From assembly GCA_005879795.1 (NCBI GenBank), contig VBKJ01000134.1, positions 2,515-66,514 on the forward strand: 64,000 nucleotides of DNA, in the 5' to 3' direction. The DNA is from Deltaproteobacteria bacterium. GTDB taxonomy: Bacteria; Desulfobacterota; Binatia; DP-6. Below, piece by piece: positions 1 through 64,000 of the stretch. The notes below the pieces were generated by a model, which made no database searches, was not told the origin of the DNA, and saw only the letters and a program-made list of their open reading frames with translations. The first letter of the stretch is position 1; the number at the start of each line of letters is the position of its first letter. The translations under genes were made by a program, and so were the position numbers.

Positions 1-1
1 C

Positions 2-1903
2 CAGCTCCGCCCCCGCGACACGCTTCTCCTCTACGTGACCGACCACGGCTCGAAGAACGAGCACGACACCGCCGACAACCGCATCGTCCTCTGGGGCGAG
101 AAGGAGTCGATCTCGGTGAAGGAGCTGGCCCGGCTCGTTGGCCGGCTCGATCCGGGCGTGCGCGTCGTGGCCCTCATGTCGCAGTGCTTCTCCGGCGCGT
201 TCGCGAACCTGATGTCGGTACGCACGCGCGACGGCGAGCCGAGCGGCGCGGTGTGCGGCTACTTCTCCTCCACGGCCGACCGCCCAGCCTACGGCTGCTA
301 CCCCGAGAACCGCGGCAAGGACAACGTCGGCCACTCGTTCCACTTCTTCCAGGCGCTCGAGACGAGCCCGGCCTTCCCGCAGGCGCACCTCGACATCCTG
401 GCCACCGACCGCACGCCCGACGTGCCCATCCGGACCTCCCAGGTCTACCTGGAGCGCCTGCTCGAGCGCGCGGCGCACGACGCCGACCAGGAGCGCGCAG
501 CGCTGGTCGACGCCCTCCTGCGCGAGGCGTGGCGCGACAAGACAGCGTGGGAGCCCGAGATCCGGCTCCTCGACCGCATCGCGCACGCCTTCGGCGTCTT
601 CAGCCCGCGCTCGCTCGCCGAGCTCGACGAGCAGACGAAGAGCCTCCCCGACCTGGCCGAGGAGCTGCACAGGCACGGGGAGCTCTGGAAGACGACGCTC
701 GGCGACCTCGACGAGGCCAACCTGGGCCGCTTCCTCGCTGCGCACAAGGACTGGGGCGAGCGCGTCGGCGCCGCGAGCCTCGCCCAGCTCACGCCCGACG
801 GGCGCCGGGGACTGGCACACGCGCTGCTCGCCGACCTCGCCCCCTTCACGCACGTCGACGCGGCGACCGACGGACGCCTGCGCACGCTGCGCGACAAGAG
901 CGCGAAGGCGTCGCCTCCGGCCTACCGCATGGAGGTGCGGCTCGCGGTCGTGCTCCGGCTGCGCTCCGTGCTGACCGAGATCGCGGGGCGGGTCTACCTG
1001 GCGACGCGCGCCACGCCCGCGGAGCGCGTCGCCTACGACGCGCTGCGCGCCTGCGAGGACCTCCGGCTCCCGCCGGCGCCCGGCGCGGCCCCCCCGCCGC
1101 CTGCCGCCGCCCCCGAGCCCTTCCCGCCCTGGGAGGAGGAGGCGAAGCTCGCGCGCGAGGTGCTGCCCGCCTGGATGGGCATCAACTTCCGCCCGGCGGG
1201 CGCGAACACGCGCGCCAGGTACCAGCTGGCCGAGGGCGCCACGTCGGTGATCACGGTCTATCCCGACTCGCCGGCTCAGGCGGCGGGCCTCCAGGTGGGA
1301 GACATCATCCTCGGCCCGCCGGGCAAGCCGTTCATCGAGCCGCACCAGGTGCGCGAGTGGACGATGCTCTCGCCGGCGGGCCGCCCGGCGCCGCTGCAGG
1401 TGCGGCGCGGCGAGCGGGAGCTGGGCGTGACCCTCGTCCCGAAGCCCTACCCGGTCCGCCTCCCCGAGCTGCCCGGACCGCCCGAGCTGGGGAGCGCGGC
1501 GCCCCCGCTCAGGGTGGTGGCGTACCGCGGCACGGTGCCCGAGCGGCTGGCCGACGGAAGGGGGCACCTCCTCTTCTTCTGGGCCACCTGGTGCGCGCCC
1601 TGCAAGGCGTCCCTCCCCGAGGTCCTCGCCTTCGAGCAGGAGCGCGGCGTGCAGGTGATCGCGATCAGCGACGAGCCCGCCGAGCAGCTCGATCCCTTCT
1701 TCGAGAAGTTCACGAGCCCCTTCCCCGCCACCGTCGCGCTCGACGAGCTGCGCCGCACCTTCCAGGCCTACGGCGTCAGCGGCACGCCCACCTTCGTCCT
1801 CGTCGGCGCGGAGGGCAGGGTCGAGAGCACCTCGACCGGGTACACGGCGGAGAAGGGTCTCGGGATCGAGGGCTGGTCCTGGTCCAAGCGCGCGGCGCGC
1901 TGA
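2..1903 (+). CDS. Peptidase C13-like (clan CD caspase-fold) / PDZ / TlpA-like thioredoxin fusion protein, 5'-truncated at the window edge
   Basis: The reading frame is open from position 2, so the gene starts upstream of the window. The N-terminus carries a His-Gly dyad (LLYVTDHGS) and a catalytic-Cys motif (ALMSQCFSGAF) resembling legumain/C13. The middle has a PDZ-like segment (VITVYPDSPAQAAGLQVGDIILG). The C-terminus is TlpA/ResA-like with a WCAPC active site and YGVSGTPTFVLV. Confidence 0.55.
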   Translation, partial: QLRPRDTLLLYVTDHGSKNEHDTADNRIVLWGEKESISVKELARLVGRLDPGVRVVALMSQCFSGAFANLMSVRTRDGEPSGAVCGYFSSTADRPAYGCYPENRGKDNVGHSFHFFQALETSPAFPQAHLDILATDRTPDVPIRTSQVYLERLLERAAHDADQERAALVDALLREAWRDKTAWEPEIRLLDRIAHAFGVFSPRSLAELDEQTKSLPDLAEELHRHGELWKTTLGDLDEANLGRFLAAHKDWGERVGAASLAQLTPDGRRGLAHALLADLAPFTHVDAATDGRLRTLRDKSAKASPPAYRMEVRLAVVLRLRSVLTEIAGRVYLATRATPAERVAYDALRACEDLRLPPAPGAAPPPPAAAPEPFPPWEEEAKLAREVLPAWMGINFRPAGANTRARYQLAEGATSVITVYPDSPAQAAGLQVGDIILGPPGKPFIEPHQVREWTMLSPAGRPAPLQVRRGERELGVTLVPKPYPVRLPELPGPPELGSAAPPLRVVAYRGTVPERLADGRGHLLFFWATWCAPCKASLPEVLAFEQERGVQVIAISDEPAEQLDPFFEKFTSPFPATVALDELRRTFQAYGVSGTPTFVLVGAEGRVESTSTGYTAEKGLGIEGWSWSKRAAR

Positions 1904-1921
1904 AGGAGCCTGCCGGGGCCC

Positions 1922-3121
1922 TCAGCGCGCGAGCGTCGCCACGAGCGCCAGCATGTCGCCCAGGTGACGCGTGAGCAGGAAGTTCTGCCGTACGTGCTCG
2001 CGCGCCGCCGCGCCGAGGCGCGCGCACAGCTCCGGGTCGGCCAGGAGCTGGCGGGCGCGGAAGGCCGCGCCCTCGACCGAGTTCACGGTGTAGCCGGTCA
2101 CGCCATAGACCACCTGGGCCGTGATGCCGCCCGCGAAGCCGCCGATCACCGGCTTCGACTTCCACATCGCCTCGGCTACGCCGAGGCCGAAGCCCTCGCG
2201 CGTCGACTTCTGCAGCACGATGGTGGCGGCGCGCTGGAGCGCATTCACCTCGACGGGCTCGCTCGGCAGCTCGAGCACCTGGAGGTCCGGATCGCGGCTC
2301 GCCGCCTCGCGCACCTCGGCCGACAGCTCGACGCCCTCGGGGTCGTCGCTCTCTGCGCCGCCCACCAGCACGAGCCGGCAGTCGTGCTGGCGCTTCACGA
2401 GCCGATAGGCCTCGATCACCCCGAGCGGGTCCTTGAAGCGGTCGAAGCGCCCCACCTGGAGGAGGATCGGTTTGTCGCGCGGCACGCGCAGGCGGTCGCA
2501 GATGGCGGCGACCTCGACGGGGGCCAGCTCGCGGCTCTTGTCCGAGAGCGGGTCGATGGCCGGGTAGATCATGAACTGCGGGATGGGGAGGCGCTGCGCG
2601 AAGGCGGGGAGCGAGAACACGGCCGCGTCGTACTTGACCACGTACTGGCGGAGGAAGGTCCACGCCCGGCGCTGCGGGCGCGAGACGTCGAGGTGGCAGC
2701 GCCACACCCAGGCGCCCTCCTGCGGGCGCGCCTCGACGAGCCCGGCGGCGAGCGCGTCGTGGGTCACGACCACGTCGGCGGCGGCGTCGAGGGCCGCGGC
2801 CCGGGCGCGCGTGAAGGCGCGGAACTGCTCGAAGAGCTCGTCCGGCACCCGCTCCTCGCCGCCCTGGAGCGCGTGGTGGAGGCGCGCTCCCATCCCGGCC
2901 GCGACACCCTCGGGGTCGACGCTCTCCCATGCCGACTCGACACCCACCTCCTCGAGGAGGGGGACCAGCCCGCGCAGGGTCTCGGCCACCCCGCCCACCT
3001 CGCGGCTCGCGCTGACGTTCAGCAGGCGGCGGTTCCGCACGCGTTCGGAGAGGCGGCGGAGGAAGTCGACCGTCCCGGCCGGGGCGACCGCGCGGTAGTC
3101 CTCGAGGGTGTGCGGCGTCAT
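1922..3121 (-). CDS. Glycosyltransferase family 4 (GT-B fold; TreT-like or α-glucan glucosyltransferase-like)
   Basis: 399 aa. The C-terminal GT4 signature (KSTREGFGLGVAEAMWKSKPVIGG) is present. Its ATG (3121..3119) overlaps the stop of the upstream ORF by 4 nt. It is the last gene of the glgC-GH57 operon. Confidence 0.7.
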   Translation of the reverse strand: MTPHTLEDYRAVAPAGTVDFLRRLSERVRNRRLLNVSASREVGGVAETLRGLVPLLEEVGVESAWESVDPEGVAAGMGARLHHALQGGEERVPDELFEQFRAFTRARAAALDAAADVVVTHDALAAGLVEARPQEGAWVWRCHLDVSRPQRRAWTFLRQYVVKYDAAVFSLPAFAQRLPIPQFMIYPAIDPLSDKSRELAPVEVAAICDRLRVPRDKPILLQVGRFDRFKDPLGVIEAYRLVKRQHDCRLVLVGGAESDDPEGVELSAEVREAASRDPDLQVLELPSEPVEVNALQRAATIVLQKSTREGFGLGVAEAMWKSKPVIGGFAGGITAQVVYGVTGYTVNSVEGAAFRARQLLADPELCARLGAAAREHVRQNFLLTRHLGDMLALVATLAR

Positions 3122-3786
3122 GGCGTCCTCGCGAGCGCCGCGTCCGCGAGCGCGATCAGGCGCCGGCGGACCTCCTCGAGGCCGAAAGGGAACGGGTTCA
3201 GGCGCGCCACCGCGGCGGCCAGCTCCGGCAGCCCGAGCTGCTCGTCGATCCAGGCGGCGAAGTCGTTCCGCCGCCGGCCCTTTCGCCCGCGCGCCTCGAC
3301 CACGTGGAGGTAGACGACCGCCGTGTCCACCTGTGCCAGGGCGTCGCGGAACTCGGCCAGGGTGCGGACCTTCACGCCGGTCTGAATCTCCAGCACGCGC
3401 GACTGCATGAAATAGAACGGCTGGCCGAACATCACGCGCGGCACCGAGCGGGTCTCGGCCAGGTGGTCGTCGATCAGGCTCACCACCTCGGCGCGCAGGG
3501 TCTCCAGGTCCGAGAAATCCTGGGGGTCGACGATGCCGAGCTTCTCGCCGAGCACGCGATCGCGCACCTGGATGGCCGCCCAGGTGGCGAAGTCGTTCGG
3601 GTAGCCGCCCGGGACGCTCCCCTCGTGGAGGAAGCAGCTGTGGGTGTGGAAGTAGATGCTGTCGAGCGGCACGTCCTCCAGGTGCTCGAGCAGCTCGCGC
3701 TCGTCGTAGGCGCGCCGGCCGAGCATCTCGGGCAGTTCCCAGCAGCCGAAGAAGTGGAAGGGCGTGCGGGCGGCACGCTCCGTCAT
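3118..3786 (-). CDS. Conserved hypothetical protein, translationally coupled between GH57 and GT4
   Basis: 222 aa, starting MTERAARTPFHFFGCWELPEML. The ATGA overlap with the GH57 stop (3783-3786) and with the GT4 start was verified in the sequence. No recognisable catalytic motif. The upstream part of the 904-aa ORF in this frame is antisense read-through across GH57. Confidence 0.5.
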   Translation of the reverse strand: MTERAARTPFHFFGCWELPEMLGRRAYDERELLEHLEDVPLDSIYFHTHSCFLHEGSVPGGYPNDFATWAAIQVRDRVLGEKLGIVDPQDFSDLETLRAEVVSLIDDHLAETRSVPRVMFGQPFYFMQSRVLEIQTGVKVRTLAEFRDALAQVDTAVVYLHVVEARGRKGRRRNDFAAWIDEQLGLPELAAAVARLNPFPFGLEEVRRRLIALADAALARTP

Positions 3787-5240
3787 GCGTCCTCCCCGCC
3801 GCGCGCCAGACGGCGGTAGAGCGCGGCGCCCGTCTCGCCGGTGTTGCCGCGCGCCGACGCGAGGCGCGTCACGAAGCCGTCCTCGAGGTGCGCGCCGACC
3901 CCGCGCGCCAGCTCGATCGCACGCGCCGCGTGGCGCAGCACGAGGAGGGGCTCGAGGCCGGTCAGCTCGTCGAAGAACCATCCGCAGCTCGTCTGCATGA
4001 GGAGCGCGTGGCGCGCGAGCGCGAGCAGGTCGCGCACGCGCGCGCCGGCTGCGGCCGTGAGCGCCGCCGACGCCTCCGCCTCGAGCCAGCCGGCGCTGCG
4101 CTCCGGCGCGAGCAGGCACTCGACCCAGCGGTCGCGCGCGCCCCACGGGTCGCGCAGGCACTCGCCCGCGTGCGTCTCGTACACGACCGCGAGCTGGTCG
4201 CGCAGCCAGTCGATCGCCTCGCGCAGCGGCGCCCGCCAGGCCTGCGACCAGCCCGCCTCTCCGCCCACGCGGCAGCCGCAGTCCGCTCGCCAGCGCTCCA
4301 CGCCGTGCGCGCAGCTCCACGAGGTGCGCTCGGCGATCTCGACCTCGTGGGCGGCCGGATGGCGGGCGCGGAACGCCGCCGGCCCCGCGAGCGCGACCGC
4401 CGGGTCGTCGCGCAGCGCGACTACGGCGGCGGCGAGCGCCAGCGCGCCCGCGCGATGGTGGTGGCCGTAGGTCTCGCCGTCGAGCGCCGGCGCAACGATG
4501 CCCGCCGGACCGGCGTCCTCGAGGGCGGAGCGGAGACGCGCCGCGAGCGGCGCGCCCTCGGCGAGGAGCGCCCCGAAGGCGATCTCGCGCGACAGGGCCT
4601 CGTGCCGGAAGACCACGTCGACGGCGCCAGACGGCAGGAGGCAGCGGTAGACCCGCCGCGTGTCGAGCGTCTCGGCCGTGACTGCCTGCCACGCCTCGTC
4701 GCCGGCGCCGAGCGGCCGCACGCGGCGCGCCTGGTGCGGCGCGAGCAGGGTCATGCCGATGCCCGCCTCGGCGAGCGCGGCGAGGCTCGGCCGATCGACC
4801 GCCATCTCGGGGAGCCACATGCCCTCGGGCGAGCGGCCGAAGCGGTGGGCGAAGTCGGCCCGGCCCCAGAGCACCTGGGTGCGTACGTCGCGCGCCGTCG
4901 AGAGGGGCAGGATGGCGTGCCCGTACGCCTGCGCCCAGGCGTTGCCGTGGCCCGTGCGCACCCGGCTCGCCCGGTCGGCGCGCCGGAGCGCGGCCAGCAC
5001 CTCGGGCGCGTGCGGAACGAGCCAGGCGAGCAGCGTCGGGCCGAAGTCGAAGCTCGTCCACTCGTAGGTGTTGACCTCGGCGCCTGGCAGGCGCGCCGCC
5101 GTGTTGGGCGCGTAGCACTCGGCCGTGATGCGCGCATTCCAGTCCTGATAGGGCGCCGCCGAGGGCTCCGGCTCGACCACGCCGCGCCAGGGATGCTCGC
5201 GGGGCGGCTGGTAGAAGTGACCGTGCAGGGCGAGGAACAC
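3783..5240 (-). CDS. Glycoside hydrolase family 57 (α-amylase / 4-α-glucanotransferase / branching-enzyme family)
   Basis: 485 aa. The N-terminus (MFLALHGHFYQPPREHPW) is the GH57 hallmark. The start is a GTG at 5240..5238 that overlaps the glgC stop by 1 nt. Confidence 0.8.
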   Translation of the reverse strand: MFLALHGHFYQPPREHPWRGVVEPEPSAAPYQDWNARITAECYAPNTAARLPGAEVNTYEWTSFDFGPTLLAWLVPHAPEVLAALRRADRASRVRTGHGNAWAQAYGHAILPLSTARDVRTQVLWGRADFAHRFGRSPEGMWLPEMAVDRPSLAALAEAGIGMTLLAPHQARRVRPLGAGDEAWQAVTAETLDTRRVYRCLLPSGAVDVVFRHEALSREIAFGALLAEGAPLAARLRSALEDAGPAGIVAPALDGETYGHHHRAGALALAAAVVALRDDPAVALAGPAAFRARHPAAHEVEIAERTSWSCAHGVERWRADCGCRVGGEAGWSQAWRAPLREAIDWLRDQLAVVYETHAGECLRDPWGARDRWVECLLAPERSAGWLEAEASAALTAAAGARVRDLLALARHALLMQTSCGWFFDELTGLEPLLVLRHAARAIELARGVGAHLEDGFVTRLASARGNTGETGAALYRRLARGGEDA

Positions 5241-6478
5241 TAGACGGCCGGCGGCAGCGGGCCGGCGGGCTCGCCGCGCGGCACGACGACGATGCCCGTG
5301 GGATCGCGGTGCAGCTCGAGACCGGCGCCGTCCTCGCTGCCCGGCTCGAGGTGCGCGCCCTCGGGCACCGTGTTGTAGCGGTCCACGATGGCGCGCATGA
5401 CGCGCGCCCCGGGGCCGATCTCGGTGTGGTCCATGACGATCGACCCGGCGACGATCGCGCCGGGCGCGACCCGCACGTTGCGCCCGAGGATCGAGCGGAC
5501 GACTCGCGCGTCCTCCACCGTGGTGCCCTCGCCGAACACGCTGTCCTCGATCTCGCCGGAGAGGATGCGGACCGGCGGGCCCTCCGCGGAGCGCGCGAAG
5601 ATCGGCCAGCGCGCGTTGTCGAGGTCGAAGGCGGGCGCGGCGCCGAGCTGGTCCATCTGCGCCTCGTAGTACGAGCGGATCGTCCCCACGTCGCGCCAGT
5701 AGGCGGGCTCCTCGTGCGGCCGGACGCCGGGGACGGGATGGTCGCGGAAGTTGTAGGCGAAGACGCGGTGGCGCCGCACCAGCTCGGGGACGATGGTGCG
5801 TCCGAAGTCGTGGTCGCTCTGGTGCGCCGCATCCTCGCGCAGCACGTCGACCAGGACCTCGGTCGCGAACACGTAGTTCCCCATCGAGCCGAGCGCCGCG
5901 GTCGGGTCGCCCGGCGTGGGCTCCGCGGCGCGCGGCTTCTCGGCGAAGGCGGTGATACGGCCGTCCGCCGCGGCGGTCACGATGCCGAAGGCCGACGCCT
6001 CGGCGAGCGGCACCGGGCGCGCGGCCACCGAGAGGTCGGCGCGGCTCGCCAGGTGGAACTGGATCATGTGCCGGAGGTCCATGCGGTAGATGTGGTCGGC
6101 GCCGAAGACCGCGACCAGCTCGGGGCCGAAGTCGCGGATCAGGTTCAGGTTCTGGAACACGGCATCGGCCGTACCCCGGTACCAGGTCTCGCCGCCGCGC
6201 ATCTGCGGCGGCACCACGGTGACGAACGTCTCGGGCAGGCGGCCGCCGATGCGCCAGGTGGCGCTCACGTGCTCGATCAGCGACTGCGACTTGTACTGCA
6301 CGAGCACGTAGAGCGCGTAGATGCCCGAGTTGACGAAGTTGCTGAGCACGTAGTCGATGATGCGGTGGCGCGCGCCGAAGGGCACCGCGGCCTTGCTCCG
6401 CGCGCGGGTGAGCGGCTGCAGGCGGTCACCCCGCCCTCCCGCCATCACGATCCCGAGCACGCGGGGCATCGCCGCCAT
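5240..6478 (-). CDS. glgC: Glucose-1-phosphate adenylyltransferase
   Basis: About 412 aa starting MAAMPRVLGIVMAGGRGDRLQPLTRARSKAAVPFG, with the left-handed β-helix C-terminal domain. The ATG at 6478..6476 was located in the sequence. The 1185-aa ORF in this frame is upstream read-through. Confidence 0.85.
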   Translation of the reverse strand: MAAMPRVLGIVMAGGRGDRLQPLTRARSKAAVPFGARHRIIDYVLSNFVNSGIYALYVLVQYKSQSLIEHVSATWRIGGRLPETFVTVVPPQMRGGETWYRGTADAVFQNLNLIRDFGPELVAVFGADHIYRMDLRHMIQFHLASRADLSVAARPVPLAEASAFGIVTAAADGRITAFAEKPRAAEPTPGDPTAALGSMGNYVFATEVLVDVLREDAAHQSDHDFGRTIVPELVRRHRVFAYNFRDHPVPGVRPHEEPAYWRDVGTIRSYYEAQMDQLGAAPAFDLDNARWPIFARSAEGPPVRILSGEIEDSVFGEGTTVEDARVVRSILGRNVRVAPGAIVAGSIVMDHTEIGPGARVMRAIVDRYNTVPEGAHLEPGSEDGAGLELHRDPTGIVVVPRGEPAGPLPPAV

Positions 6479-6520
6479 TAATGGGCGATTGCGGGCGAGC
6501 GTCAAGGCCTGCGCTCGGCA

Positions 6521-6563
6521 GGCTGTCCGGACCACCACGGTGAGCGAGGCGAACGAGCCGGGG
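6521..6563. repeat. Conserved 45-nt intergenic motif, copy 1 (GGCTGTCCGGACCACCACGGTGAGCGAGGCGAACGAGCCGGG)
   Basis: Nearly identical to a second copy at 13139..13183, differing by 1 indel and a few substitutions. It lies in the 400-bp divergent intergenic region between glgC and the HAF-repeat gene. Confidence 0.6.
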
Positions 6564-6895
6564 GAGGTCCGCTCAAGCGTGAACGTCATCGTGCGAGGTT
6601 CGCACGCAAAGGCGAAGAGCGAGGAGCGCGCGGCGCAACAGTCGAGGTGGGCGACGACCTCCTGATGCGTCGCGCGGGCGGCGAAGATCCGGCCGGTGCA
6701 ATCCAGCGCCGCACCGACGTTCCCGAATCCACCCCCCCAACGCTGTGAACACCCGGTCACAGGTCCGACCGGCGAACGTTCCATCGTTCGCACGGCTGGT
6801 CCTGCCTGCCATGAATCTGACGCCAGCTGCCGGTAGATCGAGCACGTAGATCGTGGGGAGGGGCGTGGCACGACTCCTGCTCTGCCCACCCCTCT

Positions 6896-8356
6896 ATGCT
6901 CAAGACGGGTCTTGGCCGTGCTGACGTGCTCGTCGTAGCCGTGCTCCTCTGGCCCCAGCCCGCTCCGGCGGCCCTCTATACCGTCGAGCGCCAGGACGGG
7001 CTGTTCTCCGTCGCCGAGGCGATGAACAGCGCCGGCGACCTCGTCGGGCAGATCTTCGTGCCCGATCCCTGGGGATGGCACGCGACGCTCGTACGCGGTG
7101 GCCGGTCGGTGGATCTGGGCACGCTCCCCGGTGGTGACGTCGCCGACGCGACCGACATCAACGACGCGGGCGAGATCGTGGGCTACTCGAATGCCGGAGA
7201 CTCGGCCACGCACGCCTTCCTCTACGACGCCGCCGGCATGCATGACCTGGGGGCGATCGGCATCGGCAAACGGCCGCGCATCAACAACGCCGGCGACATC
7301 GCGGGGACACGATACGATGGGCGATTCTTCGCCTACCTGCGCGGTCACGACGGGACGACGATCGACATACCGAAGTTCGACGGCGGCACGGTGAACTACG
7401 CCGCCGGCATCGATGCGCGCGGCCGCGTGGCCGGGCACTCCAACTCTGGAACCTTTCCCGGGTACCACGCCTTTCTCTACGACGCTGGAACACTCACCGA
7501 TCTCGGCGTCCTCCCGACGGGTTCTGAAAGTTTCGCCTATGACATGAACGCGTCGGGGGACGTCGTGGGCCAGGCCGATGCCGTACTCTACAGCGACTAC
7601 CACGCAGTACTCTGGCGCGATGGCGCCATCCGCGACCTCGGCATACTGGGCGGCGGACGCGGCGCCAGCTGGCCCTCCCAGATCAACGGCGCGGGACAGG
7701 TGGTCGGGACGTCCTCGGTCCCTGGCGGCGGCGATACGCACGCCTTCCTGTGGGACGAACGACACGGCCTGCGCGATCTGAACGACCTCATCCCGCCCGA
7801 CTCCGGCTGGGTCCTCGAGCAGGGACAGGCGATCGCGGGGACCGGCGACATCGCCGGCTTCGGCTTCCTGAACGGTGAGGGGCACAACTACCGCCTCACA
7901 GCCAGCGACCCGTGCAGGGACATCCCCGGAAGTGCACTGCAGCAGCCACGGCTGCGGATGGGACGGCGCTTCGTCTTCAGCGGCCAGCTGAGCGGAGCGA
8001 GAACACCGGCCATCGATCCCGCGAGCGGGGGCGTTCGGTTGTTGCTCGCCTCCTCCGGGCGGGATGCCGCGTTCGACGCGACGGTGCCCGGCGGCGCAGG
8101 CTGGCGGTGCAGCGGGTCGGGACGGACTTGGACGTACCATGCTCGGGCAGCGGAGCGTGCATTGGACGGGCTCACGCGGGTGAGACTGCGCAGGCTCGGC
8201 ACTGATCCGGGCGCGTTCCACGTGGAGCTCGCCGGCCGCCTCGGGTCCACCGCCGGCGGCCTCAGCACCAGCGGCGCGCTGGACGCGACCATCATGATCG
8301 GGCCACCGATTGTGGGAACCGCGGAGTGCGGCGAGGCGACGTTTCCCCAGCAGTAG
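6896..8356 (+). CDS. Secreted HAF-family extracellular repeat protein
   Basis: 486 aa with a signal-peptide-like N-terminus. It contains at least 5 repeats of about 40 aa built on H-A-F-L-(Y/W)-D ... DLG ... G-x-V-G, matching the TIGR03803 'HAF' repeat. Confidence 0.65.
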   Translation: MLKTGLGRADVLVVAVLLWPQPAPAALYTVERQDGLFSVAEAMNSAGDLVGQIFVPDPWGWHATLVRGGRSVDLGTLPGGDVADATDINDAGEIVGYSNAGDSATHAFLYDAAGMHDLGAIGIGKRPRINNAGDIAGTRYDGRFFAYLRGHDGTTIDIPKFDGGTVNYAAGIDARGRVAGHSNSGTFPGYHAFLYDAGTLTDLGVLPTGSESFAYDMNASGDVVGQADAVLYSDYHAVLWRDGAIRDLGILGGGRGASWPSQINGAGQVVGTSSVPGGGDTHAFLWDERHGLRDLNDLIPPDSGWVLEQGQAIAGTGDIAGFGFLNGEGHNYRLTASDPCRDIPGSALQQPRLRMGRRFVFSGQLSGARTPAIDPASGGVRLLLASSGRDAAFDATVPGGAGWRCSGSGRTWTYHARAAERALDGLTRVRLRRLGTDPGAFHVELAGRLGSTAGGLSTSGALDATIMIGPPIVGTAECGEATFPQQ

Positions 8357-8515
8357 ATCGCGCTCCGGCCTTGAGAGCCGGCCGCGCGCTCCCGGATCGT
8401 CCGCCCCAGCCACCATGGTTTGCTCGGACAGCCTCCTAGGTTGAAGCGCCCAGGCCGAGCCGCTAAGAGGGCACGGGCGCCGCGTGCGCCCTCGGCCGAA
8501 CTGCTGGGAGGGTAC

Positions 8516-8944
8516 ATGCGACACTCGACCCACCTCGTCGTCGCGTGCCTGCTCGCCATCGCGCTCGCGAGCCCGGGGCTCATGGGGATGGGTGGATTCG
8601 GCGGCGGGCGCGAGGAGGGGCAGCCCGCGCGCGACTTCAGCGCCACCTTCACCGACGTCGACGGCACCCGGATGGCCGTGACGCGCGTCACCAGCGGGGG
8701 CGGCGCGAGCCTCGAGGGCGATCTCGGGCGTGGCCGCCTGCGCGTCCCCTTCGACAACATCACCCGCATCACCTTCCAGGCGGCGGAGAACGACCACGAG
8801 CGCGTGCGGGCCGAGGTAACGCTGCGCGAGGGCGAGCCCGTGGCGCTCACCCTGCGCAGCTCGACCACCTTCTACGGGCGGACGCCGGCCGGCGCGTACC
8901 AGATCCGGGCGCGCGATCTCAAGTCGCTTGAGTTCGCCCAGTAG
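8516..8944 (+). CDS. Small secreted hypothetical protein
   Basis: Starts MRHSTHLVVACLLAIALASPG, which looks like a signal peptide. The ATG at 8516 was chosen over the upstream Arg-rich extension. Confidence 0.45.
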   Translation: MRHSTHLVVACLLAIALASPGLMGMGGFGGGREEGQPARDFSATFTDVDGTRMAVTRVTSGGGASLEGDLGRGRLRVPFDNITRITFQAAENDHERVRAEVTLREGEPVALTLRSSTTFYGRTPAGAYQIRARDLKSLEFAQ

Positions 8945-10313
8945 ACGGCGCCGCGCCCGGTGCGCGACGGTCGCGCTGGCGCTCGCCCTCCCGGCCCGCG
9001 CGGCGGCGCTCGACGTGAAGCTGTGGCCGCTTCTCCGCTACGCGCGCGACGAGGCCACGGGCGACGTGCGCGTGACGGCCTTCGGCCCCCTGATCGAGTT
9101 CCGGCGCACGGCCGAGACCCGCGACCTCCTGATCCGCCCCCTGCTCCGCCTGCACCAGCGGCGCGGCGCCGCGCACGACGACCGCTCCGACATCCTCTAC
9201 CCGCTCGTCTCGACGCGCTGGCAGGACGACTACCAGAGCTTGCGCCTGCTCCTCTTCACCTACCGTACGGGCGCCCGCGCCGCGGCGCCGCCCGCGGAGA
9301 GCGAGACGGCTCGGGCGCGCGCGTGGGCGAGCCGCTTCACGCTCTTCCCGTTCGTCTTCTACCGCTCGAGCCCCGAGCGCGGGCGCCAGCTCTCGGTGGC
9401 CCCCTTTTATCTGGACCTCGACCACTTCCTCGGCTACGAGCGCGTGCGGATGGTGATGTTCCCCGCCTATCTCGGACTCTCCGAGCCGCGGGTCGAGCGG
9501 CGGTACTACGCCTTCCCGTTCGTCGCCACCTACGGCGGGCCGGGCGGCCGCGGGTTCCGCGTGCTGCCCTTCTACGGCACGCGGGAGGTCGTCGGCGAGG
9601 AGCGGACGAGCTTCGTGCTCTGGCCCTTCCACATCCGCAGCGAGCGCCTGGTGCCCGGCTACGGCTGGGAGCGCCGGCGCATCGACCTGCCCTTCTTCGC
9701 CGCCATCGACGGCGCCGGGCGCCGCGTGCGCAGCTACGGCCTCTTCGCCTACACGCTCGCCGTCGACGAGCGGAAGGGGACTGAGAGCATCGGCGCGCCC
9801 TGGCCGCTGGTGTTTCGCCAGCGGCGGCTCGGCGACCGCGACTGGCAGGTCTGGCGGGTCTTCCCCTTCTACGCTAGGAGCGACGTGCGGGGTATCTCGT
9901 CGCGGCTCTACGCCTGGCCCGCCTACCGGCGAAAGTCCGAGGACGTGGATGACTACCACTACGAGCGCCGGCGCGTGCTCGAGTTCCTCTGGCGGCGCCA
10001 GACGCTGGTGAACGAGACCTCGGGCCACCGCGAGACCCTCACCACGATGTTCCCCTGGCTCCGCAGCGAGCGAGACGACCGGCGCGCCTTCGGCCAGACG
10101 CCGGCGCTCCTGGACAGCCTTCTCCCGAAAAACCCGGGGCTCCTCGCCCTGTGGGCGCCGCTCTACGGTGTCGTGCGCTGGGACACGCGCCCCGACGGCG
10201 CGCGCGACTGGAACCTCCTCTGGGGGCTCGCGGCCCGCGAGGACGGCCGGCTCCTCGCCCCCTGGCACCTGGAGCTCGCGCCCGCGGCGCAGGACGGGGC
10301 CCATGGCGGTTGA
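8928..10313 (+). CDS. Secreted hypothetical protein (aromatic-rich, possibly outer-membrane), upstream of and coupled to mlaE
   Basis: 461 aa starting at a TTG (8928). It has an RRRRAR plus hydrophobic signal region and many F/Y/W-P repeats (FPFV, FPAY, LPFY). It overlaps mlaE by 11 nt. Confidence 0.45.
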   Translation: MSSPSRRRRARCATVALALALPARAAALDVKLWPLLRYARDEATGDVRVTAFGPLIEFRRTAETRDLLIRPLLRLHQRRGAAHDDRSDILYPLVSTRWQDDYQSLRLLLFTYRTGARAAAPPAESETARARAWASRFTLFPFVFYRSSPERGRQLSVAPFYLDLDHFLGYERVRMVMFPAYLGLSEPRVERRYYAFPFVATYGGPGGRGFRVLPFYGTREVVGEERTSFVLWPFHIRSERLVPGYGWERRRIDLPFFAAIDGAGRRVRSYGLFAYTLAVDERKGTESIGAPWPLVFRQRRLGDRDWQVWRVFPFYARSDVRGISSRLYAWPAYRRKSEDVDDYHYERRRVLEFLWRRQTLVNETSGHRETLTTMFPWLRSERDDRRAFGQTPALLDSLLPKNPGLLALWAPLYGVVRWDTRPDGARDWNLLWGLAAREDGRLLAPWHLELAPAAQDGAHGG

Positions 10314-11118
10314 GGCGATCGGTCGCGCGCCGCGCCCGCCGGGCGCGCTCGCGCGCCTCGGCGCGAGCCTCCTCGACGGCCTCCAGGTCCTCGGCGAGGC
10401 GACCCGCCTCTTCTTCGCGACCGTGCGCGCGGCGGCCTTCGTGCCCGCCGACCGCCAGCGCGTCGTCGTGCAGATGGTGCGCGTCGGGACCGACACGCTC
10501 CTGATCGGCGCGCTCCTCTCCCTCTTCGTCGGCATGGTGATGGTGGTGCAGGCGGCCGACCAGCTGCGCGACGTGAGCCAGGACATCCTCGGCCCGATCG
10601 TCGGGCTCGCCATGACGAAGGAGCTCGGGCCGGTCCTCATGGCCTTCCTCCTCGCCGGGCGAGCCGGGTCGGCGATGGCCGCGGAGCTGGGCTCGATGAC
10701 CGTCTACGACGAGATCAACGCGCTCCGCACCATGGACATCGACCCGGTGCGCTTCCTCGTCATGCCGCGCTTCGTGGCGGCCACGGTCGCGCTTCCCGTG
10801 CTCATCCTCTACGCCGACTTCATCGGCGTGTGGGGCGGGGCCGCCGTGGTCGCCGCCGACCCGGCGATCACGATCCCGGTCAGCAGCTACTTCGCGCGCA
10901 TGCTCGAGTGGGTGCACTTCACCGACCTCGTCGTGGGCCTGGTGAAGGGCGTGGTCTTCGGCATGGTGGCCTCGATCCTGCCCTGCACCTTCGGGCTGCG
11001 CACGCGCGGCGGCACCGAGGGCATCGCCGCCTCGACCACCGCGGCCGTGGTGTGGAGCTTCATCCTGATCCTGGTCTTCGACTTCCTGATCGTGCGCGTT
11101 ACCTTCGCGCTCGACTAG
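10303..11118 (+). CDS. mlaE: ABC transporter permease, MlaE/YrbE family
   Basis: 271 aa from MAVEAIGRAP (ATG 10303). It has multipass TM segments and the MlaE-type conserved core (GPVLMAFLLAGRAGSAMAAELGSM). Confidence 0.8.
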   Translation: MAVEAIGRAPRPPGALARLGASLLDGLQVLGEATRLFFATVRAAAFVPADRQRVVVQMVRVGTDTLLIGALLSLFVGMVMVVQAADQLRDVSQDILGPIVGLAMTKELGPVLMAFLLAGRAGSAMAAELGSMTVYDEINALRTMDIDPVRFLVMPRFVAATVALPVLILYADFIGVWGGAAVVAADPAITIPVSSYFARMLEWVHFTDLVVGLVKGVVFGMVASILPCTFGLRTRGGTEGIAASTTAAVVWSFILILVFDFLIVRVTFALD

Positions 11119-11473
11119 GAGTCCGTCCGACTGAAGACTACGCGATCTGTCGCCCGCGGTAGGAGATTTGTTTCGACGGACCTGGGGGATTTGGGCTAGG
11201 GTCCCGACGGTACTTCGCGGGTCTCTGGGAACGTCTGGATCACCCGTGGTTGCGAACAGTCCGATTTGCGGCTGGGCACCCCGCATTCCGAAAGGGGTGA
11301 GGCGCTCCCCAAGAGGGAGGGGGTTCTCCTGCCGGCGCAGCGATTGCAGGCTCAATCTGGCATGTTGCCTCGCGCCTCTGCCGGACTGCGCGAACCCACG
11401 CGCTGGAAAGCAGATGACGCCAATCGCCGCATAGTTCCGCCATTCTCGTCCTTGTAAGACTTACCCATTAGCC

Positions 11474-11737
11474 GTGAAACATTTGCGTTCCGCTCTCACC
11501 GGTGCTGGCCTTGCCGCGATTGCCACCTCGGACCTTCTCCCTCCATCTGCTTGCGGGCACGGCGGTCGCCCAATCGACCACCCCGACGTTCGTTTGGGGG
11601 GGCGGCATCGCTCAACCGAGCCGTACGACGCCCCTGCGCAGGTCACGTCTCGGTCAACGTCTGACCGGCGTTGCCAGTTGAATCAGGTGAGCAGCGCGTC
11701 GCGCTGCGCTTCGTCGTCTTCTGAACCCAGGAGCTGA
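11474..11737 (+). CDS. Possible small ORF (87 aa) with a signal-peptide-like N-terminus, ending immediately upstream of the DUF1566 gene; doubtful
   Basis: Starts MKHLRSALTGAGLAAIATS. Its third-position codon usage is T-rich, atypical for this genome. It lies in a lower-GC 620-bp non-coding stretch. Confidence 0.15.
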   Translation: MKHLRSALTGAGLAAIATSDLLPPSACGHGGRPIDHPDVRLGGRHRSTEPYDAPAQVTSRSTSDRRCQLNQVSSASRCASSSSEPRS

Positions 11738-11739
11738 AT

Positions 11740-12939
11740 ATGAGGACGCTCGTACCCTTCCTGCTCAGTCTCGTCTCGCTGCTCGGACCGCGCAGCGGAT
11801 GGGGTTGTCAACTGCCTGCGACCGGGCAGACGACGTGTTGGGACACCAACGGGAGCGTCGTCCCGTGTGCCGGCACGGGTCAGGACGGCGACCTCCGGGA
11901 GGGAGCCCCGCTCGCGTACGTCGACAACGGAGACGGGACGGTCACGGACGTGACCACCGGGCTCGTGTGGGAGAAGCTCTCGAACGACGGGACGGTGCAC
12001 GACAAGGACAACTTGTACACGTGGGCCAACGCGTTCGCGGGGCACGTGGCGACGCTCAACGGCACGACCTTCGCGGGCCACGCCGACTGGCGGCTGCCGA
12101 ATTTGCGGGAGCTGCAGAGCATCGCGAACTACCAGAACGCCCTGCCGGCGGTGTCCCCGGCCTTCAACAACAACTGCTCGTCGGGCTGCCCCGTGACCAC
12201 GTGCAGCTGCACCTACAACGGCGACTACTGGTCGTCCACGTCCGAGGCCCTCAGCCCGTCGCATGCGTGGTTCGTGGACTTCCAGGACGGCCTCCTGGCC
12301 ACGGGCGGTAAGACCGGCACCGAACCCGTTCGGGCCGTGCGGGGCGGCTCGACGTCCTGCCCGCTGCCTGCGACCGGGCAGACGACGTGTTGGGACAGCA
12401 GTGGGAGCGTCATCCCGTGTGCCGGCACGGGTCAGGACGGCGACCTCCGGGAGGGAGCCCCGCTCACGTACGTCGACAACGGGAACGGGACGGTCACGGA
12501 CGTGAACACCGGGCTCGTGTGGGAGAAGCTCTCGGACGACGGGACGGTCCACGACAAGGACAACTTGTACACGTGGGCCAACGCGTTCACCGGGCACGTG
12601 GCGATACTCAACGGCATGAGCTTCGCCGGCCACGCCGACTGGCGGGTACCGAACGTGCGCGAGCTGCAGAGCATCCTGAACTACCAGAACGTCCTACCGC
12701 CCGTGTCCCCCGCCTTCAACAACAACTGCTCGGCGGGCTGCTCCGCGACCACGTGCAGCTGCACCCTCGAGGGCGACTACTGGTCGTCCACGTCCAGCGT
12801 CTCCGGTCCGTCGAATGCGTGGTTCGTCGGCTTCCAGTACGCCAACGTGAACTCCTTCGGCAGGACTGGCGGCAAGAGTGGCACGGCCTCCGTTCGGGCC
12901 GTGCGCGGCAGCTCCAGCTGTTGCGGGTGCGGTGGGTGA
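11740..12939 (+). CDS. Secreted protein with two tandem DUF1566 (Lcl C-terminal-like) domains
   Basis: 399 aa with a signal peptide. Two repeats of about 185 aa each contain TGLVWEKLS.DGTVHDKDNLYTWANAF, the WRLPN(L/V)RELQSI motif, DYWSST and a Cys-rich tail. Confidence 0.6.
   Translation: MRTLVPFLLSLVSLLGPRSGWGCQLPATGQTTCWDTNGSVVPCAGTGQDGDLREGAPLAYVDNGDGTVTDVTTGLVWEKLSNDGTVHDKDNLYTWANAFAGHVATLNGTTFAGHADWRLPNLRELQSIANYQNALPAVSPAFNNNCSSGCPVTTCSCTYNGDYWSSTSEALSPSHAWFVDFQDGLLATGGKTGTEPVRAVRGGSTSCPLPATGQTTCWDSSGSVIPCAGTGQDGDLREGAPLTYVDNGNGTVTDVNTGLVWEKLSDDGTVHDKDNLYTWANAFTGHVAILNGMSFAGHADWRVPNVRELQSILNYQNVLPPVSPAFNNNCSAGCSATTCSCTLEGDYWSSTSSVSGPSNAWFVGFQYANVNSFGRTGGKSGTASVRAVRGSSSCCGCGG
11806..12912 (+). 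repeat. Direct tandem duplication (2 units of about 553 bp) inside the DUF1566 gene
   Basis: Unit 2 (about 12358-12912) repeats unit 1 (about 11806-12357) with high nucleotide identity; for example CTGCCTGCGACCGGGCAGACGACGTGTTGGGACA occurs at 11811 and 12363. The duplication is in frame. Confidence 0.8.
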
Positions 12940-13138
12940 AGTCCTCGTAGACCCGCGCCGGCTGCCCCGTGGCCCGTGGAGGAGCGCCGCCACCACCGGC
13001 CAGCCGCCGATCCCTTGGAAACCGAGCTGGTCTGCCCTACAGTCTGTGCGCACCACGCCGCCCCTCCCGCTGGGCTTTCTCTTCGCAAAGGAGCCGGGCC
13101 GGGGGGTGCGATTTGTCTACGGTGAGAGATCCGGCCTG

Positions 13139-13183
13139 GGAGGCTGTCGGCACAGCCATGGCGAGCGAGGCGAACGAGCCGGG
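13139..13183. repeat. Conserved 45-nt intergenic motif, copy 2
   Basis: GGAGGCTGTCGGCACAGCCATGGCGAGCGAGGCGAACGAGCCGGG. It sits about 150 bp upstream of mlaF and matches copy 1 at 6521..6563. Confidence 0.6.
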
Positions 13184-13332
13184 CAGCGAGAGCCGGAAGC
13201 GCAGCGCACGACCGACGAGGCGTGTCGAACGCACCCGGCGCTCCGCGCCGCGGGCGCACGGGAGCAGCGAGCACCCCCTCCGATCGCTCGCCGCAGCCGG
13301 CATGGTCACCCGACCGCCGCTAGCCAACTAGC

Positions 13333-14100
13333 ATGGCGGTGGCGGCCGAGCGCGCGAAGGGCGTACCGGTCGAGCTGGCCGGAGTACGGAAGTCGTACGA
13401 CGACCACCTCGTCCTGGCGGGCGTCGACCTGAGCGTGGCGCCGGGCGAGCTGGTGGCCATCGTCGGCCAGAGCGGCACGGGGAAGTCGGTGCTGCTGCGC
13501 CAGATCGTCGGCCTCGAGGGGCCGGACGCCGGCCGCATCACGGTGGGCGGGATCGAGCTGGGCGAGTACCTCGCCCTCCCGCCCGAGGAGAAGCCCTTCC
13601 GCATCGCCATGGTCTTCCAATCCTCCGCGCTCCTGGCCTCGCTCACCGTGGGCGAGAACGTGGGGCTGCGCCTGCGCGAGCGCGGCCGCCACGCACCGGC
13701 CGAGATCGCCGCCATCACCCGCCGCGTCCTCGAGCAGGTGGAGCTTGCCGGCACGGAAGAGAAGCTCCCGGGCGAGCTGTCGGGCGGCATGCGCAAGCGG
13801 GTCGCGATCGCGCGCGCGCTCGCCATCGACCCCGAGCTCATCCTCTACGACGAGCCGACCGCCGACCTGGACCCCATCCTGACCGAGCAGATCGGGCAGC
13901 TGATCGCGCGCATCCGCACGCTGCGCGGCCACACCCAGCTCATCGTCACGCACAACCTGCCCCTGGCGCGCGCCATCGCCGACCGCATCGCGGTGCTCGC
14001 CGAGGGCCGCATTGCCGAGTGCGTCACGCCCGCCGAGCTCGCCGCGAGCCGCCACCCGCTCACGCGCGAGTTCCTGCGGGCGTCCGCCCTCGCCGGCTAG
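13333..14100 (+). CDS. mlaF: ABC transporter ATP-binding protein, MlaF-like
   Basis: 255 aa with a Walker A (GQSGTGKS), an ABC signature (LSGGMRKRVAIARAL) and a Walker B (LILYDEPTADLD). Confidence 0.8.
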   Translation: MAVAAERAKGVPVELAGVRKSYDDHLVLAGVDLSVAPGELVAIVGQSGTGKSVLLRQIVGLEGPDAGRITVGGIELGEYLALPPEEKPFRIAMVFQSSALLASLTVGENVGLRLRERGRHAPAEIAAITRRVLEQVELAGTEEKLPGELSGGMRKRVAIARALAIDPELILYDEPTADLDPILTEQIGQLIARIRTLRGHTQLIVTHNLPLARAIADRIAVLAEGRIAECVTPAELAASRHPLTREFLRASALAG

Positions 14101-14108
14101 GAGACGCC

Positions 14109-15077
14109 ATGCTCACCAACGAACAGCGGATCGGCATCTTCTTCATCGTGGGGCTCGTGCTCTTCTTCATCGCGATCGAGCTGACGCTCGGCCTCGGGCT
14201 CTTCACCCGCCGTTACCCGCTCTACGCCACCTTCCGCGACGTGCAGGGCCTCGACACGGGGGCCGACGTGCGGGTCGCGGGCATCAAGGCGGGCCGCGTC
14301 GAGAGCATGCGCATCGAGCACGGCGCCGTGGTCGTCAAGATGGCGATCGACGCGCGTTTCGAGGTGAAGAAGGACTCGCTCGCGCGCCTCGACTTCCGGG
14401 CGCTCAGCGGCGACCGCTTCATCGCCCTCTCGCTCGGCACGCCGACCGCCAGGCGCGCCGAGCCGGGCGACACCCTCGAGGGCGAGACGCCGGCCAGCTT
14501 CACCGACGTGGTCGACAAGCTCTCGACGGTCGCCGAGAGCGTGACCAACCTGACCGACAACCTGAACCGCAACGCCGAGCGCCTGCTCGCCAACCTGGCC
14601 GACCTGGTCGAGGAGAACCAGGGCGCGATCGGCGCCACGGCGCAGAACCTCGCCTCCATCACCGGGAAGCTCGACCGGGGGACGGGGACGCTCGGGCTCC
14701 TGCTCAACGACCGGGCGCTCTACGACCGGGTCACCGACACCATGGGCGACGTGCGCCGGTCGGTCGCGGACCTGGGCGTCGTGGCGCACGACCTGGCCGA
14801 GGGCAAGGGCACGCTCGGCAAGCTCGTGAGCCAGGACGACGGCCTCTACGCGGAGGTGCGCGAGACGGTCGCGAGCCTCGGCGCCACGGCCCGCAACGCC
14901 GAGGAGATCACCGACAACCTGCGCACGGGCCAGGGCACGGTCGGCAAGGCGCTCACCGACGACTCCCTGTACACCGAGGCCCAGGACACGCTCCGCACCG
15001 TCAACCGCGCGACGCAGTCCGTCGAGGATCAGTCGGCGATCTCGCTCCTCGGGACGGTCGTGACCAGCCTGTTCTGA
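14109..15077 (+). CDS. mlaD: MCE-domain periplasmic substrate-binding protein, MlaD-like
   Basis: Starts MLTNEQRIGIFFIVGLVLFFIAI, an N-terminal TM segment. The MCE domain is present (ATFRDVQGLDTGADVRVAGIKAGRVES), followed by a long coiled C-terminal extension. Confidence 0.75.
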   Translation: MLTNEQRIGIFFIVGLVLFFIAIELTLGLGLFTRRYPLYATFRDVQGLDTGADVRVAGIKAGRVESMRIEHGAVVVKMAIDARFEVKKDSLARLDFRALSGDRFIALSLGTPTARRAEPGDTLEGETPASFTDVVDKLSTVAESVTNLTDNLNRNAERLLANLADLVEENQGAIGATAQNLASITGKLDRGTGTLGLLLNDRALYDRVTDTMGDVRRSVADLGVVAHDLAEGKGTLGKLVSQDDGLYAEVRETVASLGATARNAEEITDNLRTGQGTVGKALTDDSLYTEAQDTLRTVNRATQSVEDQSAISLLGTVVTSLF

Positions 15078-15086
15078 ACGGGCGCC

Positions 15087-15845
15087 TCACCCCGCCATCG
15101 TGAGTCCGCCCGACACGCTCAGCACCTGTCCGGTCACGTAGGCGGCCTCGTCCGAGACGAGATAGGCGACCGCGCCGGCCACGTCCTCGGGCTGGGCCAG
15201 CCGGCCGAGCGGGATGGTCCGCTGCATGCTGGCCAGGATCTTCTGGCCGCGCTCGCCCGCCATCACGTCGCGCAGCAGCTGGGTGTCCGCGGGGCCGGGG
15301 CAGACCACGTTCACCGTGATGCCGTGGCGGGCCAGCTCCCGCGCGAGCGCCTTCGAGAAGCCGATGAGCGCTGCCTTGCAGCCGGAGTACACCGCTTCGC
15401 CCGTGCTGCCCACGCGCCCGGCGTCCGAGGAGATGCTGACGATCCGGCCGCGCCCGCGCGCGACCATGCCCTGCACCACGGCGCGCGTTGCGTTGAGCGC
15501 GCCCTTGAAGTTGACGGCGATCAGCCGGTCCCAGAGCGCCGGGTCGCTCTCGAGGAAGGGCGCCAGGCGCTCCCAGCCGGCGTTGTTGACGAGCACGTCG
15601 ATCGGGCCGAGGGCATCACCGACGGAGCCCACGGCGGCCTCGACGGCGACCAGGTTTCTCACGTCGGCGGGGGCGCCGAGCGCCCGCCCGCCCGCGGCGA
15701 CGATCTCGTTCGCGACCGCGCGCGCGCTCGCACCGTCCAGGTCGGCGATGCCGACCGCCATCCCGGCGCGCGCGAGGCGGAGCGCGATGGCGCGGCCGAT
15801 GCCGCGCCCACCGCCCGTCACGAGCGCGACCGCGTCGGTCAATTG
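15087..15845 (-). CDS. SDR-family oxidoreductase (3-hydroxyacyl-CoA / 3-oxoacyl reductase-like)
   Basis: Glycine-rich NAD(P)-binding loop TGGGRGIG, catalytic motif YSGCKAALIGFSK and the NNAG motif. The probable TTG start overlaps the MaoC stop. Confidence 0.75.
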   Translation of the reverse strand, partial: QLTDAVALVTGGGRGIGRAIALRLARAGMAVGIADLDGASARAVANEIVAAGGRALGAPADVRNLVAVEAAVGSVGDALGPIDVLVNNAGWERLAPFLESDPALWDRLIAVNFKGALNATRAVVQGMVARGRGRIVSISSDAGRVGSTGEAVYSGCKAALIGFSKALARELARHGITVNVVCPGPADTQLLRDVMAGERGQKILASMQRTIPLGRLAQPEDVAGAVAYLVSDEAAYVTGQVLSVSGGLTMAG

Positions 15846-16273
15846 CGCGACGGGAGGGCCGCGCTGAAGGTGCCGCTCACCGCGACTTCGCCCTTCTGGT
15901 TGAGCGCCAGCACCTCGCCGTCGATGCGCTTCTCGCCGTTGTGCTCGTACTTCTTGGTGACCTTGCCCTTGCAGGTGATGGTGTCGCCCGGCCAGACGCG
16001 CGTCGCGAAACGCACCTTCATGCGGCGGAGGTTCTCGGCGCCGACGTAGTCGGTCACGCACTTGCCGACGAAGGCCGCGGTGAGCATGCCGTGTCCGAAG
16101 ACGCTCGGGTTGCCCGCCGCGCGCGCGAACTCCTCGTCGGTGTGGATGGGGTTGAAGTCGCCCGAGGCGCCCGCGTAGCGGACCAGGTCCATGCGCGCCA
16201 AGCGCTCGACCACGAAGGGCGGGACCGCGCCACCCTCCTGCACGTCCTCGAAGAAGAGCTTCCTCCGCTCCAT
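15839..16273 (-). CDS. MaoC-like (R)-specific enoyl-CoA hydratase, hot-dog fold, subunit B
   Basis: 144 aa. Contains the MaoC signature (RYAGASGDFNPIHTDEEFA). Confidence 0.75.
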   Translation of the reverse strand: MERRKLFFEDVQEGGAVPPFVVERLARMDLVRYAGASGDFNPIHTDEEFARAAGNPSVFGHGMLTAAFVGKCVTDYVGAENLRRMKVRFATRVWPGDTITCKGKVTKKYEHNGEKRIDGEVLALNQKGEVAVSGTFSAALPSRN

Positions 16274-16283
16274 GTGCGCCTCC

Positions 16284-16733
16284 CTACGCCTTGACCGTTC
16301 CTTCGGTCATGATGAGCGTGTTGCGCGAGTACGCTACGACCTCGTCCCGCTGGTTGCGGCACTCGCTCTCCATGAGCACGAACAGCATGTTCCCGCCGCG
16401 GGAGCCCTGCTTCTCGAAGACGTCCTTGGTGCGAGAGCGGATCCGGAGCACGTCGCCGGCCCGGATGGGCTTCAGGTACTCGAACTCCTGCTCGCCGTGC
16501 AGGAGCCGGCGCATGTCGAGCTTGACGGCGCGCACGCCGCCGCTGGTCGCACCCTCGGTCCAGTGCGCGACCGTCATCAGGAAGGTGGGCGGCACGAGCG
16601 CGTCGTCGCCGGTGAAGGCTGGGTTGTCGTCCTTGATGGCGCGCGCGAACTCGCGGATCTTCCCGTACTCCACCCGCAGGGTGGTCTCGGGCCCCCACTG
16701 GCCGATGGCGGACCGGTCGATCTCCCAGGTCAT
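16284..16733 (-). CDS. Hot-dog-fold dehydratase/hydratase N-terminal-type subunit (MaoC N-terminal-like), subunit A
   Basis: 149 aa starting MTWEIDRSAIG. Its ATG overlaps the ACAD stop (ATGA). It pairs with the adjacent MaoC ORF, as in heterodimeric ChsH1/H2- or BbsH-like hydratases. Confidence 0.6.
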   Translation of the reverse strand: MTWEIDRSAIGQWGPETTLRVEYGKIREFARAIKDDNPAFTGDDALVPPTFLMTVAHWTEGATSGGVRAVKLDMRRLLHGEQEFEYLKPIRAGDVLRIRSRTKDVFEKQGSRGGNMLFVLMESECRNQRDEVVAYSRNTLIMTEGTVKA

Positions 16734-17863
16734 AACCCGATCAGTTGCGCGACGATCTCGCGGTTCCAGGTCGCGTCGCCGAAGGTCACCTCGGAGCTCT
16801 TCGCGCGCTTGAAGTAGATGTGCATGTCGTGCTCCCAGGTGAAGCCGATGCCGCCGTGGATCTGGATACCCTCGCCGGCGGTGTGCCGGTAGGCATCCGA
16901 GCAGTAGGCCTTTGCCATTGCAGCTGCAAGGGGGCCCTCGGGCACGTCGTTCGCGACCGCCCAGGCCGCGTAGTAGGTCGCGGACTTCGAGCTCTCCACC
17001 TCGACCAGCATGTTGGCGCACTTGTGCTGGATCGCCTGGAAGCTGCCGATCGGGCGCCCGAACTGCTCGCGCACCTTGGCGTAGTCGACCGACATCTCGA
17101 GGACCTTCTGGGCTCCGCCGCACATCTCGGCCGAGAGCCCCACCTTGCCGCGGTCGACCACGCGCTCGAGGAGCTTCCAGCCCGCGCCCGCCTGGCCGAG
17201 CACGCGCTCCGCGGGCACGCTCACGTCCGCGAGCGCCAGCTCGCAGAGCTTGCGCGTCTGGTCCATGGTCTTGAGCAGCGTGGCGGTGACGCCGGGCGCC
17301 TTCGCGTCGACGAGGAAGAGGCTCACGCCCTCGGCACCCGTCGAGCCGGGAGCGCGGCCGGCGACGATCAGCAGATCGGCCGTGTGTGCGTCGGGGACGA
17401 AGAGCTTGGTCCCGGAGAGCTTGTAGCCCCCGGCCGCCGGCCGCGCCTCGAGCCCGATGCCCTCCGCGTCCCAGCGCGCGCTCGGCTCGAGCTGGGCGAG
17501 GGTGACGCGCAGCCTGCCCGCCGCGAGCCTCGGCAGGAGGTCCTCCTTCTGCGCCGCGCTCCCGCCCGCGTCGATCGCCACCGCGCCGACCAGGGTCGAG
17601 AAGAACGGGCCCGGCAGCACGACGCGGCCCATCTCCTCGAGGACGACGATCATGTCGACGAAGTCGAGGCCCGCGCCGCCGTGCGCCTCGGGGAGGATGA
17701 GGCCCATCCACCCGAGCTCGGCCATCTTCCGCCACTGCTCGTCGCGGAAGCCCTGCTCGTCCTCCATCATCTGGCGGACGTAGGTCATGGGGCATTCCTT
17801 GGCGAGGAAGTCGCGGGCCGATTTGCGCAGCATCTCCTGCTCTTCGCTGAAGCCGAAGTCCAT
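16730..17863 (-). CDS. Acyl-CoA dehydrogenase
   Basis: 377 aa starting MDFGFSEEQEMLRKSARDF. The ACAD C-terminal helical domain (QIHGGIGFTWEHDMHIYFKRAK) is present. Confidence 0.85.
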   Translation of the reverse strand: MDFGFSEEQEMLRKSARDFLAKECPMTYVRQMMEDEQGFRDEQWRKMAELGWMGLILPEAHGGAGLDFVDMIVVLEEMGRVVLPGPFFSTLVGAVAIDAGGSAAQKEDLLPRLAAGRLRVTLAQLEPSARWDAEGIGLEARPAAGGYKLSGTKLFVPDAHTADLLIVAGRAPGSTGAEGVSLFLVDAKAPGVTATLLKTMDQTRKLCELALADVSVPAERVLGQAGAGWKLLERVVDRGKVGLSAEMCGGAQKVLEMSVDYAKVREQFGRPIGSFQAIQHKCANMLVEVESSKSATYYAAWAVANDVPEGPLAAAMAKAYCSDAYRHTAGEGIQIHGGIGFTWEHDMHIYFKRAKSSEVTFGDATWNREIVAQLIGL

Positions 17864-17931
17864 CGCCGTCCCTTCTCAGCCGTTGGCGAGCCCGGTCACG
17901 CAGCCGGCCACGGCCACACGCTCGTGGATGT

Positions 17932-19320
17932 TCATGTCGGCCTCGCTTTCCAGAAGTAGTTGTTGAAGCCGCCACCCTCGTGGATGCGGCGGAACACGAG
18001 CTCGAGGGGCATGTCGATCTCGACCCGCTCGGGCTCGCAGTCCGTGAGCTGGCAGTAGAGCCGGCCCCCGCCGTCCAGGTCGATCACCGCGTGCGAGGTG
18101 GGCGGGTCCGGGCTCTCGAAGAGGTAATCGTTGGTGAAGGTGAAGAGCCTCCCGCGCCGCGCGAGCTTCACCTCCTCGAGCCCGCCCGGGTGCGCGCACT
18201 CGATGCACACGCGGTGCTTCGGGAACTGGACCGTGCCGCACTTGGGGCACCTGCCGCCGTAGAGCGGGAGCAGCTCCTTGCGGTCGCGGAACATGACCAC
18301 CGCCGACGACGGGTCGCTGGTGACGGTCTCCCTGCGCACGAGCCCGCGGAAGCGCGCGTAGCGGCCGTAGGACGGGAGCGTGCGCTTCACCTCGATCTGC
18401 CGCCACACGCTGGGGCCCGCGGCCGCCGCCGGCGCGGTCACCCGCAGGAGGAGCGCGTCGGCCCCGTCGCCGTAGCCCGCGACCAGGATCAGGTCGCCGG
18501 GCTTCGCGCGCTCGAGTGCGGCGGCGAGGGCGAGGAGCGGCTGCGCCGCGCCCGTGTCGCCGACCGTCGTCCAGAAGCCGTCCTGGAGCTGCCGCTTCGC
18601 ATCGAGGCCGAGCGCCTTGGCGACGGCCTGCGGCGCGCGGAGGTTGGGGGTGGGCAGGATGACCGTGGCGAGGTCCTGGGGCGGGACCCTCGCCTTCGCG
18701 AGCACGCCCTTCACCGCCTCGCCGAGGACGCGGCCGTAGCCGTACCGGGCCTCGAACGCGCCCGGGAAGCTCCTCGGGAATTCCTGCTCCCGCGTCCGCC
18801 AGGTGCCCAGGAACTCGTCCGCGATCGAGTGCGTGGCGACCACCTGGACGCGCTCCGCCCCCCTGCCGAGGAGCACCGCCGCGCCCGCATCGCCGTAGCT
18901 CTGCTCGGCGATCGAGTCGGGCTCGCCCAGCCGGCACTCGCCCGCGGCGACCAGGACGCCGCGCGCGCCGCCCGCGAGCGCGTCGAGCCCGGCCAGCAGC
19001 GCCGAGGTGGCGGCGCGCAGCGTGTCGGTGAAGTCGGCGGTACGCGTCGCGCCCGGCAGGTCGAGGACGGCGGCGATGGTCGCGGCGCCCTGCTTCTCCG
19101 TGTACGGCGAGGTGGTGGTCGCGAAAAAGACAGCGTCGGGCCGCTCGCCCGCCCCCTCCAGCGCGAGCGCGGCGTTCACCGCCAGCGTGAGGCTGTCCTC
19201 GTCGTGGTTGGCGACCGCCTTCTCGCCGCCGGCCGCCTGCCCGCCCCATTCCCTGGCGATCAGCTCGCGCGGGAGCCGGTAGCGCGGGATGCAGGCGGCG
19301 GCGGCCACGATGCCGGGCAT
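17932..19320 (-). CDS. Thiolase-superfamily HMG-CoA-synthase-like enzyme fused to a C-terminal DUF35 (Zn-ribbon + OB-fold) domain
   Basis: 462 aa from MPGIVAAAACIPRYRL (ATG 19320..19318). The C-terminus has a GGRCPKCGTVQFPKHRVCIECA zinc ribbon typical of DUF35. Confidence 0.65.
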   Translation of the reverse strand: MPGIVAAAACIPRYRLPRELIAREWGGQAAGGEKAVANHDEDSLTLAVNAALALEGAGERPDAVFFATTTSPYTEKQGAATIAAVLDLPGATRTADFTDTLRAATSALLAGLDALAGGARGVLVAAGECRLGEPDSIAEQSYGDAGAAVLLGRGAERVQVVATHSIADEFLGTWRTREQEFPRSFPGAFEARYGYGRVLGEAVKGVLAKARVPPQDLATVILPTPNLRAPQAVAKALGLDAKRQLQDGFWTTVGDTGAAQPLLALAAALERAKPGDLILVAGYGDGADALLLRVTAPAAAAGPSVWRQIEVKRTLPSYGRYARFRGLVRRETVTSDPSSAVVMFRDRKELLPLYGGRCPKCGTVQFPKHRVCIECAHPGGLEEVKLARRGRLFTFTNDYLFESPDPPTSHAVIDLDGGGRLYCQLTDCEPERVEIDMPLELVFRRIHEGGGFNNYFWKARPT

Positions 19321-19339
19321 GACGGCTGGATCCCCCCTG

Positions 19340-20470
19340 TCAGACGACGCCGCGCGCGCGCAGCCCCGCGACGTCGGCGCGCGAGTACCCAAGCGCGGCG
19401 AGGACGGCGTCGGTGTGCTCGCCGAGCTCCGGGGGCGGCGTGCGGATGGTGGGCGGCGTGTCGGAGAGCTTGACCGGGTTGCCGAGCGTGCGCCGCCCGT
19501 CGCCCTGCTCGACCACCATGCCGCGGTGGCGCACCTGCCGATCGGCGAGCGCCTCGCCGAGCGTCGCCACCGGGCCGAAGCAGATGTCGAGGTCGGCCAG
19601 CTCCGCGACCCACTCGGCCATCGTCTTCTCGCGGAACCGGGCCCGCAGGCGGCGAAACATGTCCTCGCGCTCCGCCCCCTCGGCGAACTGCTTCTCGACG
19701 AGCTCCGGCATGCCGAGGCGCTCGCAGAGCGTGCGCCAGAAGTGCGGCTCGAGGGCGCCCACCGTCACGTGGCGGCCGTCGCGGGTCTCGTAAATGGCAT
19801 AGCAGGGGTGGTGGCCCGTGAGCATGGTGTCGCCGCGCGCCGGCTCCTGCTTCTCGGCGAGATAGCGCATCACGTTCACCACCTGCCAGGCGAGCGCACC
19901 GTCCAGCATGGCGATGTCGACGGACTGCCCGCTGCCCGTCTCCTCGCGCGCCGCGAGGGCCGCCAGGATGCCCACCGCCGCCATGAGCGCGCCCCCGCCG
20001 ATGTCGGCGATCTGCACGCCCGGGATGACGGGCGGTCCGCCCGCCGGCCCGGTCAGCCCGATCACGCCCGCGAAGCCCAGGTAGTTGACGTCGTGCCCGA
20101 CGCGGTCGCGATAGGGCCCGTCCTGGCCGTAGCCGGAGATCGAGCAGTAGACGAGGCGCGGATTCAGCTGCCCGAGCGTCTCGTAGTCGACCCCCAGGCG
20201 CGCCGCCGCCCCGGGCCGCGAGCCCTCGAGCACCACGTCCGCGTCGCGCGCCAGGCGGTGGAAGATGGCGCGCCCCTCGGGCACCTTCAGGTTGAGGGTC
20301 AGGCTCCGCTTGTTGCGGCCGAGGAGCGGGATGCCCATGCCCATCGGGTCGGTGGGCGAGTAGACGGCGAGCACGTCCATCCCGAGGTCCGCGAGCAGCA
20401 TGGAGCAGAACGGCCCCGGCAGCTGGCGCGACAGATCCAGCATCCGGAACCGCGACAGCGCACCGGGCAT
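19340..20470 (-). CDS. CoA-transferase family III (CaiB/BaiF/BbsEF-type)
   Basis: 376 aa. Family III features: LKVPEGRAIFHRLARDADVVLE, the RPG motif and GYGQDGPYRDRVGHD. Confidence 0.8.
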   Translation of the reverse strand: MPGALSRFRMLDLSRQLPGPFCSMLLADLGMDVLAVYSPTDPMGMGIPLLGRNKRSLTLNLKVPEGRAIFHRLARDADVVLEGSRPGAAARLGVDYETLGQLNPRLVYCSISGYGQDGPYRDRVGHDVNYLGFAGVIGLTGPAGGPPVIPGVQIADIGGGALMAAVGILAALAAREETGSGQSVDIAMLDGALAWQVVNVMRYLAEKQEPARGDTMLTGHHPCYAIYETRDGRHVTVGALEPHFWRTLCERLGMPELVEKQFAEGAEREDMFRRLRARFREKTMAEWVAELADLDICFGPVATLGEALADRQVRHRGMVVEQGDGRRTLGNPVKLSDTPPTIRTPPPELGEHTDAVLAALGYSRADVAGLRARGVV

Positions 20471-20850
20471 GATCCGGCTCGAGTACTACGATCGCGCCAC
20501 CCGTGACAACCTCCGCCGAGGGAGTGCTGTCCCCTCCAGACCGCGCCACGCCCGAGCGGGGATCGTTGCGGCCGGTCCCGTCTCGTGCCGCAAGGATCCC
20601 GGGCGTCTCGGCGTAGCATGGACCGCCTGACGCCGCTGAGCGGATGGAGCGTTGATGAAGGCTTTGGAACCTGGGGCGGCACGTCTGCCGACCGCGGCTT
20701 CGCCGCGGTCGGCACGACCCGAGCGCCCGAAGGGCGCGAGTCGGCCACGAGGGGGAGCCGCGCGCCCCGCGCGCGGCGACGGGGGTCCGGGGGGCATCGG
20801 AAGCGCGGAGCGCGGCGAAGCCGCGCGAGCACTGGACGGGCCCCCCGGGT

Positions 20851-22119
20851 CTAATGCCCGGCGTTCACCAGCGCCGCGACCGTGAACCAGTCGTCCGTCA
20901 CCCCCGCCTTCTCGCCCTGGTTGAAGTACCAGCCCTGCTCGCCCGGAAAACGGTGGCTCGGGAGGGAGGCCTTGGTCGCGTGCTCGAGCTGCACGTCGAC
21001 CATGACGATGGCCGGGGCGAAGATGCGCTCGTCCGGGTACTCGACGGCGCCGGGCGTGTCGAGGATCTTCCTCCGGATCATCACGTCGTTGATCCAGATC
21101 TTCCACAGCTCCCCGGCGCGATCGTACATGTCCGAGTACGGGATGCCCCACGCCTCCCTGTCGATGAAGAGGACGCGCTTGCCGAAGGCGTACTGCGAGA
21201 GCTTGGAGACGCCCTCGACGACGTGCACGCGCCGCCGCTCCCACACCTCGTCGAAGGCCCAGTCGACCCTGTCGTTCCACTGGACCGGGAAGTGCCGGCC
21301 GTGCGCCACCGCGAGCAGATCCCGCTCGCCGAGGTAGCGCCAGTCCATCCACGCGATGTGCCCCGCGTAGCCGCCGTAGCTGTCGACGTCCGTGTCCTGC
21401 CCGAAGAGCGCGTCCGAGCGCTGCGCGGTGGAGAGCCGGCGCACGCGGCGCAGCGCCGGCAGGTAGAGCCAGGCGTCGTCCTGCTTGGCAGCGTCCAGGT
21501 AGCGGTAGCTGACGAAGCCGACGCCCTTCACGTCGAAGGGCTCGAGGATCGGGTAGAGCCCCTGCTGGAGCTCGTAGCCGCTCGGGTTGGGCGCCTTCTC
21601 GGGCTTCGGGTCGACGTAGAGCCGCCCGACCCAGTAGAGGCGCCGGAAGTGATCGATCAAGAAGTGACGCTCGACCGTCATCGGGCCGTGGTCCGCGATC
21701 GCCCCGGTGTCGGCGTCGAAGTTGCGCGCATCGAGGTCGTCGGTCGCGAAGAAGTTGTGGTCGTAGTTCCACATGATCTTGACCGCGACCTGCGGGTCCT
21801 TCGCGTCGATGAAGGGGAAAGGCAGCCCCGCGACGTAGTCGCGCAGCGTCACCCCGTCGGCGGCGAGCCGCACCTGGCCCGAGTACCGCTCCGTCGCCTC
21901 CCGGTAGGCGCGCGGCCACTCGATGCGCCGGCTCTCGCCGACGGTGAGCGGGAACCCGTGCCGAACACACCACTCGAGCCCGGGCGAGATCAGCTCCCGC
22001 ACCTGCTCGACGTTCGCCTCGGTGATGCGGTCCCCCGCTGCAACGTCCGCCCGTGCTGCCCCGCCGAAGACGAGCGCCACCACGCCCGCCACGGCGACCC
22101 GCGCTGCCGGAAGCCCCAC
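20851..22119 (-). CDS. Secreted DUF1329-like family protein, paralog 1 of 4 (start uncertain, between 22119 and 22272)
   Basis: It shares ISPGLEWC..GFP, LYLPALRRVRRLSTAQRSDALFGQDTDVDSYGGY and SHRFPGEQGWYFNQGEKAG ... AALVNAGH with the three downstream paralogs. It has a signal peptide (VAVAGVVALVFGGAARA). Assignment to Pfam DUF1329 is from memory of the family. Confidence 0.6.
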   Translation of the reverse strand: MGLPAARVAVAGVVALVFGGAARADVAAGDRITEANVEQVRELISPGLEWCVRHGFPLTVGESRRIEWPRAYREATERYSGQVRLAADGVTLRDYVAGLPFPFIDAKDPQVAVKIMWNYDHNFFATDDLDARNFDADTGAIADHGPMTVERHFLIDHFRRLYWVGRLYVDPKPEKAPNPSGYELQQGLYPILEPFDVKGVGFVSYRYLDAAKQDDAWLYLPALRRVRRLSTAQRSDALFGQDTDVDSYGGYAGHIAWMDWRYLGERDLLAVAHGRHFPVQWNDRVDWAFDEVWERRRVHVVEGVSKLSQYAFGKRVLFIDREAWGIPYSDMYDRAGELWKIWINDVMIRRKILDTPGAVEYPDERIFAPAIVMVDVQLEHATKASLPSHRFPGEQGWYFNQGEKAGVTDDWFTVAALVNAGH

Positions 22120-22273
22120 TGAACGCCGGCCGCGCTGTCGCCGCGGCGCTTCATGCGGGCGCGGGGGCGCCGGCGCAGCGCCTATGAGGCGCCGAGCGCG
22201 ACGGGCGGCCAGAGCTCCGGCGCCGAGCGGCGCCGAATCGAAGCGGAGCCGGCGCCCCCGCGCCCGCAGCACG

Positions 22274-23539
22274 TCAATGCCCTGCGTTCACGAGCGCGGC
22301 CACCGTGAAGAACTCGTCGGAGATCCCTGCCTTCTCGCCCTGGTTGAAGTACCAGCCCTGCTCGCCCGGGAAGCGGTGGCTCGGGAGCGCCGCCTTGGTC
22401 GCGTGCTCGAGCTGCATGTCCACCATGACGATGGAGGGCTGGAACCCGATGTCGTCCGGGTACTCGATCACGCCCGCGCCGTCGAAGGCCTTCTTCTTGA
22501 AGCTCCAGTCGTTGATCCAGATCTTCCACAGCTCGCCCGAGCGGTCGTAGATGTCGGAGTACGGGACCACCCACGCCTCCTTGTCGATGAAGATGACGCG
22601 CTTGCCGTAGGCGTACTGCGGCAGCTTGGAGACGCCCTCCACCACCCACACCTTGCGTTTCTCCCACACGTCGTCGAAGGCCCAGTCGGTCTTGTCGTCC
22701 CACTTCACGGGGTAGTGCCGCGCGTGCATGGTGCCGAGCAGCTCGCGCTCGCCGATGAACTTCCAGGTCATCCAGGCGACGTGGCCGGCGTAGCCGTAGT
22801 AGCTGTCGACGTCGGTGTCCTGGCCGAAGAGCGCGTCCGAGCGCTGGGCGGTGGAGAGGCGGCGCACGCGGCGGAGCGAGGGCAGATAGAGCCACGAGTC
22901 GTCCTGCTTCGTGGGGTCGATGTAGCGCTGGCCGACCGCGCCCACGCCCTTCAGGTCGAACGGCTCGAGGACCGGGTAGAGCCCGAGCTGGCTCCGGTAG
23001 CCGTTCGGGTTCGGCTTCTCGGGTTTGGGGTCGACGTAGAGGCGGCCGGTCCAGAACTGCGAGCGCAGGTGGTCGAGGAGGAAGTGCCGCTCGATGCTCA
23101 TCGGGCCGTGGTCGGCGACGGCGCCCGTGTCGGCGTCGAAGTTCCGCAGATCGAGATCGTCGGTCGGGTTGAACTTGTACTCGTAGTCCCACATGATCTT
23201 GAGCGCGATCTGCGGATCCTTCGGATCCAGGTCCGGGAAAGGCTGGCCGGCGACGAAGTTCTGCACGCTGAGGCCGTCGGGCGCGAGCTTCACCTGGCCG
23301 GAGTACTTCTCGGTGGCCTCCTTGTAGGCCTTCGGCCACTCGATGCGCCTCGGCTCCACGATCGTCATCGGGAAGCCGCGCTTGATGCACCACTCCATGC
23401 CGGGCGAGATCAGGTCCTTCACCTTGTCGATGTTCTGATCGGTGATCCTGTCGCCGGGTGCGACCTCCGCGCGCGCCGCCAGCCCGAGCAGCGCGACGCC
23501 GAGCGCCACCGCGACCGCCACGCCGGGTCTTCTCGTCAT
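22274..23539 (-). CDS. Secreted DUF1329-like family protein, paralog 2
   Basis: 421 aa starting MTRRPGVAVAVALGVALLGLAARA (ATG 23539..23537 verified). It carries the same conserved blocks. The 801-aa ORF in this frame is read-through. Confidence 0.65.
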   Translation of the reverse strand: MTRRPGVAVAVALGVALLGLAARAEVAPGDRITDQNIDKVKDLISPGMEWCIKRGFPMTIVEPRRIEWPKAYKEATEKYSGQVKLAPDGLSVQNFVAGQPFPDLDPKDPQIALKIMWDYEYKFNPTDDLDLRNFDADTGAVADHGPMSIERHFLLDHLRSQFWTGRLYVDPKPEKPNPNGYRSQLGLYPVLEPFDLKGVGAVGQRYIDPTKQDDSWLYLPSLRRVRRLSTAQRSDALFGQDTDVDSYYGYAGHVAWMTWKFIGERELLGTMHARHYPVKWDDKTDWAFDDVWEKRKVWVVEGVSKLPQYAYGKRVIFIDKEAWVVPYSDIYDRSGELWKIWINDWSFKKKAFDGAGVIEYPDDIGFQPSIVMVDMQLEHATKAALPSHRFPGEQGWYFNQGEKAGISDEFFTVAALVNAGH

Positions 23540-23556
23540 CTTCGGCTCCTTCGCGA

Positions 23557-24825
23557 TCAGTGCCCCGCGTTCACGAGCGCCGCGACCGTGAACCACTCGT
23601 CGACGACGCCGGCCTTGTCGCCCTGGTGGTAGTACCAGCCCTGCTCGCCCGGGAAGCGGTGGCTCGGGAGCGCCGCCTTGGTCGCGTGCTCGAGCTGCAT
23701 GTCCACCATCACGATCGCGGGCGCGAAGGGCAGCTCGTCCTCGTACTCGAGCACCCCCGCGCCCTCGAAGGCCTTCTTGCGGAAGCCCACGTCGTTGATC
23801 CAGATCTTCCACAGCTCGCCGGAGCGGTCGTAGATGTCGGTGTAGGGGATGCCCCAGGTCTCCTTGTCGATGAAGAGCACGCGCTTGCCGTAGGCGTACT
23901 GCGGCAGCTTCGAGATGCCCTCGAGCACGTAGACGTGCCGCTTCTCCCACACCTCGTCGAAGGCCCAGTCGACCTTCTCGTGCCACTTCACCGGGTAGTG
24001 CTGCGCGTGGACGATGCCCAGCAGGTCGCGCTCGCCGAGGTACTTCCAGTCCATCCAGCCGACCTGGCCCGCATAGCCGTAGTAGCTGTCGACGTCGGTG
24101 TCCTGGCCGAAGAGCGCGTCGGAGCGCTGCGCGGTGGACAGGCGACGGACCCGCCGCAGTGACGGCAGGTAGAGCCACGAGTCGTCCTGCTTGTCCGGGG
24201 AGAGGTAGCGGTTGCCGAGCGCGCCCACGCCCTTCAGGTCGAAGGGCTCGAGCACCGGGTAGAGGCCCTGCTGCGCGCGGTAGCCGTTGGGGTTCGGCTT
24301 CTCCGGCTTGGGGTCGACGTACAGGCGCCCGTTCCAGAACAGGCGGCGGAAGTGGTCGAGGAGGAAGTGGCGCTCGATCGTCATCGGCCCATGGTCGGCG
24401 ATGGACCCGGTGTCGGCGTCGAAGTTCCGCAGGTCGGTGTCGTCGAGGCCGTTCACGTACCCGTAGTCGTAGTTGAACATGACCTTGATGACGAACTGCG
24501 GGTCCTTCGCGTCGGGATTGGGGAAGGGCTGGCCGGCGACGTAGTTCTGCATCGTGCGGCCGTCGGGCGACAGCTTCACCTGCGCGGCGTACTTCTCGGT
24601 CGCCTCCTTGTAGGCACGTGGCCACTCCACCGCCTTGGTCGCCCCGATGGTCATCGGGAAGCCGTGCTTGATGCACCACTCCATCCCGGGCGAGATCAGC
24701 TCCTTCACCTTGTCGATGTTCGCCTCGGTGATCCTGTCCCCGATCGCGACGTCGGCGCGCCCGGGCGCCGCGAGCAGCACGGGCACGACGGCGAGCGCGG
24801 CGGCGAGCCTCCGTGTCGTGGTCAT
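23557..24825 (-). CDS. Secreted DUF1329-like family protein, paralog 3
   Basis: 422 aa starting MTTTRRLAAALAVVPVLLAAPGRA (ATG 24825..24823 verified). Confidence 0.65.
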   Translation of the reverse strand: MTTTRRLAAALAVVPVLLAAPGRADVAIGDRITEANIDKVKELISPGMEWCIKHGFPMTIGATKAVEWPRAYKEATEKYAAQVKLSPDGRTMQNYVAGQPFPNPDAKDPQFVIKVMFNYDYGYVNGLDDTDLRNFDADTGSIADHGPMTIERHFLLDHFRRLFWNGRLYVDPKPEKPNPNGYRAQQGLYPVLEPFDLKGVGALGNRYLSPDKQDDSWLYLPSLRRVRRLSTAQRSDALFGQDTDVDSYYGYAGQVGWMDWKYLGERDLLGIVHAQHYPVKWHEKVDWAFDEVWEKRHVYVLEGISKLPQYAYGKRVLFIDKETWGIPYTDIYDRSGELWKIWINDVGFRKKAFEGAGVLEYEDELPFAPAIVMVDMQLEHATKAALPSHRFPGEQGWYYHQGDKAGVVDEWFTVAALVNAGH

Positions 24826-24911
24826 CGATTCGCCCTCCCTCGGCTGGAAACGCCCGGACCGCCGGCCGATCGCCTGGCGGCCCCGGGTGGCGACATCCCC
24901 GACGCTCCGCT

Positions 24912-26189
24912 CTAGTGTCCGGCGTTCACCAGCGCGGCCACCGTGAACCAGTCGTCGGTGACGCCCGCCTTCTCGCTCTGGTTGAAGTACCAGCCCTGCT
25001 CCCCCGGGAAGCGGTGGCTCGGGAGCGAGGCTTTGGTCGCATGCTCGAGCTGCATGTCCACCATGACGATCGCCGGGATGAAGCCGCGGTCCTCCCCGTA
25101 GTCGATCACGTTGGCGCCCTCGAAGGCCTTCGGGCGGAAGCTCACGTCGTTGACCCAGACCTTCCAGAGCTCGCCGGAGCGGTCGTAGATGTCGGAGTAC
25201 GGGATGATCCAGGCCTCTTTGTCGACGAAGATGACGCGCTTGCCGTAGGCGTACTGCGGGAGCTTGGAGATGCCCTCGATGACGTACACCCGGCGCTTCT
25301 CCCACGTCTCGTCGAATGCCCAGTCGACCTTGTCGTTCCACTTCACCGGGTAGTTCTTCGCGTGGTAGCAGCTCAGGAGGTCGCGATCGCCCAGGTACTT
25401 GAAGTCCATCCAGGCAATGTGGCCGCTGTAGCCGTAGTAGCTGTCGACGTCGGTGTCCTGCCCGAAGAGCGCGTCCGAGCGCTGCGCGGTGGAGAGGCGG
25501 CGCACCCGCCGGAGTGACGGCAGGTAGAGCCACGAGTCGTCCTGCTTCTCGGAGGAGATGTAGCGGTTGCCGAGCGCGCCCACGCCCTTCAAGTCGAACG
25601 GCTCGAGGATCGGGTAGAGGCCCTGCTGGGCGCGGTAGCCGTTGGGGTTCGGCTTGTCGGGCTTGGGATCGACGTAGAGCCGGCCGGTCCAGAAGAGGCG
25701 GCGGAAGTGGTCGAGCAGGAAGTGGCGCTCCACCGTGAGCGGCCCGTGGTCGGCGATCGCCCCCGTGTCGGCATCGAAGTTGCGCAGGTCGACGTCGTCG
25801 GTGGTCAGGTGGTTGTAGCTCCAGTTCCACATGATCTTGAGCGCGACCTGCGGGTCCTTGGTGTCGACGTTCGGGAAGGGCAGCCCGGCGACGTAGTTGA
25901 GGACGTTGAGACCATCGGGCGTGAGCTTCACCTGGCTCGCGTACTTCTCGGTCGCCTCCTTGTACGCCTTCGGCCACTCGACCCGCTTGGTCTCGCCGAT
26001 GGTCATCGGCCAGCCGTGCTTGATGCACCACTCCATCCCGGGCGAGATGAGATCCTTGACCTTGTCGATGTTCTGCTCGGTGATCCGGTCGCCGGGTACG
26101 ACGTCGGCGCGCGCGGTGAAGGGAAGGATCGCGAGCGCGAACGTGGCGGCGCCCGCCAGCGCCAGCCACCAGCCGGGCTTCTTCGACAT
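24912..26189 (-). CDS. Secreted DUF1329-like family protein, paralog 4
   Basis: 425 aa starting MSKKPGWWLALAGAATFALAILPFTARA (ATG 26189..26187 verified). Confidence 0.65.
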   Translation of the reverse strand: MSKKPGWWLALAGAATFALAILPFTARADVVPGDRITEQNIDKVKDLISPGMEWCIKHGWPMTIGETKRVEWPKAYKEATEKYASQVKLTPDGLNVLNYVAGLPFPNVDTKDPQVALKIMWNWSYNHLTTDDVDLRNFDADTGAIADHGPLTVERHFLLDHFRRLFWTGRLYVDPKPDKPNPNGYRAQQGLYPILEPFDLKGVGALGNRYISSEKQDDSWLYLPSLRRVRRLSTAQRSDALFGQDTDVDSYYGYSGHIAWMDFKYLGDRDLLSCYHAKNYPVKWNDKVDWAFDETWEKRRVYVIEGISKLPQYAYGKRVIFVDKEAWIIPYSDIYDRSGELWKVWVNDVSFRPKAFEGANVIDYGEDRGFIPAIVMVDMQLEHATKASLPSHRFPGEQGWYFNQSEKAGVTDDWFTVAALVNAGH

Positions 26190-26305
26190 GGTCGGCTCTC
26201 CTCTGCCGTCGCTACGGGTTGGGGGGCTCGGGGTCAGCCTGGCTCCTACCTCGCCCAATGTCCGAACGTCAACCTAGGCTGCCGTGGTTACCCCGACAGA
26301 GACTC

Positions 26306-26872
26306 CTAGCCGCCGATCGGCGCCCCCGCCTCCGCGGCCGGGACACGGTCCGCCGACAGGGCCTGGAAGATGAGATCCTCGTAGTAGCGCACGTTCCGTC
26401 CGATCAGGACCACGTCCGGGGTCCCTCGACGCCGCGCGTAAACGGCGGTGCCGGTCGGATTCGGCCCGCCGATGGTGACCTCGAGCCGGTCGCCGCTCGT
26501 GCAGACCACTTCAACCCTGGCCGCCTGCTGGCCGAGCCCGTAGGTGTCCGCGTCTGCGTCCGCCCCTCCGACGCGGGCGATCTCGGTCGCATCGGCGAGG
26601 GCGTTCGCGAACGCGGCGATCAGGTCCGGGGCGATGGGCGCCCCCGCGGGCTCGACGATCGTCCACCCCGCCCCCTCGCGCCGCGAGACGACGGTCCGGC
26701 TGCCGCGCACCAGCCGGACCTCGCGCAGCGTTGCGGGGTCCAGCCGGAGGAAGGATGGCGGCGCGGGGGCCTCCGTGCGGGCCGGCGGCTCCATACGCCC
26801 CTCGACGAACCAGTACTCGCCCGCCAGGGCGGCGAGCACGAGGTAGAGCAGCGCCACCTGCCGCCAGCGCAT
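26306..26872 (-). CDS. DUF4340-like secreted protein (accessory to GldG-type ABC systems)
   Basis: 188 aa with a signal anchor. It sits immediately downstream of GldG, as DUF4340 proteins typically do. It contains the pattern W.IVEPAGAPIAPDLIAAFANALAD. Confidence 0.4.
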   Translation of the reverse strand: MRWRQVALLYLVLAALAGEYWFVEGRMEPPARTEAPAPPSFLRLDPATLREVRLVRGSRTVVSRREGAGWTIVEPAGAPIAPDLIAAFANALADATEIARVGGADADADTYGLGQQAARVEVVCTSGDRLEVTIGGPNPTGTAVYARRRGTPDVVLIGRNVRYYEDLIFQALSADRVPAAEAGAPIGG

Positions 26873-26874
26873 GG

Positions 26875-28242
26875 TCAGCCCCGCCGCCGCCAGGCGGCGA
26901 GCGCCAGCCCGAGCGCGGCGAAGAGGGCCGGCTCGACGACGGCGGTGCCCCAGAAGATCGCGTTCCCCTGCTCGTTCGAGACGTAGAACTGCTCCACGCC
27001 GAGCTCCTGGCGCCGGGGCCGGTGCGAGAGCCCCTGCGGATCGCGCGCCAGCCAGTTGACCGTGTTCGCGAACAGATCCTTGTTGCCGAGGTACTCGATG
27101 AAGAAGTTGTTGGCGAACTCCGCGTTGCCGTAGACGATGAGGCGCCCCTGCTGCGGCTCCGCGCCCGGCGGCGTGAGGGCGCGGAAGGCGACCTCGAGCC
27201 CGACCGTCACCGGCCCGGAGCGGTCACGCCCGGCCTCGAAGGCGGGCGACCCGTGGCGCAGGACGCCCGTGTCCGTCGTCGCCCAGCTCGCCGGGCTGGT
27301 GCGCAGGAAGCCGACCGCGTTGACCGTGCCGGCGTCGTCGGGGAGCACGTTGACCGAGCGCGTGAGCGAGAAGACGGGCGGCGCGTCGAGCGGCCCCAGG
27401 ATGGGGTGATCACCGCGCGCGAAGGGGACCTGCATGGTGAGCAGCTCGCCGCCGTAGAGACGCGCCTCGGGATCGACCACCACGTCGGGCGGGAGCGAGA
27501 CGTCATAGCGGTGGAGGAAGGCGGCCAGCTCGGGCGCCCGCAGCGGGTCGAGCATGATGAGCGCCTGGCCAGGGCGCTGGAGGTAGCGGTCGAGGACGGT
27601 CAGCTCCTCGGAGAGGAAGCTCTTGCGCGGGCCGGCGATGACGAGCACGGCGGTCTCGACCGGCACGTCGTCGCCGATGAGCGACACCGGGCGGACCTCG
27701 TAGTACTCCTGCTCGAGGACCACGCGCGCGGTCGAGTAGCCCTCGCGCCGGTCCGTGCTGTTCGGGTCGCCCTCGCCGTGCCCGAGGACCCAGCCGACCG
27801 TCTTCCGCTCCTGGCGGGTCACCTGGAGGAGGGCTGCCATGAGCACTTCCTCGCGGGGGTTGGAGAACACCCGCCGGCGGCCCTCGCTCTCGACCACCAG
27901 CGCGCCGTACGAGTCGACCCCGTACTGCCGGGCCAGCGCCGGGCTGCGGTTGACGTCGAGGTACTCGACGTGCACCCGCGGGCTGCGCGCCGTCACCTGC
28001 CGGAGGAGGTCGCGGATGAAGAGGTTGCGCGGGTCCTGCGCGCGCAGGAAGGCCACGACGTGGACGTCGGCGGCGAGGCCATCCAGGATCTTGCGCCCCT
28101 GGTCGGAGAGGGTGTAGCGGCGCTCGGCTGTGAGATCGAGCCGCCACGCCCGCCGGTCGAGGATCGCCTGGCCGAGGAGGAAGATGCCGAACAGGGCCGG
28201 CACGGCCAGCACGATGCGCAGCCGCTGCGCACCGACCCTCAT
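26875..28242 (-). CDS. GldG-like ABC-transporter auxiliary (gliding-motility-associated ABC_transp_aux family) protein
   Basis: 455 aa starting MRVGAQRLRIVLAVPALFGIFLL. The ATG overlaps the permease stop (ATGA, 28239-28242). It has an N-terminal TM segment, a large periplasmic domain and a C-terminal TM segment. Confidence 0.55.
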   Translation of the reverse strand: MRVGAQRLRIVLAVPALFGIFLLGQAILDRRAWRLDLTAERRYTLSDQGRKILDGLAADVHVVAFLRAQDPRNLFIRDLLRQVTARSPRVHVEYLDVNRSPALARQYGVDSYGALVVESEGRRRVFSNPREEVLMAALLQVTRQERKTVGWVLGHGEGDPNSTDRREGYSTARVVLEQEYYEVRPVSLIGDDVPVETAVLVIAGPRKSFLSEELTVLDRYLQRPGQALIMLDPLRAPELAAFLHRYDVSLPPDVVVDPEARLYGGELLTMQVPFARGDHPILGPLDAPPVFSLTRSVNVLPDDAGTVNAVGFLRTSPASWATTDTGVLRHGSPAFEAGRDRSGPVTVGLEVAFRALTPPGAEPQQGRLIVYGNAEFANNFFIEYLGNKDLFANTVNWLARDPQGLSHRPRRQELGVEQFYVSNEQGNAIFWGTAVVEPALFAALGLALAAWRRRG

Positions 28243-28985
28243 CGCCGGCCCCGCCACTGGCGCGCCTCGAGCACGCGCAGCGTGGCCCACACGAAGAGGC
28301 CGGCCACGAAGGCGAAGTAGAAGACGTCGCGTAGCTCGACCAGCCCGACCGAGAAGGGCTGGAAGTGGTTGAAGAGCGAGATGGCGCGCACCACGGGCAG
28401 CGTCCCGGCCGCGCTGGCGGCCTCGTTCCAGGAGAGCAGCCAGAGGAGCAGGAGCGGCAGCGCGGTGAGAAACCCCGCCAGCACCTGGCTGTCGGTGAGC
28501 GAGGAGACGAACAGGCCGTACGACGCGCACGCGAGCGAGAAGAGGATGAGCCCCAGGTACCCGGCGACGAGAGGCTTCAGGGCGAAGGGCTGGACGTGGT
28601 ACACCCACGCCGGATAGACGAGCGTCCCGCCGAGGAGCGCGCCGATCACCACCAGGCAGGCGCCCAGCTTCGCGGCCACGATGGCGCGGTCGCCGAGCGG
28701 GTAGGTGAGCAGCAGCTCGAGCGTCCCGAGCCGGCGCTCCTCGGCGAGGAGGCGCATGGTGAGGAGCGGAATGGCGAAGATCAGCACCAGGCGGATGTCG
28801 ATGAGCAGGATCTGCCAGAAGTTCTCCATGATGTTCAGGCCGAAGCCGAAGGTGATGAAGTAGATGAGATCCGAGTGGAAGTAGTATCCGGTGTAGGCGA
28901 GGAAGGCGGCCGCCACGAGATAGACGAGCGGCGAGCCGAAGTAGGAGCGCAGCTCCTTGCGAAAGAGCGCGACGAAGCTCCGCAC
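28239..28985 (-). CDS. ABC-2 family transporter permease (GldF-like)
   Basis: 248 aa with 6 predicted TM segments in ABC-2 topology. Confidence 0.7.
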   Translation of the reverse strand: MRSFVALFRKELRSYFGSPLVYLVAAAFLAYTGYYFHSDLIYFITFGFGLNIMENFWQILLIDIRLVLIFAIPLLTMRLLAEERRLGTLELLLTYPLGDRAIVAAKLGACLVVIGALLGGTLVYPAWVYHVQPFALKPLVAGYLGLILFSLACASYGLFVSSLTDSQVLAGFLTALPLLLLWLLSWNEAASAAGTLPVVRAISLFNHFQPFSVGLVELRDVFYFAFVAGLFVWATLRVLEARQWRGRR

Positions 28986-28988
28986 GCT

Positions 28989-29936
28989 CTAGCTCCCGGG
29001 CCGATCCGCCGACCCGACCAGGTGGACGAACAGATCCTCGAGGGTGGGCGGGCTCGCCCGCACCTCGAGGAGCGTCCAGCCGCGCGCCACCATCGCGGCG
29101 CCGAGCGCCCGCTGCACCGGCTCGGGATCGTGCGCGAAGAGTGCGAAGGGAGTGCCCGCGAGGCCGTCCGGCCGACGGCGCTCCACCCGCACGACGCCCG
29201 GCAGCGTGCCGAGCGCGGCGGCCACCGTATCGGCGGGACCGTCCACGCGCACAGCGAGCTGTGCCAGGCCCGCCAGGCGCTGGGCCAGGCCCTCCGGCGT
29301 GTCGACCGCCACCAGCCGCCCGCGGGAGAGGATCACGATGCGCGAGCACAGGGCGGCCGCCTCGGAGAGAATGTGCGTCGAGAGGAGCATCGTACGCCCG
29401 GCGAGCGTACGCAGCAGCGCCCGCATCTCGACCGTCTGCATCGGGTCGAGGCCGACGGTCGGCTCGTCGAGCACGAGCACGTCCGCGTCCCCGACCAGCG
29501 CCTGCGCGAGCCCGACCCGCTGGCGATACCCCTTCGACAGCTTGCCGGCCAGGCGATCGGCGACCTCGGCGAGGCCGCACCGCGCGATGGCATCGGCCAC
29601 CGCGGCGCGGCGCGCGCGCCCGCCGAGCCCCTTCACCTCGGCCACGAAGGCCAGGTAGCGGCGCACCGTCAGCTCCGGATAGAGGGAGACCTGCTCGGGG
29701 AGATAGCCGATGCGCCGCCGGGCGGCCGCCGGCTGCTCGGCGACGTCCGCCCCGTCGATGCACACCCTCCCGGCGGTGGGTGGGAAGTAGCCGGTCAGCA
29801 CGCGCATCAGCGTGCTCTTGCCGCTGCCGTTCGGCCCGAGCAGCGCCGCCACCTCGCCCCGCCCGATGGTGAACGACACGTCGTCCACCGCGCAGGTCGT
29901 CCCGTAGTACTTGGTCAGGTGCTCGACGCTGATCAC
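28989..29936 (-). CDS. ABC transporter ATP-binding protein (GldA-like)
   Basis: 315 aa with a Walker A (GPNGSGKST), a signature (LSKGYRQRVGLAQAL) and a Walker B (VLVLDEPTVGLD). Confidence 0.8.
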   Translation of the reverse strand: MISVEHLTKYYGTTCAVDDVSFTIGRGEVAALLGPNGSGKSTLMRVLTGYFPPTAGRVCIDGADVAEQPAAARRRIGYLPEQVSLYPELTVRRYLAFVAEVKGLGGRARRAAVADAIARCGLAEVADRLAGKLSKGYRQRVGLAQALVGDADVLVLDEPTVGLDPMQTVEMRALLRTLAGRTMLLSTHILSEAAALCSRIVILSRGRLVAVDTPEGLAQRLAGLAQLAVRVDGPADTVAAALGTLPGVVRVERRRPDGLAGTPFALFAHDPEPVQRALGAAMVARGWTLLEVRASPPTLEDLFVHLVGSADRPGS

Positions 29937-30022
29937 GCTAATGCCGCCCGGCTCAAGGCCTCACCGCCACTCAATAGCCGCTGCGCGGAGCCGCGCAACC
30001 GCGCTCGATGATGGGCGCCGCC

Positions 30023-30185
30023 GTGCAGCGGCCGGTGTCGGCCGGGTGCCGCCGCCGCGACCTCCGCAGGCCCGCACGCGCCGGCAGCTGTGCGGGGGGA
30101 CGCTGCGGCCGACGGGCGCGCGCGTGGCCGAGGACGCGGGAGCGCCGGCGGCACGCCGCCGACGCCCCGCCGCGGCCCTCGCCTA
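30023..30185. repeat. Structured GC-rich intergenic repeat element of about 165 bp, copy B (second copy at 50600..50768)
   Basis: About 85% nucleotide identity to copy A. A shared 14-bp long-range helix shows a compensatory G-C to C-G swap between the copies. It lies inside the minus-strand operon between the RND gene and the ABC ATPase gene. Confidence 0.65.
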
Positions 30186-30321
30186 GTGCCCCACCCGCGC
30201 CGCCCCTTCGCGCTCGCGCCGCTTGCGCCGCCGCGCGTGGATGATCTCGTCCATGACGATGACGGCGATGCTGAACACCGTGACGATGATGACCGATTCC
30301 CACAGCGTCATCGCGGCCTCC

Positions 30322-33006
30322 CTAGCTGACCGCCGCGGCCTGCGCCTGGACCACCGGGCGCCGCGACGCCTTCCCCCCCTCGCGCAGGATGAAGCCGGGG
30401 CGGAAGTACGAGATCATCACCGGCAGCAGTGTCTCGGAGCAGATGAAGCTGACGCCCATCCACACCGCCAGCAGCCCGCCCATGACGGCGTTGAAGCGGA
30501 TGTTCGAGAACGTCCACAGCGCCGTGCCGCCGATCATGCAGACCGCCGTGAAGCTCACCGCCTTGCCCGAGGTCACGAGCGCCTCGCGGATGGAGAGGTC
30601 GAGGTTGTTGTTGACCCGGATCTCCTCGATGATGCGGGAGAGGATGTAGAGACCGTAGTCGATCCCGAAGCCGACGCCGACCGTGACCAGCGGGAGCGTG
30701 TTCACGTTGATGCCGATCTCGAACACCGCCATGGCTGCGTTGATGAGGATGTTCGAGATGAAGAGCGGCGCCAGGAGGTAGAGGCCGGCGACCCACGAGC
30801 GGTAGCTGAACAGGACGATGACGTAGATCGTGAAGAAGCCGAGGAAGTTCATGAGCAGGTCGTTGCGCACGAGCTCCTCGTTGGCCGCCGCGAGCACCCC
30901 GATGAGCCCGCCGGCAAGCTTGAAGGTCGCCTTCCCGTCCATGTTGTTCTCGGGCCTGGCGATGAAGTCTTTGCACTCCTGGATGATGCGCGCGATGTTG
31001 TCGCCCTTGTGGTTGCGGGCGAAGAAGGTCACGTGCGAGGTGGTGTAGCTCGGGTCCACGTACTTCGCCGTCTCGGTCGGCGGCGAGCCGGAGAAGAAGA
31101 TGAAGAAGGTCTGCGCCACGTCGCGCGAGTTGTTGGGGATGACGCCCCACTTCGGCTCGAGCTCGTGGAAGACCATGTTGACCGCACGCAGGATGTCGGT
31201 GAGCGAGAAACTGTAGCCCACGTCCCGGTCGCGCTCGAGGTAGCGCTGGAAGTTCTCCATGGTGCGCAGCACCTTGGGGTCCTTCATGGCGTCGCGGTCC
31301 TTGCCCTCGGCGACGACGATCAGAGGCTCCACTCCGCCGAACTTGTCCTGGATGTGGGCGTGGGAGACGTTGTAGGGCGAGTCGCTCCACACCAGGGGCG
31401 AGGCCGAGGTCGGGTCGCCGACGATCAGGCCGCGCATGAGGAACGCGCCCACCGCCGTCAGCCCGAGCCAGAACACCATGGTCGTCCCCTTGCCGAGCGA
31501 CGAGAGGTTCCAGTCCGTGACGCGGTTGATGAGCGCCTTGTACCACCCCTTGTCGCGCGCCAGCACGACCTCGGGGTCGGGGGCCCGCAGGTAGTAGTAC
31601 ACGATCGGGTTCAGCAGCAGCTCGGCGACGGTGATGGCGAGGATCCACCACGAGATGACGATCGCCAGGTTGCGCAGCATGACGATCGGCACGAGGATGA
31701 TGACGAGCACGCCGAGCGCGTCGGTCACCACCCCGGCGAAGGTCGGGATGAAGAGCTCGGCGAAGGCCGCCACGATCGCCTTCCGCTGGTTCCAGTCGTG
31801 GCGCTCGAACTCCTCGTAGTAGCGGTCGTGCATCTGGATGGCGTGGCTCACGGCGCGGGCCGTCACCAGGAAGGGCATCACCAGGATGAGCGGGTCGAGA
31901 GCGAAGCCGATGATGTGTACGAAGCCGAGGCCCCAGAAGGCGGCGATGAGCCCGGTGAGCGTCGGGCGCAGCGCTCCGCGCCAGTCGTGGAAGTACATCC
32001 AACGGAAGATCCACTCGAAGCAGTAGGTGACGGTGAGGATCCAGAACACGTCGCTCGCGTAGCTGTAGACCCAGCCGTAGAGGCGCGGCTCGCCGGCGAC
32101 GTACAACTCGAGGTCGGGCTCGGGGATGGTGAGCTGGGCGTCTCTGGTTTCCTCGCCGCTCTTCACGCCGAGCCTGACGGTCGTCCCGGGCTTGTACTTC
32201 TGGATCTCCGCCGCCAGCTCCACCCGGTCCGCCACCGGCTTCCCGTTGACCGACACGATGATGTCCCCCACCTTGAGCCCGGCCCTGGCCGCCGCCGTGT
32301 CGCGGTAGACGGTGTCCACCGCCGCGGCCGCCGAGGTCTCGCCCTTGAACGCGTCCCGGCCCCTGATGAGCGCACCGATCCAGCCCTTCTCGAAGGGCGC
32401 GATGACCCGCTCGTTGATCTCGGTGAAGGTGCGGCGGTGATCGAGGCGTGCTTCGATGAAGTTGGCGCGCACCAGGGCGGCCCGGTCGTCGAGCGAGACG
32501 AGGATGCCGTAGATGCTCTCGGTGTTGTGGACGATGCGCTTGATGTTGGCCGCGTCGTCTGCCGTCTTCGGCATCTGGATCATCACTGGCTCGGCCTTCA
32601 GGAACCCGCCCGCCTGGGCGCGGAGGTAGCGAGTCGTGCGGTGGCCGATCGAGTCGATCTGGTTGTGGTTCACGCCGTAGACGCGGTCCATCTCCTCCGT
32701 GATCTTGTAGATGCGATCGAGGGTCGAGACCGTGAAGATGTCGCCGTCCTTCACCTCGACCATCAGCTGGATGTTGTTGGCGCCGCCGAACGTGCCGGCG
32801 TACTTGTTGTGGACCTGGACGAAGGGGTGGCTCTGCGGGAGGAGGTCGCCGAAGCTCGTCTCGAGCTTCAGCTGGAAGCTCAGCCACGCGAAGTACCCCG
32901 TGACGATGAGCACCACGATCATGACCGGGTGGCGGTAGTCGATCAGCCGCTCGCCCAGCCAGTAGAGTGCTCGCTTGTCCTCTTCGCTCGTGGTTCCGCT
33001 GCTCAT
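30322..33006 (-). CDS. RND-superfamily (MMPL/HAE3-like) exporter with a PDZ domain inserted in the first periplasmic loop
   Basis: 894 aa in two halves of 6 TM segments each. A PDZ-like segment sits at roughly aa 225-305 (AARAGLKVGDIIVSVNGKPVADRVELAAEIQKYKPGTTVRLGV). Confidence 0.7.
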   Translation of the reverse strand: MSSGTTSEEDKRALYWLGERLIDYRHPVMIVVLIVTGYFAWLSFQLKLETSFGDLLPQSHPFVQVHNKYAGTFGGANNIQLMVEVKDGDIFTVSTLDRIYKITEEMDRVYGVNHNQIDSIGHRTTRYLRAQAGGFLKAEPVMIQMPKTADDAANIKRIVHNTESIYGILVSLDDRAALVRANFIEARLDHRRTFTEINERVIAPFEKGWIGALIRGRDAFKGETSAAAAVDTVYRDTAAARAGLKVGDIIVSVNGKPVADRVELAAEIQKYKPGTTVRLGVKSGEETRDAQLTIPEPDLELYVAGEPRLYGWVYSYASDVFWILTVTYCFEWIFRWMYFHDWRGALRPTLTGLIAAFWGLGFVHIIGFALDPLILVMPFLVTARAVSHAIQMHDRYYEEFERHDWNQRKAIVAAFAELFIPTFAGVVTDALGVLVIILVPIVMLRNLAIVISWWILAITVAELLLNPIVYYYLRAPDPEVVLARDKGWYKALINRVTDWNLSSLGKGTTMVFWLGLTAVGAFLMRGLIVGDPTSASPLVWSDSPYNVSHAHIQDKFGGVEPLIVVAEGKDRDAMKDPKVLRTMENFQRYLERDRDVGYSFSLTDILRAVNMVFHELEPKWGVIPNNSRDVAQTFFIFFSGSPPTETAKYVDPSYTTSHVTFFARNHKGDNIARIIQECKDFIARPENNMDGKATFKLAGGLIGVLAAANEELVRNDLLMNFLGFFTIYVIVLFSYRSWVAGLYLLAPLFISNILINAAMAVFEIGINVNTLPLVTVGVGFGIDYGLYILSRIIEEIRVNNNLDLSIREALVTSGKAVSFTAVCMIGGTALWTFSNIRFNAVMGGLLAVWMGVSFICSETLLPVMISYFRPGFILREGGKASRRPVVQAQAAAVS

Positions 33007-33021
33007 GGGAGTTCTCCCGTC

Positions 33022-34104
33022 TCAGCCCTGTGACGGCAGCCAGGTCTTGCCGCCGTCGGTGGTGCGATAGATCAGCCCGTATCCGCCGACGAGCCAGCCG
33101 TTCTTCTCGTCGGAGAAGCTGAGCCCGCGCAGCCAGGTGAGCACGTCCTGTCCGAGCTTGGCCCGGTGCCACGCCGTCTCGCCCGCCTGCCGCCGCACCA
33201 CCTCGCCCGCGGCGCCCACTGCCCAGCCCGCCCCGCTCGGGAGCTCGATCGGGCGGAAGAGCGGATCGACGAGTGGATAGTCGACCTCGATCTGATCGAA
33301 CGTCCACCGCTGCCCGCCGTCGTTGGTGCGCGCGATGTGTCCCTCGATGCCCGCCGCCACACCCCGCTGCGCGTCCATCATGTGCACGCCGTAGAGCGTC
33401 GGGAGGTCGAGCGGATCGAAGATCCCCGTGCCCTCCATCAGCGTCTTCTCCTGCTCGTGCCACGTCTCGCCGCCGTCCGCCGTGTGCATGATCTTGCCGA
33501 ACTCGCCCACGATCCAGCCGTTCTTCGCGTCCGTGAACTTCACGTCGTAGAGGATGGGATCGGCCGCCGCGAGGCTCTCGCCGCCGGAGATGTCGGCTTC
33601 CATTTCCACCTTGCGCGCGCGCCACGTCTTGCCCCCGTCGCTCGTCGAGGTGAGGATCGAGCGGTCGCCCGCCGCCCAGGCGTGGTCGGCGTCGAGGGCG
33701 TAGAGCGCGAAGAGGTAGAGCGGCTGCCTGGAGCCGTCCTTGTCCTCGAAGAACGCGTTCGACTCCTGCTGCTGCCAGCTCTTGCCGCCGTCGGCGGTAT
33801 GCAGGATGAGGCCGTCCTGCCCCGAGATGAAGCCGTGCTGGTCGTCGGTGAAGCGCACGGCATAGAGCGCCAGCTCGGTGCCGCTCGGACGCGCGGTCCA
33901 GCTCCGGCCACCGTCGGTCGTCTCGAGGATCTTGCCGTTGTAGCCGACGACGAAGGCGCGGTCCTTGCTGAGCGCTTGCACGTCGTAGAAGCGGTCGGTC
34001 ACGTAGATGGTGCGCTGGGCGAGCGGCACCATCTCGACCTCGTGATGGCATCCGAGCACGAGCGCGAGGAGGGTGGCCCCTCCCGGGATGATCCAGCGAC
34101 GCAT
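33022..34104 (-). CDS. Ycf48-like BNR/Asp-box repeat lipoprotein (photosystem II stability/assembly factor homolog family)
   Basis: Starts MRRWIIPGGATLLALVLGCHHE, which contains a lipobox. It has repeated T.DGG.SW/TW BNR motifs: ETTDGGRSWT, HTADGGKSWQ, STSDGGKTWR, HTADGGETWH, RTNDGGQRWT and RTTDGGKTW. Confidence 0.7.
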   Translation of the reverse strand: MRRWIIPGGATLLALVLGCHHEVEMVPLAQRTIYVTDRFYDVQALSKDRAFVVGYNGKILETTDGGRSWTARPSGTELALYAVRFTDDQHGFISGQDGLILHTADGGKSWQQQESNAFFEDKDGSRQPLYLFALYALDADHAWAAGDRSILTSTSDGGKTWRARKVEMEADISGGESLAAADPILYDVKFTDAKNGWIVGEFGKIMHTADGGETWHEQEKTLMEGTGIFDPLDLPTLYGVHMMDAQRGVAAGIEGHIARTNDGGQRWTFDQIEVDYPLVDPLFRPIELPSGAGWAVGAAGEVVRRQAGETAWHRAKLGQDVLTWLRGLSFSDEKNGWLVGGYGLIYRTTDGGKTWLPSQG

Positions 34105-34174
34105 GCGGCCCCTCCCCCGGGGCGCGGGAACCGCGTCCCGTCGACGGGCGCCTAACAGACCCTCTCTCGAGATG

Positions 34175-34654
34175 TCAATGGGACGAGCCTCCCCCGGCAT
34201 CCGCCTTAGGGAACCACTTGGAGACGTCCTTGGGCTCCACGATCACCTGGCGGTCGACCTTCCAGGCGCCATCCTCCTTGAGGAGGGTGTAGAGCTCGTA
34301 CTCGGTGAGCCCGAGCTGGTTCACGAAGCGGTCCTGGGAGGAGAGGACGTTCGGCACCCAGGCCGTGGCGCCCTCGACCTTGCCGGGATGGACATGGAAC
34401 TCGAAGATCTTGACGTCCGCGAACGCCATGCCGGTCTTCTGCTCCTTCACCCAGACCTCGCGGTCCTTCCCCTGCTTCATCGCCTTGGAGACCAGGTCGT
34501 AGGCGGCGTCGAACCTTCCGTCCTTGAGGGCCTGCAGGTACCGCCGGACGGTCTCCTCCGGCGAGAGCGGGGTGGTCTCCGCGGCTGGCACTCTCGCGGC
34601 GACGACGAGCCCGAGTGCGCCGAACGCCCACGAGAGCGAGCGCGCGCGAGGCAT
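34175..34654 (-). CDS. Secreted NTF2-like hypothetical protein
   Basis: 159 aa with a signal peptide (MPRARSLSWAFGALGLVVAARVPAAE). The motif ETVRRYLQALKDGRFDAAYDL is typical of NTF2/SnoaL-like lipoprotein families. Confidence 0.4.
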   Translation of the reverse strand: MPRARSLSWAFGALGLVVAARVPAAETTPLSPEETVRRYLQALKDGRFDAAYDLVSKAMKQGKDREVWVKEQKTGMAFADVKIFEFHVHPGKVEGATAWVPNVLSSQDRFVNQLGLTEYELYTLLKEDGAWKVDRQVIVEPKDVSKWFPKADAGGGSSH

Positions 34655-34811
34655 GTCCGCTCCCTACCACGGCCGCGTGCCGGCCGGAAGCCGGCGACGA
34701 TTCTGCATCGGAGGGACCAATTTTGCGCCGCAGCCCTCACAGCCTAGCCCGGGGAATCCGCACCGCGCTCTGCGTACGGGGGTGGCACGTCACTTGCTGC
34801 CCGGCACGGAC

Positions 34812-35039
34812 ATGGACGAGAACCCCGGCAACCTGATCCGCACGCTCCGCCAGAAGCTCAGCATGACGCAGGAAGAGTTCGCGCACGAGATCGCGGTCAC
34901 CGTCTCGACCGTGAACCGCTGGGAGAACGCGCATGCCGAGCCGAGCAAGTTGGCGTGGAAGGCGATCCACGACCTGGCGCGCAAGCGCGGGTTGACCGAG
35001 GACATCCTGCGCCTCGCGGGGGCGCTGAGCGGCGGCTGA
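34812..35039 (+). CDS. XRE-family helix-turn-helix transcriptional regulator
   Basis: 75 aa starting MDENPGNLIRTLRQKLSMTQEEFAHEIAVTVSTVNRWEN, a classic HTH_3 motif. The ATG at 34812 was verified. Confidence 0.65.
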   Translation: MDENPGNLIRTLRQKLSMTQEEFAHEIAVTVSTVNRWENAHAEPSKLAWKAIHDLARKRGLTEDILRLAGALSGG

Positions 35040-35231
35040 GCGGCCGGGCCTGCGACCCAGAGAGGCGAGATTTGAACGCCGCAGTCAATCGCATGACGCC
35101 GCCGGCGCTCCCACCTCGCGCCGCACCGCGGGCCGCGCGCGCCCGCCGCCCGGGGGATGTGCCGCGGCCGTGCTCGCCTTTTCCACCCCGCGTGTCAGAA
35201 GTGCCCGTGTCGGGGCGCCGCGGCGGCCGGC

Positions 35232-35247
35232 CGGCACGCCCTTTGCG
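35232..35247 (+). promoter_or_regulatory. Candidate σ54 (RpoN) -24/-12 promoter, cGGCACGcccTTTGCg
   Basis: The GG and GC dinucleotides are spaced exactly as in the consensus TGGCACG-N4-TTGCW. It lies about 60 bp upstream of the σ54-dependent regulator gene at 35309. Confidence 0.4.
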
Positions 35248-35308
35248 TCACGGCTGACACACCCCGGGGGCCGGACGGCGACGGACGGCACACCAGGGCG
35301 CCAGCCAC

Positions 35309-36700
35309 ATGAGCCACTCCCAAGCCATCGCCGCCGTCGGCCCGGTGGAGCAAGCCAAGATCCTGGTGGTCGAGGACGATCCGGACATCCGGAAGATCCT
35401 CGAGCTCTTCCTCGGCGAGAAGGGCTTCCGCGTGAAGATCGCCGACGGCGCGCCGCGTGCCCTCGAGCTGCTCGGCGAGGAGCCGATCGACGTGATCCTC
35501 TCCGACGTGCGCATGCCCGGCATGAGCGGGCTCGATCTGCTGCGGCACGTGAAGGAGCAGGATCCGGACATCCAGCTCGTCCTCATGAGCGCCTACTCGT
35601 CGGTCAAGGACGCGGTCGAGGCGATCCAGCTCGGCGCCGCCGACTACGTCGAGAAGCCGATCGACTTCCGCCGTCTCGAGCGCGTGCTGCAGACGGTGCT
35701 CGAGAAGCACCAGCTCCAGCACCGCACGCGCATCCTCGAGCAGCGCCTGCAGGGCTGCGTCACCTTCGAGGGCATGGTCGCGCGCTCGGCGCAGATGCTG
35801 TCGGTGTTCGCCTTCATCGAGCGCCTGGCGCGCTATCCCACCACCGCGCTCGTGATGGGCGAGAGCGGGACCGGCAAGGAGCTCGTCGCAGGCGCGCTCC
35901 ACAGCCTCTCGCCGCTCCGCGACCGCCCCTTCGTGGTCTGCAACTGCACGACCCTCGCGCCCACGCTGCTCGAGAGCGAGCTCTTCGGGCACGTGCGCGG
36001 CGCGTTCACGGGCGCGGACCGGGACCGCAAGGGCCTCTTCGAGGCGGCCCACGGCGGCACCATTTTCCTCGACGAGATCGGCGAGCTGCCGGTCGCCGTG
36101 CAGGTGAAGCTGCTGCGCGTCCTCGAGAACCGGGAGATCAAGCGCATCGGCTCGCCCGACCCCGTGCACATCGACATCCGGGTGATCGCCGCCACCAACC
36201 GCGACCTCGCCGACATGGTGCGCGAGGCGACCTTCCGCGACGACCTCTTCTACCGCCTGAACGTGGGCGCCATCCACCTCCCGCCGCTGCGCAGCCGCAC
36301 CGACGACATCGAGCCGCTCGTCCACCACTTCGTCGGCATCTTCAACCAGCGGCTGGGCCGCACCATGAGCGGCGCCGCCCCCGAGGTGTTCGACATCCTC
36401 GCCCGCTATTCCTGGCCCGGCAACGTGCGCGAGCTCGCCAACGTGATCGAACGCGCGATGGTGGTCTGCAAATCGAGCGTGATCGTGCCCGAGAGCCTGC
36501 CGCCGCACCTCTTCGAGGTCCGTCCGCTGCTCCTCGACGACGGGCCCGAGATGCCCGACCTGAGCCTGCGCGCAGCGGAGCGGGAGCAGATCGTACGTGC
36601 GCTGCAGGCCTCGGGGGGCAAGCGCGTGGAGGCGGCGCGCCGGCTCGGCCTCTCGCGGCGTACGCTGTACCGCAAGCTGTCGCGCTACGGCATCTCGTGA
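35309..36700 (+). CDS. σ54-dependent Fis-family response regulator (NtrC family)
   Basis: 463 aa with a receiver domain (ILVVEDDPDIR ... ILSDVRMPGMSG), a σ54-interaction AAA+ domain (GESGTGKELVAGALH, the GAFTGA loop, ESELFGH) and a C-terminal Fis-type HTH. Confidence 0.85.
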   Translation: MSHSQAIAAVGPVEQAKILVVEDDPDIRKILELFLGEKGFRVKIADGAPRALELLGEEPIDVILSDVRMPGMSGLDLLRHVKEQDPDIQLVLMSAYSSVKDAVEAIQLGAADYVEKPIDFRRLERVLQTVLEKHQLQHRTRILEQRLQGCVTFEGMVARSAQMLSVFAFIERLARYPTTALVMGESGTGKELVAGALHSLSPLRDRPFVVCNCTTLAPTLLESELFGHVRGAFTGADRDRKGLFEAAHGGTIFLDEIGELPVAVQVKLLRVLENREIKRIGSPDPVHIDIRVIAATNRDLADMVREATFRDDLFYRLNVGAIHLPPLRSRTDDIEPLVHHFVGIFNQRLGRTMSGAAPEVFDILARYSWPGNVRELANVIERAMVVCKSSVIVPESLPPHLFEVRPLLLDDGPEMPDLSLRAAEREQIVRALQASGGKRVEAARRLGLSRRTLYRKLSRYGIS

Positions 36701-36711
36701 ACGGGAGAGTG

Positions 36712-37914
36712 ATGGACGAACCCCTGCACGCCCTCTGCCTCAGCACCGATCCGGCCGTCTCCAGCGCGGTGGTGGCGCTGCTCGCGCGCATCCCCGGCTT
36801 CGCGGTGACGGCACGCGAGCTCGATTACCAGCTCGGCTCGCTCGAGCTGAACGACATCCGCGAGCCGCACCTCGCCATCGTGCTCCTGGGCGAGGACCCG
36901 TCGCCCGGCCTGGCGGTGATCGAGGAGGTGCACAAGAGCGCCCCGGCGACCCAGGTCCTGGCGGTGTCGACGGACGAGCGGTCCGAGACGATCGTCAGGG
37001 CGCTGCGTGCGGGCGCGGACGAGTTTCTCCCTCTGCCGCTCGACGCCAATGCGCTGATGAAAGTCTGCATCAAGGTCTCTGCGCTCCGCCGCGTGTCGAA
37101 GGCGAACGGCGGCGCGCAGCACGCCCAGTTCTGGGTGGCATACGGCGCCAGGGGCGGCGTCGGCGTGACCACCCTGGTCGCCAACCTGGGGATCGCGCTG
37201 CAGGCGGCGGGGCGCCAGACGGTGCTCCTGGACCTCGACCTCCTCTCCGGCGACCTGGCGCTCTTCTTGAACCTGAACCCGAGCTACACGCTGCGCGACA
37301 TCGCCGCCGCCAAGCGGCTCGACCCCGTCTTTCTGCAGGCGACGATGATCCGCCACCGCTCGGGCCTGGAGCTGATCGCCGCCCCCGTGCCGCTGCCGGG
37401 CGAGGCGCCGCTCCCGCTCACCAGCGAGCAGACGCTCGCCATCCTGAAGCTCCTCGACGCCACCCACCAGGTGGTGCTCCTCGACACGACCCCGGCCCCG
37501 CTCGACGCGACGCGCGCGGCGCTCACCAACGCCGATCGCATCTTCCTTGTGACCGAGCTCACCCTGCCGGCGCTGCGCGCCACGATGCGCGCGCTCGCCT
37601 GGCTGCGGGAGGAGGGCGTCGAGCTCGAGAGCACGGTCGAGATCGTGGTCAACAAGCACGCCAACCGCTCGTGGGAGGTCGCCCCCGCGGAGGCGGCAAA
37701 GACCCTCGGGCTCCCCATCCGGACCCTCCTCCCCCGCGACGACGCGGCCGTGTACACGGCCGTCAACGGCGGGCTCCCGCTCGACGAGGTGAAGGGTGGC
37801 GCCGCGCTGCAGCGCGCGATCGCCGCGCTGGTCGGGGGTGCAGCGCCCCCGCCGGAGAGCCCCGTGCTGAAGGGCTTCCGCCGCTTGTTCGCGGCCGCGG
37901 AACGGAGGGCCTGA
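36712..37914 (+). CDS. CpaE/TadZ-like pilus-assembly ATPase (receiver-like N-domain plus MinD/ParA-type ATPase)
   Basis: 400 aa starting MDEPLHALCL (ATG 36712 verified). It has a deviant Walker A (WVAYGARGGVGVTTLVANLG). Confidence 0.6.
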   Translation: MDEPLHALCLSTDPAVSSAVVALLARIPGFAVTARELDYQLGSLELNDIREPHLAIVLLGEDPSPGLAVIEEVHKSAPATQVLAVSTDERSETIVRALRAGADEFLPLPLDANALMKVCIKVSALRRVSKANGGAQHAQFWVAYGARGGVGVTTLVANLGIALQAAGRQTVLLDLDLLSGDLALFLNLNPSYTLRDIAAAKRLDPVFLQATMIRHRSGLELIAAPVPLPGEAPLPLTSEQTLAILKLLDATHQVVLLDTTPAPLDATRAALTNADRIFLVTELTLPALRATMRALAWLREEGVELESTVEIVVNKHANRSWEVAPAEAAKTLGLPIRTLLPRDDAAVYTAVNGGLPLDEVKGGAALQRAIAALVGGAAPPPESPVLKGFRRLFAAAERRA

Positions 37915-37917
37915 GCG

Positions 37918-39243
37918 ATGAGCATGCCGACCGGGACCATCCCCGCGCCGCGCAGGAGCGCGCCCGCCTCTCCGAGCCAGCAGATGAAGGACCTCAAGCT
38001 GCGCGTGCACCGCCAGCTCCTCGAGCGCCTCGACCTGGTGGCGCTCGCCTCGCTCGACAGCGCACAGGCCGAGGAGCACATTCGCGCCACGCTCGAGCGT
38101 GTCCTGCAGGCCGATTCGCCCGAGCTCTCGGGGCTCGAGCGCGAGCGGCTGATCGAGGAGGTCGGTTACGAGGTCTTCGGGCTCGGCCCGCTGGATTCGT
38201 TCCTCAAGGATGCCGACGTCTCCGACATCCTGGTGAACGGTCCGGACGCCGTCTATATCGAGAAGCAGGGGCGGCTCGCGCTCACCGACGTCAAGTTCCG
38301 CGACGAGGCGCACCTGATGCAGGTGATCGACCGCATCGTGTCGGCGGTCGGCCGGCGCGTCGATCGCGAGTCGCCGATGGTGGACGCGCGGCTGCCCGAC
38401 GGCTCGCGCGTGAACGCCATCGTCGCGCCGCTCGCGGTGCGCGGACCCTGCCTCTCGATCCGTCGCTTCGGGCGGGAGCCCTACCGCATCGACAACCTGC
38501 TCGCCTTCGGCGCCCTCACGCCAGAGATGGTGCGCTACCTGGCGGCCGTCATCCAGGGGCGCCTCAACGTCATCATCTCGGGCGGCACGGGTGCCGGGAA
38601 GACTACCCTCCTCAACTGCCTGACCAGCTTCATCCCGCACCACGAGCGCGTGGTGACGGTCGAGGACTCGGCCGAGCTCCAGCTCCAGCAGCCGCACGTG
38701 GTGCCGCTCGAGAGCCGTCCTCCCGACCTGGACGGCAAGGGCGAGATCACGCAGCGCGACCTGGTGCGCAACGCGCTCCGCATGCGGCCCGACCGCATCA
38801 TCGTCGGCGAGGCACGCGGTGCCGAGGCGCTCGACATGCTGCAGGCGATGAACACCGGCCACGACGGCTCGCTCACCACCATCCATGCCAACTCGCCGCG
38901 CGAGTGCCTGCAGCGCCTGGAGGTGATGGTGCTGATGGCCGGCTACGATCTCCCCGTGAAGGCGATCCGGCAGCAGGTCGGCTGCGCCGTCAACGTGTTC
39001 GTCCAGGCCGCGCGGCTGACCGACGGCTCGCGCAAGGTCGTGCGGGTGAGCGAGATCGTCGGCTTGGAGGGCGACCAGATCCAGCTGCAGGACCTCTTCG
39101 AGTTCACGCAGACGGGGATCACCCCCGAGGGCCGCGTCCACGGCCAGTTCCGCTCGAGCGGGCTGCGCAGCCGGTACTTCGACCGCATGGTGGCGGCGGG
39201 CGTCAAGCCCCAGGACATCCTCCCCAGAACGAGCGAGCGATGA
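37918..39243 (+). CDS. cpaF: CpaF/TadA-type type II/IV secretion system ATPase
   Basis: 441 aa with a Walker A ([14 protein letters not shown]), a Walker B (IIVGEARG) and a His box (TIHANS). Confidence 0.8.
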
Positions 39244-39297
39244 GCAGGCTCGTCATGATTGCCGCGCGGACGGCGCCGGCGTGAGGACGAGGAGGCG

Positions 39298-39720
39298 ATG
39301 ACCATGTCGGAGTCGGAACGGAAGCCGTGCATCCTGATCGTGGAGGACCACCCCATCATCGCCGAGCTGGTGGAGACGCGGCTGCGCATCGAGGGAATGG
39401 AGCCGATCAAGTGCCCGGGCGGGCAGGAGGCGCTCGGCATCATCGGGACACAGCCGCTCGATGCGGTCATCCTCGACATCATGATGCCAGATGTCGACGG
39501 CTACGAGGTCTTGCGCTATATCCGCGCCCAGCCCGCGACGCGCCACCTGCCGGTCATCTTTCTGACCGCCCGGTCCACGCCCGCGGACATCGAGAAGGGC
39601 CTCGCGATGGGCGCGAACTACTACATCACCAAGCCGTTCAGCGGCCTCGACCTGGTGCGCAAGGTGCGCATCTGTCTCGAGGAGCATCGCGCCGCCCCCG
39701 AGCCGCGCGCCATGCGATGA
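39298..39720 (+). CDS. Stand-alone CheY-like receiver-domain response regulator
   Basis: ILIVEDHPIIAEL, D(AVILD)IMMPDVDG, and the conserved K in YYITKPF. Confidence 0.7.
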   Translation: MTMSESERKPCILIVEDHPIIAELVETRLRIEGMEPIKCPGGQEALGIIGTQPLDAVILDIMMPDVDGYEVLRYIRAQPATRHLPVIFLTARSTPADIEKGLAMGANYYITKPFSGLDLVRKVRICLEEHRAAPEPRAMR

Positions 39721-40160
39721 GGCGCCCCCTGGCGCTGCTTGGGCTCGCCGCCGTGCTCGTCGCGGCTCCCGCCCGCGCCGACGGGCGCGAGGTCCCGCTC
39801 CAGGGCGACGGCAGGGGCTGGCTCGTCCGCGCCACGCTCAATGGCAGCGTGAACGGCCTCTTCCTCCTCGACACCGGCGCCAGCTACTGCGTGATCAACC
39901 AGAGCGTCGCGCGCCGGCTGGGGCTCAAGACAGGCGCGGAGCAGACGACGCTCGCCACCGCGAACGGCCTGGTGCGTGCGCCGATGGTCACCATCCGCTA
40001 CTTCGATCTGGGCAGCAACCGCGTCCGCGACGTGAAGGCGGTGGTCCACGACTCGGTGATGCCACCGCTCGACGGCATCGTCGGCTTGAGCTACCTGAAC
40101 AACTTCAGCTACGTGATCGACGCCAAGCAGCGCTTGCTGCGGCTGCGTCCCGGCGGTTGA
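39717..40160 (+). CDS. Retropepsin-like (clan AA) aspartic protease, secreted
   Basis: Signal peptide MRRPLALLGLAAVLVAAPARA and an active-site motif LLDTGAS. Its ATG overlaps the receiver gene's stop (ATGA). Confidence 0.55.
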   Translation: MRRPLALLGLAAVLVAAPARADGREVPLQGDGRGWLVRATLNGSVNGLFLLDTGASYCVINQSVARRLGLKTGAEQTTLATANGLVRAPMVTIRYFDLGSNRVRDVKAVVHDSVMPPLDGIVGLSYLNNFSYVIDAKQRLLRLRPGG

Positions 40161-40518
40161 TTCGCTCGTCCGTGCGCGCGAGCGCGGGGGCGCCGTCTCC
40201 GCTTCGCTGCGCCGGCCGCACAGGCCGCCCCGGTCGCGCGCTCCGCGCCGGCCGCAGAGGCGCTGCGACGGCGCCCCCGCGCTCGCGCTCGCTGCCTCGC
40301 CTCCTAGAGAAGCAGCGCCACTTCCCCGGCGACGACTGGTAGCGTTGGACGAGGTCCGTGCCTCGGACGAGCCGGAACGCGCGACGCTCGACGGACGCGT
40401 TCGTCGCGAACGCCGTCCCGCTCTGCTTGCGGCACATGCCGCAGTGGCAGAGGGCGATGGGGCCGAGCTCGCCCTTCACCTCGTACGCGACACCTCCGCA
40501 GAGACAGGTGCCGGTCAT
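40105..40518 (-). CDS. GFA-family (CENP-V/glutathione-dependent formaldehyde-activating-like) protein, possibly degenerate at the C-terminus
   Basis: The N-terminus (MTGTCLCGGVAYEV ... CHCGMCRKQSG) has the Cys-rich GFA motifs. After GKWRCF the expected C-x-x-C-G-S motif is absent. The remaining roughly 55 codons read straight through the palindromic element and overlap the protease gene. Confidence 0.4.
   Translation of the reverse strand: MTGTCLCGGVAYEVKGELGPIALCHCGMCRKQSGTAFATNASVERRAFRLVRGTDLVQRYQSSPGKWRCFSRRRGSERERGGAVAAPLRPARSARPGRPVRPAQRSGDGAPALARTDERINRRDAAAASAAWRRSRS
40174..40288. repeat. GC-rich palindromic element of about 115 bp
   Basis: The arms are perfect 22-nt reverse complements: GCGCGCGAGCGCGGGGGCGCCGTC at 40174-40197 and GACGGCGCCCCCGCGCTCGCGC at 40267-40288. 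The spacer contains direct repeats of GCGCCGGCCGCA. It lies at the convergent junction of the protease and GFA genes. Confidence 0.7.
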
Positions 40519-40531
40519 GTCCGCCCTCCTC

Positions 40532-41659
40532 CTAGACGCCGAGGACGTTGATGGTGCAGGCGGAGCCGAGGCCGATCACGTGCGAGAGGCCGACCTTGGC
40601 GCCCGAGACCTGTCGGGCGCCGGCGGAGCCGCGGAGGTGGGACGTCACCTCGAAGATGCCGGCCACGCCCGTGGCGCCGAGGGGGTGCCCCTTGGAGAGG
40701 AGGCCGCCCGAGACGTTCACCGGGATGCGGCCGCCGTGCGCCGTCTCGCCCTCGTCGATCATCCGCCCCGCCTCGCCGTCCCTGCACAGGCCGAGGTTCT
40801 CGTAGTGGAGGAGCTCGGCGGTCGCGAAGCAGTCGTGCAGCTCGACCAGGTCGAGGTCCTCGGGCCCGATGCCGGCCACCTCGTAGGCCTTGCGGGCCGC
40901 GTTGCGGGTGAGCGTGCTCACATCGGGCAGCGTCAGGTCCCGCTCCGTCCATGGATCGGAGGTGAGGACCGAGGCCAGCACCCTCACCCTGGCGCCGAGC
41001 TGACGCGCCTTCTCGGGTGAGACGACGACCGCGGCCGCGGCCCCGTCGCCGGTCGGGCAGCACATGTAGAGCGTGTTCGGGTAGGCGACCATGCGCGCCT
41101 TGAGCACGTCCTCGAGGCTCACCTCGTTCTGGTACTGCGAGAGCGGGTTCCTGGTGGAGTGCCTGTGGTTCTTGACCGCGACCTTCGCGAATTGCTCCGG
41201 CGTCGTCCCGTATTTCCGCATGTGCTCCATCCCGGCCTGACCGAACACGGCCGGCATGAGGCCGCTGCCGATCACGCCCTCGGTGCGGATGCCCGGGCCG
41301 CCGCCCCCGAGGAGCCCCATCTTCCCCATCTGCTCGACGCCGACGGCGAGCGCCACCTCGTGCACGCCGGAGGCGACGGCCATCCACGCCTCGCGGAACG
41401 CGGTCGACCCCGTGGCGCAGGCGTTGGCGACGTTCACGACCGGGATGCCCGTCTGCCCCACCTCCTGGAGGACGCGCTGGCCGACCATGGCGTTCGCCTG
41501 GAAGAGGCAGCCCGCGGCCAGCAGCTCCACGTCCCTGATGGAGAGGCCGGCGTCCTTGAGCGCGAGCAGGACGGCCTCGGCCCCCAGGTCGGGGACATCC
41601 CGCTCGGGGTAGCGACCGAAGCGGATCATGCCGACCCCGGCGACGTAGGCGTCTCGCAT
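40532..41659 (-). CDS. SCP-x/Ltp-type thiolase (BbsB-like)
   Basis: 375 aa with NACATGSTAF around the active-site Cys and a C-terminal GHPLGATG motif. Confidence 0.8.
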   Translation of the reverse strand: MRDAYVAGVGMIRFGRYPERDVPDLGAEAVLLALKDAGLSIRDVELLAAGCLFQANAMVGQRVLQEVGQTGIPVVNVANACATGSTAFREAWMAVASGVHEVALAVGVEQMGKMGLLGGGGPGIRTEGVIGSGLMPAVFGQAGMEHMRKYGTTPEQFAKVAVKNHRHSTRNPLSQYQNEVSLEDVLKARMVAYPNTLYMCCPTGDGAAAAVVVSPEKARQLGARVRVLASVLTSDPWTERDLTLPDVSTLTRNAARKAYEVAGIGPEDLDLVELHDCFATAELLHYENLGLCRDGEAGRMIDEGETAHGGRIPVNVSGGLLSKGHPLGATGVAGIFEVTSHLRGSAGARQVSGAKVGLSHVIGLGSACTINVLGV

Positions 41660-41680
41660 GGTGATGCTCCTCTCGCCGAC

Positions 41681-42115
41681 TCAGCCCCGGGCGGGGCGGA
41701 AGTAGAACGCGATCACGTCGTTGCCCTCCCGGTCCTGCTGCGAGACGCCGGTCGTCATCTCGACCGGCATGCCGAAGCGGAGTCTGGCGGGATCGGGCTC
41801 GACGTCGATCAGGTTGCAGCGCACCGACACGCCCTCGGGCAGGTCGACGACGCCGACCACGTACGGCACCGGGACTCCGGGCATCGACTGGTGCACGATC
41901 GACCATACCCAGAGCGTCCCCGTGCGTGACAGCGGAATCTCCTCGAACGGCCCCTCGGCGGTGCATCGCGAGCAGGCGCGCCGCCCGCCCAGATAGACGG
42001 CGCCGCACGGCTTGCAGCGCTGGCCGACCAGGTAGGGCTCTCCCGCATCGGGCAGACGGAGGAAGGGAACGATCGGACGCCGGCCGCGCGGCGCCGTGGT
42101 CGCGGAGGCGCTCAC
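41681..42115 (-). CDS. DUF35 (Zn-ribbon + OB-fold) protein, thiolase partner (BbsA-like)
   Basis: 144 aa with QRCKPCGAVYLGGRRACSRCTAEG. Confidence 0.7.
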   Translation of the reverse strand: MSASATTAPRGRRPIVPFLRLPDAGEPYLVGQRCKPCGAVYLGGRRACSRCTAEGPFEEIPLSRTGTLWVWSIVHQSMPGVPVPYVVGVVDLPEGVSVRCNLIDVEPDPARLRFGMPVEMTTGVSQQDREGNDVIAFYFRPARG

Positions 42116-42240
42116 GTGGCCCGCGTAGCATCGCCCGGCGCCCCCTGTCCAGCGCCAGTGTGCTGTCCGCTGGATGGCTCTACTACGAGCGCCGACAGCA
42201 AGCTGGTCACCGGGTGCGGCGCGGAGTATGCGTGGCGGCC

Positions 42241-43053
42241 ATGGACGACTTCCAGGGACGGGTGGCCGTCATCACCGGCGGCGGAGGCGGGATCGGCGCC
42301 GCCATGGCGCGTGCCTTCGCCGCGCGCGGCGCGCGCATCGTCCTCGCCGACCTCGATCGGGCGGCGATGGAGGGGGTGGCGGCCGAGCTCGGCGGCCGCG
42401 GCGCCGAGGTGCTCGCGGTACCGACCGACGTGACCGCGCTCGAGAGCGTGCGCGCACTCGCCGACGCAGCCGAGCGACGCTTCGGCGCCGTGCAGATCGT
42501 GTGCAACAACGCCGGCGTCGCCACCCTGGGCGAGACCGCCGCTTCGACACACGCCGACTGGCAGTACACCATGAACGTCAACTTCTGGGGCGTCGTGCAC
42601 GGCGTCGAGACCTTCGTGCCTCGCCTCCTCGCGCGCGGCGCGGGCGGGCACGTCGTCAACACCGCCTCGATGGCGGGGCTGGTCGGGATGCGCTGGCTCG
42701 GCGTCTACTGCGCCTCCAAGTTCGCGGTGGTCGGGCTCACCGAGGCCCTGCATCGCGAGCTCGTCGAGCACGGCATCGGGGTGAGCGTTCTCTGCCCGAT
42801 GGTCGTCGAGACCAACATCAACGAGAACTCGATCCGCAACCGGCCCGCGCCGTTGCGTAACCCGGGCGACCCCGCCGTCCCCGCCGGCGCCGTCATGGCG
42901 GGCAGCGTCATCGGCCCCGACGAGGTCGCCCGCCGCGTCGTGCGCGGCATCGAGCGCAAGGACCTCTATATCTTCACTCACCCCGAGCAGCGCGCCATCC
43001 TCCAGCGCCGCGCCGCGCGGCAGGACCGGATGTTCGAGCCCGATCGCTGGTAG
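42241..43053 (+). CDS. SDR-family oxidoreductase
   Basis: 270 aa starting MDDFQGRVAVITGGGGGIGAAMARAF, with NNAG and the catalytic motif YCASKFAVVGLTEAL. Confidence 0.8.
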   Translation: MDDFQGRVAVITGGGGGIGAAMARAFAARGARIVLADLDRAAMEGVAAELGGRGAEVLAVPTDVTALESVRALADAAERRFGAVQIVCNNAGVATLGETAASTHADWQYTMNVNFWGVVHGVETFVPRLLARGAGGHVVNTASMAGLVGMRWLGVYCASKFAVVGLTEALHRELVEHGIGVSVLCPMVVETNINENSIRNRPAPLRNPGDPAVPAGAVMAGSVIGPDEVARRVVRGIERKDLYIFTHPEQRAILQRRAARQDRMFEPDRW

Positions 43054-43082
43054 CGCGCCCCGGAGCGCGCTAAAGGGAGCGC

Positions 43083-43724
43083 GTGGTCGCCGCCGGCGCG
43101 CTGATCTCCGGGACGGGCACCAACCTGCAGGCGATCGTCGACCGCATCGCGGCCGGCCGGCTCGACTGCGCGCTCCGCCTGGTCGTCTCGAACCGCGCCG
43201 GCGCCGAGGGCCTCGGGCGCGCCGAGGCGGCCGGCATCCCGACCCGCGTCATCGACCACAAGGGTTTCGCGTGCCGCGAGGACTTCGACCGCGCCGTAGT
43301 CGCTGCGCTCCGCGAGGCGGGCGTCGAGCTGGTGCTGCTGGCCGGCTTCGACCGCCTCGTCACCCCCGTCTTCCTCGCCGCCTTCCCGCTCCGCATCATG
43401 AACATCCACCCGGCGCTGCTGCCCGCGTTCAAGGGGCTCGATGCCCAGCGCCAAGCCCTCGCGTACGGGGTCAGGATCGCCGGCGCCACGGTCCACTTCG
43501 TGGACGAGCACACCGACCACGGCCCGATCATCGTGCAGGGCGCGGTCGCGATCAGCCCCGAGGACAGCGAGGACGAGGTCCGCCGCCGCATCCTCGCCGT
43601 GGAGCATGACATCTATCCCCTCGCGATCCAGCTCTTCGCCGAGGGGCGCCTCACGGTCGAAGGGCGGCGGGTGATCGTGCGCGGCCCCCGTCCACGGCTC
43701 CCCCCGCCCCTCGTCCACTGGTAA
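43083..43724 (+). CDS. purN: Phosphoribosylglycinamide formyltransferase
   Basis: 213 aa starting at a GTG. It has ISGTGTNLQAI and the formyltransferase signature (NIHPALLPAFKG ... HFVDEHTDHGPII). Confidence 0.85.
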   Translation: MVAAGALISGTGTNLQAIVDRIAAGRLDCALRLVVSNRAGAEGLGRAEAAGIPTRVIDHKGFACREDFDRAVVAALREAGVELVLLAGFDRLVTPVFLAAFPLRIMNIHPALLPAFKGLDAQRQALAYGVRIAGATVHFVDEHTDHGPIIVQGAVAISPEDSEDEVRRRILAVEHDIYPLAIQLFAEGRLTVEGRRVIVRGPRPRLPPPLVHW

Positions 43725-43744
43725 CCCCCTGCGCGGGGAGGCGA

Positions 43745-43767
43745 CCCCCGCGAGGGGGCTTTCGATT
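43745..43767 (+). terminator. Rho-independent terminator downstream of purN (CCCCC-GCGA-GGGGG stem with a GNRA loop, followed by CTTTCGATT)
   Basis: A perfect 5-bp G/C stem with a GCGA tetraloop and a 3' U-rich tract, about 20 bp after the purN stop. It is preceded by a second weaker hairpin, CCCCCTGCGCGGGG. Confidence 0.55.
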
Positions 43768-43911
43768 GAGTTCTAATGAGTTTCTGTTACACGGCAGCAG
43801 GAAGCAGCGGATGGGGCAAGCTGGCGGAGGGAGGGACGGACGGAGAGCCAGACACCTGCTGGCACCATCGGGACCGATGAGTCCGGCAAGGGCGACTACT
43901 TCGGCCCCCTC

Positions 43912-44496
43912 GTGGTAGCGGGCGTGTGCGTTCCCGCCGGCGGCCGGGAGGTTCTCGCGGGGCTCGGCGTGCGGGACAGCAAGACGCTGTCCGACGCGCA
44001 GGCCGAGCGCCTGGCCCGTGCCGTCCGGGAAGCTTACCCCACCGCCGTGGTGGCGATCGGGCCCGAGCGCTACAACGCGCTCTACGCGAAGATGGGCAAT
44101 CTGAACCGGCTGCTCGCGTGGGCGCACGCGCGCGTCATCGAGAACCTGCTCGAGCAGACCCCGGGGTGCCAGGAGGCGGTCTCCGACCAGTTCGGGGACG
44201 CGCGCCTCCTCGAGCGCGCGCTCCTCGAGCGCGGCCGCCGCATCAGCCTGACCCAGCGCCCCCGCGCCGAGTCGGATCCGGTCGTGGCCGCCGCCTCGAT
44301 CGTGGCGCGCGCCGAGTTCCTGCGCCGGCTCGCCGCGCTCGCCCGGCGCTTCGCCACCCCGCTCCCGAAGGGCGCCGGACCGCCCGTACTCGCCGCCGGC
44401 CGGGCCTTCGTCGCCCGCCACGGCGCCCGGGCGCTCGCCCAGGTAGCGAAGCTCCACTTCCGCACCACCCAGCAGGTGACGGGGGCGGGGGCCTGA
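43912..44496 (+). CDS. RNase HIII-like (rnhC-family RNase H fold) protein; the annotated start is doubtful because the catalytic DESGKGD motif is encoded upstream of the first canonical start
   Basis: The frame is open from 43779 and encodes GTDESGKGDYFGPLVVAGV at 43871-43927, then the DSK motif and the C-terminal VVAAASIVARAEFL. There is no ATG/GTG/TTG in that frame between the TGA at 43776 and 43912. An ATG at 43811 lies in the +1 frame. Confidence 0.45.
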   Translation: MVAGVCVPAGGREVLAGLGVRDSKTLSDAQAERLARAVREAYPTAVVAIGPERYNALYAKMGNLNRLLAWAHARVIENLLEQTPGCQEAVSDQFGDARLLERALLERGRRISLTQRPRAESDPVVAAASIVARAEFLRRLAALARRFATPLPKGAGPPVLAAGRAFVARHGARALAQVAKLHFRTTQQVTGAGA

Positions 44497-45941
44497 TGGA
44501 CGTCGCCGCCGTCCTCGCCGAAGTCCGCGCGCTCGCCCACCGCGGCGAGATGCACACGATCGTCGAGCGCTACGGGGCGATCGACGACACCCCCGCGAGC
44601 GAGACCTGGAACTCGACCGAGCTCCTCTACGAGATCGGCCGCGCCTTCGGCATGCTCGGGAACGAGGAGAAGGTCGAGCGCTACCTGCTGCGCTGCGCCG
44701 AGCTCGCCCCGCGGCGCGCCGCCGTGTTCCACTGCGCCATCGGCTGGTACTTTCAGCGCAAGAAGAAGTGGACGAAGGCGCTGCGCTGGTACGACCGCGC
44801 CCTCTCCTCCTTTCCGACCTACCACCTCTGCCTCTTCCGCCGCGGCTACTGCCTCGAGAAGGTGCACCGCCCGCGCGAGGCGGTGGAGGCGCTCGCCCGC
44901 GCGCGCAAGATCTGGGAGGAGGCGCCGAGCGAGCAGCGCCAGCGCGGCCGCGGCGTGCAGGTGCAGGTACTCTTCCACCTCTCGCGCGGGCTGCGCGACC
45001 TCGGCGACTACGAGGGCGCGGCCGAGGCGCTCGATCAGTGCTGCGCGCTCGACCGCGGCAGCGACCCGCCCACCATCCGGGACGAGCACACGCTCGCCTG
45101 CCGCGGCGAGCTGCACCTGCGGCGCGGCGACCTGGACGCCGCCCTCACCGCCCTCACCGCGGCGCGCGACCTCGATCCCGGATCGAGCTACCTCTGGGAG
45201 CGCCTCGGCCGAGCCTACGAGCTGCGCGGCGAGCTCGAGGCCGCCGAGGCTTCCTACCACCACGCCACCCTCCTCCCGCGCGGCGCGTTCGCCTTCCTCG
45301 CCCTCGGCCGCTTCCACCTCCACGCCACGAGCCGGCTCCCCGAGGCGGCGTGCGCGCTGGTCGAGGCGCTGCGGCGCCTGCCCGGCGCCGAGCCCCTGAT
45401 CCACCTCGAGCTGGCGCGCCTGCACCTCGCCTGCGACCGGCCGCACGCCGCCCTCGCGCACGCGCAGCGGGCGCTCGCCTGCCGGCACGAGGGCGGCTTC
45501 CCGGAGGGGCTCCGCCTGGCCGCCGCGCTGGCCGAGCGGCTCGGGCGGCCCGACGACGCCGCCCGCTACCTGGAGCAGCTCGGGCGCCTGGTCCCCGACG
45601 ACGCGGCCCTCGCCGCGCAGCGCGCGTCCCGGGCCGCCTCGCCGGCTCCCGGCGCGACGGTGGCGCCCGACCTCCCGCTCCCGCCCGAGCTCGCCGTCCT
45701 CGACGAGGTCGCCTGCGACCGCCCCGGGGAGGAGCGCCTGGTCGGCGTGGTCGATCGCTTCTTCACGGAGAAGGGCTTCGGCTTCCTCCACTACGACGAC
45801 GGGCGCTCGATCTTCTTCCACGTCACGCAGTGCGAGGAGGGCGCCGAGGGCATCGCGCCCGGCACCCGGCTGAGCTTCCGCGTCGGTCACAATCCGAAGA
45901 AGGGCAAGACCCAGGCGGAGGCGCTGCGCCGGGTGGACTGA
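44496..45941 (+). CDS. TPR-repeat protein with a C-terminal cold-shock (CspA-like) domain
   Basis: 481 aa starting MDVAAVLAEVRAL (ATG 44496 overlaps the upstream stop, ATGA). It has TPR-like helical repeats. The C-terminus contains VGVVDRFFTEKGFGFLHYDDGRSIFFHVTQ, which matches the CSD RNP motifs (KGFGFI and the FFH block). Confidence 0.6.
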   Translation: MDVAAVLAEVRALAHRGEMHTIVERYGAIDDTPASETWNSTELLYEIGRAFGMLGNEEKVERYLLRCAELAPRRAAVFHCAIGWYFQRKKKWTKALRWYDRALSSFPTYHLCLFRRGYCLEKVHRPREAVEALARARKIWEEAPSEQRQRGRGVQVQVLFHLSRGLRDLGDYEGAAEALDQCCALDRGSDPPTIRDEHTLACRGELHLRRGDLDAALTALTAARDLDPGSSYLWERLGRAYELRGELEAAEASYHHATLLPRGAFAFLALGRFHLHATSRLPEAACALVEALRRLPGAEPLIHLELARLHLACDRPHAALAHAQRALACRHEGGFPEGLRLAAALAERLGRPDDAARYLEQLGRLVPDDAALAAQRASRAASPAPGATVAPDLPLPPELAVLDEVACDRPGEERLVGVVDRFFTEKGFGFLHYDDGRSIFFHVTQCEEGAEGIAPGTRLSFRVGHNPKKGKTQAEALRRVD

Positions 45942-46007
45942 CCCGGCCGCCGGCAGCGCGCATCGAGGACGCCGGCCGGTTGTACTGCTCCTCCAGCGCG
46001 GCCGGGA

Positions 46008-46898
46008 TCACGACCACCGGCCACGCCGCGCGTGCGGCATCAGACGCAGGCACTCGGGGAGGAAGCGCAACGTCGGGCGCGTGAGCGCCGCAAGCGCGTC
46101 GAGCAGCCGCTCGTGAGTCGCCCTCCAGGCGAGCCCGTAGCGCGTGCGCACGGCGGACGGCAGGAGCCCGATGGTGAAGAAGCGCGCAACGCGAAACGGC
46201 TCGCCGAGGGGGAGCGGGAGCGGCGGCGCCAGGATCGACGCGGCGAGGTCGCGGGCCGTCTCGCCCACGGTCAGCACGTCGTCGCGGACCATCGCGTCCA
46301 CGTAATCCTCGAACGCGCGGTGGCTCGGCGGGACGAGCGCGTCGGGGATACCGAGGAGCCGGGCGCCGACCTTCGCCTCCTCGTAGTAGGTCGCGCGGTC
46401 CTCGGGCGAGAGCGGAGCGACGAAGCGCCCGTAGACGAGGAGCGCGCTGTCGACGAGCGTGGCGTGGACCCACAGGAGGAGCGTCGGGTCGTTGGCGTCG
46501 TAGGGCGTCCCCCGCCGCCACGGGCCGACGTCGGCGTCGAGGACGCCGTGGACCCGGGCGTGGACGCGTTCGATCTCGTGGACCGCCGCCAGCGCGTGCG
46601 CCGCGTCCGCGAAGACGATGGTGAGCATCAAGTCGAGCGTCCGCCAGAGGCGCGCGAGCGGCTCGGCGCGGAAGCGGCTGTGCGCCGCGACCGCGGCAGC
46701 GACGAGCGGGTGCGCGATCTGGAGGAGAAGGGCGCGGCCGCCGCCGAGGAGCACGACCGCCTCGCGATTGACGCGCCGGATGAAGCTCTCGGAGGCGAAG
46801 AGGCCGTCCCGGGGGTCGACGACCGGGCGGCGGCACGCGGCGCGCAGGCGCTCCACGTCCTCTGCCGACAGCTCGGGATGGGCGCTAGCGGCCTGCAT
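46008..46898 (-). CDS. MpaB-family oxygenase (DUF2236)
   Basis: 296 aa. Resemblance to DUF2236/MpaB (LLLQIAHPLVAAAV ... YDANDPTLLLWVHATL). Confidence 0.5.
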   Translation of the reverse strand: MQAASAHPELSAEDVERLRAACRRPVVDPRDGLFASESFIRRVNREAVVLLGGGRALLLQIAHPLVAAAVAAHSRFRAEPLARLWRTLDLMLTIVFADAAHALAAVHEIERVHARVHGVLDADVGPWRRGTPYDANDPTLLLWVHATLVDSALLVYGRFVAPLSPEDRATYYEEAKVGARLLGIPDALVPPSHRAFEDYVDAMVRDDVLTVGETARDLAASILAPPLPLPLGEPFRVARFFTIGLLPSAVRTRYGLAWRATHERLLDALAALTRPTLRFLPECLRLMPHARRGRWS

Positions 46899-46961
46899 GC
46901 CGGGATGGTAGCCGTCGGCGCGGCCCGGGGCGAGCCTCGCGGTCGCGGGGCGCCGGGGAGA

Positions 46962-47669
46962 CTAGCGCGCGTCCGGATAGACGCGCGCCAGGCGCGCGGG
47001 CGGCACACCGGCGTAGTACGCCGCGCGGAGTGCCCACATGAGGACCACGGTGCGCGCCAGGCCGTGGCGCTGCCAGCGGCGCGCCGAGGTGGTGACCGTG
47101 TCGCGCAGACACGCGATGGGGCCCACGCGCTTCATGGCCCGGCTGAGCGCGACGTCCTCCATGAGCGGCACGAGCGGATAGCCGCCCACGCGCTCGAACA
47201 CCGCGCGGCGGACGAAGATCGCCTGATCGCCGGTCGCGACGCGCGTCAGACGCGAGCGGAGGCTGATCAGCCGGCCGAGCGCACGATAGGCGAGGCCCGC
47301 CGCGTCGAGCCGCACGTCGAAGCGGCCGCCGACCACGGCCGGATCCGCGAGCGCGCGGGCGACCGCCCGTGCGTAACCCGCGGGGACCCGCGTGTCGGCG
47401 TGCAGGAAGAGGAGCACGTCGCCGCGCGCCGCGGCCGCGCCGGCGTTCATCTGCCGCGCCCGCCCGCGCGGCGCCTCGAGCACCCGGTCGGCGCGCGCGC
47501 GCGCCACCGCGAGCGTGCCGTCGCGGCTCCCGCCGTCCACCACGATGACCTCGTGCACGCCCGGCTGCCGCGCGGCGGCGAGCGACGCGGGCAGGGCCTC
47601 CACCTCGTCGAGCGTCGGCACGACGACGGAGAGCGTCGGCGACGAGAATTGCAACCCCGCATCCCCCAC
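46962..47669 (-). CDS. Family 2 glycosyltransferase, TIGR04283-like
   Basis: 235 aa with LSVVVPTLDE, VIVVDGGSRDGT and the DXD-type motif FLHADT. Confidence 0.65.
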   Translation of the reverse strand: MGDAGLQFSSPTLSVVVPTLDEVEALPASLAAARQPGVHEVIVVDGGSRDGTLAVARARADRVLEAPRGRARQMNAGAAAARGDVLLFLHADTRVPAGYARAVARALADPAVVGGRFDVRLDAAGLAYRALGRLISLRSRLTRVATGDQAIFVRRAVFERVGGYPLVPLMEDVALSRAMKRVGPIACLRDTVTTSARRWQRHGLARTVVLMWALRAAYYAGVPPARLARVYPDAR

Positions 47670-47677
47670 GGTATAGC

Positions 47678-49552
47678 TTGACCCCGATGCTGGACGGCGC
47701 CGCGACCCCGCGCAAGCCCGTCGAGGCGCGCGACACGGTCGTCATCCGTTTCGCCGGCGACTCGGGTGACGGCATGCAGGTGACCGGCATGCAGTTCACC
47801 ACCGAGTCGGCGCTGGCGGGCAACGACCTCGCCACCCTGCCCGACTTCCCGGCCGAGATCCGCGCCCCCGCCGGCACGCTCGCCGGCGTGAGCGCCTTCC
47901 AGCTCAACTTCTCCTCGCACGAGGTCTTCACCCCCGGCGACGACCTCGACGTCCTGGTCGCCATGAACCCGGCCGCCCTCAAGATGAACGTCGGCGACCT
48001 CAAGTCGGGCGGCATCCTGATCGTCGACCGCGAGGGCTTCAACGAGCAGAACCTGAAGAAGGCCGAGTACGAGTCGAACCCGCTCGAGGACGGCTCGCTC
48101 CGGCGCTACCAGCTCTTCCAGGCCGAGGTGACCAAGCTCACCACGGCGGCGCTCAAGGACCTGGGACTCTCGGCACGCAGCGTCTTCCGCTGCCGGAACT
48201 TCTTCTGCCTCGGCATGACGTCCTGGCTCTACCACCGGCCGATCGAGCCCGCCGAGGCATGGATCAAGGAGCGCTTCAAGAAGACGCCGGAGGTGGTCGA
48301 GGCGAACGTGCGCGCGCTGCGCGCCGGCTTCAACTTCGCCGAGAACGCCGAGCTGTTCTCCGTCTCGTACGAGATCCGGCCGGCCACGATCGCCCCCGGC
48401 AAGTACCGCAACATCACCGGCAACACGGCGACCGCGCTCGGCTTCGTGTGCGCGGCCACGAAAGCGGGACGGCCCCTCTTCCTCGGCAGCTACCCGATCA
48501 CGCCCGCGAGCGACGTGCTGCACGAGCTCTCGGGCTGGAAGCAGTACGGCGTCTACACCTTCCAGGCCGAGGACGAGATCGCCGGCATCGGCGCCGCGCT
48601 CGGCGCGGCCTTCGGCGGCGCGATCGCCATCACCACCACCAGCGGCCCGGGCATGAACCTGAAGGCCGAGACCGTCGGCCTGGCGCTCGCCGTCGAGCTG
48701 CCGATCGTCGTGACCGACATCCAGCGCGCCGGCCCCTCCACCGGCATGCCCACCAAGACCGAGCAGGCCGATCTCCTGATGGCCATGTACGGCCGCCACG
48801 GCGAGTCGCCGGTCCCGGTGCTGGCCGCGGCCACGCCCGCCGACTGCTTCTTGATGGCCTTCGAGGCGGTGCGCATCGCGGTCAAGTACATGACGCCGGT
48901 CGTCCTGCTGACGGACGGCTACCTCGCCAACGGCGCCGAGCCGTGGCTGATCCCCGACCCGGCTGCGCTCCCCGACGTGCCGGTCGCCTTCCGCACCGAT
49001 CCGGGCGCGTTCTTCCCGTATCTCCGCGACGAGGAGACGCTCTCGCGCCCGTGGGTCATCCCCGGTACGCCCGGCCTCGAGCACCGCATCGGCGGCCTCG
49101 AGAAGGAGTACCTGACCGGCAACGTGAGCTACGCGCCCACCAACCACGAGCAGATGATCCGGGTGCGCGCGCGGAAGATCGCCGGCATCGTCAGGGAGAT
49201 CCCTCCGCTCACGGTCTCCGGTCCGCCCGAGGGCGAGCTGCTCGTCGTCGGCTGGGGCAGCACCTACGGCTCGATCACGCAGGCGGTGCGTGACCTGCAG
49301 GCGGCCGGCCACGCCGTCGCCCACGTACACCTCCGGCACCTGAACCCCCTCCCCTCCGACCTGGGCGGCATCCTCGGCCGCTACCGGCGGATCCTCGTTC
49401 CCGAGATGAACCTGGGACAGCTCGTGCGCCTGCTGCGCGCCGAGTACCTGGTCGACGCGATCGGCTTCAACAAGATCCAGGGCCGTCCCTTCAAGGTGTC
49501 CGAGATCGCGAGCCGGTGCCTCAAGCTCCTCGGCAAGGAGAGCCTCGCGTGA
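47678..49552 (+). CDS. korA: 2-oxoacid:ferredoxin oxidoreductase, fused alpha/gamma subunit
   Basis: 624 aa. The N-terminal gamma-like domain has GDSGDGMQVTG. The alpha domain has GSYPITPASD and TTTSGPGMNLKAE. Confidence 0.8.
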   Translation: MTPMLDGAATPRKPVEARDTVVIRFAGDSGDGMQVTGMQFTTESALAGNDLATLPDFPAEIRAPAGTLAGVSAFQLNFSSHEVFTPGDDLDVLVAMNPAALKMNVGDLKSGGILIVDREGFNEQNLKKAEYESNPLEDGSLRRYQLFQAEVTKLTTAALKDLGLSARSVFRCRNFFCLGMTSWLYHRPIEPAEAWIKERFKKTPEVVEANVRALRAGFNFAENAELFSVSYEIRPATIAPGKYRNITGNTATALGFVCAATKAGRPLFLGSYPITPASDVLHELSGWKQYGVYTFQAEDEIAGIGAALGAAFGGAIAITTTSGPGMNLKAETVGLALAVELPIVVTDIQRAGPSTGMPTKTEQADLLMAMYGRHGESPVPVLAAATPADCFLMAFEAVRIAVKYMTPVVLLTDGYLANGAEPWLIPDPAALPDVPVAFRTDPGAFFPYLRDEETLSRPWVIPGTPGLEHRIGGLEKEYLTGNVSYAPTNHEQMIRVRARKIAGIVREIPPLTVSGPPEGELLVVGWGSTYGSITQAVRDLQAAGHAVAHVHLRHLNPLPSDLGGILGRYRRILVPEMNLGQLVRLLRAEYLVDAIGFNKIQGRPFKVSEIASRCLKLLGKESLA

Positions 49553-50556
49553 GCGCCTCCGAGCAGAAGCTCACCAGGAAGGACTTCGTCTCCGACCAGG
49601 ACGTGCGCTGGTGCCCGGGGTGCGGGGACTACGCCGTCCTCTCGCAGGTGCAGAAGGTGCTCCCCGAGCTCGGCGTGCCGCGCGAGAACTTCGTCTTCAT
49701 CTCGGGCATCGGCTGCTCGAGCCGCTTCCCGTACTACGTGAACACCTACGGCTTCCACTCGATCCACGGACGGGCGCCCGCGATCGCGACGGGACTCAAG
49801 GCGACGCGCCCCGAGCTCTCGGTGTGGGTCGTCACCGGCGACGGCGACGCGCTCTCGATCGGCGGCAACCACCTGATCCACGTGCTGCGCCGCAACCTCG
49901 ACATCAACATCCTGCTCTTCAACAACAAGATCTATGGCCTCACCAAGGGCCAGTACTCGCCCACCTCCGAGGTCGGCAAGGTGACCAAGTCGACGCCCGC
50001 CGGCTCGGTCGACCACCCCTTCGACCCGATCGCGCTCGCCCTCGGCGCCGAGGCGAGCTTCGTCGCGCGCAGCGTCGACGTCGAGTCGAAGCACCTGCAG
50101 GAGATCGTGCGCCGCGCGCACGAGCACAAGGGCGCCGCCTTCGTCGAGATCCTCCAGAACTGCAACGTCTTCAACGACGGGGCGTTCAACGACGTGACCG
50201 ACAAGGCCACCAAGGCCGACTCGACACTCGTCCTCGAGCACGGGAAGCCGCTCGTCTTCGGCAGGAACCGCGACCGGGGCATCCGCCTGCGTGACTTCCA
50301 GCCCGAGGCGGTCGAGCTGGGGGGCGGGATCACGGAGGCCGATCTGCTCGTCCACGACGAGCGCAACCCTGCCCTCGCCTACCTGATCGCACGCCTGGGG
50401 CCGCCCCGCTTCCCGACCCCGATCGGCGTCTTCACCGCCGTCGAGCGCCCGCGCTACGAGGACGCCTTGAACCAGCAGGTCGCCGCCGCCAAGGCAAAGT
50501 CGCCGGCCGATCTCGGCGCCCTTCTGAACCGCGGCGACACCTGGGTCGTCTCCTAA
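49549..50556 (+). CDS. korB: 2-oxoacid:ferredoxin oxidoreductase, beta subunit (TPP-binding)
   Basis: A GTG start overlaps the korA stop (GTGA). It has WCPGCGDY and the TPP motif GDGDALSIGGNHLIH. Confidence 0.8.
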   Translation: MSASEQKLTRKDFVSDQDVRWCPGCGDYAVLSQVQKVLPELGVPRENFVFISGIGCSSRFPYYVNTYGFHSIHGRAPAIATGLKATRPELSVWVVTGDGDALSIGGNHLIHVLRRNLDINILLFNNKIYGLTKGQYSPTSEVGKVTKSTPAGSVDHPFDPIALALGAEASFVARSVDVESKHLQEIVRRAHEHKGAAFVEILQNCNVFNDGAFNDVTDKATKADSTLVLEHGKPLVFGRNRDRGIRLRDFQPEAVELGGGITEADLLVHDERNPALAYLIARLGPPRFPTPIGVFTAVERPRYEDALNQQVAAAKAKSPADLGALLNRGDTWVVS

Positions 50557-50599
50557 TCGGGATCAGGGACGACGGGAGGTAGGAGGTCGCGACGCCGCG

Positions 50600-50768
50600 G
50601 CAGCGTGCGGTGGCGGGGTGCCACCGCGGCGACCTCCACAGGCCCGCGCGCGCCTGCAGCTTCGCGGGGGGACGTGACGGCCAGCGCGGCGCGCGTGGCC
50701 GAGGACGCGGGAGCCGCGGCGGCACCCCGCCGCCGCCACCCCGCCGCACTCTCGGCGCGCTCGCCTAC
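50600..50768. repeat. Structured GC-rich intergenic repeat element of about 165 bp, copy A
   Basis: It aligns to 30023..30185 at about 85% identity with small non-triplet indels. It is flanked by short inverted repeats (CGCGACGCCGCGG at 50588 and CCGCCGTCGCG at 50769). It lies between the convergent korB and CBS genes. Confidence 0.65.
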
Positions 50769-51219
50769 CCGCCGTCGCGCCCGCGCCAGCGTTCGCCGCG
50801 CGCCGGGTCCGGCGGCACCGTGAGCACCTCGTTCGGGAAGAAGTCGGCGATGTAGTCGATGATGTCCTTCGCCGATACCACGCCGACCGGCTGGCCCGCC
50901 TCGGTGACCAGCGGCACGTGACGGAAGCCGCCCACGCTCATCTTGTTGAGGGCGTAGACGATCGGATCGTCGGGCGAGAGCACCTCGGGGTCGGGCGTCA
51001 TGAAGTCGCGCACCGAGCGCTTCTCGTCGCCCTGCCCCAGCTTCATGATGAAGTCGCGCTCGGTGACGATGCCGTGACGCTGTCGGCGGGCGCGAGGCAG
51101 AGGGGCGGCCGGGGGGCGAGATAGCGGATGGGCTCCCGGATCATGCGCTGATCGAGCACGCGTGGCGCCCGCTCGCCGCCGGTGAGGAGACTCAGATCCT
51201 CCTCGAGCCATTCGTCCAT
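50765..51219 (-). pseudogene. CBS-domain pair protein disrupted by a single-nucleotide frameshift
   Basis: The ATG at 51219..51217 opens MDEWLEEDLSLLTGGERAPRVLDQRMIREPIRYLAPRPPLCLAPADSV in one frame. The CBS core (HGIVTERDFIMKLGQGDEKRSVRDFMTPDPEVLSPDDPIVYALNKMSVGGFRHVPLV ... VGVVSAKDIIDYI) continues in the -1 frame from about 51090. The total span of 455 nt is not a multiple of 3. Confidence 0.45.
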
Positions 51220-51291
51220 GGCGCTCCCTCCTTGCCCCGAGGGCCGGTGATCGCTGGTGAGCCGGAGTCTCCGCCCGGACGCGAAAGGCTG

Positions 51292-51963
51292 TCAAGCGCG
51301 GAGGTCGAGGCCCGCCATCACGCCCGTGGTCCGGGGTAGGCTCACTTCCCCCCGCGCCAGGAGAGCGCGCAGGCGGGCCAGGTCCGCGGGCTGGTCGACG
51401 TCGAAGCTCGGGGGCAGCAGGTGTGGGGCGAGGCCCGCGGCGCCGGCCCGCGCGAGCGTCGCCTCGAGCACCCCGGCCGTTCCCCAGGCGATGCCCGCGA
51501 ACAGGTCCGGGGCCGGCCTCCCGAGGCCGATCAGGTAGTAGCCGCCGTCCGCCGCGGGTCCGAGCACGACGTCCGCGCCGTGCGCGAGCGCGGCTGCGGC
51601 CTCGGCCAGCGCCGCCGCTGGGATGTGTGGCGCGTCGGCGCCGATGGCGACGACGGGTCCGGGGCCCGCGGCGAACTCCTCGCCGATCGCCCCTGTCAGG
51701 CGCTCGCCCAGGTCGCGGCCACGCTGCGGGCGGCACCCGGCCCCGGGGAGCAGCTCGGGGAAGGGCGCATCGGGCGGCGTGTACGCCCAGGTGACGGCAT
51801 AGGGCATCGCGCCCAGGCGCTCGGCCAGGTCGAGCACGAACGCGCGGTAGAGCGCACAGGCCGCGTCGGCACCGAGCGTGGCGGCGAGCCGCGTCTTCAC
51901 CCGGCCCGCGACCGGGTGCCTCGCCATGACGACGACACGGGCTCCAGGAGGCGGTTCGGGCAC
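51292..51963 (-). CDS. TIGR04282/DUF2064-family glycosyltransferase-like protein
   Basis: 223 aa starting MPEPPPGARVVVMARHPVAGRVKTRLA, with GADAPHIPAAAL and DGGYYLIGL, the hallmarks of DUF2064. Confidence 0.6.
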   Translation of the reverse strand: MPEPPPGARVVVMARHPVAGRVKTRLAATLGADAACALYRAFVLDLAERLGAMPYAVTWAYTPPDAPFPELLPGAGCRPQRGRDLGERLTGAIGEEFAAGPGPVVAIGADAPHIPAAALAEAAAALAHGADVVLGPAADGGYYLIGLGRPAPDLFAGIAWGTAGVLEATLARAGAAGLAPHLLPPSFDVDQPADLARLRALLARGEVSLPRTTGVMAGLDLRA

Positions 51964-52353
51964 CTAAGACCCCGCGGGCCGGAAGCTTTGGAGGTAGGCG
52001 ACGATGTCGTCGATCTCCGCCGGCGAGAGGACTCCCTCGAACGGCGCCATGAGCGTGCCCGGCCGGCCCTGCGCAATCACCAGCCGGAGCTGCTCGCGCG
52101 TGCGCCCCTTCCAGAACGCGGGGTCGCGGAAGTTCCGCGGCCTGGGCTCGATGGCGGCCGCCGCCGGCCCGTCCCCGCCGCCCCCGCTGCCGTGGCAGGG
52201 CGCGCAGCGCGTCTCGTAGACAACCTGGCCCCGGGCGACGTCCACGGCCGGTTTCGCCCCCGGTCGGGGCGCCCCCGCATCGCTCCCGCAGGCGGCGAGG
52301 CAGACGAGCAGCGGGGCGAGCGCGCTGGCGGCGCGCCCCTCCCTACGCGTCAT
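51964..52353 (-). CDS. Class I c-type cytochrome lipoprotein
   Basis: 129 aa with a lipobox (LLVCLAACGS) and a heme-binding CAPCHG. Its start overlaps the grx stop by 11 nt. Confidence 0.7.
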   Translation of the reverse strand: MTRREGRAASALAPLLVCLAACGSDAGAPRPGAKPAVDVARGQVVYETRCAPCHGSGGGGDGPAAAAIEPRPRNFRDPAFWKGRTREQLRLVIAQGRPGTLMAPFEGVLSPAEIDDIVAYLQSFRPAGS

Positions 52354-52612
52354 CGCCGTCGTCTTCGACCAGCCGGTCGAGCTCCGCGCGCGCATCCAGC
52401 GTCGCCAGCTCCGCGAAGCCGCCGATCGCGCGGCCGTCGATGAATATCTGCGGCACCGTGCGACGGCCGGTACGGCGCACGAGATCGGCGCGTGCCTCGG
52501 CATCGCCCCCCACGTCGATCTCGTCGTACGGGATGCCGCGCGCCCGGAGGAGCCGCTTCGCGCGCACGCAGAACGGGCAGCTCCCCATCGTGTACACCTG
52601 CACGCGCGCCAT
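52343..52612 (-). CDS. grxC: Glutaredoxin (GrxC-like)
   Basis: 89 aa starting MARVQVYTMGSCPFCVRAKRLL, with a CPFC active site and a TVPQIFIDG ... GG motif. The rest of the 326-aa ORF is antisense to mazG. Confidence 0.8.
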   Translation of the reverse strand: MARVQVYTMGSCPFCVRAKRLLRARGIPYDEIDVGGDAEARADLVRRTGRRTVPQIFIDGRAIGGFAELATLDARAELDRLVEDDGDDA

Positions 52613-52690
52613 CGCCTCGAAGCTAGACTGCGTGCCCGGGTGTCGCAAGGCCGCGTTGACAGCGCGGAGGCGCGCCGATACGGTCGCGCG

Positions 52691-53482
52691 ATGGTCGATG
52701 CGGGTGTCGGCGAAGCGTTCACGCGCCTCGTGGAGCTGATGGCGCGGCTCCGCGCCCCGGGCGGCTGCCCGTGGGACCGCGAGCAGACGTCCGCGAGCCT
52801 CCGCCCCTATCTGCTCGAGGAGGTCTACGAGGTCCTCGAGGCGATCGACGCGGGCGACGCCGGCCACCTGCGCGACGAGCTGGGCGATCTCCTCCTCCAG
52901 ATCGTCTTCCAGTCCCAGCTCGCGTCCGAGGCGGGGCGCTTCACCATCGCCGACGTGGCGTGCGCCATCGTCGACAAGCTCGTCCGCCGCCACCCGCACG
53001 TCTTCGGCGACGCGCGGGTGCGGGACGCCGACGAGGTGGTGCGCAACTGGCGCCGCATCAAGGCCGAGGAGCGGCGCACGACGGGCGAGGACGGCGACCT
53101 CTTCGCGGGTGTGCCGGCAGCGCTGCCCGCGCTGGTGCGCGCGCAGCAGCTGGGCGAGAAGGCGGGCCACGTCGGCCTCGACTGGCGGGATGCGGGCGGC
53201 GTGCTCGAGAAGCTGCGCGAGGAGATCGCGGAACTCGAGGCCGCGCTCGCGGCCGGCGACCGCGGCCAGGTGGAGCACGAGCTGGGCGACCTCCTGCTCG
53301 CGGCCGCGAGCCTCGGCCGGCACGTCGACGTGTCCGCCGAGATGGCGCTGCGCGGCGCCAACGAGCGCTTCGTGGCGCGCGTCCGCCGCCTCGAGACGGC
53401 GGCGCGGGTTCGCGGCCAGGCGCTCGCGGACCTCGCCCCCGAGGAGCGCGACCGGCTGTGGGAGGCGGTCAAGCTGGTTTGA
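52691..53482 (+). CDS. mazG: Nucleoside triphosphate pyrophosphohydrolase MazG
   Basis: Tandem MazG domains with RLRAPGGCPWDREQT and EEVYEVLEAI, and a second EEIAELE. An alternative upstream start lies at 52640. Confidence 0.8.
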   Translation: MVDAGVGEAFTRLVELMARLRAPGGCPWDREQTSASLRPYLLEEVYEVLEAIDAGDAGHLRDELGDLLLQIVFQSQLASEAGRFTIADVACAIVDKLVRRHPHVFGDARVRDADEVVRNWRRIKAEERRTTGEDGDLFAGVPAALPALVRAQQLGEKAGHVGLDWRDAGGVLEKLREEIAELEAALAAGDRGQVEHELGDLLLAAASLGRHVDVSAEMALRGANERFVARVRRLETAARVRGQALADLAPEERDRLWEAVKLV

Positions 53483-53535
53483 CCCGTGCCCGCGCGCGTG
53501 GTACCAGCGCAGCCCCGGAGGAGGACCCGACCAGC

Positions 53536-53805
53536 GTGGCGAACCACCCCTCGGCGCTGAAGCGCCACCGGCAGAGCGAGAAGCGGCGGCTGCGCAACCG
53601 GGCGCTCAAGACCCGGCTCGGCCACTTGGTGCGTGCGGTGCGCACGGCGGTCGCGTCGCGCGACCCCGAGGCCGCCCGGACGCTGGCGCGGGCCTCGCGC
53701 GAGCTCGACAAGGCGGTGGCCAAGGGCGTGCTGCACCGCAACAGCGCGGCCCGCAAGGTCTCCCGCCTCGCGCGCGCGGTCGGCACGCTCGCTACGACGC
53801 GCTAG
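53536..53805 (+). CDS. rpsT: 30S ribosomal protein S20
   Basis: 89 aa from a GTG at 53536, starting (V)ANHPSALKRHRQSEKRRLRNRALKTRL. Confidence 0.85.
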   Translation: MANHPSALKRHRQSEKRRLRNRALKTRLGHLVRAVRTAVASRDPEAARTLARASRELDKAVAKGVLHRNSAARKVSRLARAVGTLATTR

Positions 53806-54790
53806 CGATCTCGAGCAGCGCCGCGTCGAAGCACGCCTCCTCGTCGTGTGCGCTCTTGAGCTCGAGGTCGAGGCGGCGCAGCACGAGGAGGGCGCGCTCC
53901 AGGTCGGCGGCGCGCCCGCGGCCGCGGTTCCGGTCGACCAGCCAGCGCGGCATACCGAGCCGCTCGGCGATGGCGGCGGGGGCGAGCCCCTGCTCCGCCA
54001 GCTCGGCCACGTGCAGCGCGCGGCGCAGGTTGGCGGCCACGAAGGCGACGATGAGGATCGGCGACACGCCCTCGGCGCTGAGCTGGCGGAGCACCCGCGC
54101 GGCGCCCGCGAGGTCGCGGCGGGTCAGGCGATCCGTGAGCTCCTCGACCCGGTGGGAGCGCGCCGTGGTCGCCATCGCGCGCACGTGCTGCGGCTCGATG
54201 CGCACGCCGGGACCGACGTGGAGCGAGAGCTTGTCGAGCTCGCCGGCGAGCACGCCGAGCGAAGGGCCCGAGCGCTCGACCAGCTCCTCGACCGCCGCGG
54301 GCGCGATCTCGTGCCCGCGCTCGCGGGCCAGGCGGACCACCCACGGCCCGGCGGCGCCCGCGTCGAGCTCCGGGAACCCCACGCCCGTCCGCGCGCGCAG
54401 GCAGGCGGCGAAGAGCTTGCGGCGCTGGTCCGGGTCGCCTGCGACCACCAGGACGAGCGTTCCCTCGGCACCGAGCGTCGGCAGCGCGTCCAGCACCCGG
54501 GTCTCGTCGCGCGCGGCGAGCTTCTCCGCGCGGCGGACGACGAGCACCTGCGCACCCCCGAAGAGCGGCGGGGATCTGAGGTCCCCGAGTGCGCCGCCCA
54601 GGCGCTCGGCGTCCTGGTCGGCCCACAGGGTCCGCCACGTCCCCGGCCGGCCCGCGGGCAGAAGCCGGCGCCGGAGCACGCCGAGCGCGCGCTCGACGAG
54701 GAACGTCTCCTTGCCGAAGACGAGATAGGAGGGCCGCAGCGGCTCGCGCTCGAGGGCTGCGAGCGGATCGGGTGTGGCGCTCAGAAGCCC
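53792..54790 (-). CDS. holA: DNA polymerase III delta subunit (start codon unresolved; the upper coordinate is approximate)
   Basis: A conserved N-terminus (PLRPSYLVFGKETFLVERAL) and a delta fold. No ATG/GTG/TTG was found in frame between this motif and the lptE stop; only CTG codons occur there. Confidence 0.6.
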   Translation of the reverse strand, partial: GLLSATPDPLAALEREPLRPSYLVFGKETFLVERALGVLRRRLLPAGRPGTWRTLWADQDAERLGGALGDLRSPPLFGGAQVLVVRRAEKLAARDETRVLDALPTLGAEGTLVLVVAGDPDQRRKLFAACLRARTGVGFPELDAGAAGPWVVRLARERGHEIAPAAVEELVERSGPSLGVLAGELDKLSLHVGPGVRIEPQHVRAMATTARSHRVEELTDRLTRRDLAGAARVLRQLSAEGVSPILIVAFVAANLRRALHVAELAEQGLAPAAIAERLGMPRWLVDRNRGRGRAADLERALLVLRRLDLELKSAHDEEACFDAALLEIASAS

Positions 54791-55356
54791 TCCATCGTCT
54801 GCAGGTAGATGTCGCGGGCGAGGAGCTCGATGAGCTCGACCTCCGCCGCCCGCCGGCGCGCCTCGCCGATCTGCACGTTGGGCAGGTCGGGGAGATCGCG
54901 GGCGTTGATCGTGCCGCGCTGGAAGCGCGGCGAGCTGGTGACGACGGCGCCGCTCACCGCCCCGAAGTCCTGCGACTCCTGGAGCAGCTTGTTCTCGAAG
55001 AGGACGTGGCCGCTCTCGCGCTCGGTGAGCCGCATGCCCACCCGCATGACCCCCTGGTACTGCACCGCCTCGTCGGTGGCGCTGAAGGCGACCGGCACGC
55101 TCGTGAAGCTGCGGATGGTGCCGGAGAGCACCAGGTCGGCATCGCCGTCGGTGACCACGCGCAGCGCCCCCAGCCGGCGGAACTCGTCCTCGACGGCGCG
55201 GTGCAGGCGGACCTCGAGGCCGGTCTCGCGGGTGTGGTTGGTGAACGGCTCGATGCGGATCGAGCGCGCCCCGTCCGGGACCGTAGTGCCCGTGCCGGCC
55301 AGGTGGTAGCCGCACCCCGCGAGCGCGAGGGCGGCGAGGAACGCGGCGCACCTCAT
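54781..55356 (-). CDS. lptE: LPS-assembly lipoprotein LptE
   Basis: 191 aa starting [19 protein letters not shown], which contains a lipobox. Its position between leuS and holA matches the conserved leuS-lptE-holA synteny. It overlaps the leuS stop (ATGA). Confidence 0.75.
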
Positions 55357-57832
55357 GCGATCAGGTTCAGCATGCGTCGGGGTACGAATACCACCTTGCG
55401 GATCGGCCGCCCACCGGTGTGCGCCTGGATGTGCGGGGCGGCGAGCGCGGCGGCCACGACTTGAGCCTCGGCCGCGTCGGCCGGTACGCTGACGCGGCCG
55501 CGCAGCCTGCCGTTCACCTGCACCGGAAGCTCGATCAGCTCGCGCACGAGCGCGCCGGGGTCCGCCGCGGGCCAGCGCTCGGCGTCGAGCGCTCGGGCGT
55601 GGCCCGTCGCCTCCCACAGCTCGCTCGCGATGTGAGGCACGAAGGGCGCGAGCAGGAGGAGCGTCGCGTCGACCGCCTCGCGCAGCACGGCGGGGCTCGC
55701 GCGCTCGCTCGCATCGCCGAGCGCGTTCACCAGCTCCATGACCGCCGCGACGGCGGTGTTGAAGTGGAGCCGCTCGACCACGTCGCCGGTCACGCGGCGG
55801 ATGGTCTCGTGGGTGCGGCGGTGGAGCTCGCGCTCGTCCGCGCCGAGCTGGCCGGGGAGCCGCGTCCCCGGCGGCGCCAGACGCGGCGCGAGCGCGTGCA
55901 CCAGGCGCCAGAGGCGGTGGAGGAAGCGATGCATCCCCTCCACGCCCTGGTCGCTCCACTCGAGGTCCTTCTCGGGCGGCGCCTGGAAGAGGCAGAACAG
56001 GCGCGCCGTGTCGGCCCCGTAGCGCTCGATCAGGTAGTCGGGGTCGACCACGTTGCCCTTCGACTTGCTCATCTTGGCGCCGTCCTTGATGACCATGCCC
56101 TGCGTGAGCAGGTCGCGGAACGGCTCGTCGAGCCGCACGTAGCCCAGGTCGCGCAGCACCTTGGTGAAGAAGCGCGCGTAGAGGAGATGGAGCACGGCGT
56201 GCTCGATGCCCCCGATGTAGCGCTCGACGCCCTCGGCGCCGAGCCAGTAGTCGAGCTCGGCGGGATCGAAGGGCGCGGCGTCGCTCCGGGGCGAGCAGTA
56301 GCGCGCGAAGTACCAGGACGACTCGACGAAGGTGTCCATGGTGTCGGTCTCGCGCCGGGCGGGCCCGCCGCAGCGCGGGCAGGCGACGCGCACGAAGGCC
56401 GCGTGCGCGGCGAGCGGCGAGCCGCCGGTGCCGGTGAAGGCCACGTTCTCGGGCAGGACGACGGGCAGGTCGCGCTCCGGCACCGGCACCGTGCCGCACC
56501 GCTCGCAGTAGATGATGGGGATGGGCGCGCCCCAGTAGCGCTGGCGCGAGATGCCCCAGTCGCGCAGGCGGTACGACACGGTCGGGCCGCCCTGACCGCG
56601 CGCGGCGAGGGCGGCCGCGATGCGCTCCTTCGCGCGCTCGCTCTCGAGCCCCGTGAACTCCCCCGAGTCGACGAGGAGGCCCGGCCCCTCCCACGCCGCC
56701 TCCATGCCGCCCGGGTCGAGGCGCTCGCCCTCCGGCTGCACCACCACCCGCACCGGGAGCCCGTACGCGCGCGCGAACTCGAAATCGCGCTGGTCGTGCG
56801 CGGGCACGGCCATGACCGCGCCCGTGCCGTACTCCATGAGGACGAAGTTCGCGACGTAGATCGGCAGGCGGGCGCCCGTGATGGGATGGCGGCAGAAGGC
56901 GCCGGTCGCCACACCCTCCTTGCCGACCGCGCGCTCGGCGCGCGAGGTCGCCCGCACGCGTGCGGTGAAGGCGGCGACCCCTGCGGCCGCGGGCGTGCCC
57001 GCGACCAGCTCGGGCACCAGCGGATGCTCGGCCGCGAGGCTCATGAAGGTGACGCCGAAGAGCGTGTCGGCGCGGGTGGTGAAGACCGCGACCTCGCCGG
57101 CGCGGCCTTCGAGTGGAAAGCGGATCTCCGCGCCCGCGCTCCGCCCGATCCAGTTCCGCTGCATGGTGAGCACGCGCTCGGGCCAGCCGGTCAGGCGGTC
57201 GAGGTCGCGCAGCAGCTCCTCGGCATAGGCCGTGATGCGGAAGAACCACTGCTCGAGCTCGCGGTCCGTGACCGGGCCGTCGCAGCGCCAGCAGCGGCCG
57301 TCCACCACCTGCTCGTTGGCGAGCACGGTCTCGCAGTGTGCGCACCAGTTGACGAGCGAGCGGCGCTTGTGGGCGAGGCCGCGCTCGAGCATGCGCAGGA
57401 AGAAGAGCTGCTCCCAGCGGTAGTAGCGCGGGTCGCAGGTGGCGAGCTCGCGCTCCCAGTCGTACGAGAAGCCGAGCCGGCGGAGCTGCCGGCGCATGTG
57501 GTCGATGTTGTCGTAGGTCCACCGGGCGGGGTGGACGCCGTGCTCGATGGCGGCGTTCTCGGCCGGGAGCCCGAAAGCGTCCCAGCCCATGGGGTGGAGC
57601 ACGCGGTAGCCCGCCATCCGCCGCTGGCGCGCGATCACGTCGCCGATCGAGTAGTTGCGCACGTGCCCCATGTGGATGTGCCCGGAGGCGTACGGGAACA
57701 TTGCGAGGACGTAGTACGCCTGCTGGCCCGGCTCGGCGCGCGCCGCGAAGGCGCGCGCCTCCTCCCAGCCGCGCTGCCACTTCGCCTCGACCGCCTGCGG
57801 GTCGTACCGCCCCGGCCCCCCCGCCCGCGCCA
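55353..57832 (-). CDS. leuS: Leucine--tRNA ligase
   Basis: 826 aa with the HIGH motif (ASGHIHMGH), the KMSKS motif and the CP1 editing domain. The ATG at 57832..57830 was verified. Confidence 0.9.
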
Positions 57833-57835
57833 TCC

Positions 57836-58264
57836 TCACTCCGGACGCTCCGGCTTCGCCTTGACGCCGAGCACCTGGGCGATGTGGTCGAGCACGCCGT
57901 TCACGAAGGCAGGCGAGTCCTCGCTCCCGAAGCGGCGCGCGATCTCGATCGCCTCGTCGATCGCGACCGAAGGGGGAATGTCCGGCCGCGCGAGGAGCTC
58001 GAAGGTGGCGAGGCGGAGCAGGCTCAGATCGACGCGCGAGAGGCGCGGCAGCCGCCAGTGCTCGGCGCTCGCCGCGATCAGCGCATCGATGCGCTCGCGG
58101 TGCGCGGCCACGCCCTCGACCAGCTCGCGGGCGAAGGCCTGCACCTCGCGCTCGGCGTCGAAGTACGACCAGAAGAGCGCCATGCCCGGGTCGCCCTCCC
58201 CCGCCACGTCGAGCTGGTAGAGCGCCTGGAGGGCCAGCTCTCGCGCCTCGCGCCGCGAGCCCAT
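57836..58264 (-). CDS. nusB: Transcription antitermination factor NusB
   Basis: 142 aa starting [20 protein letters not shown]. Confidence 0.85.
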
Positions 58265-58737
58265 CAAGCCCTCTGCACCGCGCGCAGGAGGTACACCATC
58301 TCGAGCGCGGTGAGCGCCGCCTCGTAGCCCTTGTTGCCCCGCGTGCCGCCCGCGCGCGCGAGCGCCTGCTCGAGGGTGTCGGTGGTGAGCACCCCGAAGG
58401 CGACGGGCAGGTCCTGCCGGAGGGCCACGTCCGCGATGCCGCGCGCCGCCGCGGCCGCCACGTAGTCGAAGTGCGGCGTCTCGCCGCGCACCACCGCACC
58501 CAGGCAGACGAGCGCGTCGTAGCGGCCGGTCGAGGCCATGCGCTGCGCGCAGAGCGGCAGCTCGAAGGCGCCGGGCACCGTCGCCACGTCGATCGCGTCG
58601 TCCGCCACCCCGTGGCGCGCCAGCGCGTCGAGCGCACCGGCCAGGAGGAGGTCGGTCACGCTCTGGTTGAAGCGCGCGAGCGCGACGCCGATGCGCAGCC
58701 CCTCGCCGCTCGGGGTGGCCTGCAGGTGGCGCGGCAC
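58264..58737 (-). CDS. ribH: 6,7-dimethyl-8-ribityllumazine synthase
   Basis: 157 aa with [10 protein letters not shown] and GAFELP. Confidence 0.85.
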
Positions 58738-58749
58738 GGGTCGGGACGC

Positions 58750-59961
58750 TCAGCTGGTGCGCTGGAGCCCGGAGAGGAGGTGTCCGAGCTTGGCCTGCTT
58801 GGTGCGCAGGTACTCGATGTTGCCCGCGTGCGGCGCCACCTCGAGCGGGGCGCGCGCCACCACGTGCACGCCGTAGCTCTCGAGCCCGCCGATCTTCTGC
58901 GGGTTGTTGGTGAGCAGCCGCACGTGCCGAACGCCCAGGTCGCGCAGGATCTGCGCCCCGATGCCGTAGTCCCGAAGGTCCTCCCGGAAGCCGAGCTCGA
59001 GGTTCGCCTCCACCGTGTCGCGGCCCCGATCCTGAAGCGCGTAGGCGCGGATCTTGTTGGCGAGCCCGATGCCGCGGCCTTCCTGGTGGAGATAGACGAG
59101 CACGCCGCGACCCGCCACCGTGATTGCCTCGAGCGCCTGGCGGAGCTGGTCGCCGCAGTCGCAGCGCTCGGAGCCGAAGACGTCGCCGGTCAGGCACTCC
59201 GAGTGCAGGCGCACGAGCACCTCGGCGTCGCCCTGCACGTCGCCCAGCACGAGCGCCATGTGCTGATGCTGGTCGACCGAGTTGTCGTACACGATGGCGC
59301 GGAAGGTCGGGCCGTCACGCAGCGGGAGCATCGCCTCGGCCACGCGGCGCACGAGCGTGTCCGAGCGGAGCCGCATCTGGATCACCTCGGTGATGCTGAT
59401 GCGCGGGAGGCCGTGGTGCGTGGCGAGCGCGTCCAGCTCGGCCGCCGTCGCGAGGTTGCCCGACGGCCCGAGCACGCTGCAGACGACCGCCTCGGGGCCC
59501 ATCCCCGCCAGGCGCACGAGGTCGCTCGCCGCTTCGGGGAGCGCGGCGTACACGAGGGTCCCGCCCTGCGCCGCCTGGATGGGCGTCACGTGCCCTGGCA
59601 TCACCAGATCGCCCGGCGTCGCGTCGGCGGCAACCGCCGCCAGGATCGTGGTGGCGCGGTCCGAAGCGCTGATCCCGGTCGAGACCCCCTGGCGTGCCTC
59701 GATCGAGGCGCCGTAGGCGGGTGTGGCACCCGCGCGCGGCCCCATGAGCGGGATGCCGAGCTGCCGCATGCGCGCCGGCGGCAGCACCAGGCAGACGAGC
59801 CCGCGCGCGTGCTTCACCAGGAAGTTGATGGTGGCCGGCGCGACGCGCGCCGCCGCGCAGCCGAGCACCGCCTCCGGCGGCTCGGCCGCAGCATCGACGA
59901 TCAGCACGACGCCGCCGCCCCGGATCTGCTCGACGCACCCGGCGATGCTCTCCGGCGCCAT
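58750..59961 (-). CDS. ribBA: Bifunctional 3,4-dihydroxy-2-butanone-4-phosphate synthase / GTP cyclohydrolase II
   Basis: 403 aa from MAPESIAGC (ATG 59961..59959 verified). It has a DHBP synthase N-domain and a GTP cyclohydrolase II domain with a Cys zinc cluster ([20 protein letters not shown]). Confidence 0.85.
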
Positions 59962-60351
59962 CGGCGCAACCCTACCCCGCCGCCGACGCCGAGGCAAAGG
60001 CGGGCGGCGGGGACGGCGCGGGGCGGCGGCGGCGCCCCCGCGCGCCGGTGGCGGCGGGTTTGACGGAACCATCGCCGCGCTCGTCGCGCTCGAAGGGCGC
60101 GCCGAGAGCAGCCGACCTGCGGGCAGTTGGGGCTTGCGTGTCGATGATGCGCAGCCGGCCCTGGCGTACGATGGGGCGGGCAAAGGGTGCGCTATCGCGG
60201 CGGAGCGCCGCCCGTCTTCATCGATGCAACTTCCCGCTTGTGGGGACGACCCCGGCCGTGACTATGCCCCACGTCGCATGGTAAAGGGGCGCTGGCGCCT
60301 GGTTCAAGTCCGGGTCCGATCCCGCCGACAACGATCCAGAGGGGGTGGGTA

Positions 60352-60928
60352 CGTGAGTGGAGAGGCGTTCATCGACTACTACGAACTCCTTCAGCTCAGT
60401 TCGAACGCGGACGAAGACACGGTTCGCCGTGTATTTCGCCACCTGGCCAAGAAGTATCATCCCGACGGCCCCGGCCACGGCGATGCAAAACTCTTCAATC
60501 TCCTTGTTGAAGCGCAACGCACGTTGACCGACCCCGGGGCGCGGGCGGCCTACGACGCGAAGTACCAGCAGTACTGGAACCGCACCTGGAAGGTCGCCGC
60601 CGAGGCCGCCGACGGCCAGACGATCGTCGACGACGCAGACATCCGAGAACGGCTGCTCGCGCTGTTGTACGTTCAGCGCAGGCAGAGCGCACGTCAGCCG
60701 GGCATGGGCGACATGGAACTCGCGCGTGTCGTCGGCTGTCCCCCCGAGCACTTGGATTTTCACCTCTGGTATCTGAGGGAGAAGGGCTGGATCCAACGGC
60801 TCGACACCGGCCTGTTGGCCATCACCGCAGAGGGCGTGGATCAGGTGGAAGCGTATCGCGCGCGCGTCGGCCCCACCCGCATGATAGACACGCGAGTTGG
60901 ACGTGGCGCGAATGACGCACCCGACTGA
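60352..60928 (+). CDS. J-domain (DnaJ-like) protein with a winged-helix-like C-terminal domain
   Basis: From a GTG at 60352: IDYYELLQLSSNADEDTVRRVFRHLAKKYHPDGPG, which carries the HPD motif. Confidence 0.6.
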
Positions 60929-61099
60929 CGAACCGTGCTCCGCCACACCGGCCACTGACTCTCCGCGACTTCGAGCAGCGCCTCGCCGCCGTTTCCGAGG
61001 TCGCTCGCCTGCTGAAGTGCTCGAGCCCGCCTGCGGTGGACCGCGGGCACGCGGGCGGTGTATGGCAGGGCGACCGATTCGGCCGTGGAGGGTCGAGCC

Positions 61100-61570
61100 A
61101 TGACGAAGGGGAGCGGCGCCGGCGTTCTCGCGCTCGTGGCTGCGCTGCGGGCGAGCGGCGCGCTCGGCGCGTGGATGGTGAACGAGCGCGGCGAGTGCGT
61201 GCGGGCGTGGACGACCGCCTCGCTCGGGCGCGGACCCTCGGCAATGCTGAACGCGCCGCTCGCGCCCGTCCGGTCTGCGGTCGGCGGGTTCCGGGTCGCG
61301 CACGACGACCGGAGCCCGGACCTGAAGTCGAAGATCCTGTTGCCTCCGCTGTTGACGCTCGGCGGAGGCGCCATGGGCCTGGTCGACGCCGCCGTCTGGC
61401 TCGGCACCGGGCTCGCCGACACGGTCACCGGCGGCTACTTCGAGGTGGCGCCGGAGGAGGCGACGCGTCTCGGCGTCGAGCCGATCGTGCCGGCGTTCGC
61501 TCGCGTCCCCGGGCGGGGCAGCACGGACCGCTGTGGCCGTGGGGCCGGAACGCTGGCCGCCGCACGCTGA
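61100..61570 (+). CDS. Hypothetical protein
   Basis: An ORF of about 156 aa starting MTKGSGAGVLALVAALRASGALG. It has no recognisable motifs. Its codon bias is plausible for the genome. Confidence 0.25.
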   Translation: MTKGSGAGVLALVAALRASGALGAWMVNERGECVRAWTTASLGRGPSAMLNAPLAPVRSAVGGFRVAHDDRSPDLKSKILLPPLLTLGGGAMGLVDAAVWLGTGLADTVTGGYFEVAPEEATRLGVEPIVPAFARVPGRGSTDRCGRGAGTLAAAR

Positions 61571-61622
61571 GCCGGCGCCTCAACGAGACCGCGCCGTGGG
61601 AGGTGAGCGCGTCCGGGCCGCT

Positions 61623-62447
61623 TCACCCCGCCGTCGCCCCCAGCGCCTGCGGCCTCACCATCGCGAACTCGCGCTCGAAGTGGGGCTGGATCGTCCCGAA
61701 CACACGGTCCCAGATGGTGGTGATGATCCCGTAGTTCCCGGCGATCTCGGAGTGATGCGCGTCGTGGAAGGATGGCGTCACGAACCAGCGGGACAGGCGA
61801 TTCGTGTACCACCAGCGTGGGAACACCTCGTGCCCGGTGTGCAGGAGGATGCTGTTCACCGTCCCGTGAAGGCTGACGAGCGTGACGGCGTACATATGGA
61901 AGGGGAACAGCGTCAGGGCCAGCGGAAGGAAGCCGCCGGTCAGCAACGCCTCGATCGGATGCACAGAGAACGCCGTCAGCGGGTTCGGCATGATGGATCG
62001 GTGGTGCACCTTGTGAACCCAGTCATAGACGATGCCCACGTGCAACACCCGGTGCACGGTATAGAAGTAGAGGTCGAAGAGCAGGAAGTAGAGGACGGTC
62101 TGACCGAGAACGGCGAGGCGGGTCGTGTTGCCGAAGTCTATGACCGCGATCCCTCGTTGAAGGAGGTAGATGGTGAACATCCCGACGACCCCGCCCAGCA
62201 TGAGCGTCGTCGACGTGAACAGCAGCTCGTGGAGCAGGACGCGCCCGTTGAAGCCGCCCTGCTGAATCTTCCGCTTCCTGAAGAAGCCCCGGAAGACGAC
62301 GTGGATTAGCAGGAAGGCCAACGCGATGACCATGCCGTTGGCGAGCGGCAGGCGGAAGACCTCCGTGAACCCCACCCGCTGCACGACGAAGAGCGCGAGG
62401 ATCGTGTCGACGAGCGGGTTCACCGGCTGCAGGCCCTGACGGGCCAC
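61623..62447 (-). CDS. Fatty acid hydroxylase / sterol desaturase superfamily membrane protein
   Basis: His boxes HKVHHR and HDAHHS, with TM segments. A GTG start at 62447 or an ATG at 62334. Confidence 0.65.
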   Translation of the reverse strand: MARQGLQPVNPLVDTILALFVVQRVGFTEVFRLPLANGMVIALAFLLIHVVFRGFFRKRKIQQGGFNGRVLLHELLFTSTTLMLGGVVGMFTIYLLQRGIAVIDFGNTTRLAVLGQTVLYFLLFDLYFYTVHRVLHVGIVYDWVHKVHHRSIMPNPLTAFSVHPIEALLTGGFLPLALTLFPFHMYAVTLVSLHGTVNSILLHTGHEVFPRWWYTNRLSRWFVTPSFHDAHHSEIAGNYGIITTIWDRVFGTIQPHFEREFAMVRPQALGATAG

Positions 62448-63415
62448 TGAAGACCTGGGAGGCCTCGGTGGTGCACCTCTCTCTGATTCACCCGCTCGCC
62501 GGGATGCCGTACCAGGCTCAAGAGGTTCCCCCCGGCCGCACCCGGACTGGCGCCGAGTCCGCTCGCCAAGGCGAGCAGCGCGACCGTGGCCTGCTTGCGA
62601 CGAGCGAAGTCGCCCCCCTCGCGCCTGCGGGCGGCCCAGCGGGCGAAGGTCACGACCAAGGCGATCGTGGTGACGACTAGGACGGTCGCTGGAATGCCGA
62701 CCAGCAGCGCCGAAGGCTCGGGCACTGCGCGCAGCGGCTCGAGCGCAAGCTTCGCAGCCGGACGGAGGATGCAGAACGCAGCCAGCAGCGATCCCGCAGG
62801 TGCGCCGCGGCGGAAGAGCCAGAGGAGCACCCCCAGGGTGAGGAGCGAGGCCATCGCGAAGTAGAGCGGCAGGGGGTGAGCCGGCAGCGAAAGCGGAGCG
62901 TCGGCGGGGATCAAATGGGCCGCCACCTGTGCGTTGTAGGCCTGGGTGTCCGGGGCATGGCGCCAGCAGAAGAGCGCGAAGCGGCCGCACGCCCTGCCCA
63001 TGCAGCACCCGTTGGCGAGGCACCCGAGCCGTCCTATCGGAATCAACACCGATGCCCAGACGGCGAGCGCATCCCCCGTCGCACGCCAGGGCGCGCGGAG
63101 GAACGCGCACCACAGCCCCGCGGCCACGACGCCGGTCAGCAGACCGAGCGGCAGGTGGTTCCCGGGCGCGAACAGCTCGCGGGGCGAGACCAACAGGGCA
63201 CCCACGAGCGCGTGGAGCTCGAGCGGAGCTTGCTCGAAACGGTACTGCCACTTGGCGCCGACGGCGCACCCCACTATGGCAACCACGAGCGCGCCGACCG
63301 TCGCCGGAGTGAGCGCGCGGCGCGCGCGCAGCATGAGGAGGCCGGCGAGGAAGCCGGCGAAGTAGCCTGCCGCCCACGCGGCCACGTATGAGCTAGGCAC
63401 CGTACATCCTCGCAT
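62420..63415 (-). CDS. lgt: Prolipoprotein diacylglyceryl transferase-like membrane protein
   Basis: 331 aa, multipass. An Lgt-like segment IPIGRLGCLANGCC corresponds to the Lgt signature Y/IPIGRxGNxxNgE. Confidence 0.4.
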   Translation of the reverse strand: MRGCTVPSSYVAAWAAGYFAGFLAGLLMLRARRALTPATVGALVVAIVGCAVGAKWQYRFEQAPLELHALVGALLVSPRELFAPGNHLPLGLLTGVVAAGLWCAFLRAPWRATGDALAVWASVLIPIGRLGCLANGCCMGRACGRFALFCWRHAPDTQAYNAQVAAHLIPADAPLSLPAHPLPLYFAMASLLTLGVLLWLFRRGAPAGSLLAAFCILRPAAKLALEPLRAVPEPSALLVGIPATVLVVTTIALVVTFARWAARRREGGDFARRKQATVALLALASGLGASPGAAGGNLLSLVRHPGERVNQREVHHRGLPGLQWPVRACSR

Positions 63416-63603
63416 CCGCGACGCGGCGGCGCGGCGGGCAGCGGATCGTCAGGAAGCCACCCGGGCTTGTCGAAGAGCCGAGGGAGAGGATGTGCACCAA
63501 CACGCGTCACGTGTAAGCCCGGTGAACGGACCGGGTCAAGTACGGGTGACGGCGCCCCTCAGCCGGAAACCCGGTGCGCCAGCGGCTCCGCGACCCAGCC
63601 TCG

Positions 63604-64000
63604 CTACTGCCTCGCTGCGGTCGCGTCGGGCGGCGCGAGCGCCAGGGCGGCCCGTACGGCCGGCATCGGGCGCAGCAGCGCGCGGACGGTGGCAAGGGCC
63701 TCGTGCATGCTCCCCACCTGGTTCACCTGCTCGCCGGGGTCGACGATGAGGTCGAACAGGCGCTCCTCGCCGTACTCACTGCGCATGTACTTCAGGTGCG
63801 CGGTGCGAACGCCCGTCCACTCCTCGCCAAACAGCAGGTTGCCGAGGTTGAAGGAACGCTCGGAGCCTGCGCGCCCGGTGAGCAGATCGACGCCCCCCCT
63901 CCCTTGCTCCTCGATGCCCGCCAGCGCGAGGATCGTCGGCGCGACGTCGATCACGTTGCTCAGCTCTCCGCGGCTCATCGGGCCCCGCGGCTCCGCGGCC
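63604..64000 (-). CDS. Sulfatase / alkaline-phosphatase-superfamily enzyme, C-terminal fragment (the N-terminus lies beyond the window end)
   Basis: The C-terminal sulfatase block IDVAPTILALAGI is present. The ORF is open to position 64000. Confidence 0.55.
   Translation of the reverse strand, partial: AAEPRGPMSRGELSNVIDVAPTILALAGIEEQGRGGVDLLTGRAGSERSFNLGNLLFGEEWTGVRTAHLKYMRSEYGEERLFDLIVDPGEQVNQVGSMHEALATVRALLRPMPAVRAALALAPPDATAARQ

What the first reader, a model, noticed from the sequence alone, without database searches (positions are those of the whole stretch)
11119..13332. Mla operon split by a 2.2 kb insertion carrying an internally duplicated DUF1566 adhesin-like gene
mlaE ends at 11118, while mlaF and mlaD start at 13333 and 14109. 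The intervening segment has a lower-GC 620-bp non-coding stretch (11119-11739) and a signal-peptide protein made of two DUF1566/Lcl-C-terminal-like domains of about 185 aa (11740-12939). At the DNA level the second domain is a near-perfect in-frame tandem duplication of the first (units about 11806-12357 and 12358-12912). This points to a recent duplication, and probably a recent insertion into an otherwise conserved mlaFEDCB-type operon.
Basis: seen in the sequence. Interest (0 to 1): 0.55.

Follow-up and report, generated by a model that had tools for sequence, protein, structure and literature searches.

The report
Lectin-like gene inserted into Mla operon
In one soil Binatia species, a 2.2 kb segment carrying a secreted two-domain lectin-like (DUF1566/Lcl_C) gene and its own upstream region sits between two normally overlapping lipid-transporter genes; this is a real, strain-variable insertion, but both the gene type and its two-domain layout are common, so it is ordinary.

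Summary
The coordinates and gene calls are correct. mlaE ends at 11118, and a 399-aa ORF (11740-12939) has two Pfam Lcl_C/DUF1566 units. mlaF starts at 13333 and mlaD at 14109.

The insertion reading is strongly supported. Sixteen other Binatia species have the mlaE stop overlapping the mlaF start (TGATG/ATGA). One contig from the same population (L134) also keeps the empty site. Seventeen independent metagenome contigs carry the insert, so it is not an assembly artefact.

The "near-perfect, recent duplication" reading is not supported:
- The units are 87% identical in DNA and 78% in protein.
- Nearly all 120 best homologues have the same two-unit layout, including copies elsewhere in the genome.
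- The C-terminal third of each unit groups by position across homologues (bootstrap 99/100).
- Only the 5' two-thirds look homogenised, probably by gene conversion.

The "non-coding" 620 bp is not featureless. It holds a conserved upstream module with a decayed gene start, shared with paralogues and with an unrelated secreted-protein gene.

The locus varies between strains: frameshifted, single-unit, indel and empty alleles all occur. I found no transposase, terminal repeats, DGR signature or plasmid match.

Verdict: a new member of a known kind, of low to moderate interest.

The parts
8420..10313 (+). Two conserved upstream genes of the operon (up174 at 8420-8944, up461 at 8928-10313). Neither has a Pfam or NCBIfam match. 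up461 overlaps the mlaE start by 11 nt.
   Evidence: Synteny is conserved in 16 Binatia genomes. No family hits. Gene calls.
10303..11118 (+). mlaE permease (271 aa as called by gene callers), with a TAG stop at 11116-11118.
   Evidence: PF02405, E 3e-66. The identical protein occurs on 9 other contigs.
11119..11290 (.). Left junction DNA with no homologue found. Its first ~10 nt (GAGTCCGTCC) resemble the start of the L136-type segment and window 13139-13148.
   Evidence: No blastn or tblastx match in paralogue loci or empty sites. Replaced by 85 unrelated bp in allele L085. Junction comparison.
11291..11352 (+). Conserved upstream blocks A (GAAAGGGGTGAGG...GAGGGAGGGG) and B (GGCGCAGCGATTGC, 11334-11347).
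   Evidence: Alignment A1 of five loci from four genomic contexts. Block B is present in 24 of the 136 loci fetched by then, and in every one of these 24 block C had been found. Both blocks also lie upstream of an unrelated secreted-protein gene.
11441..11510 (+). Conserved block C: a fossil translation start (TTGTAAG...GTG at 11474, encoding 'MKHLRSAL...', which resembles a signal peptide).
   Evidence: The pattern occurs once in the window, with 0 expected. It gave 35 metagenome hits: 17 high-GC hits with an Lcl_C gene 100-290 bp downstream, and 4 high-GC hits where it is the real start of a 720-910 aa secreted protein.
11474..11737 (+). Decayed upstream ORF (87 aa here), most likely not a real gene. 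It ends 2 nt before the Lcl_C ATG.
   Evidence: Its length is 13, 14, 36, 63, 75 or 87 aa in different loci, and homologous bases are read in different frames.
11740..12939 (+). Secreted tandem Lcl_C/DUF1566 protein (399 aa). Signal peptide in codons 1-22, unit 1 at 11806-12357, unit 2 at 12358-12915, and a Cys-rich tail SSSCCGCGG.
   Evidence: Pfam. AlphaFold2 model with pLDDT 83 and pTM 0.83. Best PDB match is the Legionella Lcl C-terminal domain 8q4e (E 1.5e-4, probability 1.0), followed by C-type lectin-like domains.
11806..12357 (+). Repeat unit 1 (184 codons).
12358..12915 (+). Repeat unit 2 (186 codons). It contains the site of a 10-bp frameshift deletion (12369-12378) seen in alleles L124 and L128.
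12940..13332 (.). Right junction DNA at host-like GC (0.73). About 340 bp of it is missing in allele L085. A 97-bp indel lies near 12998. 13139-13227 is homologous (87%) to the DNA that directly follows mlaE in allele L136. A 21-mer at 13163-13183 is repeated at 6542-6562. No terminator was detected.
13333..14100 (+). mlaF ATPase. There is no Shine-Dalgarno upstream. The start codon lies in a stem-loop (13309-13345).
   Evidence: Pfam ABC_tran. Fold of 13280-13345: -31.7 kcal/mol, z -1.9, matched by 5 of 200 shuffles.
14109..15077 (+). mlaD / MCE-domain subunit (322 aa).
   Evidence: PF02470. Gene calls with PF28544 Helical_needle.

Best explanation
The window comes from a soil Binatia bacterium. 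In the lineage of this one species, about 2.2 kb of DNA was inserted exactly at the overlapping stop/start junction (ancestrally gacTGATGgcg) between mlaE and mlaF. These genes belong to an Mla/MCE-type ABC lipid-transporter operon.

What the insert carries (shown). The core of the insert (11291-12916) is a copy of a gene cassette that also exists elsewhere in related genomes. It has a conserved upstream module followed by a gene for a secreted protein. That module probably supplies a promoter and leader, and it contains the fossil of an older gene start. The protein is made of two tandem C-type-lectin-like Lcl_C/DUF1566 units.

How old the two-unit layout is (shown). The layout is older than the insertion and is the norm for this family. 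The C-terminal third of each unit has diverged in a position-specific way. In this lineage the first ~330 nt of the units were later homogenised by gene conversion. That homogenisation is what made the pair look like a fresh duplication.

What the protein does (inferred). It is probably an extracellular ligand- or carbohydrate-binding protein. Close paralogues carry dockerin or other C-terminal anchoring modules that this copy lacks.

Effect on the operon (inferred). The insertion broke the translational coupling of mlaE and mlaF. mlaF and mlaD, which remain intact, are probably now expressed by read-through from mlaE and/or from the cassette's promoter.

Selective status (inferred). The insert is polymorphic and unstable in the population, with empty, frameshifted, single-unit and indel alleles. 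This fits a recent, largely neutral passenger rather than a new component of the Mla machine.
For: Insertion:
- 16 Binatia species have adjacent or overlapping mlaE/mlaF with conserved synteny.
- Contig L134 from the same soil sample series keeps the empty site. Its 1666 bp of up461-mlaE are 99.94% identical to the window.
- 17 independent contigs from about 17 assemblies carry the insert.

Cassette origin:
- Homologues at 71-81% aa identity lie in other contexts, next to beta-helix/NosD or PNP_UDP genes.
- Their nucleotide homology to the window spans only 11291-12916.
- Blocks A, B and C are shared across these contexts and with an unrelated secreted-protein gene, where block C is the real RBS, GTG start and signal peptide.

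Old duplication plus gene conversion:
- Two units are present in nearly all of the 120 top homologues.
- In the C-terminal part, the window's unit 1 matches homologue unit 1 at 61-95% and homologue unit 2 at 56-63%.
- NJ bootstrap for the C-terminal part: unit-1 clade 99/100.
- In the N-terminal part, units 1 and 2 of the window and of P0001 cluster together, as do those of P0002.
- 5' dS within a gene is 0.15-0.21, against 0.25-0.31 between genes at the same position.

Fold:
- AlphaFold2 pLDDT 83. Foldseek top hit is 8q4e, the Lcl C-terminal domain, followed by C-type lectin-like domains.
- The Lcl paper describes the same fold and a possible carbohydrate-recognition role (PMC11162425).

Instability:
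- 10-bp frameshift deletion in L124 and L128.
- 552-bp single-unit allele in L100/L125.
- 97-bp indel (present in L127 and L131, absent from the window), 103-bp deletion in L003 and ~340-bp deletion in L085.

Read-through:
- Same strand, and no terminator-like fold after the gene.
Against: - No mobility signature was found: no transposase, no terminal inverted repeats (scores at shuffle level), no clean target-site duplication, no tRNA, no plasmid match. The insertion mechanism is therefore unknown.
- The donor copy was not found. The nearest out-of-context relative is only 81% identical.
- 172 bp on the left and about 400 bp on the right have no identified source.
- All comparison sequences are short-read metagenome contigs. 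L134 (empty site joined to a 91.6%-identical mlaF) and L100 (single unit) could be strain-chimeric or repeat-collapsed assemblies.
- The signal peptide, secretion, ligand binding, promoter activity of the module and the effect on mlaFD expression are all inferred, not measured.
- The 5' dS contrast supporting gene conversion is modest, and one paralogue (L088) does not show it.
Confidence: 0.78

Rival explanations
1. One reading: the second domain arose by a recent in-frame tandem duplication at this locus, at or after the insertion.
For: The offset is exactly 552 nt and in frame. The first 300 nt are 93% identical. dS between the units is low (0.15-0.20).
Against: Paralogues in other contexts and about 120 homologues have the same two-unit layout. 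C-terminal parts group by position with 99/100 bootstrap support, and the window's units never form a cherry there. The window's unit 1 is closer to P0002's unit 1 (80% in the C-terminal part) than to its own unit 2 (67%).
Confidence: 0.05
2. The gene is ancestral between mlaE and mlaF and was lost in all other lineages.
For: Two fairly divergent alleles (94.5% nt identity, dS 0.09) occupy the same site. The insert is therefore not brand new.
Against: This would need precise, scarless loss that restores an overlapping or closely adjacent mlaE stop and mlaF start in 16 species spanning 59-85% MlaE identity. The cassette's nearest relatives sit in unrelated contexts. The insert has lower GC than its surroundings.
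Confidence: 0.03
3. The repeat pair is a diversity-generating retroelement (DGR) system, with a template repeat and a variable region in a DUF1566 C-type-lectin target.
For: DUF1566 domains are a recognised class of DGR targets (PMC5758913). Divergence between the units is concentrated towards the C-terminal part of the lectin-like fold (dN/dS 1.09 in codons 100-150).
Against: Mismatches are not adenine-specific. Only 7 of 40 fall at A in unit 1 and 9 of 40 at A in unit 2, against 19% A content. No further template-like copy exists in the 64-kb window. No reverse-transcriptase family appears among Pfam-annotated neighbours about 6 kb either side. Both copies are coding units of one gene and are 550 nt long, far longer than DGR repeats.
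Confidence: 0.02
4. The insert or its internal repeat is an assembly artefact.
For: The repeats share exact stretches of 30-45 nt that can confuse short-read assemblers. One contig shows a collapsed single unit (L100), and one is chimeric with another paralogue (L099).
Against: 17 contigs from about 17 independent assemblies (JGI, ENA, NCBI) reproduce the same junctions. Those that span the gene reproduce the two-unit structure, and 4 of them encode a protein 100% identical to the window's.
Confidence: 0.02
5. The lectin-like protein has been recruited as a functional accessory of the Mla/MCE transporter, for example as a periplasmic or outer-membrane partner.
For: It sits in the same transcriptional orientation inside an envelope-lipid transport operon. 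It is secreted and rich in disulfide-forming cysteines. dN/dS between the two alleles is 0.40, so there is some purifying selection.
Against: It is absent from every other Binatia Mla operon. Paralogues are never Mla-linked. Frameshifted and empty alleles coexist in the population.
Confidence: 0.05

Closest known systems
Pfam PF07603 Lcl_C / DUF1566 family; solved example: Legionella pneumophila Lcl C-terminal domain (PDB 8q4e; PMC11162425)
   Same: Both units match the Pfam model far above threshold. The predicted fold matches 8q4e best, then C-type lectin-like domains. Like Lcl, the protein is secreted or extracellular.
   Different: It has no collagen-like repeats and no N-terminal coiled coil. 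It has two tandem units, each with a ~45-residue N-terminal extension (CxLPATGQTTCW...). Each unit has 7 cysteines, whereas the Lcl C-terminal domain has no disulfides. Sequence identity to 8q4e is only 26%. Trimerisation and glycosaminoglycan binding are untested.
Tandem two-unit DUF1566 proteins of Binatia, Thermoanaerobaculia and Limnocylindrales (annotated only as 'DUF1566 domain-containing protein')
   Same: Same architecture: signal peptide plus two Lcl_C units, about 400 aa, with 40-93% identity over more than 90% of the length.
   Different: This copy sits inside an Mla operon. It lacks the Thr/Ser linker plus dockerin, or other C-terminal modules, found in its closest paralogues (P0002-P0012). 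It ends in an odd CCGCGG tail.
Mla / MCE ABC transporter operons (E. coli mlaFEDCB; mycobacterial yrbE-mce)
   Same: MlaE permease, MlaF ATPase and an MlaD/MCE-domain protein are encoded together and intact.
   Different: The order is E-F-D. No mlaC or mlaB is adjacent. Two uncharacterised conserved genes lie upstream. mlaE/mlaF coupling is interrupted by 2.2 kb in this lineage only.
DGR 'CLec2' DUF1566 targets such as Legionella LdtA (PMC5758913)
   Same: Same domain family. Variation is concentrated towards the C-terminal part of the lectin-like fold.
   Different: No adenine-specific mutation pattern, no template repeat and no reverse transcriptase nearby.
Leptospira DUF1566 surface adhesins (e.g. 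Lsa25, NCBIfam NF047850)
   Same: A short shared DUF1566 motif (residues 59-91).
   Different: 43 bits against a cut-off of 260, so it is not a member. 'Adhesin' remains only an analogy.

Membership tests
Pfam PF07603 Lcl_C (DUF1566) domain family | HMM match above the gathering score | tested here: met
   183.6 bits against a cut-off of 34.9; two stretches, including residues 66-201.
Pfam PF07603 Lcl_C (DUF1566) domain family | C-type-lectin-like fold as in the solved Lcl C-terminal domain | tested here: met
   AlphaFold2 model (pLDDT 83). Foldseek top hit 8q4e_A: E 1.5e-4, probability 1.0, target TM-score 0.60. C-type lectin-like domains follow. This rests on a predicted model, not a solved structure.
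Legionella Lcl adhesin proper | Collagen-like repeat stalk and N-terminal helix giving a trimeric lollipop | tested here: not met
   No collagen repeat or other Pfam domain. The sequence consists only of a signal peptide and two Lcl_C units.
Legionella Lcl adhesin proper | Binding of sulphated glycosaminoglycans | not testable with these tools
   This needs binding assays. The basic surface residues of Lcl were not compared.
Mla / MCE ABC transporter operon | MlaE permease, MlaF ATPase and an MlaD (MCE) protein encoded together | tested here: met
   PF02405 at E 3e-66, PF00005 at E 1e-30, PF02470 at E 4e-15.
   The order is E-F-D. The next gene is a convergent short-chain dehydrogenase. No MlaC or MlaB (STAS) family appears among annotated neighbours.
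Diversity-generating retroelement target | Template and variable repeat pair differing at template adenines | tested here: not met
   40 mismatches. Only 7 fall at A in unit 1 and 9 at A in unit 2. No third copy in the window.
Diversity-generating retroelement target | Reverse transcriptase gene nearby | tested here: inconclusive
   None among Pfam-annotated genes about 6 kb on either side. The rest of the 64-kb window was not scanned with an RT model.
Insertion sequence / transposon / MITE | Terminal inverted repeats, target-site duplication, transposase | tested here: not met
   Alignment scores for the ends are at shuffle level. There is only an imperfect ACTAG...ACTAG or ~9-15-nt degenerate direct repeat at the borders. 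No transposase-like ORF or family hit.
Dockerin-bearing DUF1566 paralogues | C-terminal Thr/Ser linker plus a type I dockerin | tested here: not met
   P0002 has Dockerin_1 (E 2e-7). The window protein stops 8 codons after unit 2. tblastn finds no dockerin remnant in 12850-13400.

The most novel reading that the evidence does not exclude
The conserved A-B-C module (window 11291-11510) could be a portable promoter and leader unit. It appears to have been reused in front of unrelated secreted-protein genes in this Binatia clade. Its arrival inside the Mla operon would then have uncoupled mlaE from mlaF and put the transporter's ATPase and MCE subunits partly under the control of a secreted-lectin promoter. 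The many coexisting alleles (empty, L136-type, frameshifted, single-unit) would then reflect ongoing selection on that rewiring rather than neutral decay.
Probability: 0.12. Interest if true: 0.45.

Novelty: new member of a known kind. Interest (0 to 1): 0.25.

Why it matters
There are three modest points of value:
- It is a clean natural example of an insertion landing exactly in an overlapping stop/start junction of an envelope-lipid transporter operon. Empty and filled alleles still coexist, so the cost of breaking translational coupling could be studied directly.
- It shows how partial gene conversion between tandem lectin-like domains can mimic a fresh duplication. This is a caution for sequence-only readers.
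- It flags a conserved upstream module shared by secreted-protein genes in an uncultured phylum with almost no known regulatory biology.

None of this overturns current understanding. DUF1566 tandem proteins are abundant and their function remains unknown.

Tried and rejected
- Rfam scan of 10500-14000 at E<=1 found nothing.
- The window has no tRNA or tmRNA.
- The sigma-70 promoter scan found none. The single terminator-like site (11146-11163) folds no better than shuffles.
- RNAalifold on the upstream module gave -4.3 kcal/mol with a positive (unfavourable) covariation term, so there is no support for a structured RNA. One of the seven input sequences (L105) was taken from the wrong strand and should be ignored.
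- The upstream ORF 11474-11737 and the right-flank ORFs (12969-13331; 13158-13331) were rejected as real genes. They have no family hits. The upstream ORF varies in length and frame between loci, and a 1-nt indel relative to L136 breaks the frame of the right-flank ORF.
- The right flank is not a decayed dockerin or linker.
- tblastx of the flanks against all loci gave only compositional noise.
- The test for terminal inverted repeats under the one-step and two-step insertion models was at chance level.
- The plasmid database gave no match.
- Sequence search of the PDB with the single protein gave nothing significant. A profile gave only weak hits, including 8q4e at E 5.6e-4.
- The DGR hypothesis was rejected.
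- I did not identify the donor locus or the origin of 11119-11290 and 12917-13332.
Full report
**What is there.** The window is high-GC DNA (about 72%) from a soil member of Candidatus Binatia, judged from the titles of the closest genome records. Around the finding, the plus strand encodes:
- two conserved uncharacterised genes (8420-8944 and 8928-10313);
- mlaE (10303-11118; PF02405, E 3e-66);
- a 621-bp gap;
- a 399-aa ORF (11740-12939) with two Pfam Lcl_C/DUF1566 matches (E 1.6e-54);
- a 393-bp gap;
- mlaF (13333-14100) and mlaD (14109-15077).

GC drops to 0.63 in 11150-11750 and to 0.65-0.71 in the ORF, against 0.72-0.79 in the flanking genes.

**The repeat.** The ORF matches itself at an offset of exactly 552 nt.
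- Unit 1 (11806-12357) and unit 2 (12358-12915) are 87% identical in DNA, with three small in-frame indels near the 3' end.
- Identity is 93% over the first 300 nt and much lower over the last third.
- Protein identity is 78% overall: 86% for residues 1-110 of the unit and 67% for the rest.
- Nei-Gojobori distances are dS 0.20 and dN 0.125. dS rises from 0.11-0.18 in the first 100 codons to 0.45 in the last 38. dN/dS is about 1.1 in codons 100-150.

So the repeat is real and far beyond chance, but it is not "near-perfect".

**It is an insertion.** A scan of one genome per species with MlaE returned 16 Binatia loci (MlaE 59-85% identical).
- Every one has the order up174-up461-mlaE-mlaF-mlaD, with no gene between mlaE and mlaF.
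- In the closest of them the mlaE stop and mlaF start overlap (cTGATGg or cATGAg), the classic arrangement for translational coupling. In the rest they lie at most a few tens of bases apart.
- The insert occurs only in contigs that are near-identical to the window.
- Looking up contigs that encode exactly the window's Lcl_C, MlaE or MlaF protein, plus a DNA-pattern scan, gave 17 distinct contigs from about 17 assemblies that carry it. This excludes an assembly artefact.
- Contig L134, from the same sample series, is 99.94% identical to the window over 1666 bp of up461-mlaE. It then reads gacTGATGGCGGCGG straight into mlaF, which is an empty site. Its mlaF is only 91.6% identical to the window's. 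L134 is therefore either a recombinant strain or a strain-chimeric contig. Either way, a very close relative lacks the insert.

**The duplication is not recent.** A protein search returned 6688 homologues at E<=1e-10. In nearly all of the best 120 there are two tandem units. The sources include Binatia, Thermoanaerobaculia and Limnocylindrales MAGs.
- The closest relatives outside the Mla site (71-81% identical; P0002, P0005, P0020) lie next to beta-helix/NosD-like or PNP_UDP genes.
- In the C-terminal part of the units, the window's unit 1 is 61-95% identical to unit 1 of these proteins but only 56-63% to their unit 2, and the same holds for unit 2.
- A neighbour-joining bootstrap on that part puts all unit 1 sequences of 14 close homologues in one clade 99 times in 100, and unit 2 sequences 53 times in 100. 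The window's two units are never sisters.
- In the N-terminal 110 residues the picture differs. Units 1 and 2 of the window and of its allele P0001 cluster together, and so do the two units of P0002.
- Synonymous distances in that part are lower within a gene (0.15-0.21) than between genes at the same position (0.25-0.31) in three lineages.

The simplest reading is an old duplication followed by gene conversion of the 5' two-thirds in this lineage. Contig L100/L125 carries a single hybrid unit, with a crossover near codon 70 and exactly 552 bp missing. This is what unequal recombination between the units would give, although repeat collapse by the assembler cannot be excluded.

**The 620-bp "non-coding" stretch.** Nucleotide homology between the window and the out-of-context paralogues runs from about 11291 to 12916. 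An alignment of five loci from four contexts shows three islands of conservation separated by unalignable sequence:
- block A, around 11291-11322;
- block B, GGCGCAGCGATTGC at 11334-11347;
- block C, 11441-11510.

A block C pattern with 21 specified bases occurs once in the window (0 expected) and 35 times in the metagenome collection.
- 17 hits are in high-GC contigs with an Lcl_C gene 100-290 bp downstream.
- 14 are in unrelated low- to moderate-GC (0.36-0.54) contigs and are taken as chance.
- 4 are in high-GC contigs where blocks A, B and C precede a different gene. There, block C is plainly the ribosome-binding site, GTG start and signal peptide (MKHLPSAL...) of a 720-910-aa secreted protein with a weak fibronectin-III match.

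In the Lcl_C loci the ORF from that GTG is 13 to 87 aa long, and homologous bases are read in different frames. It is therefore a decayed gene start, not a gene. Block B occurs in 24 of the 136 loci fetched up to that call, always alongside block C. I found no Rfam match and no support for a conserved RNA structure. I infer that the module is the cassette's own promoter and leader region, but this is not shown.

**The junction DNA and mechanism.** The outer 172 bp on the left and about 400 bp on the right match nothing in the paralogue loci, the empty sites or the plasmid collection. There is no transposase, and no terminal inverted repeat was detected. The borders carry only ACTAG...ACTAG, while the empty site reads ACTGA.

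A third junction type, L136, has mlaE-TAG followed at once by a diverged (87%) copy of window 13139-13227. No Lcl_C gene is seen in the 93 bp available. The first bases of the window's insert (GAGTCCGTCC) resemble the start of that segment (GAGTCTGTTG in L136, GAGGCTGTCG at 13139). This hints at a two-step history: first a short segment, then the cassette inserted into its 5' end. I hold this loosely. A 21-mer from this segment is repeated exactly at 6542-6562, upstream of glgC, and I cannot explain it.

**Population variation.** Besides the empty and L136-type sites, I found these alleles:
- a second Lcl_C allele (L085: 94.5% nt identity, dS 0.09, dN/dS 0.40) with a different left 85 bp and about 340 bp of the right flank missing;
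- a 10-bp deletion (12369-12378) that splits the gene into 251 and 145 aa, in two samples;
- a 97-bp indel near 12998;
- a 103-bp deletion at 11614-11716.

Strains L001 and L002 differ from the window by 5-16% in up461 and the 5' part of mlaE, yet have almost no differences across the insert. That points to recombination around the locus. This pattern fits a recent, weakly selected passenger.

**What the protein is.** An AlphaFold2 model built from 41 aligned homologues is confident (pLDDT 83, pTM 0.83; residues 1-20 and 392-399 are disordered).
- Its best solved match is the Legionella Lcl C-terminal domain (8q4e: E 1.5e-4, probability 1.0, 26% identity). C-type lectin-like domains and the Bdellovibrio Bd2740 C-terminal domain follow.
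- The Lcl study describes that domain as C-type-lectin-like and suggests that DUF1566 may act in carbohydrate recognition or trimer formation (PMC11162425).
- The window protein differs from Lcl in having no collagen stalk, two units, seven cysteines per unit and an N-terminal CxLPATGQTTCW extension in each unit.
- Close paralogues add a Thr/Ser linker plus a type I dockerin, or other C-terminal modules. This copy stops just after unit 2.
- The match to the Leptospira adhesin Lsa25 model is far below threshold (43 against 260 bits).

Secretion by a Sec signal peptide (cleavage after GWG) and ligand binding are my inferences.

**Effect on the operon (inferred).** mlaF has no Shine-Dalgarno, either here or in the relatives, and ancestrally it overlapped the mlaE stop. 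After the insertion its ATG lies in a stem-loop (z -1.9), 393 bp downstream of the Lcl_C stop, with no terminator-like fold in between. mlaF and mlaD are intact. They are probably transcribed by read-through from mlaE and/or the cassette.

**Rivals.**
- DGR: DUF1566 is a known DGR target class (PMC5758913). Here, however, the mismatches are not adenine-biased, there is no template copy, and no reverse transcriptase lies nearby.
- Ancestral presence with repeated loss would need 16 scarless deletions.
- Recruitment into the Mla machine is unlikely, given the frameshifted and empty alleles.

**Verdict.** This is a real, lineage-specific and polymorphic insertion of an ordinary family member. The "recent duplication" is an old duplication whose 5' part was refreshed by gene conversion. 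It is a new member of a known kind, with interest about 0.25.

Noticed in passing
window 11291-11510; loci L092, L105, L117, L122, L086-L088: A three-block conserved module (A, B, C) lies upstream of both Lcl_C genes and an unrelated 720-910-aa secreted-protein gene in high-GC soil contigs. Block C is that protein's RBS, GTG start and signal peptide. In the Lcl_C loci it survives only as a decayed start.
   Followed up: partly
window 6542-6562 and 13163-13183 (extended: 6517-6562 vs 13138-13183); L136 1438-1535: An exact 21-mer (GAGCGAGGCGAACGAGCCGGG; 0.02 expected) is repeated on the same strand, upstream of glgC and in the right flank of the insert. A diverged copy directly follows mlaE in contig L136. 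Its nature is unexplained.
   Followed up: partly
window ~9000-10950 compared with L001 and L002: Strains that are almost identical across the insert differ by 5-16% per 200 bp in up461 and the 5' part of mlaE (L001 is also near-identical for 6 kb downstream; L002 has some differences there). This sharp divergence boundary near 11000 suggests recombination or a hypervariable up461.
   Followed up: no
L017 2818-4287: Another Binatota lineage has a different ~1.4-kb ORF between mlaF and mlaD in the same operon. It looks like a multi-pass membrane protein and has no Pfam match. This operon has therefore accepted insertions more than once.
   Followed up: partly
window 8420-10313: Two genes with no Pfam or NCBIfam match (174 and 461 aa, the latter with a signal-peptide-like start) are conserved immediately upstream of mlaE. 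The 461-aa gene overlaps mlaE, and both are present in nearly all of the Binatia relatives. They may be uncharacterised partners of this MCE transporter.
   Followed up: no
L099 790-1069: This contig is identical to the window up to the conserved DWRLP motif of unit 1. It then continues as a different DUF1566 paralogue. It is either a natural paralogue recombinant or a chimeric assembly.
   Followed up: no
window 13309-13345: A stable stem-loop encloses the mlaF start codon (-31.7 kcal/mol for 13280-13345; 5 of 200 shuffles fold as well). A spurious-looking ORF ends 1 nt before the ATG. This could matter for mlaF translation after the loss of coupling.
   Followed up: partly
window 6896-8356: A 486-aa secreted-looking protein with a weak DUF3466 match (E 1.8e-7) lies upstream of the operon. 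It was not examined further.
   Followed up: no

Follow-up and report, generated by a model that had tools for sequence, protein, structure and literature searches.

The operon and its gene content

Within the window, by which we mean the whole 64-kb stretch of DNA that was analysed, six co-directional and tightly packed genes occupy positions 15087-20470 of the minus strand (Table 1). A GC3-based gene call and Pfam matches agree on these genes, and on the domain families given for them in a preliminary description of this DNA; three of the junctions are 4-nt overlaps, and the gene order is repeated in many independent Binatia contigs. The operon forms the 3' end of a co-directional array of ~19 kb, which also comprises AmeBCD-like RND/BNR/DUF1329 and GldG-type ABC envelope systems.

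Table 1. Features of the operon and of the adjoining transport array.
Feature	Positions	Strand	Product	Basis
SDR gene (adh_short)	15087..15842	-	251 aa	Pfam
MaoC_dehydratas gene	15839..16273	-	144 aa	Pfam
FAS1_DH_region gene	16284..16733	-	149 aa	Pfam
ACAD gene, three ACAD domains	16730..17863	-	377 aa	Pfam ACAD N/M/C
Thiolase relic	17876..17935	-	19 codons	Alignment to intact thiolase of L087 and L090
Fusion gene (ACP_syn_III_C + zf-ChsH2 + OB_ChsH2_C)	17932..19320	-	462 aa	Pfam
CoA_transf_3 gene	19340..20470	-	376 aa	Pfam
Four tandem DUF1329/LolA-like genes	20851..26189	-	Periplasmic proteins (AmeB-like)	Pfam DUF1329 ~1e-50
DUF4340 and ABC genes	26306..29936	-	DUF4340 protein, GldG-like ABC auxiliary protein, ABC-2 permease, ABC ATPase	Pfam
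Mini-protein, RND and BNR genes	30186..34104	-	41-aa transmembrane mini-protein; HAE3-type RND/MMPL transporter with PDZ insert (AmeD-like); BNR/Ycf48-like protein (AmeC-like)	Pfam, NCBIfam

Predicted identity of the enzyme subunits

The product of the CoA_transf_3 gene (Pfam, 2.4e-102) had been taken for a family III CoA-transferase that activates the substrate, an assignment that its relatives do not bear out. In the PDB it is closest to M. tuberculosis MCR (1e-57, over the full length) and Far, whereas the matches to BbsE/F are far weaker (1e-29 to 1e-31). Every Binatia ortholog keeps the MCR residues His126 (GHDVNY) and Asp156 (ADIGGG), which E. coli Frc and YfdE do not have, and the protein has no transferase-type (Y/F)xxxxQA motif. 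Judged by these residues, the protein is an α-methylacyl-CoA racemase-type epimerase of the family III CoA-transferase fold, and not an activating enzyme; no acid-activating enzyme is encoded in the six-gene cluster. The racemase gene is missing in some relatives (L006, L018, L020).

The ACAD finds its best NCBIfam match in pimD_small (228 bits, under the cutoff of that model) and its best PDB match in 6wy8_A. Glu is missing at both known positions of the catalytic base, with Phe361 at the position of MCAD Glu376 and Gly239 at that of the IVD/LCAD Glu, and the flavin-contact motifs are degenerate. The protein is accordingly predicted to be of the small, or β-subunit, type, similar to PimD, IpdE2 and Tcur3481, and it probably depends on a catalytic large subunit whose gene lies elsewhere. 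Chloroflexota orthologs adjoin pimC_large-like ACADs; a gene for such a PimC-like partner was found neither within the 64-kb window nor within ±10 kb at any Binatia locus. Since the Glu bases and this partner are missing and the flavin contacts degenerate, the dehydrogenation step counts as putative.

Two hot-dog proteins would make up the hydratase. The FAS1_DH_region subunit (Pfam FAS1_DH_region, 4e-26, and MFE-2_hydrat-2_N, 3e-9; NCBIfam HadA) matches only HadA/HadC-type chains in the PDB (5zy8_A and 8pwz_A), and its motif, as read from the sequence, is DDNPAF, without the catalytic His; it is predicted to be the non-catalytic subunit, similar to HadA or to the N-domain of MFE-2 hydratase 2. 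Its neighbour (Pfam MaoC_dehydratas, 3.5e-22) has a GDFNPIH motif with catalytic Asp and His, and matches HadB and MaoC proteins (~1e-15), MFE-2 hydratase 2 (~1e-8) and ChsH1/2 (4.5e-5) in the PDB, as expected of a catalytic, HadB-like subunit of the MaoC/hydratase-2 type. Thus, the two-subunit MaoC-type hydratase of the preliminary description stands as a heteromeric hot-dog pair with one active site, but not in its likeness to ChsH1/ChsH2, since the pair is nearer to mycobacterial FAS-II HadAB (1e-15). BbsH, the other parallel that had been drawn, belongs to the crotonase family and is not a MaoC protein.

The SDR (Pfam adh_short, 2e-59) has BadH as its best NCBIfam match (321 bits, under the cutoff), and BbsD (2.7e-52) and the MFE-2 (3R)-HADH 2et6 (1e-50) among its PDB matches. 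By SDR rules, the Asp at the end of β2, in 'GIADLD', suggests NAD as the cofactor, and the protein is probably an NAD-dependent (3R)-3-hydroxyacyl-CoA dehydrogenase of the classical SDR type.

The fusion protein and the scar of a thiolase gene

The fusion protein had been assigned the role of the thiolase. Its PDB matches include PhlA (6e-29), the archaeal HMGCS 6esq_I (4e-23), the DUF35 protein 6esq_E (8e-17) and 6ok1, and the DUF35 domain also matches BbsA (3e-6) and ChsH2-DUF35. With an AF2 model, the top Foldseek matches are 6esq_I, PhlA and MucA. The Glu/Cys/His/Asn tetrad of HMGCS is replaced by Thr/Leu/Pro/Asp, and the tetrad Glu or Cys occurs in none of the 141 members of the fusion family that were checked; the Cys4 ribbon is invariant, and polar residues of the former HMGS domain are kept family-wide (T69, E75, D96, R102, R130, E139, D144, W174-R175). 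This combination matches the inactive PhlA/PhlB-type partners, namely, a catalytically dead HMGCS/PhlA-like domain joined to a Zn-ribbon/OB-fold DUF35 domain that is PhlB-like. The presumed role of the fusion protein is to assist an SCP2-type thiolase, either as a scaffold or as a partner without catalysis of its own; this thiolase is normally a separate protein, and its gene is deleted here.

In 61 of the 73 related loci among GTDB representatives, the fusion gene has an SCP2-type thiolase gene as its immediate downstream neighbour. Close Binatia contigs combine an identical 20-kb synteny with an intact thiolase gene, which is found in L087/L088 (fusion protein 79% identical) and in L090 (91%), with the motifs CxS, HDCF and GHP. 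The intact thiolase of relatives scores 494 bits with NCBIfam PRK06157, above the cutoff of 403, and that of L087 has the archaeal-complex thiolase 6esq_A as its best PDB match (6.5e-67). In the window, a 1.09-kb in-frame deletion has removed this gene. What is left is a relic, MNIHERVAVAGCVTGLANG*, which aligns with the intact thiolase of 382 aa over its first ~10 and last ~9 codons, and whose ATG shares nucleotides with the stop codon that ends the fusion gene. A 9-nt direct repeat, GTCGGGTGC, marks the breakpoint (microhomology), the relic is identical in three independent assemblies, and the downstream gene retains its ribosome-binding site as well as the ATGA coupling. The 68 bp between the fusion and ACAD genes are, then, the scar of a deleted thiolase gene.

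An NJ tree, which has no bootstrap support, places the operons without a thiolase in three or more separate clades, and the thiolase gene of L007 is frameshifted. With a dN/dS of 0.25-0.29 (0.15-0.46 for the neighbour genes), the fusion gene is under purifying selection, so that its product presumably serves as a docking site for a thiolase from another locus or as a scaffold for the other enzymes. The loss of the thiolase may mean that the pathway of the source genome is incomplete or ends differently. The "full β-oxidation cycle" of the preliminary description is therefore not encoded here: the cluster has no thiolase, the HMGCS-like domain lacks its tetrad, and completeness is further undercut by the racemase-type protein and the Glu-less ACAD.

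A proposed pathway and its alternatives

The reading that we favour, and hold to be moderately probable, is that these six genes are what remains of a seven-gene operon, conserved in Candidatus Binatia, for R-specific ('type 2') β-oxidation of 2-methyl-branched or α-substituted bulky acyl-CoA thioesters. The earlier proposal of a β-oxidation-type module for such substrates is thus retained, on account of the two-subunit hydratase with its one catalytic subunit, of BbsD as the best solved relative of the SDR, and of a DUF35 domain related to BbsA and ChsH2-DUF35. The MCR-type racemase would interconvert 2R- and 2S-methylacyl-CoA; the ACAD, as a PimD-like small subunit whose large subunit is probably encoded elsewhere, would introduce the 2,3-double bond; the HadA/HadB-like heterodimer would hydrate it to the (3R)-hydroxyacyl-CoA; and the NAD-type SDR, related to BbsD and MFE-2, would yield the 3-oxoacyl-CoA, the NAD preference and the catabolic direction being predictions from sequence. 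In relatives, an SCP2-type thiolase, held by the dead HMGS-DUF35 fusion in a complex of the PhlACB/archaeal type, would then cleave this product, and it is this last gene that the source genome has lost by deletion between the 9-nt repeats, with translational coupling kept downstream. MCR-type, ACAD and SDR genes recur beside fusion-thiolase pairs in Chloroflexota, Bryobacterales and Latescibacterota, and SDR and ACAD genes with a hot-dog gene in a Brocadiaceae locus.

The same folds in the same logical order are found in peroxisomal branched-chain and bile-acid β-oxidation (AMACR, MFE-2, SCPx), and with mycobacterial MCR: a family III-fold racemase, a two-hot-dog hydratase 2, a (3R)-specific SDR and an SCP2-type thiolase. 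By analogy, we read the operon as a bacterial split-gene counterpart of the peroxisomal route, incomplete in the source genome. It differs in having no MFE-2 fusion, an ACAD subunit in place of acyl-CoA oxidase, and a thiolase that lacks an SCP2 domain, would be bound via HMGS-DUF35, and is absent in the window.

[quoted passage not shown] In relatives of the window, the adjoining thiolase likewise keeps CxS, HDxF and GHx; however, the Binatia fusion is embedded in a racemase/ACAD/hydratase/SDR operon, and in the window the thiolase gene is deleted. The Friedel-Crafts acyltransferases PhlACB (Pseudomonas) and MucABC (Streptococcus) share the dead HMGS-like subunit and DUF35, with PhlA as the best sequence match of the HMGS-like domain and 5mg5_A/9vbt as its best fold matches. 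Their thiolase subunits, though, transfer the acyl group to small aromatic or tetramic acceptors and are without HDxF, which the Binatia thiolase has in the form HDCF; moreover, PKS or NRPS context is missing here, and the HMGS-like and DUF35 proteins are fused. In the archaeal 6esq complex, to which the thiolase, HMGS and DUF35 parts each have a counterpart (6esq_A, 6esq_I and 6esq_E), the HMGCS is active (Glu82, Cys114) and biosynthetic, whereas the Binatia domain is dead and its context is read as catabolic.

With bbsA-H and the steroid igr/ChsE-ChsH-Ltp2 module, the operon shares the presumed α-substituted acyl-CoA, the SDR, a thiolase-fold enzyme linked to DUF35, and subunits of a heteromeric ACAD and of a heteromeric hydratase. 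A complete cycle of this kind would have a succinate adduct or branched acid activated by a family III CoA-transferase, and would leave the C-C cleavage to the HMGCS-like/DUF35 protein in place of a thiolase. It would suit the CoA_transf_3 fold, the relation to BbsD and the matches of the DUF35 domain, but is very unlikely. The protein in question has the racemase-specific His126, no transferase motif and a stronger match to MCR than to BbsE/F; the hydratase is of the hot-dog type, with weak similarity to ChsH1/2, and DUF35 is fused to the HMGS-like domain rather than to a hydratase; the tetrad is gone across the fusion family, and the ancestral cleavage enzyme is the separate, deleted thiolase. 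Furthermore, the literature portrays Binatia as aerobes that degrade alkanes and fatty acids (PMC8262859), and no fumarate-adding enzyme was seen in the 64-kb window, so that the succinate-adduct processing once suggested is not indicated.

It is also improbable that the operon runs in the biosynthetic direction, as an ACP-independent, DUF35-scaffolded elongation of acyl-CoA whose branched lipid product is exported by the adjacent RND/ABC/LolA-like machinery. Ketothiolase/DUF35, SDR reductase and MaoC dehydratase form the layout of archaeal fatty acid synthase. In Sulfolobus, DUF35 brings a ketothiolase, an SDR and a MaoC protein together in such a complex, with R stereochemistry (bioRxiv 10.1101/2024.07.05.601840), hopanoid exporters are among the members of the HAE3 RND family represented next to the operon (PMC6394551), and the hot-dog pair is nearest to the FAS-II dehydratase HadAB. 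Yet an ACAD, rather than an NADPH enoyl reductase, is the redox partner, the Asp that follows β2 of the SDR is of the NAD type whereas the archaeal reductase is NADPH-specific, the P. fluorescens complex, a related one, acts on acetoacetyl-CoA by cleavage but does not condense acetyl-CoA, it is hard to see what a racemase would do in elongation, and the condensing enzyme is deleted in the source genome.

Two further explanations start from the missing thiolase, and we consider each of them unlikely. If the dead HMGS domain had gained a new activity, for instance a retro-aldol reaction as in Ltp2 and Sal, or served as an essential metabolon organiser, the in-operon thiolase would be dispensable; the intact, selected fusion gene of several thiolase-less lineages and the conserved polar residues from T69 to W174-R175 speak for this, and repurposed Cys-less thiolase-fold aldolases bound to DUF35 (PMC12329534), together with the 6ok1 match, provide a precedent. 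Nevertheless, no catalysis is known for the closest solved relatives, PhlA and MucA, which are structural subunits (PMC6392133, PMC12960953), the SDR is kept and its 3-oxo product needs thiolysis, and most relatives have the thiolase. That the operon is instead a decaying, non-functional remnant, with pseudo-enzymes left behind, would accord with the deletion here, the frameshift in L007, the absence of the gene in several clades and the non-catalytic type of three of the six products. Against such decay, all six ORFs are intact, dN/dS stays at 0.15-0.46, also between thiolase-less lineages, the deletion preserved frame and downstream translation signals, and the non-catalytic subunits are ancestral, being common to thiolase-containing operons.

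The favoured β-oxidation module lies in a lipid-transport-like array, which suggests a hydrophobic substrate. With AmeABCD (Castellaniella) and the DUF1302/DUF1329/BNR/RND systems of Pseudomonas, whose setting is tied to hydrophobic substrates, the array has in common its DUF1329 proteins, its HAE3 RND transporter and the BNR/Ycf48-like protein upstream (PMC6394551; bioRxiv 10.1101/2020.07.04.188060). No DUF1302 outer-membrane protein was found, and the array departs from those systems by the PDZ insert of its RND transporter, by the interposed GldG-type ABC system, whose synteny, like that of the DUF4340 gene, is kept in Binatia, and by its four DUF1329 copies, which are 71-78% identical to one another, where relatives have a single copy.

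Gene content of the operon

Exact-sequence matches and named homologs identify a soil Candidatus Binatia as the source of the window, which has a G+C content of about 71%. Genes were called by a GC3-based procedure and domains were assigned with Pfam, which found every domain that the preliminary description had named for its six packed, co-directional genes. The coordinates of these genes, and of the other features mentioned below, are collected in the table.

Operon genes and other features of the window
Feature	Positions	Strand	Basis
MlaE gene	10303-11118		
Lcl_C-domain secreted protein	11740-12939	+	
MlaF gene	13333-14100		
SDR	15087-15842	-	GC3 call, Pfam
MaoC hot-dog (HDB)	15839-16273	-	GC3 call, Pfam
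FAS1_DH_region hot-dog (HDA)	16284-16733	-	GC3 call, Pfam
ACAD	16730-17863	-	GC3 call, Pfam
Mini-ORF (thiolase relic)	17935-17876	-	
HMGCS-like + Zn-ribbon + OB/DUF35 fusion (FUS)	17932-19320	-	GC3 call, Pfam
CoA_transf_3 protein	19340-20470	-	GC3 call, Pfam
GC-rich gap	20471-20850		
Four DUF1329/LolA-like paralogs	20851-26189	-	
41-aa hydrophobic mini-protein	30186-30311	-	
XRE-type HTH gene and σ54-dependent response regulator	34794-36700	+	
SCP2-type thiolase	40532-41659	-	
DUF35 gene	~41681-42070	-	
Lcp/MpaB-like oxygenase domain protein	46008-46898	-	
Two-subunit 2-oxoacid:ferredoxin oxidoreductase	47678-50556	+	
Fatty-acid hydroxylase-family protein	61623-62447	-	

Predicted functions of the encoded proteins

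The best PDB matches of the CoA_transf_3 protein were the α-methylacyl-CoA racemase of M. tuberculosis (MCR; 1e-57, full length) and Far, followed by SUGCT (2e-53), with BbsE/F reaching just 1e-29 to 1e-31. We aligned it with Mtb MCR, with Frc and YfdE of E. coli, and with 20 homologs from related loci. The motifs GHD(V/I)NY and ADIGGG, which contain the catalytic His126 and Asp156 (M. tuberculosis numbering), were found in the window protein and in every Binatia ortholog aligned, and correspond to those of the MCR/AMACR subgroup, namely, GHD(I/V)NY and (G/A)D(F/I)GGG. The window protein has GHDVNY where Frc has AYENVAQA and YfdE has AYDTIIQA, and thus lacks the transferase-type (Y/F)(D/E)xxxQA motif. 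This motif difference, together with the closer match to MCR, argues against a family III transferase of the BbsEF/Frc/YfdE type. The protein is a predicted epimerase for a 2-substituted acyl-CoA, and, given His126, Asp156 and the best match to MCR, the operon would encode no activating enzyme, at variance with the earlier proposal that a CoA-transferase activates the substrate.

For the HMGCS-like part of FUS, the best PDB matches were PhlA (6e-29) and then the HMGCS of the archaeal thiolase/HMGCS/DUF35 complex, whereas the C-terminal part matched the DUF35 subunit of this archaeal complex, BbsA, ChsH2-DUF35 and PhlB. An AF2 model of moderate confidence (pLDDT 65.5), which served for fold family alone, gave the same top fold matches as the sequence search. 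The HMGCS catalytic tetrad of Glu82, Cys114, His and Asn (6esq_I) is replaced in FUS by Thr, Leu, Pro and Asp. Both Glu and Cys are absent from all 141 family members retrieved in a search of 1.8 billion representative proteins, in which the Cys4 zinc ribbon is invariant. The lost tetrad, and NCBIfam HMGCS scores that fall under their cutoffs, rule out an active HMG-CoA synthase, and the HMGCS-like domain is thus predicted to be catalytically dead as such. PhlA, in which these tetrad residues are likewise missing, is considered a structural protein (PMC6392133). The same architecture, a tetrad-less HMGS-like domain fused to a Zn-ribbon/OB DUF35, is found in the HMGS-DUF35 protein of the P. fluorescens ACAT/HMGS-DUF35 complex, which cleaves acetoacetyl-CoA but cannot condense acetyl-CoA, and about 1,000 bacterial HMGS/ACAT/DUF35 loci have no assigned pathway (2026 paper, PMC12960953).

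A self-sufficient acyl-CoA dehydrogenase carries a Glu base at either the MCAD-type (J-K loop, YEGT) or the IVD/LCAD-type (helix G) position. In the operon ACAD, Phe361 occupies the position of MCAD Glu376 and Gly239 that of the IVD/LCAD helix-G residue; the flavin-contact motifs are degenerate (LEPSARWD for TEPxAGSD, KLFVPDA for KxFITNG), and the residues binding the ADP moiety of FAD are conserved. With no Glu base and non-canonical flavin-contact motifs, this enzyme does not have the features of a catalytically self-sufficient dehydrogenase. Its best NCBIfam matches, both under cutoff, were pimD_small and IpdE2, and its best PDB match was Tcur3481 of a heteromeric steroid ACAD, a protein whose putative α/β assignment follows the alignment made here. 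Orthologs from Chloroflexota (42-54% identical) show the same states at the base positions and flavin motifs, and adjoin pimC_large-scoring ACADs with canonical motifs and the helix-G Glu in 'FERS'. A PimC-like large subunit was found neither in the 64-kb window nor in the ±10 kb around the Binatia loci. We classify the operon ACAD, by its residues and kinship, as a putative small-subunit type related to PimD, IpdE2 and ChsE5, which may be active by itself or pair with a large subunit encoded at another site.

The two hot-dog proteins are complementary, as the Asp/His motif of hydratase 2 (GDFNPIH) is found in HDB, and HDA, with DDNPAF and no His, is of the structural kind; Pfam, NCBIfam and PDB matches agree. 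As a pair they would make up a heterodimer that has a single active site. This upholds the two-subunit MaoC-type hydratase proposed before, but not its likeness to ChsH1/ChsH2, since, among solved structures, HadB, HadA and MaoC proteins are closest, MFE-2 hydratase 2 comes next, and HDB matched ChsH1/2 weakly (4.5e-5). The best solved relatives of the SDR were BbsD (2.7e-52) and the (3R)-hydroxyacyl-CoA dehydrogenase of yeast MFE-2 (1e-50), and its best NCBIfam match was BadH. The Asp after β2 ('GIADLD') suggests NAD as the cofactor under SDR classification rules. Three annotation traps are present in one operon: a 'CoA-transferase' that is predicted to be a racemase, an 'HMG-CoA synthase' that is predicted to be inactive, and a lone 'acyl-CoA dehydrogenase' of a putative small-subunit type.

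The operon thiolase in the window and in its relatives

Scanning GTDB species representatives with a pattern built from 11 sequences returned at least 600 matches, and 517 of the matches listed encode a relative of FUS. We kept 80 loci, from Binatia, Dehalococcoidia, Blastocatellia, Thermodesulfobacteriota, Syntrophaceae and other groups. An SCP2-type thiolase gene lies directly 3' of the FUS gene in 61 of the 73 loci with sufficient downstream sequence. Two loci, L087 and L088 (FUS 79% identical), share the whole 20-kb synteny of the window and have an intact thiolase of 382 aa between FUS and ACAD, with an ATGA overlap; the thiolase of a closer locus, L090 (FUS 91% identical), is also intact. 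This 382-aa thiolase contains the CxS, HDCF and GHP motifs, passes NCBIfam PRK06157 (494 bits, cutoff 403), and matches best in the PDB, at 6.5e-67, the thiolase subunit of the tripartite archaeal complex.

In the window, the 68-bp interval between FUS and ACAD holds only a mini-ORF, MNIHERVAVAGCVTGLANG followed by a stop codon, which aligns to the first ~10 and the last ~9 codons of the intact thiolase. Of the thiolase with CxS, HDxF and GHx motifs that belongs to a complex of the P. fluorescens type, the window keeps only this 19-codon relic. The junction lies at GTCGGGTGC, a 9-nt direct repeat that encodes V-G-C and is found at each end of the thiolase gene. The missing segment of ~1.09 kb is in frame, and the coupled start and the ribosome-binding site of the downstream gene are preserved. 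The junction sequence is identical in three independent assemblies; this, and a repeat of just 9 nt, rule out an assembly artefact. A gene deletion thus accounts for the missing thiolase, and the full β-oxidation cycle read in the preliminary description is incomplete at its last step. Nor does the HMGCS-like protein take the thiolase position, as had been proposed: its tetrad is lost, and in the relatives cleavage would be carried out by the separate thiolase.

Thiolase-less operons occur in at least three separate Binatia clades of an NJ tree of FUS proteins, which has no bootstrap support. At L091 (FUS 88% identical) the thiolase is absent with a junction unlike that of the window (3730-3810), possibly through an independent deletion, and at L007 the gene (4300-5410) has a 5' frameshift or small deletion. 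The FUS of L091 ends with three extra residues (ALAGS-stop). In contrast to the thiolase, the FUS ORF is intact, with dN/dS of 0.25-0.29 against 0.15-0.46 for its neighbors, thiolase-less lineage pairs included, which argues that selection maintains a role for FUS even where no thiolase is encoded in cis. Closely related soil populations with the thiolase intact, frameshifted or precisely deleted, and with the dead partner under selection, represent a natural experiment, in which the function of the non-catalytic FUS subunit becomes testable.

Two explanations for this retention may be considered. A thiolase encoded elsewhere could serve FUS, and the window does encode another SCP2-type thiolase (6hsj 7e-90, BbsB 1e-67). 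However, its own DUF35 gene directly upstream and its 40% identity to the operon thiolase led us to reject it as the missing partner; the two genes would rather be a separate BbsAB-like pair, whose thiolase is a possible surrogate for the deleted one. On the long contigs of thiolase-less relatives, no cognate thiolase was present among the best 120 homolog matches listed. Alternatively, FUS could do more than assist a thiolase as its chaperone: it could autonomously organize a β-oxidation metabolon, or act as a new kind of C-C lyase that is Cys-less, and natural Binatia populations would then tolerate repeated thiolase loss with pathway function kept, an idea that we consider improbable.

Pathway and genomic surroundings

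Fold for fold, the ancestral seven-gene set matches the peroxisomal route for 2-methyl-branched acids and bile-acid side chains. The latter employs AMACR, MFE-2, with its two-hot-dog hydratase 2 and (3R)-specific SDR, and an SCP2-type thiolase. The ACAD subunit would stand in for the peroxisomal oxidase, and the ancestral thiolase would be held in a complex of the PhlACB/archaeal type. MCR-type, ACAD and SDR genes also adjoin the fusion-thiolase pairs of Chloroflexota, Bryobacterales and Latescibacterota, as do SDR, ACAD and hot-dog genes in a Brocadiaceae locus, and this recurrence in other phyla supports a functional link.

An archaeal-FAS-like elongation could be envisaged as the direction of the operon, but catabolism is favored by the combination of an ACAD, an NAD-type SDR and a racemase with the published behavior of the related complex, which is limited to thiolysis. 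The bbs operon comprises the BbsEF transferase, the BbsG ACAD, the crotonase-type hydratase BbsH, the SDR pair BbsCD and the thiolase/DUF35 pair BbsAB. A racemase-type transferase fold, a hot-dog hydratase, a single SDR and the absence of a thiolase exclude the operon from this group, and its Bbs likeness is limited to the SDR and to a DUF35 domain that matches BbsA weakly. Furthermore, Binatia have been described as aerobic degraders of alkanes and fatty acids and no fumarate-adding enzyme was seen in the window, so a succinate-adduct pathway is not indicated. Thus, of the bbs- or steroid-side-chain-like module first proposed, a bulky or branched-acyl β-oxidation module is supported by the predicted gene functions, whereas bbs membership, activation by a transferase and cleavage by the HMGCS-like protein are not. 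The most economical guess for the substrate of this catabolic module is a hydrophobic α-methyl-branched acid, e.g. an isoprenoid-like one. This kind of system is already known. What is new is the pathway in which the dead HMGS-DUF35/thiolase complex would take part, as are the stacking of non-catalytic partner subunits in one operon and the recurrent, clean loss of a thiolase whose partner is retained. The Binatia operon would give the HMGS/ACAT/DUF35 complex a role as thiolase module in a branched-chain, R-specific β-oxidation, and comparable gene associations occur in several other phyla.

The six genes close a ~19.5-kb co-directional array at its 3' end. In order of transcription, the array encodes a BNR/Ycf48-like protein, an HAE3-type RND/MMPL transporter with a PDZ insert, the 41-aa membrane mini-protein, an ABC ATPase, an ABC-2 permease, a GldG-like auxiliary protein, a DUF4340 protein and four tandem DUF1329/LolA-like paralogs. 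This layout is kept in many Binatia contigs, there with one DUF1329 copy. Its BNR/RND/DUF1329 portion is similar to two systems linked to hydrophobic substrates, AmeBCD of Castellaniella and the DUF1302/DUF1329/BNR/RND type of Pseudomonas. A Mla system lies downstream of the operon in convergent orientation.

The four DUF1329 paralogs are 71-78% identical to each other, and single copies at L004, L006 and L087 indicate a lineage-specific amplification. Between the last of them and the racemase gene is a 380-bp GC-rich gap with several hairpins, e.g. GACCGCGGCGAAGCCGCGGTC, which measures 96 bp in L087 and may contain REP-like elements or a regulatory region; scanning 14800-21000 for promoters and terminators gave nothing above chance. 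The gene of the mini-protein separates those of the RND transporter and the ABC ATPase, and genes of 42-48 aa were called at this position in L004, L006 and L087. An Lcl_C-domain secreted protein with an internal duplication is encoded between MlaE and MlaF, and the MlaE, MlaF and MlaD genes are contiguous in L087. Farther away, the Lcp/MpaB-like oxygenase domain protein, the 2-oxoacid:ferredoxin oxidoreductase and the fatty-acid hydroxylase-family protein may have a tie to lipid or isoprenoid metabolism, with no link to the operon. The XRE-type HTH gene and the σ54-dependent response regulator, divergent from the transport/β-oxidation array, are candidate regulators, and are followed by ParA-like, T2SSE ATPase and response-regulator genes.

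Follow-up and report, generated by a model that had tools for sequence, protein, structure and literature searches.

The window analyzed here is a 64-kb stretch of DNA from an uncultured soil bacterium (Binatia), and its minus strand carries a genuine twelve-gene operon. A GC3 frame plot and the translations showed an unbroken minus-strand coding run from 34654 to 20851, in line with the twelve co-directional genes proposed by a sequence-only reading of this DNA. The count stood, but the twelfth gene encodes a conserved 42-aa membrane microprotein and not a 110-aa open reading frame (ORF). In operon order, the intergenic gaps measure 70, 15, 10, 246, 3, -4, 2, 116, 86, 17, and 154 nt. Several ATGA overlaps had been claimed, but only one lies within the twelve genes, where the start of the GldG-like gene overlaps the permease stop; two further 4-nt start/stop overlaps (ATGA and TTGA) are found in the downstream beta-oxidation genes. 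All of the domains named in the earlier reading were recovered in a Pfam search, the NTF2-like one only weakly. Not every component is secreted or membrane embedded, as had been stated, since the ABC ATPase is cytoplasmic. The window also carries LptE and Lgt genes, which indicates that the cell is diderm, has LPS and lipoproteins, and hence has a periplasm to cross.

The first gene (34175 to 34654; all operon genes are on the minus strand) encodes a secreted protein of 159 aa that is probably NTF2-like (DUF4878/MecA_N-like). Its Pfam match is weak (MecA_N, E = 1e-3); among 40 family members scanned, MecA_N was weakly matched in all 40 and DUF4878 in 11. AF2 modeled it poorly (pLDDT, 54), and a Foldseek search with this model gave no match at E ≤ 1e-3, MlaC/Ttg2D and NTF2-like proteins heading the list. 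The protein had been taken for a lipoprotein; it has a Sec signal but neither a cysteine nor a lipobox. The second product (33022 to 34104) is a seven-bladed beta-propeller (PSII_BNR, E = 1e-42), and here the assignment as a Ycf48-like BNR lipoprotein was correct, its LVLGC lipobox containing the sole cysteine of the protein. It is the equivalent of AmeC and PP_2018 (COG4447) and matches the Ycf48 model NF010237 at E = 2.7e-43, below the model cutoff, and Ycf48/HCF136 structures in the PDB at 1e-13 to 7e-19.

The RND gene (30322 to 33006) encodes an 894-aa, 12-TM protein of the HAE3/MMPL type (MMPL, 2e-16; PDZ_2, 6e-12; TIGR00921 HAE3, 5e-30, below cutoff). Alignment to PDZ-less paralogs places the PDZ insertion at about aa 206 to 300 (nt 32107 to 32391), within periplasmic domain 1 and directly before TM2; this domain may have a role in docking. 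The AF2 model has a pLDDT of 72, rising to near 90 in the PDZ block, and its best Foldseek matches were MmpL4/5, MmpL3, NPC1/Patched, and HpnN, with TM scores of 0.55 to 0.74. Starting 10 nt past the RND stop and preceded by a GGGAGG ribosome-binding site, the next gene (30183 to 30311) encodes the single-pass membrane microprotein MTLWESVIIVTVFSIAVIVMDEIIHARRRKRREREGAARVGH. Its homologues, with a conserved DE directly behind the TM segment, follow the RND gene in about 55 loci covering all four PDZ states, and the gene was independently called in a JGI contig. The microprotein is probably an obligate small subunit of its RND subfamily. The rejected 110-aa ORF (29971 to 30303) is Arg-rich, has no Pfam match, and runs out of frame over the 42-aa ORF.

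Four genes of an ABC-2/GldG/DUF4340 module lie between the RND/BNR and DUF1329 genes in the same co-directional array. The ATPase (28989 to 29936) is of the GldA/DrrA type (ABC_tran, 7e-35) and matches TIGR03522 GldA at 7.9e-79, with 265 bits versus a cutoff of 402.6. The permease (28239 to 28985; ABC2_membrane_2/3) is of the GldF type, has six TM segments according to a TM scan, and matches TIGR03518 GldF over its full length (4.6e-34, below cutoff). The GldG-like auxiliary protein (26875 to 28242; ABC_transp_aux, 1.3e-21; DUF7088, 3e-9) has TM anchors at its N and C termini and a large periplasmic DUF7088 plus ABC_transp_aux/GIFT domain; it scores far below the cutoff of TIGR03521 GldG (4.8e-15), and the structure search found no solved relative. 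In related loci, its gene is always followed by the DUF4340 gene, the product of which (26306 to 26872; DUF4340, 9e-11) has an N-terminal TM anchor, as judged by the TM scan, and a periplasmic domain.

The operon ends with four genes for secreted proteins with DUF1329 (E = 2e-50 to 3e-54) and LolA_like matches. Paralog 4 (24912 to 26189; DUF1329, 2.9e-54; LolA_like, 6e-20) has as its orthologues the first DUF1329 genes of related loci, with 80 to 81% identity to those in L002, L010, L033, L035, and L038. It matches PDB entries 3bk5, 9tp6, and 4z48, the C-terminal half of DUF1329 being the part that matches LolA-like structures. Paralog 3 (23557 to 24825) is 77% identical to paralog 4, and its nearest relative, at 80%, is the full-length copy that survives in second position in L004. 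Paralog 2 (22274 to 23539) is 75 to 76% identical to paralogs 3 and 4. Paralog 1 (20851 to 22119; DUF1329, 2.1e-50) is the most diverged copy, with 70% identity to the others, and it keeps the conserved C-terminal tail WFTVAALVNAGH. Overall, the four are mutually 69 to 77% identical as proteins and just 68 to 75% identical at third-codon positions, in a genome with a GC3 of about 96%, which identifies them as old duplicates; they are as far from one another as from the orthologues of other species. Such old, diverged copies fit retained, specialized carriers. The four-fold expansion noted earlier is thus present, but it is particular to this lineage, as species-representative genomes have zero to two copies.

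A co-directional catabolic module (15087 to 20470, minus strand; Pfam) is syntenic with the transporter genes. It encodes a family III CoA-transferase, an acyl-CoA dehydrogenase, two MaoC/hot-dog hydratase subunits, an SDR, and a KAS-III/thiolase-like protein fused to a ChsH2-type Zn-ribbon and OB fold (DUF35). A module of CoA-transferase, acyl-CoA dehydrogenase, hydratase, and thiolase-like genes usually lies downstream in conserved loci; the same genes come after DUF1329 in L001, L002, L004, L005, L007, L008, L010, L014, L015, L038, and L040, and this synteny persists where RND identity is just 75 to 86%. On the plus strand, a divergent regulatory unit (34783 to 36700) consists of a sigma-54 promoter, TGGCACGTCACTTGCT (34783 to 34798), which is the sole zero-mismatch match in the window, an HTH_3/XRE gene (34812 to 35039, with its ATG at 34812), and a gene for an NtrC-type sigma-54 activator with a receiver domain (35309 to 36700), both genes identified by Pfam. 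In 14 of 15 loci the promoter is conserved ahead of the HTH gene, the regulator pair always accompanies the conserved gene order, and the annotations of L001 and L066 agree with the regulator genes. An Mla-like gene set lies nearby, elsewhere in the window. Neither the operon nor the 64-kb window encodes an outer-membrane partner of the DUF1302 or FadL-like type.

The gene order is shared by at least 16 genomes, counted at species level, from Binatia and "Deltaproteobacteria" and is retained down to RND identities of 60 to 64% (L013, L020, L022, and L044). Recurrence in many independent genomes, rather than in this genome alone, puts the arrangement far beyond chance and bears out the proposal of one conserved unit combining two membrane transporters, a Ycf48-like propeller, and LolA-like periplasmic proteins. 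Across loci, PDZ domains sit at either of two pseudo-symmetric RND sites, and in most PDZ-bearing loci the NTF2-like gene is upstream of BNR. The ABC module is present in all 16 PDZ-A loci and missing from 5 of 13 PDZ-B loci, all of which have no DUF1329 gene within 10 kb, so that the modules are separable. Many related genomes do not have the system, and in those the PDZ-less RND paralog stands alone.

The earlier statement that DUF1329 and BNR genes adjoin HAE3-type RND genes in pseudomonads agrees with the literature. A DUF1302-DUF1329-BNR(COG4447)-HAE3 RND cassette is represented by AmeABCD in Castellaniella defragrans, Sama_1588-1591 in Shewanella, and PP_0765/0766 with PP_2018/2019 in P. 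putida. The DUF1329, BNR, and HAE3-RND core has been published as AmeABCD, as a cofitness cluster, as a predicted transport complex, as a member of sigma-54 aromatic regulons, and as the ORM2a "Nanopod" cluster. Cofitness was reported in Shewanella, Kangiella, and Pseudomonas (Price et al.). The core is required for growth of P. putida on Tween 20 and butyl stearate, and Delftia grows less well on phenanthrene once DUF1329 is deleted. Growth on monoterpenes was weaker with a transposon in ameB, and a strain lacking ameABCD was less tolerant of monoterpenes and accumulated more Nile Red; the experiments led to the view that AmeABCD acts in efflux and tolerance. A comparative genomic study assigned the cassette to the solvent-stress genes of aromatic regulons, the "Nanopod" cluster is highly expressed in benzene-degrading ORM2a, and in an AlphaFold prediction DUF1329 docks to the outer-membrane barrel as well as to the BNR and RND pair.

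The Binatia operon shares with this cassette the HAE3-type 12-TM RND protein, the adjacent Ycf48-like propeller, the secreted LolA-like DUF1329 protein, and a genomic link to hydrophobic-substrate catabolism and sigma-54-type regulation; its divergent HTH gene, sigma-54 activator, and promoter resemble the sigma-54 aromatic-catabolism regulons that hold the proteobacterial version. It differs in having no DUF1302 barrel gene, four DUF1329 genes instead of one, and an RND protein that is only about 28 to 38% identical to the typical 770- to 800-aa cassette RNDs and carries the PDZ insertion. It also adds the NTF2-like protein, the microprotein, and the full ABC-2/GldG/DUF4340 module. The cluster of ORM2a, a member of the Desulfobacterota (former Deltaproteobacteria) from a methanogenic benzene-degrading culture, likewise combines DUF1329, YCF48-related, and MMPL proteins without a canonical DUF1302 annotation; it has a porin-like hypothetical protein and a universal stress protein of its own, whereas the ABC-2/GldG/DUF4340 module, the PDZ domain, and the carrier expansion were not reported for it. 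The term "undescribed" used for the locus therefore applies to the variant with the ABC module and not to the published core. As had been supposed, the literature search turned up no account of this gene set with a GldG-type ABC module attached. The position of the module between RND pump and carriers appears to be new, as do the PDZ insertions at two RND sites, the missing DUF1302 gene, and the presence of four carrier paralogs that are old and diverged. The operon is a novel form of a known type of system, the mechanism of which is still unsolved.

Other envelope systems offer partial parallels. GldA, GldF, and GldG of Bacteroidota gliding, the best NCBIfam matches, share the set of ATPase, ABC-2 permease, and bitopic GldG-like auxiliary protein, but all three scores are far below the equivalog cutoffs and the Binatia host has no gld/T9SS context. 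To our knowledge, the function of GldAFG itself is not established. The predicted RND fold is that of the lipid transporters HpnN and MmpL3/4/5, but sequence identity in the structural alignments is just 10 to 14%, the HpnN and MmpL3 models are matched far below cutoff (for HpnN, 51 bits versus 752), and genes for hopanoids or mycolates are missing. The combination of an RND protein and a small membrane protein brings to mind MmpS-MmpL and AcrZ-AcrB, a parallel by size and gene position only. The Mla and Lol systems likewise pair an energized inner-membrane complex with a soluble periplasmic carrier that has a hydrophobic pocket; here the carriers have a LolA-like fold and the first gene product possibly an MlaC-like NTF2 fold, but the engines are RND and ABC-2 transporters instead of MlaFEDB or LolCDE, and MCE domain, FtsX permease, and LolB are absent.

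Movement of a hydrophobic cargo across the periplasm, as suggested before, is the most reasonable reading, given the lipid-transporter fold of the RND protein and the LolA-like half of DUF1329. The direction originally assumed, export, was overstated: the conserved linkage to acyl-CoA catabolism and the inducible sigma-54 regulator point to the handling of growth substrates rather than to envelope biogenesis. Lipoprotein export finds no support, as both a LolCDE-type (FtsX) permease and LolB are missing. We tentatively favor substrate-inducible periplasmic transport of hydrophobic molecules in the service of the downstream catabolic module. We infer a complex in which the RND protein, microprotein, propeller lipoprotein, and NTF2-like protein would form an inner-membrane platform, and the four soluble DUF1329 carriers, whose pockets would differ slightly, would ferry molecules between it and the outer membrane. 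The GldA/F/G-like ABC-2 transporter with DUF4340 may act as a second engine, powered by ATP, for loading or stripping carriers at the inner membrane. Net inward delivery is favored; the putative cargo, a hydrophobic carboxylic acid or ester, would be activated by the family III CoA-transferase and then broken down by the dehydrogenase, hydratase, SDR, and thiolase-like enzymes. Weighing against this model are the lack of an outer-membrane partner gene in the window, the experimental reading of AmeABCD as an efflux system, and the separability of the modules.

Efflux pumps often adjoin catabolic genes for toxic substrates, and an AmeABCD-type efflux or solvent-tolerance pump removing excess toxic hydrophobic substrate of the neighboring enzymes is a possible, if doubtful, explanation. 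ABC-2 would clear the inner leaflet and RND the outer leaflet, and DUF1329 would carry the cargo to the outer membrane. That RND and ABC-2 transporters both come from classes whose usual action is outward (HpnN, MmpL3, and AmeD; ABC-2 exporters) speaks for such a pump and against inward delivery, and the ameABCD deletion phenotypes and the place of the cassette among solvent-stress genes favor it too. However, butyl stearate, Tween 20, and phenanthrene are poorly soluble and of low toxicity, which fits acquisition better than detoxification. Four diverged carriers of a high-affinity type would also be unusual in a simple efflux pump, and no outer-membrane exit channel is encoded at the locus. 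An export pathway for an envelope lipid or for lipoproteins, as proposed in the earlier reading and here taken as a constitutive biogenesis route between inner and outer membrane in the style of HpnN, MmpL3, or Lol, is unlikely. The RND fold nearest to MmpL3/4/5 and HpnN, the LolA-like carriers, the nearby Mla-like system, and the cell-wall-component export proposed for the proteobacterial cluster by Price et al. agree with it. In contrast, there are no adjacent lipid-biosynthetic genes, the conserved neighbors being catabolic acyl-CoA enzymes, and the dedicated sigma-54 regulator pair suggests conditional expression. The HpnN scores, the missing LolCDE-type permease and LolB, and the many related genomes with a PDZ-less RND paralog alone count against it as well.

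Least likely of all, the operon may combine two independent systems, namely, the RND, BNR, NTF2-like, and DUF1329 proteins and an ABC-2/GldG/DUF4340 exporter that is self-contained and functionally unrelated. ABC ATPase, ABC-2, ABC_transp_aux, and DUF4340 genes form a self-standing four-gene module elsewhere, and a 246-nt gap separates the microprotein and ATPase genes. Moreover, five PDZ-B and two A+B loci with adequate flank have the RND protein and its small proteins but no ABC module, BNR being retained in the five PDZ-B loci. Nevertheless, the module is embedded between RND/BNR and DUF1329, which are established partners in other bacteria, and this order is preserved even in the loci with 60 to 64% RND identity. 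Among loci with enough flank, the ABC module is present in 26 of 34 that bear a PDZ domain and in none of 21 with the PDZ-less paralog.

The window has a GC content of about 71%, and raw ORF lists were therefore full of spurious frames. A third-position GC frame plot, together with translations and inspection of starts and ribosome-binding sites, resolved an unbroken series of genes on the minus strand (34654 to 20851). In the order of transcription, the genes are separated by gaps of 70, 15, 10, 246, 3, -4, 2, 116, 86, 17, and 154 nt. The run opens with a 159-aa secreted protein bearing a weak NTF2-like signature, followed by a Ycf48-like propeller with an LVLGC lipobox (PSII_BNR, E=1e-42), whose gene (BNR) lies 15 nt directly upstream of that for an 894-aa MMPL/HAE3 RND protein with a PDZ domain (Pfam and NCBIfam). 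A 42-aa single-pass membrane protein (the microprotein; 30183-30311, minus strand), preceded by a GGGAGG site, starts 10 nt past the RND stop. The ABC module comes next: an ATPase and an ABC-2 permease, for which the best NCBIfam models are GldA and GldF, respectively, a GldG-like ABC_transp_aux protein with an anchor at each end, and a DUF4340 protein (Pfam). The operon ends with four secreted proteins, each about 420 aa long and of the DUF1329/LolA_like type (Pfam).

Profile searches of the operon proteins against Pfam and NCBIfam confirmed all of the domains named in the sequence-only reading, the NTF2-like one by a weak signature only. Its count of twelve genes also held, but the twelfth is the microprotein and not a 110-aa ORF (29971-30303, minus strand) that it had probably included. 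The latter is Arg-rich, has no Pfam match, and overlaps the conserved microprotein in another frame; it was rejected as a GC-rich artifact. Where several ATGA overlaps had been described, the spacing check left a single one within the set. The NTF2-like protein, previously considered a lipoprotein, contains no cysteine and is therefore soluble and periplasmic. Its MecA_N match (1e-3) is under the Pfam cutoff. Among 40 homologues scanned, all gave a weak MecA_N match and 11 matched DUF4878; one homologue is named DUF4878 by NCBI. The AF2 model was of low confidence (pLDDT 54) and yielded no Foldseek matches at E<=1e-3. An identical hypothetical protein is encoded in a "Deltaproteobacteria bacterium" MAG, and the protein also occurs on soil-metagenome contigs; identical contigs are present in JGI samples such as 3300026537 and 3300026327. 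Exact-sequence lookup of the RND protein and of its 100%-identical cluster representative gave no record.

The sequence-only reading had made its proposal depend on co-occurrence of these genes outside this genome. The RND protein was scanned against one genome per species, which yielded 64 loci (handles in the range L001-L065), and all window proteins were mapped by tblastn. The conserved order is NTF2-like, BNR, RND, microprotein, ABC ATPase, ABC-2 permease, GldG-like, and DUF4340, followed by DUF1329, CoA-transferase III, thiolase-like/DUF35, ACAD, and MaoC. With small variations, the full order recurs in at least 16 species-level genomes (e.g., L001-L005, L007, L008, L010, L014, L015, L035, L038, and L040), where a divergent HTH_3 gene and a sigma-54 activator are also present. 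An independent Pfam-annotated Binatia contig has the same order. Its recurrence in many genomes shows the cluster to be a real unit. Among named relatives, those closest to the RND and GldG-like proteins belong to Candidatus Binatia. Judging from its LptE, Lgt, LeuRS, NusB, and riboflavin genes, the window is an ordinary part of the chromosome of a diderm that has LPS and lipoproteins. Because these flanks (leuS, nusB, rib genes, lptE, and lgt) are housekeeping, a mobile-element origin is not suggested.

The best RND model for the transporter is TIGR00921 (HAE3, E=5e-30, under the trusted cutoff), and the MMPL Pfam family was matched as well. The AF2 model contains 12 TM helices with a mean pLDDT of 72, the PDZ block being the most confident part (about 90). 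By predicted fold, Foldseek matched it to the lipid transporters MmpL3/4/5, HpnN, NPC1, and Patched. Alignment of RND proteins from the loci delineated the PDZ domain as a clean insertion of about 100 aa (PDZ-A; window residues ~206-300), just ahead of TM2 and the final strand of periplasmic domain 1. A second PDZ-like insertion (PDZ-B), also about 100 aa long, occurs in other members of the family at the pseudo-symmetric site ahead of TM8. The family thus exists in four states: PDZ-A, PDZ-B (e.g., L044, L045, L049, and L051), both (e.g., L016, L020, L022, and L046), and neither. No description of a PDZ-inserted RND transporter was found in the literature. At E<=1e-30, a library of 1.84 billion representatives contained 746 RND homologues, most of 770-800 aa; the best 150 of these are mostly too short for the insert, so that PDZ-bearing forms look like a small minority.

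Gene neighborhood varied with PDZ state. Among the 18 loci with PDZ-A only, BNR was upstream and the ABC-2/GldG/DUF4340 genes were downstream in all 16 that had the respective flank. The 14 loci with PDZ-B only had BNR upstream without exception and the ABC genes downstream in 8 of 13 with flank. Each feature was found in 2 of the 5 loci with both insertions and in 0 of the 21 without PDZ. Across PDZ-bearing loci, the ABC module was downstream in 26/34 and BNR was adjacent in 32/35; BNR and NTF2-like neighbors track PDZ presence (32/35 loci versus 0/21 PDZ-less). The context of the PDZ-less RND paralogs is unrelated (ACAD, TerC, and TonB receptor).

Irrespective of PDZ state, an ORF homologous to the microprotein (42-61 aa, single TM) follows the RND gene in about 55 of the related loci, covering all four states. 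The family has a conserved ...FS..V....DE motif, with DE directly after the TM segment, and its gene was called independently in a JGI annotation. This recurrence suggests that the RND subfamily has the microprotein as an obligate small subunit, analogous to AcrZ or MmpS. Outside the PDZ-A Binatia clade of the window, every clade encodes another small membrane protein (about 90 aa) after the microprotein (in L016-L058, e.g., at L045:12905-13192); the equivalent position in the window (29937-30182) is merely a 246-nt noncoding gap. Three more distant loci, one with PDZ-A (L013:13188-13979) and two with PDZ-B (L045:13167-13991 and L053:13280-14041), encode a 250- to 275-aa lipoprotein with a weak DUF3108-like match, located after the small genes associated with RND and before the ABC ATPase. 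Where DUF1329 is missing, this lipoprotein could serve as a substitute carrier.

The DUF1329 assignment is strong in the two copies scanned (E=2e-50 to 3e-54), and all four copies carry a Sec signal. The C-terminal half has matches of known structure among LolA-like "outer membrane lipoprotein-sorting" proteins (3bk5, 9tp6, and 4z48). In-operon DUF1329 genes are confined to the PDZ-A Binatia clade, usually as one or two copies, the window having the most. PDZ-B loci were searched for a different type of DUF1329 or some other carrier, and no DUF1329 was present within 10 kb. The four paralogs share 69-77% protein identity, and their nucleotide identity of only 77-83% rules out recent tandem duplication or gene conversion. 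Third-codon positions are just 68-75% identical, in a genome with a GC3 of about 96%. The paralogs are as distant from one another as from orthologues of other species and therefore represent old duplications that have been retained rather than a recent amplification. Paralog 4 (24912-26189) clusters with the first-position gene of other loci and paralog 3 with a second-position gene. A C-terminal tail, WFTVAALV[NAS]AG[HR] (tail peptide WFTVAALVNAGH), is essentially invariant in operon-linked DUF1329 proteins and missing from a distant DUF1329 encoded upstream in the related locus L001. That the PDZ domain might dock this conserved tail is an attractive idea. Within the RND protein, conservation is lowest in the PDZ, and by eye the canonical carboxylate-binding loop was not among its conserved residues. 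The association of PDZ-A with DUF1329 could simply result from shared ancestry.

Scores of the ABC proteins were well below the NCBIfam cutoffs for GldA (265 versus 402.6 bits), GldF (118.5 versus 288.5), and GldG (55 versus 389.9). They are thus homologous architecture types of the GldAFG gliding-motility transporter and not equivalogs. GldAFG belongs to a Bacteroidota gliding/T9SS context, whereas the related genomes are labeled Binatia, Deltaproteobacteria, or Myxococcales; no gld or T9SS families were found among the window genes scanned. Neither the permease nor the GldG-like protein has a solved relative by sequence, and among the matches listed for the latter, solely Binatia-like relatives (at least 65% identity) appeared. 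The literature excerpts retrieved for DUF4340 came from unrelated genome surveys only.

Downstream of the operon, past a 380-nt gap, are six further codirectional genes. They encode a family III CoA-transferase (19340-20470), a fusion of KAS-III/thiolase-like, ChsH2-type zinc ribbon, and OB-fold parts (17932-19392), an acyl-CoA dehydrogenase, two hot-dog hydratase subunits, and an SDR, all on the minus strand. We infer that they constitute a complete beta-oxidation-type cycle as used for bulky acyl groups, for which the Bbs and Chs pathways are precedents. A second thiolase unit (40532-42115, minus strand) consists of an SCP-x-type thiolase and a separate OB-fold protein, followed by an SDR. 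Two separate thiolase-like/DUF35 units fit a region rich in bulky-acyl-CoA metabolism.

On the upstream side, the HTH_3 gene and an NtrC-type sigma-54 activator are divergent. The window contains just one perfect sigma-54 promoter, the -24/-12-type site TGGCACGTCACTTGCT (34783-34798, plus strand). It is conserved in 14/15 orthologous loci and lies 13 nt ahead of the HTH_3 start, which implies a nearly leaderless transcript. It faces the regulator gene, and the consensus search gave no site facing the transporter operon. Scans for sigma-70 promoters and terminators over 15000-34900 remained at chance level. The divergent intergenic region (34655-34811) is conserved block by block across species. 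An imperfect palindrome within it (window 34693-34709; orthologue consensus GGTGAAGATTCGTCACC) is a candidate operator that could serve the HTH or sigma-54 regulators. The four genes after the activator (36697-40160, plus strand) encode a ParA/BcsQ-like ATPase with a degenerate receiver domain, a CpaF/T2SSE-type ATPase, a stand-alone response regulator, and a retropepsin-like aspartyl protease. Pilus genes are lacking, and L001 does not have all of this set.

The system had been proposed as undescribed. This applies to the variant only, since the core of DUF1302, DUF1329, BNR (COG4447), and HAE3-RND (COG1033) is a published unit. Cofitness of its genes was reported for Shewanella, Kangiella, and Pseudomonas, the authors proposing export of a cell wall component. 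Castellaniella AmeABCD lies within a monoterpene island, and transposon insertion in ameB reduces growth on monoterpenes. In Pseudomonas putida, growth on Tween 20 and butyl stearate needs PP_0765/0766 and PP_2018/2019, and AlphaFold predicted docking of DUF1329 to the DUF1302 barrel and to the BNR-RND pair. The cassette is found in sigma-54 XylR/DmpR-type aromatic regulons of Betaproteobacteria, one of the most strongly expressed loci of the benzene degrader ORM2a is a DUF1329/YCF48/MMPL "Nanopod" cluster, and deletion of DUF1329 in Delftia impairs growth on phenanthrene. AupA/AupB of Marinobacter were dropped from this comparison, because AupA is FadL-like and their assignment as DUF1302/DUF1329 proteins was wrong. 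The window shares with the AmeABCD-type cassette an RND of the HAE3 family (COG1033), a PSII_BNR propeller (COG4447) adjacent to it, and secreted DUF1329 proteins. However, the cassette encodes a DUF1302 barrel alongside and the window operon does not; a copy elsewhere in the genome is possible. Neither DUF1302 nor another obvious outer membrane barrel was found among the window genes scanned, and DUF1302 was not present in annotated locus L001. The ABC-2/GldG/DUF4340 module, the PDZ domain, the microprotein, and the carrier expansion are unmentioned in the DUF1302/DUF1329/BNR/HAE3 reports found.

The operon combines two inner membrane engines (RND and ABC-2) and two membrane-anchored periplasmic auxiliaries (GldG-like and DUF4340) with one propeller lipoprotein, one small secreted alpha+beta protein, and four secreted LolA-like proteins. 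By analogy with the AmeABCD-type cassette, and in a context of conserved synteny with acyl-CoA catabolic genes, a role in handling hydrophobic substrates may be envisaged. The LolA-like DUF1329 proteins would ferry hydrophobic cargo through the periplasm, docking on the RND/BNR platform in the way predicted for P. putida; the cargo would be a hydrophobic growth substrate that is processed by the downstream enzymes. A trans-envelope conduit for hydrophobic cargo, as in the sequence-only reading, is thus plausible, while the outward direction it assumed is unsupported. We tentatively favor inward delivery, because phenotypes elsewhere concern poorly soluble, low-toxicity substrates and the presence of a CoA-transferase implies that a free acid is brought in. 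Only a little less likely is a role in efflux or tolerance, since both engine classes classically act outward and AmeABCD behaves as an efflux system, its deletion lowering tolerance and increasing dye accumulation.

Constitutive export of envelope lipids or lipoproteins is improbable, even with LolA-like carriers. The Lol pathway uses a LolCDE (FtsX/MacB-type) permease with LolA and LolB, whereas the window permease is ABC-2 with no FtsX, which counts against the earlier suggestion of lipoprotein export, and the carriers are DUF1329/LolA_like, neither LolA nor LolB. The hopanoid transporter HpnN does not fit the RND either (TIGR03480, 51 versus 752 bits; NF052374, 27 versus 1100), and no hpn genes are near the operon. 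Least probable is the coexistence of two unrelated systems in one operon. The ABC module would instead be part of the same machine as RND/BNR/DUF1329, because it is embedded between RND/BNR and the established DUF1329 partners and tracks the PDZ-bearing RND lineage. In a bolder and unlikely version of this, PDZ-bearing HAE3 RND, obligate microprotein, Ycf48-like propeller, NTF2-like protein, and GldG-type ABC-2 would form an unrecognized two-engine machine driven by proton motive force and ATP. The PDZ would be a dock for periplasmic partners, the tail of the operon-linked carriers perhaps being one of them, and the ABC module a mechanotransducer that loads or unloads carriers. If true, this would provide the first mechanistic context for the widespread GldG/DUF4340 ABC family.

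Three widespread families without a mechanism, namely, the DUF1329/BNR/HAE3-RND cassette, GldG/DUF4340 ABC-2 transporters, and Ycf48-like propellers outside photosynthesis, are joined here in one conserved unit that adjoins a defined catabolic module. Concrete, testable links among these orphan families are the main value of the locus, and the partner pairs suggested are PDZ with carrier tail, RND with microprotein, and GldG/DUF4340 with DUF1329. It also offers a comparative handle on how diderms transfer very hydrophobic substrates through the periplasm in hydrocarbon, terpene, and lipid degradation, and a hint about the physiology of Binatia, a soil lineage that is abundant but uncultured.

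Elsewhere in the window, 8928-15077 (plus strand) includes an Mla-like lipid ABC set of MlaE (10303-11118), an ABC ATPase (13333-14100) between MlaE and MlaD, i.e., in the MlaF position, and MlaD (14019-15077), interrupted by an Lcl_C-domain gene (11950-12939). Ahead of this set, 8928-10313 (plus strand) encodes a 461-aa secreted aromatic-rich protein with no Pfam match that could be an outer membrane protein. Other genes encode a 622-aa protein with PDZ and C-terminal thioredoxin/AhpC-like domains (35-1903, plus strand), a two-subunit 2-oxoacid:ferredoxin oxidoreductase (47678-50556, plus strand), and a protein with an MpaB/Lcp (rubber-oxygenase-like) catalytic domain (46008-46898, minus strand).
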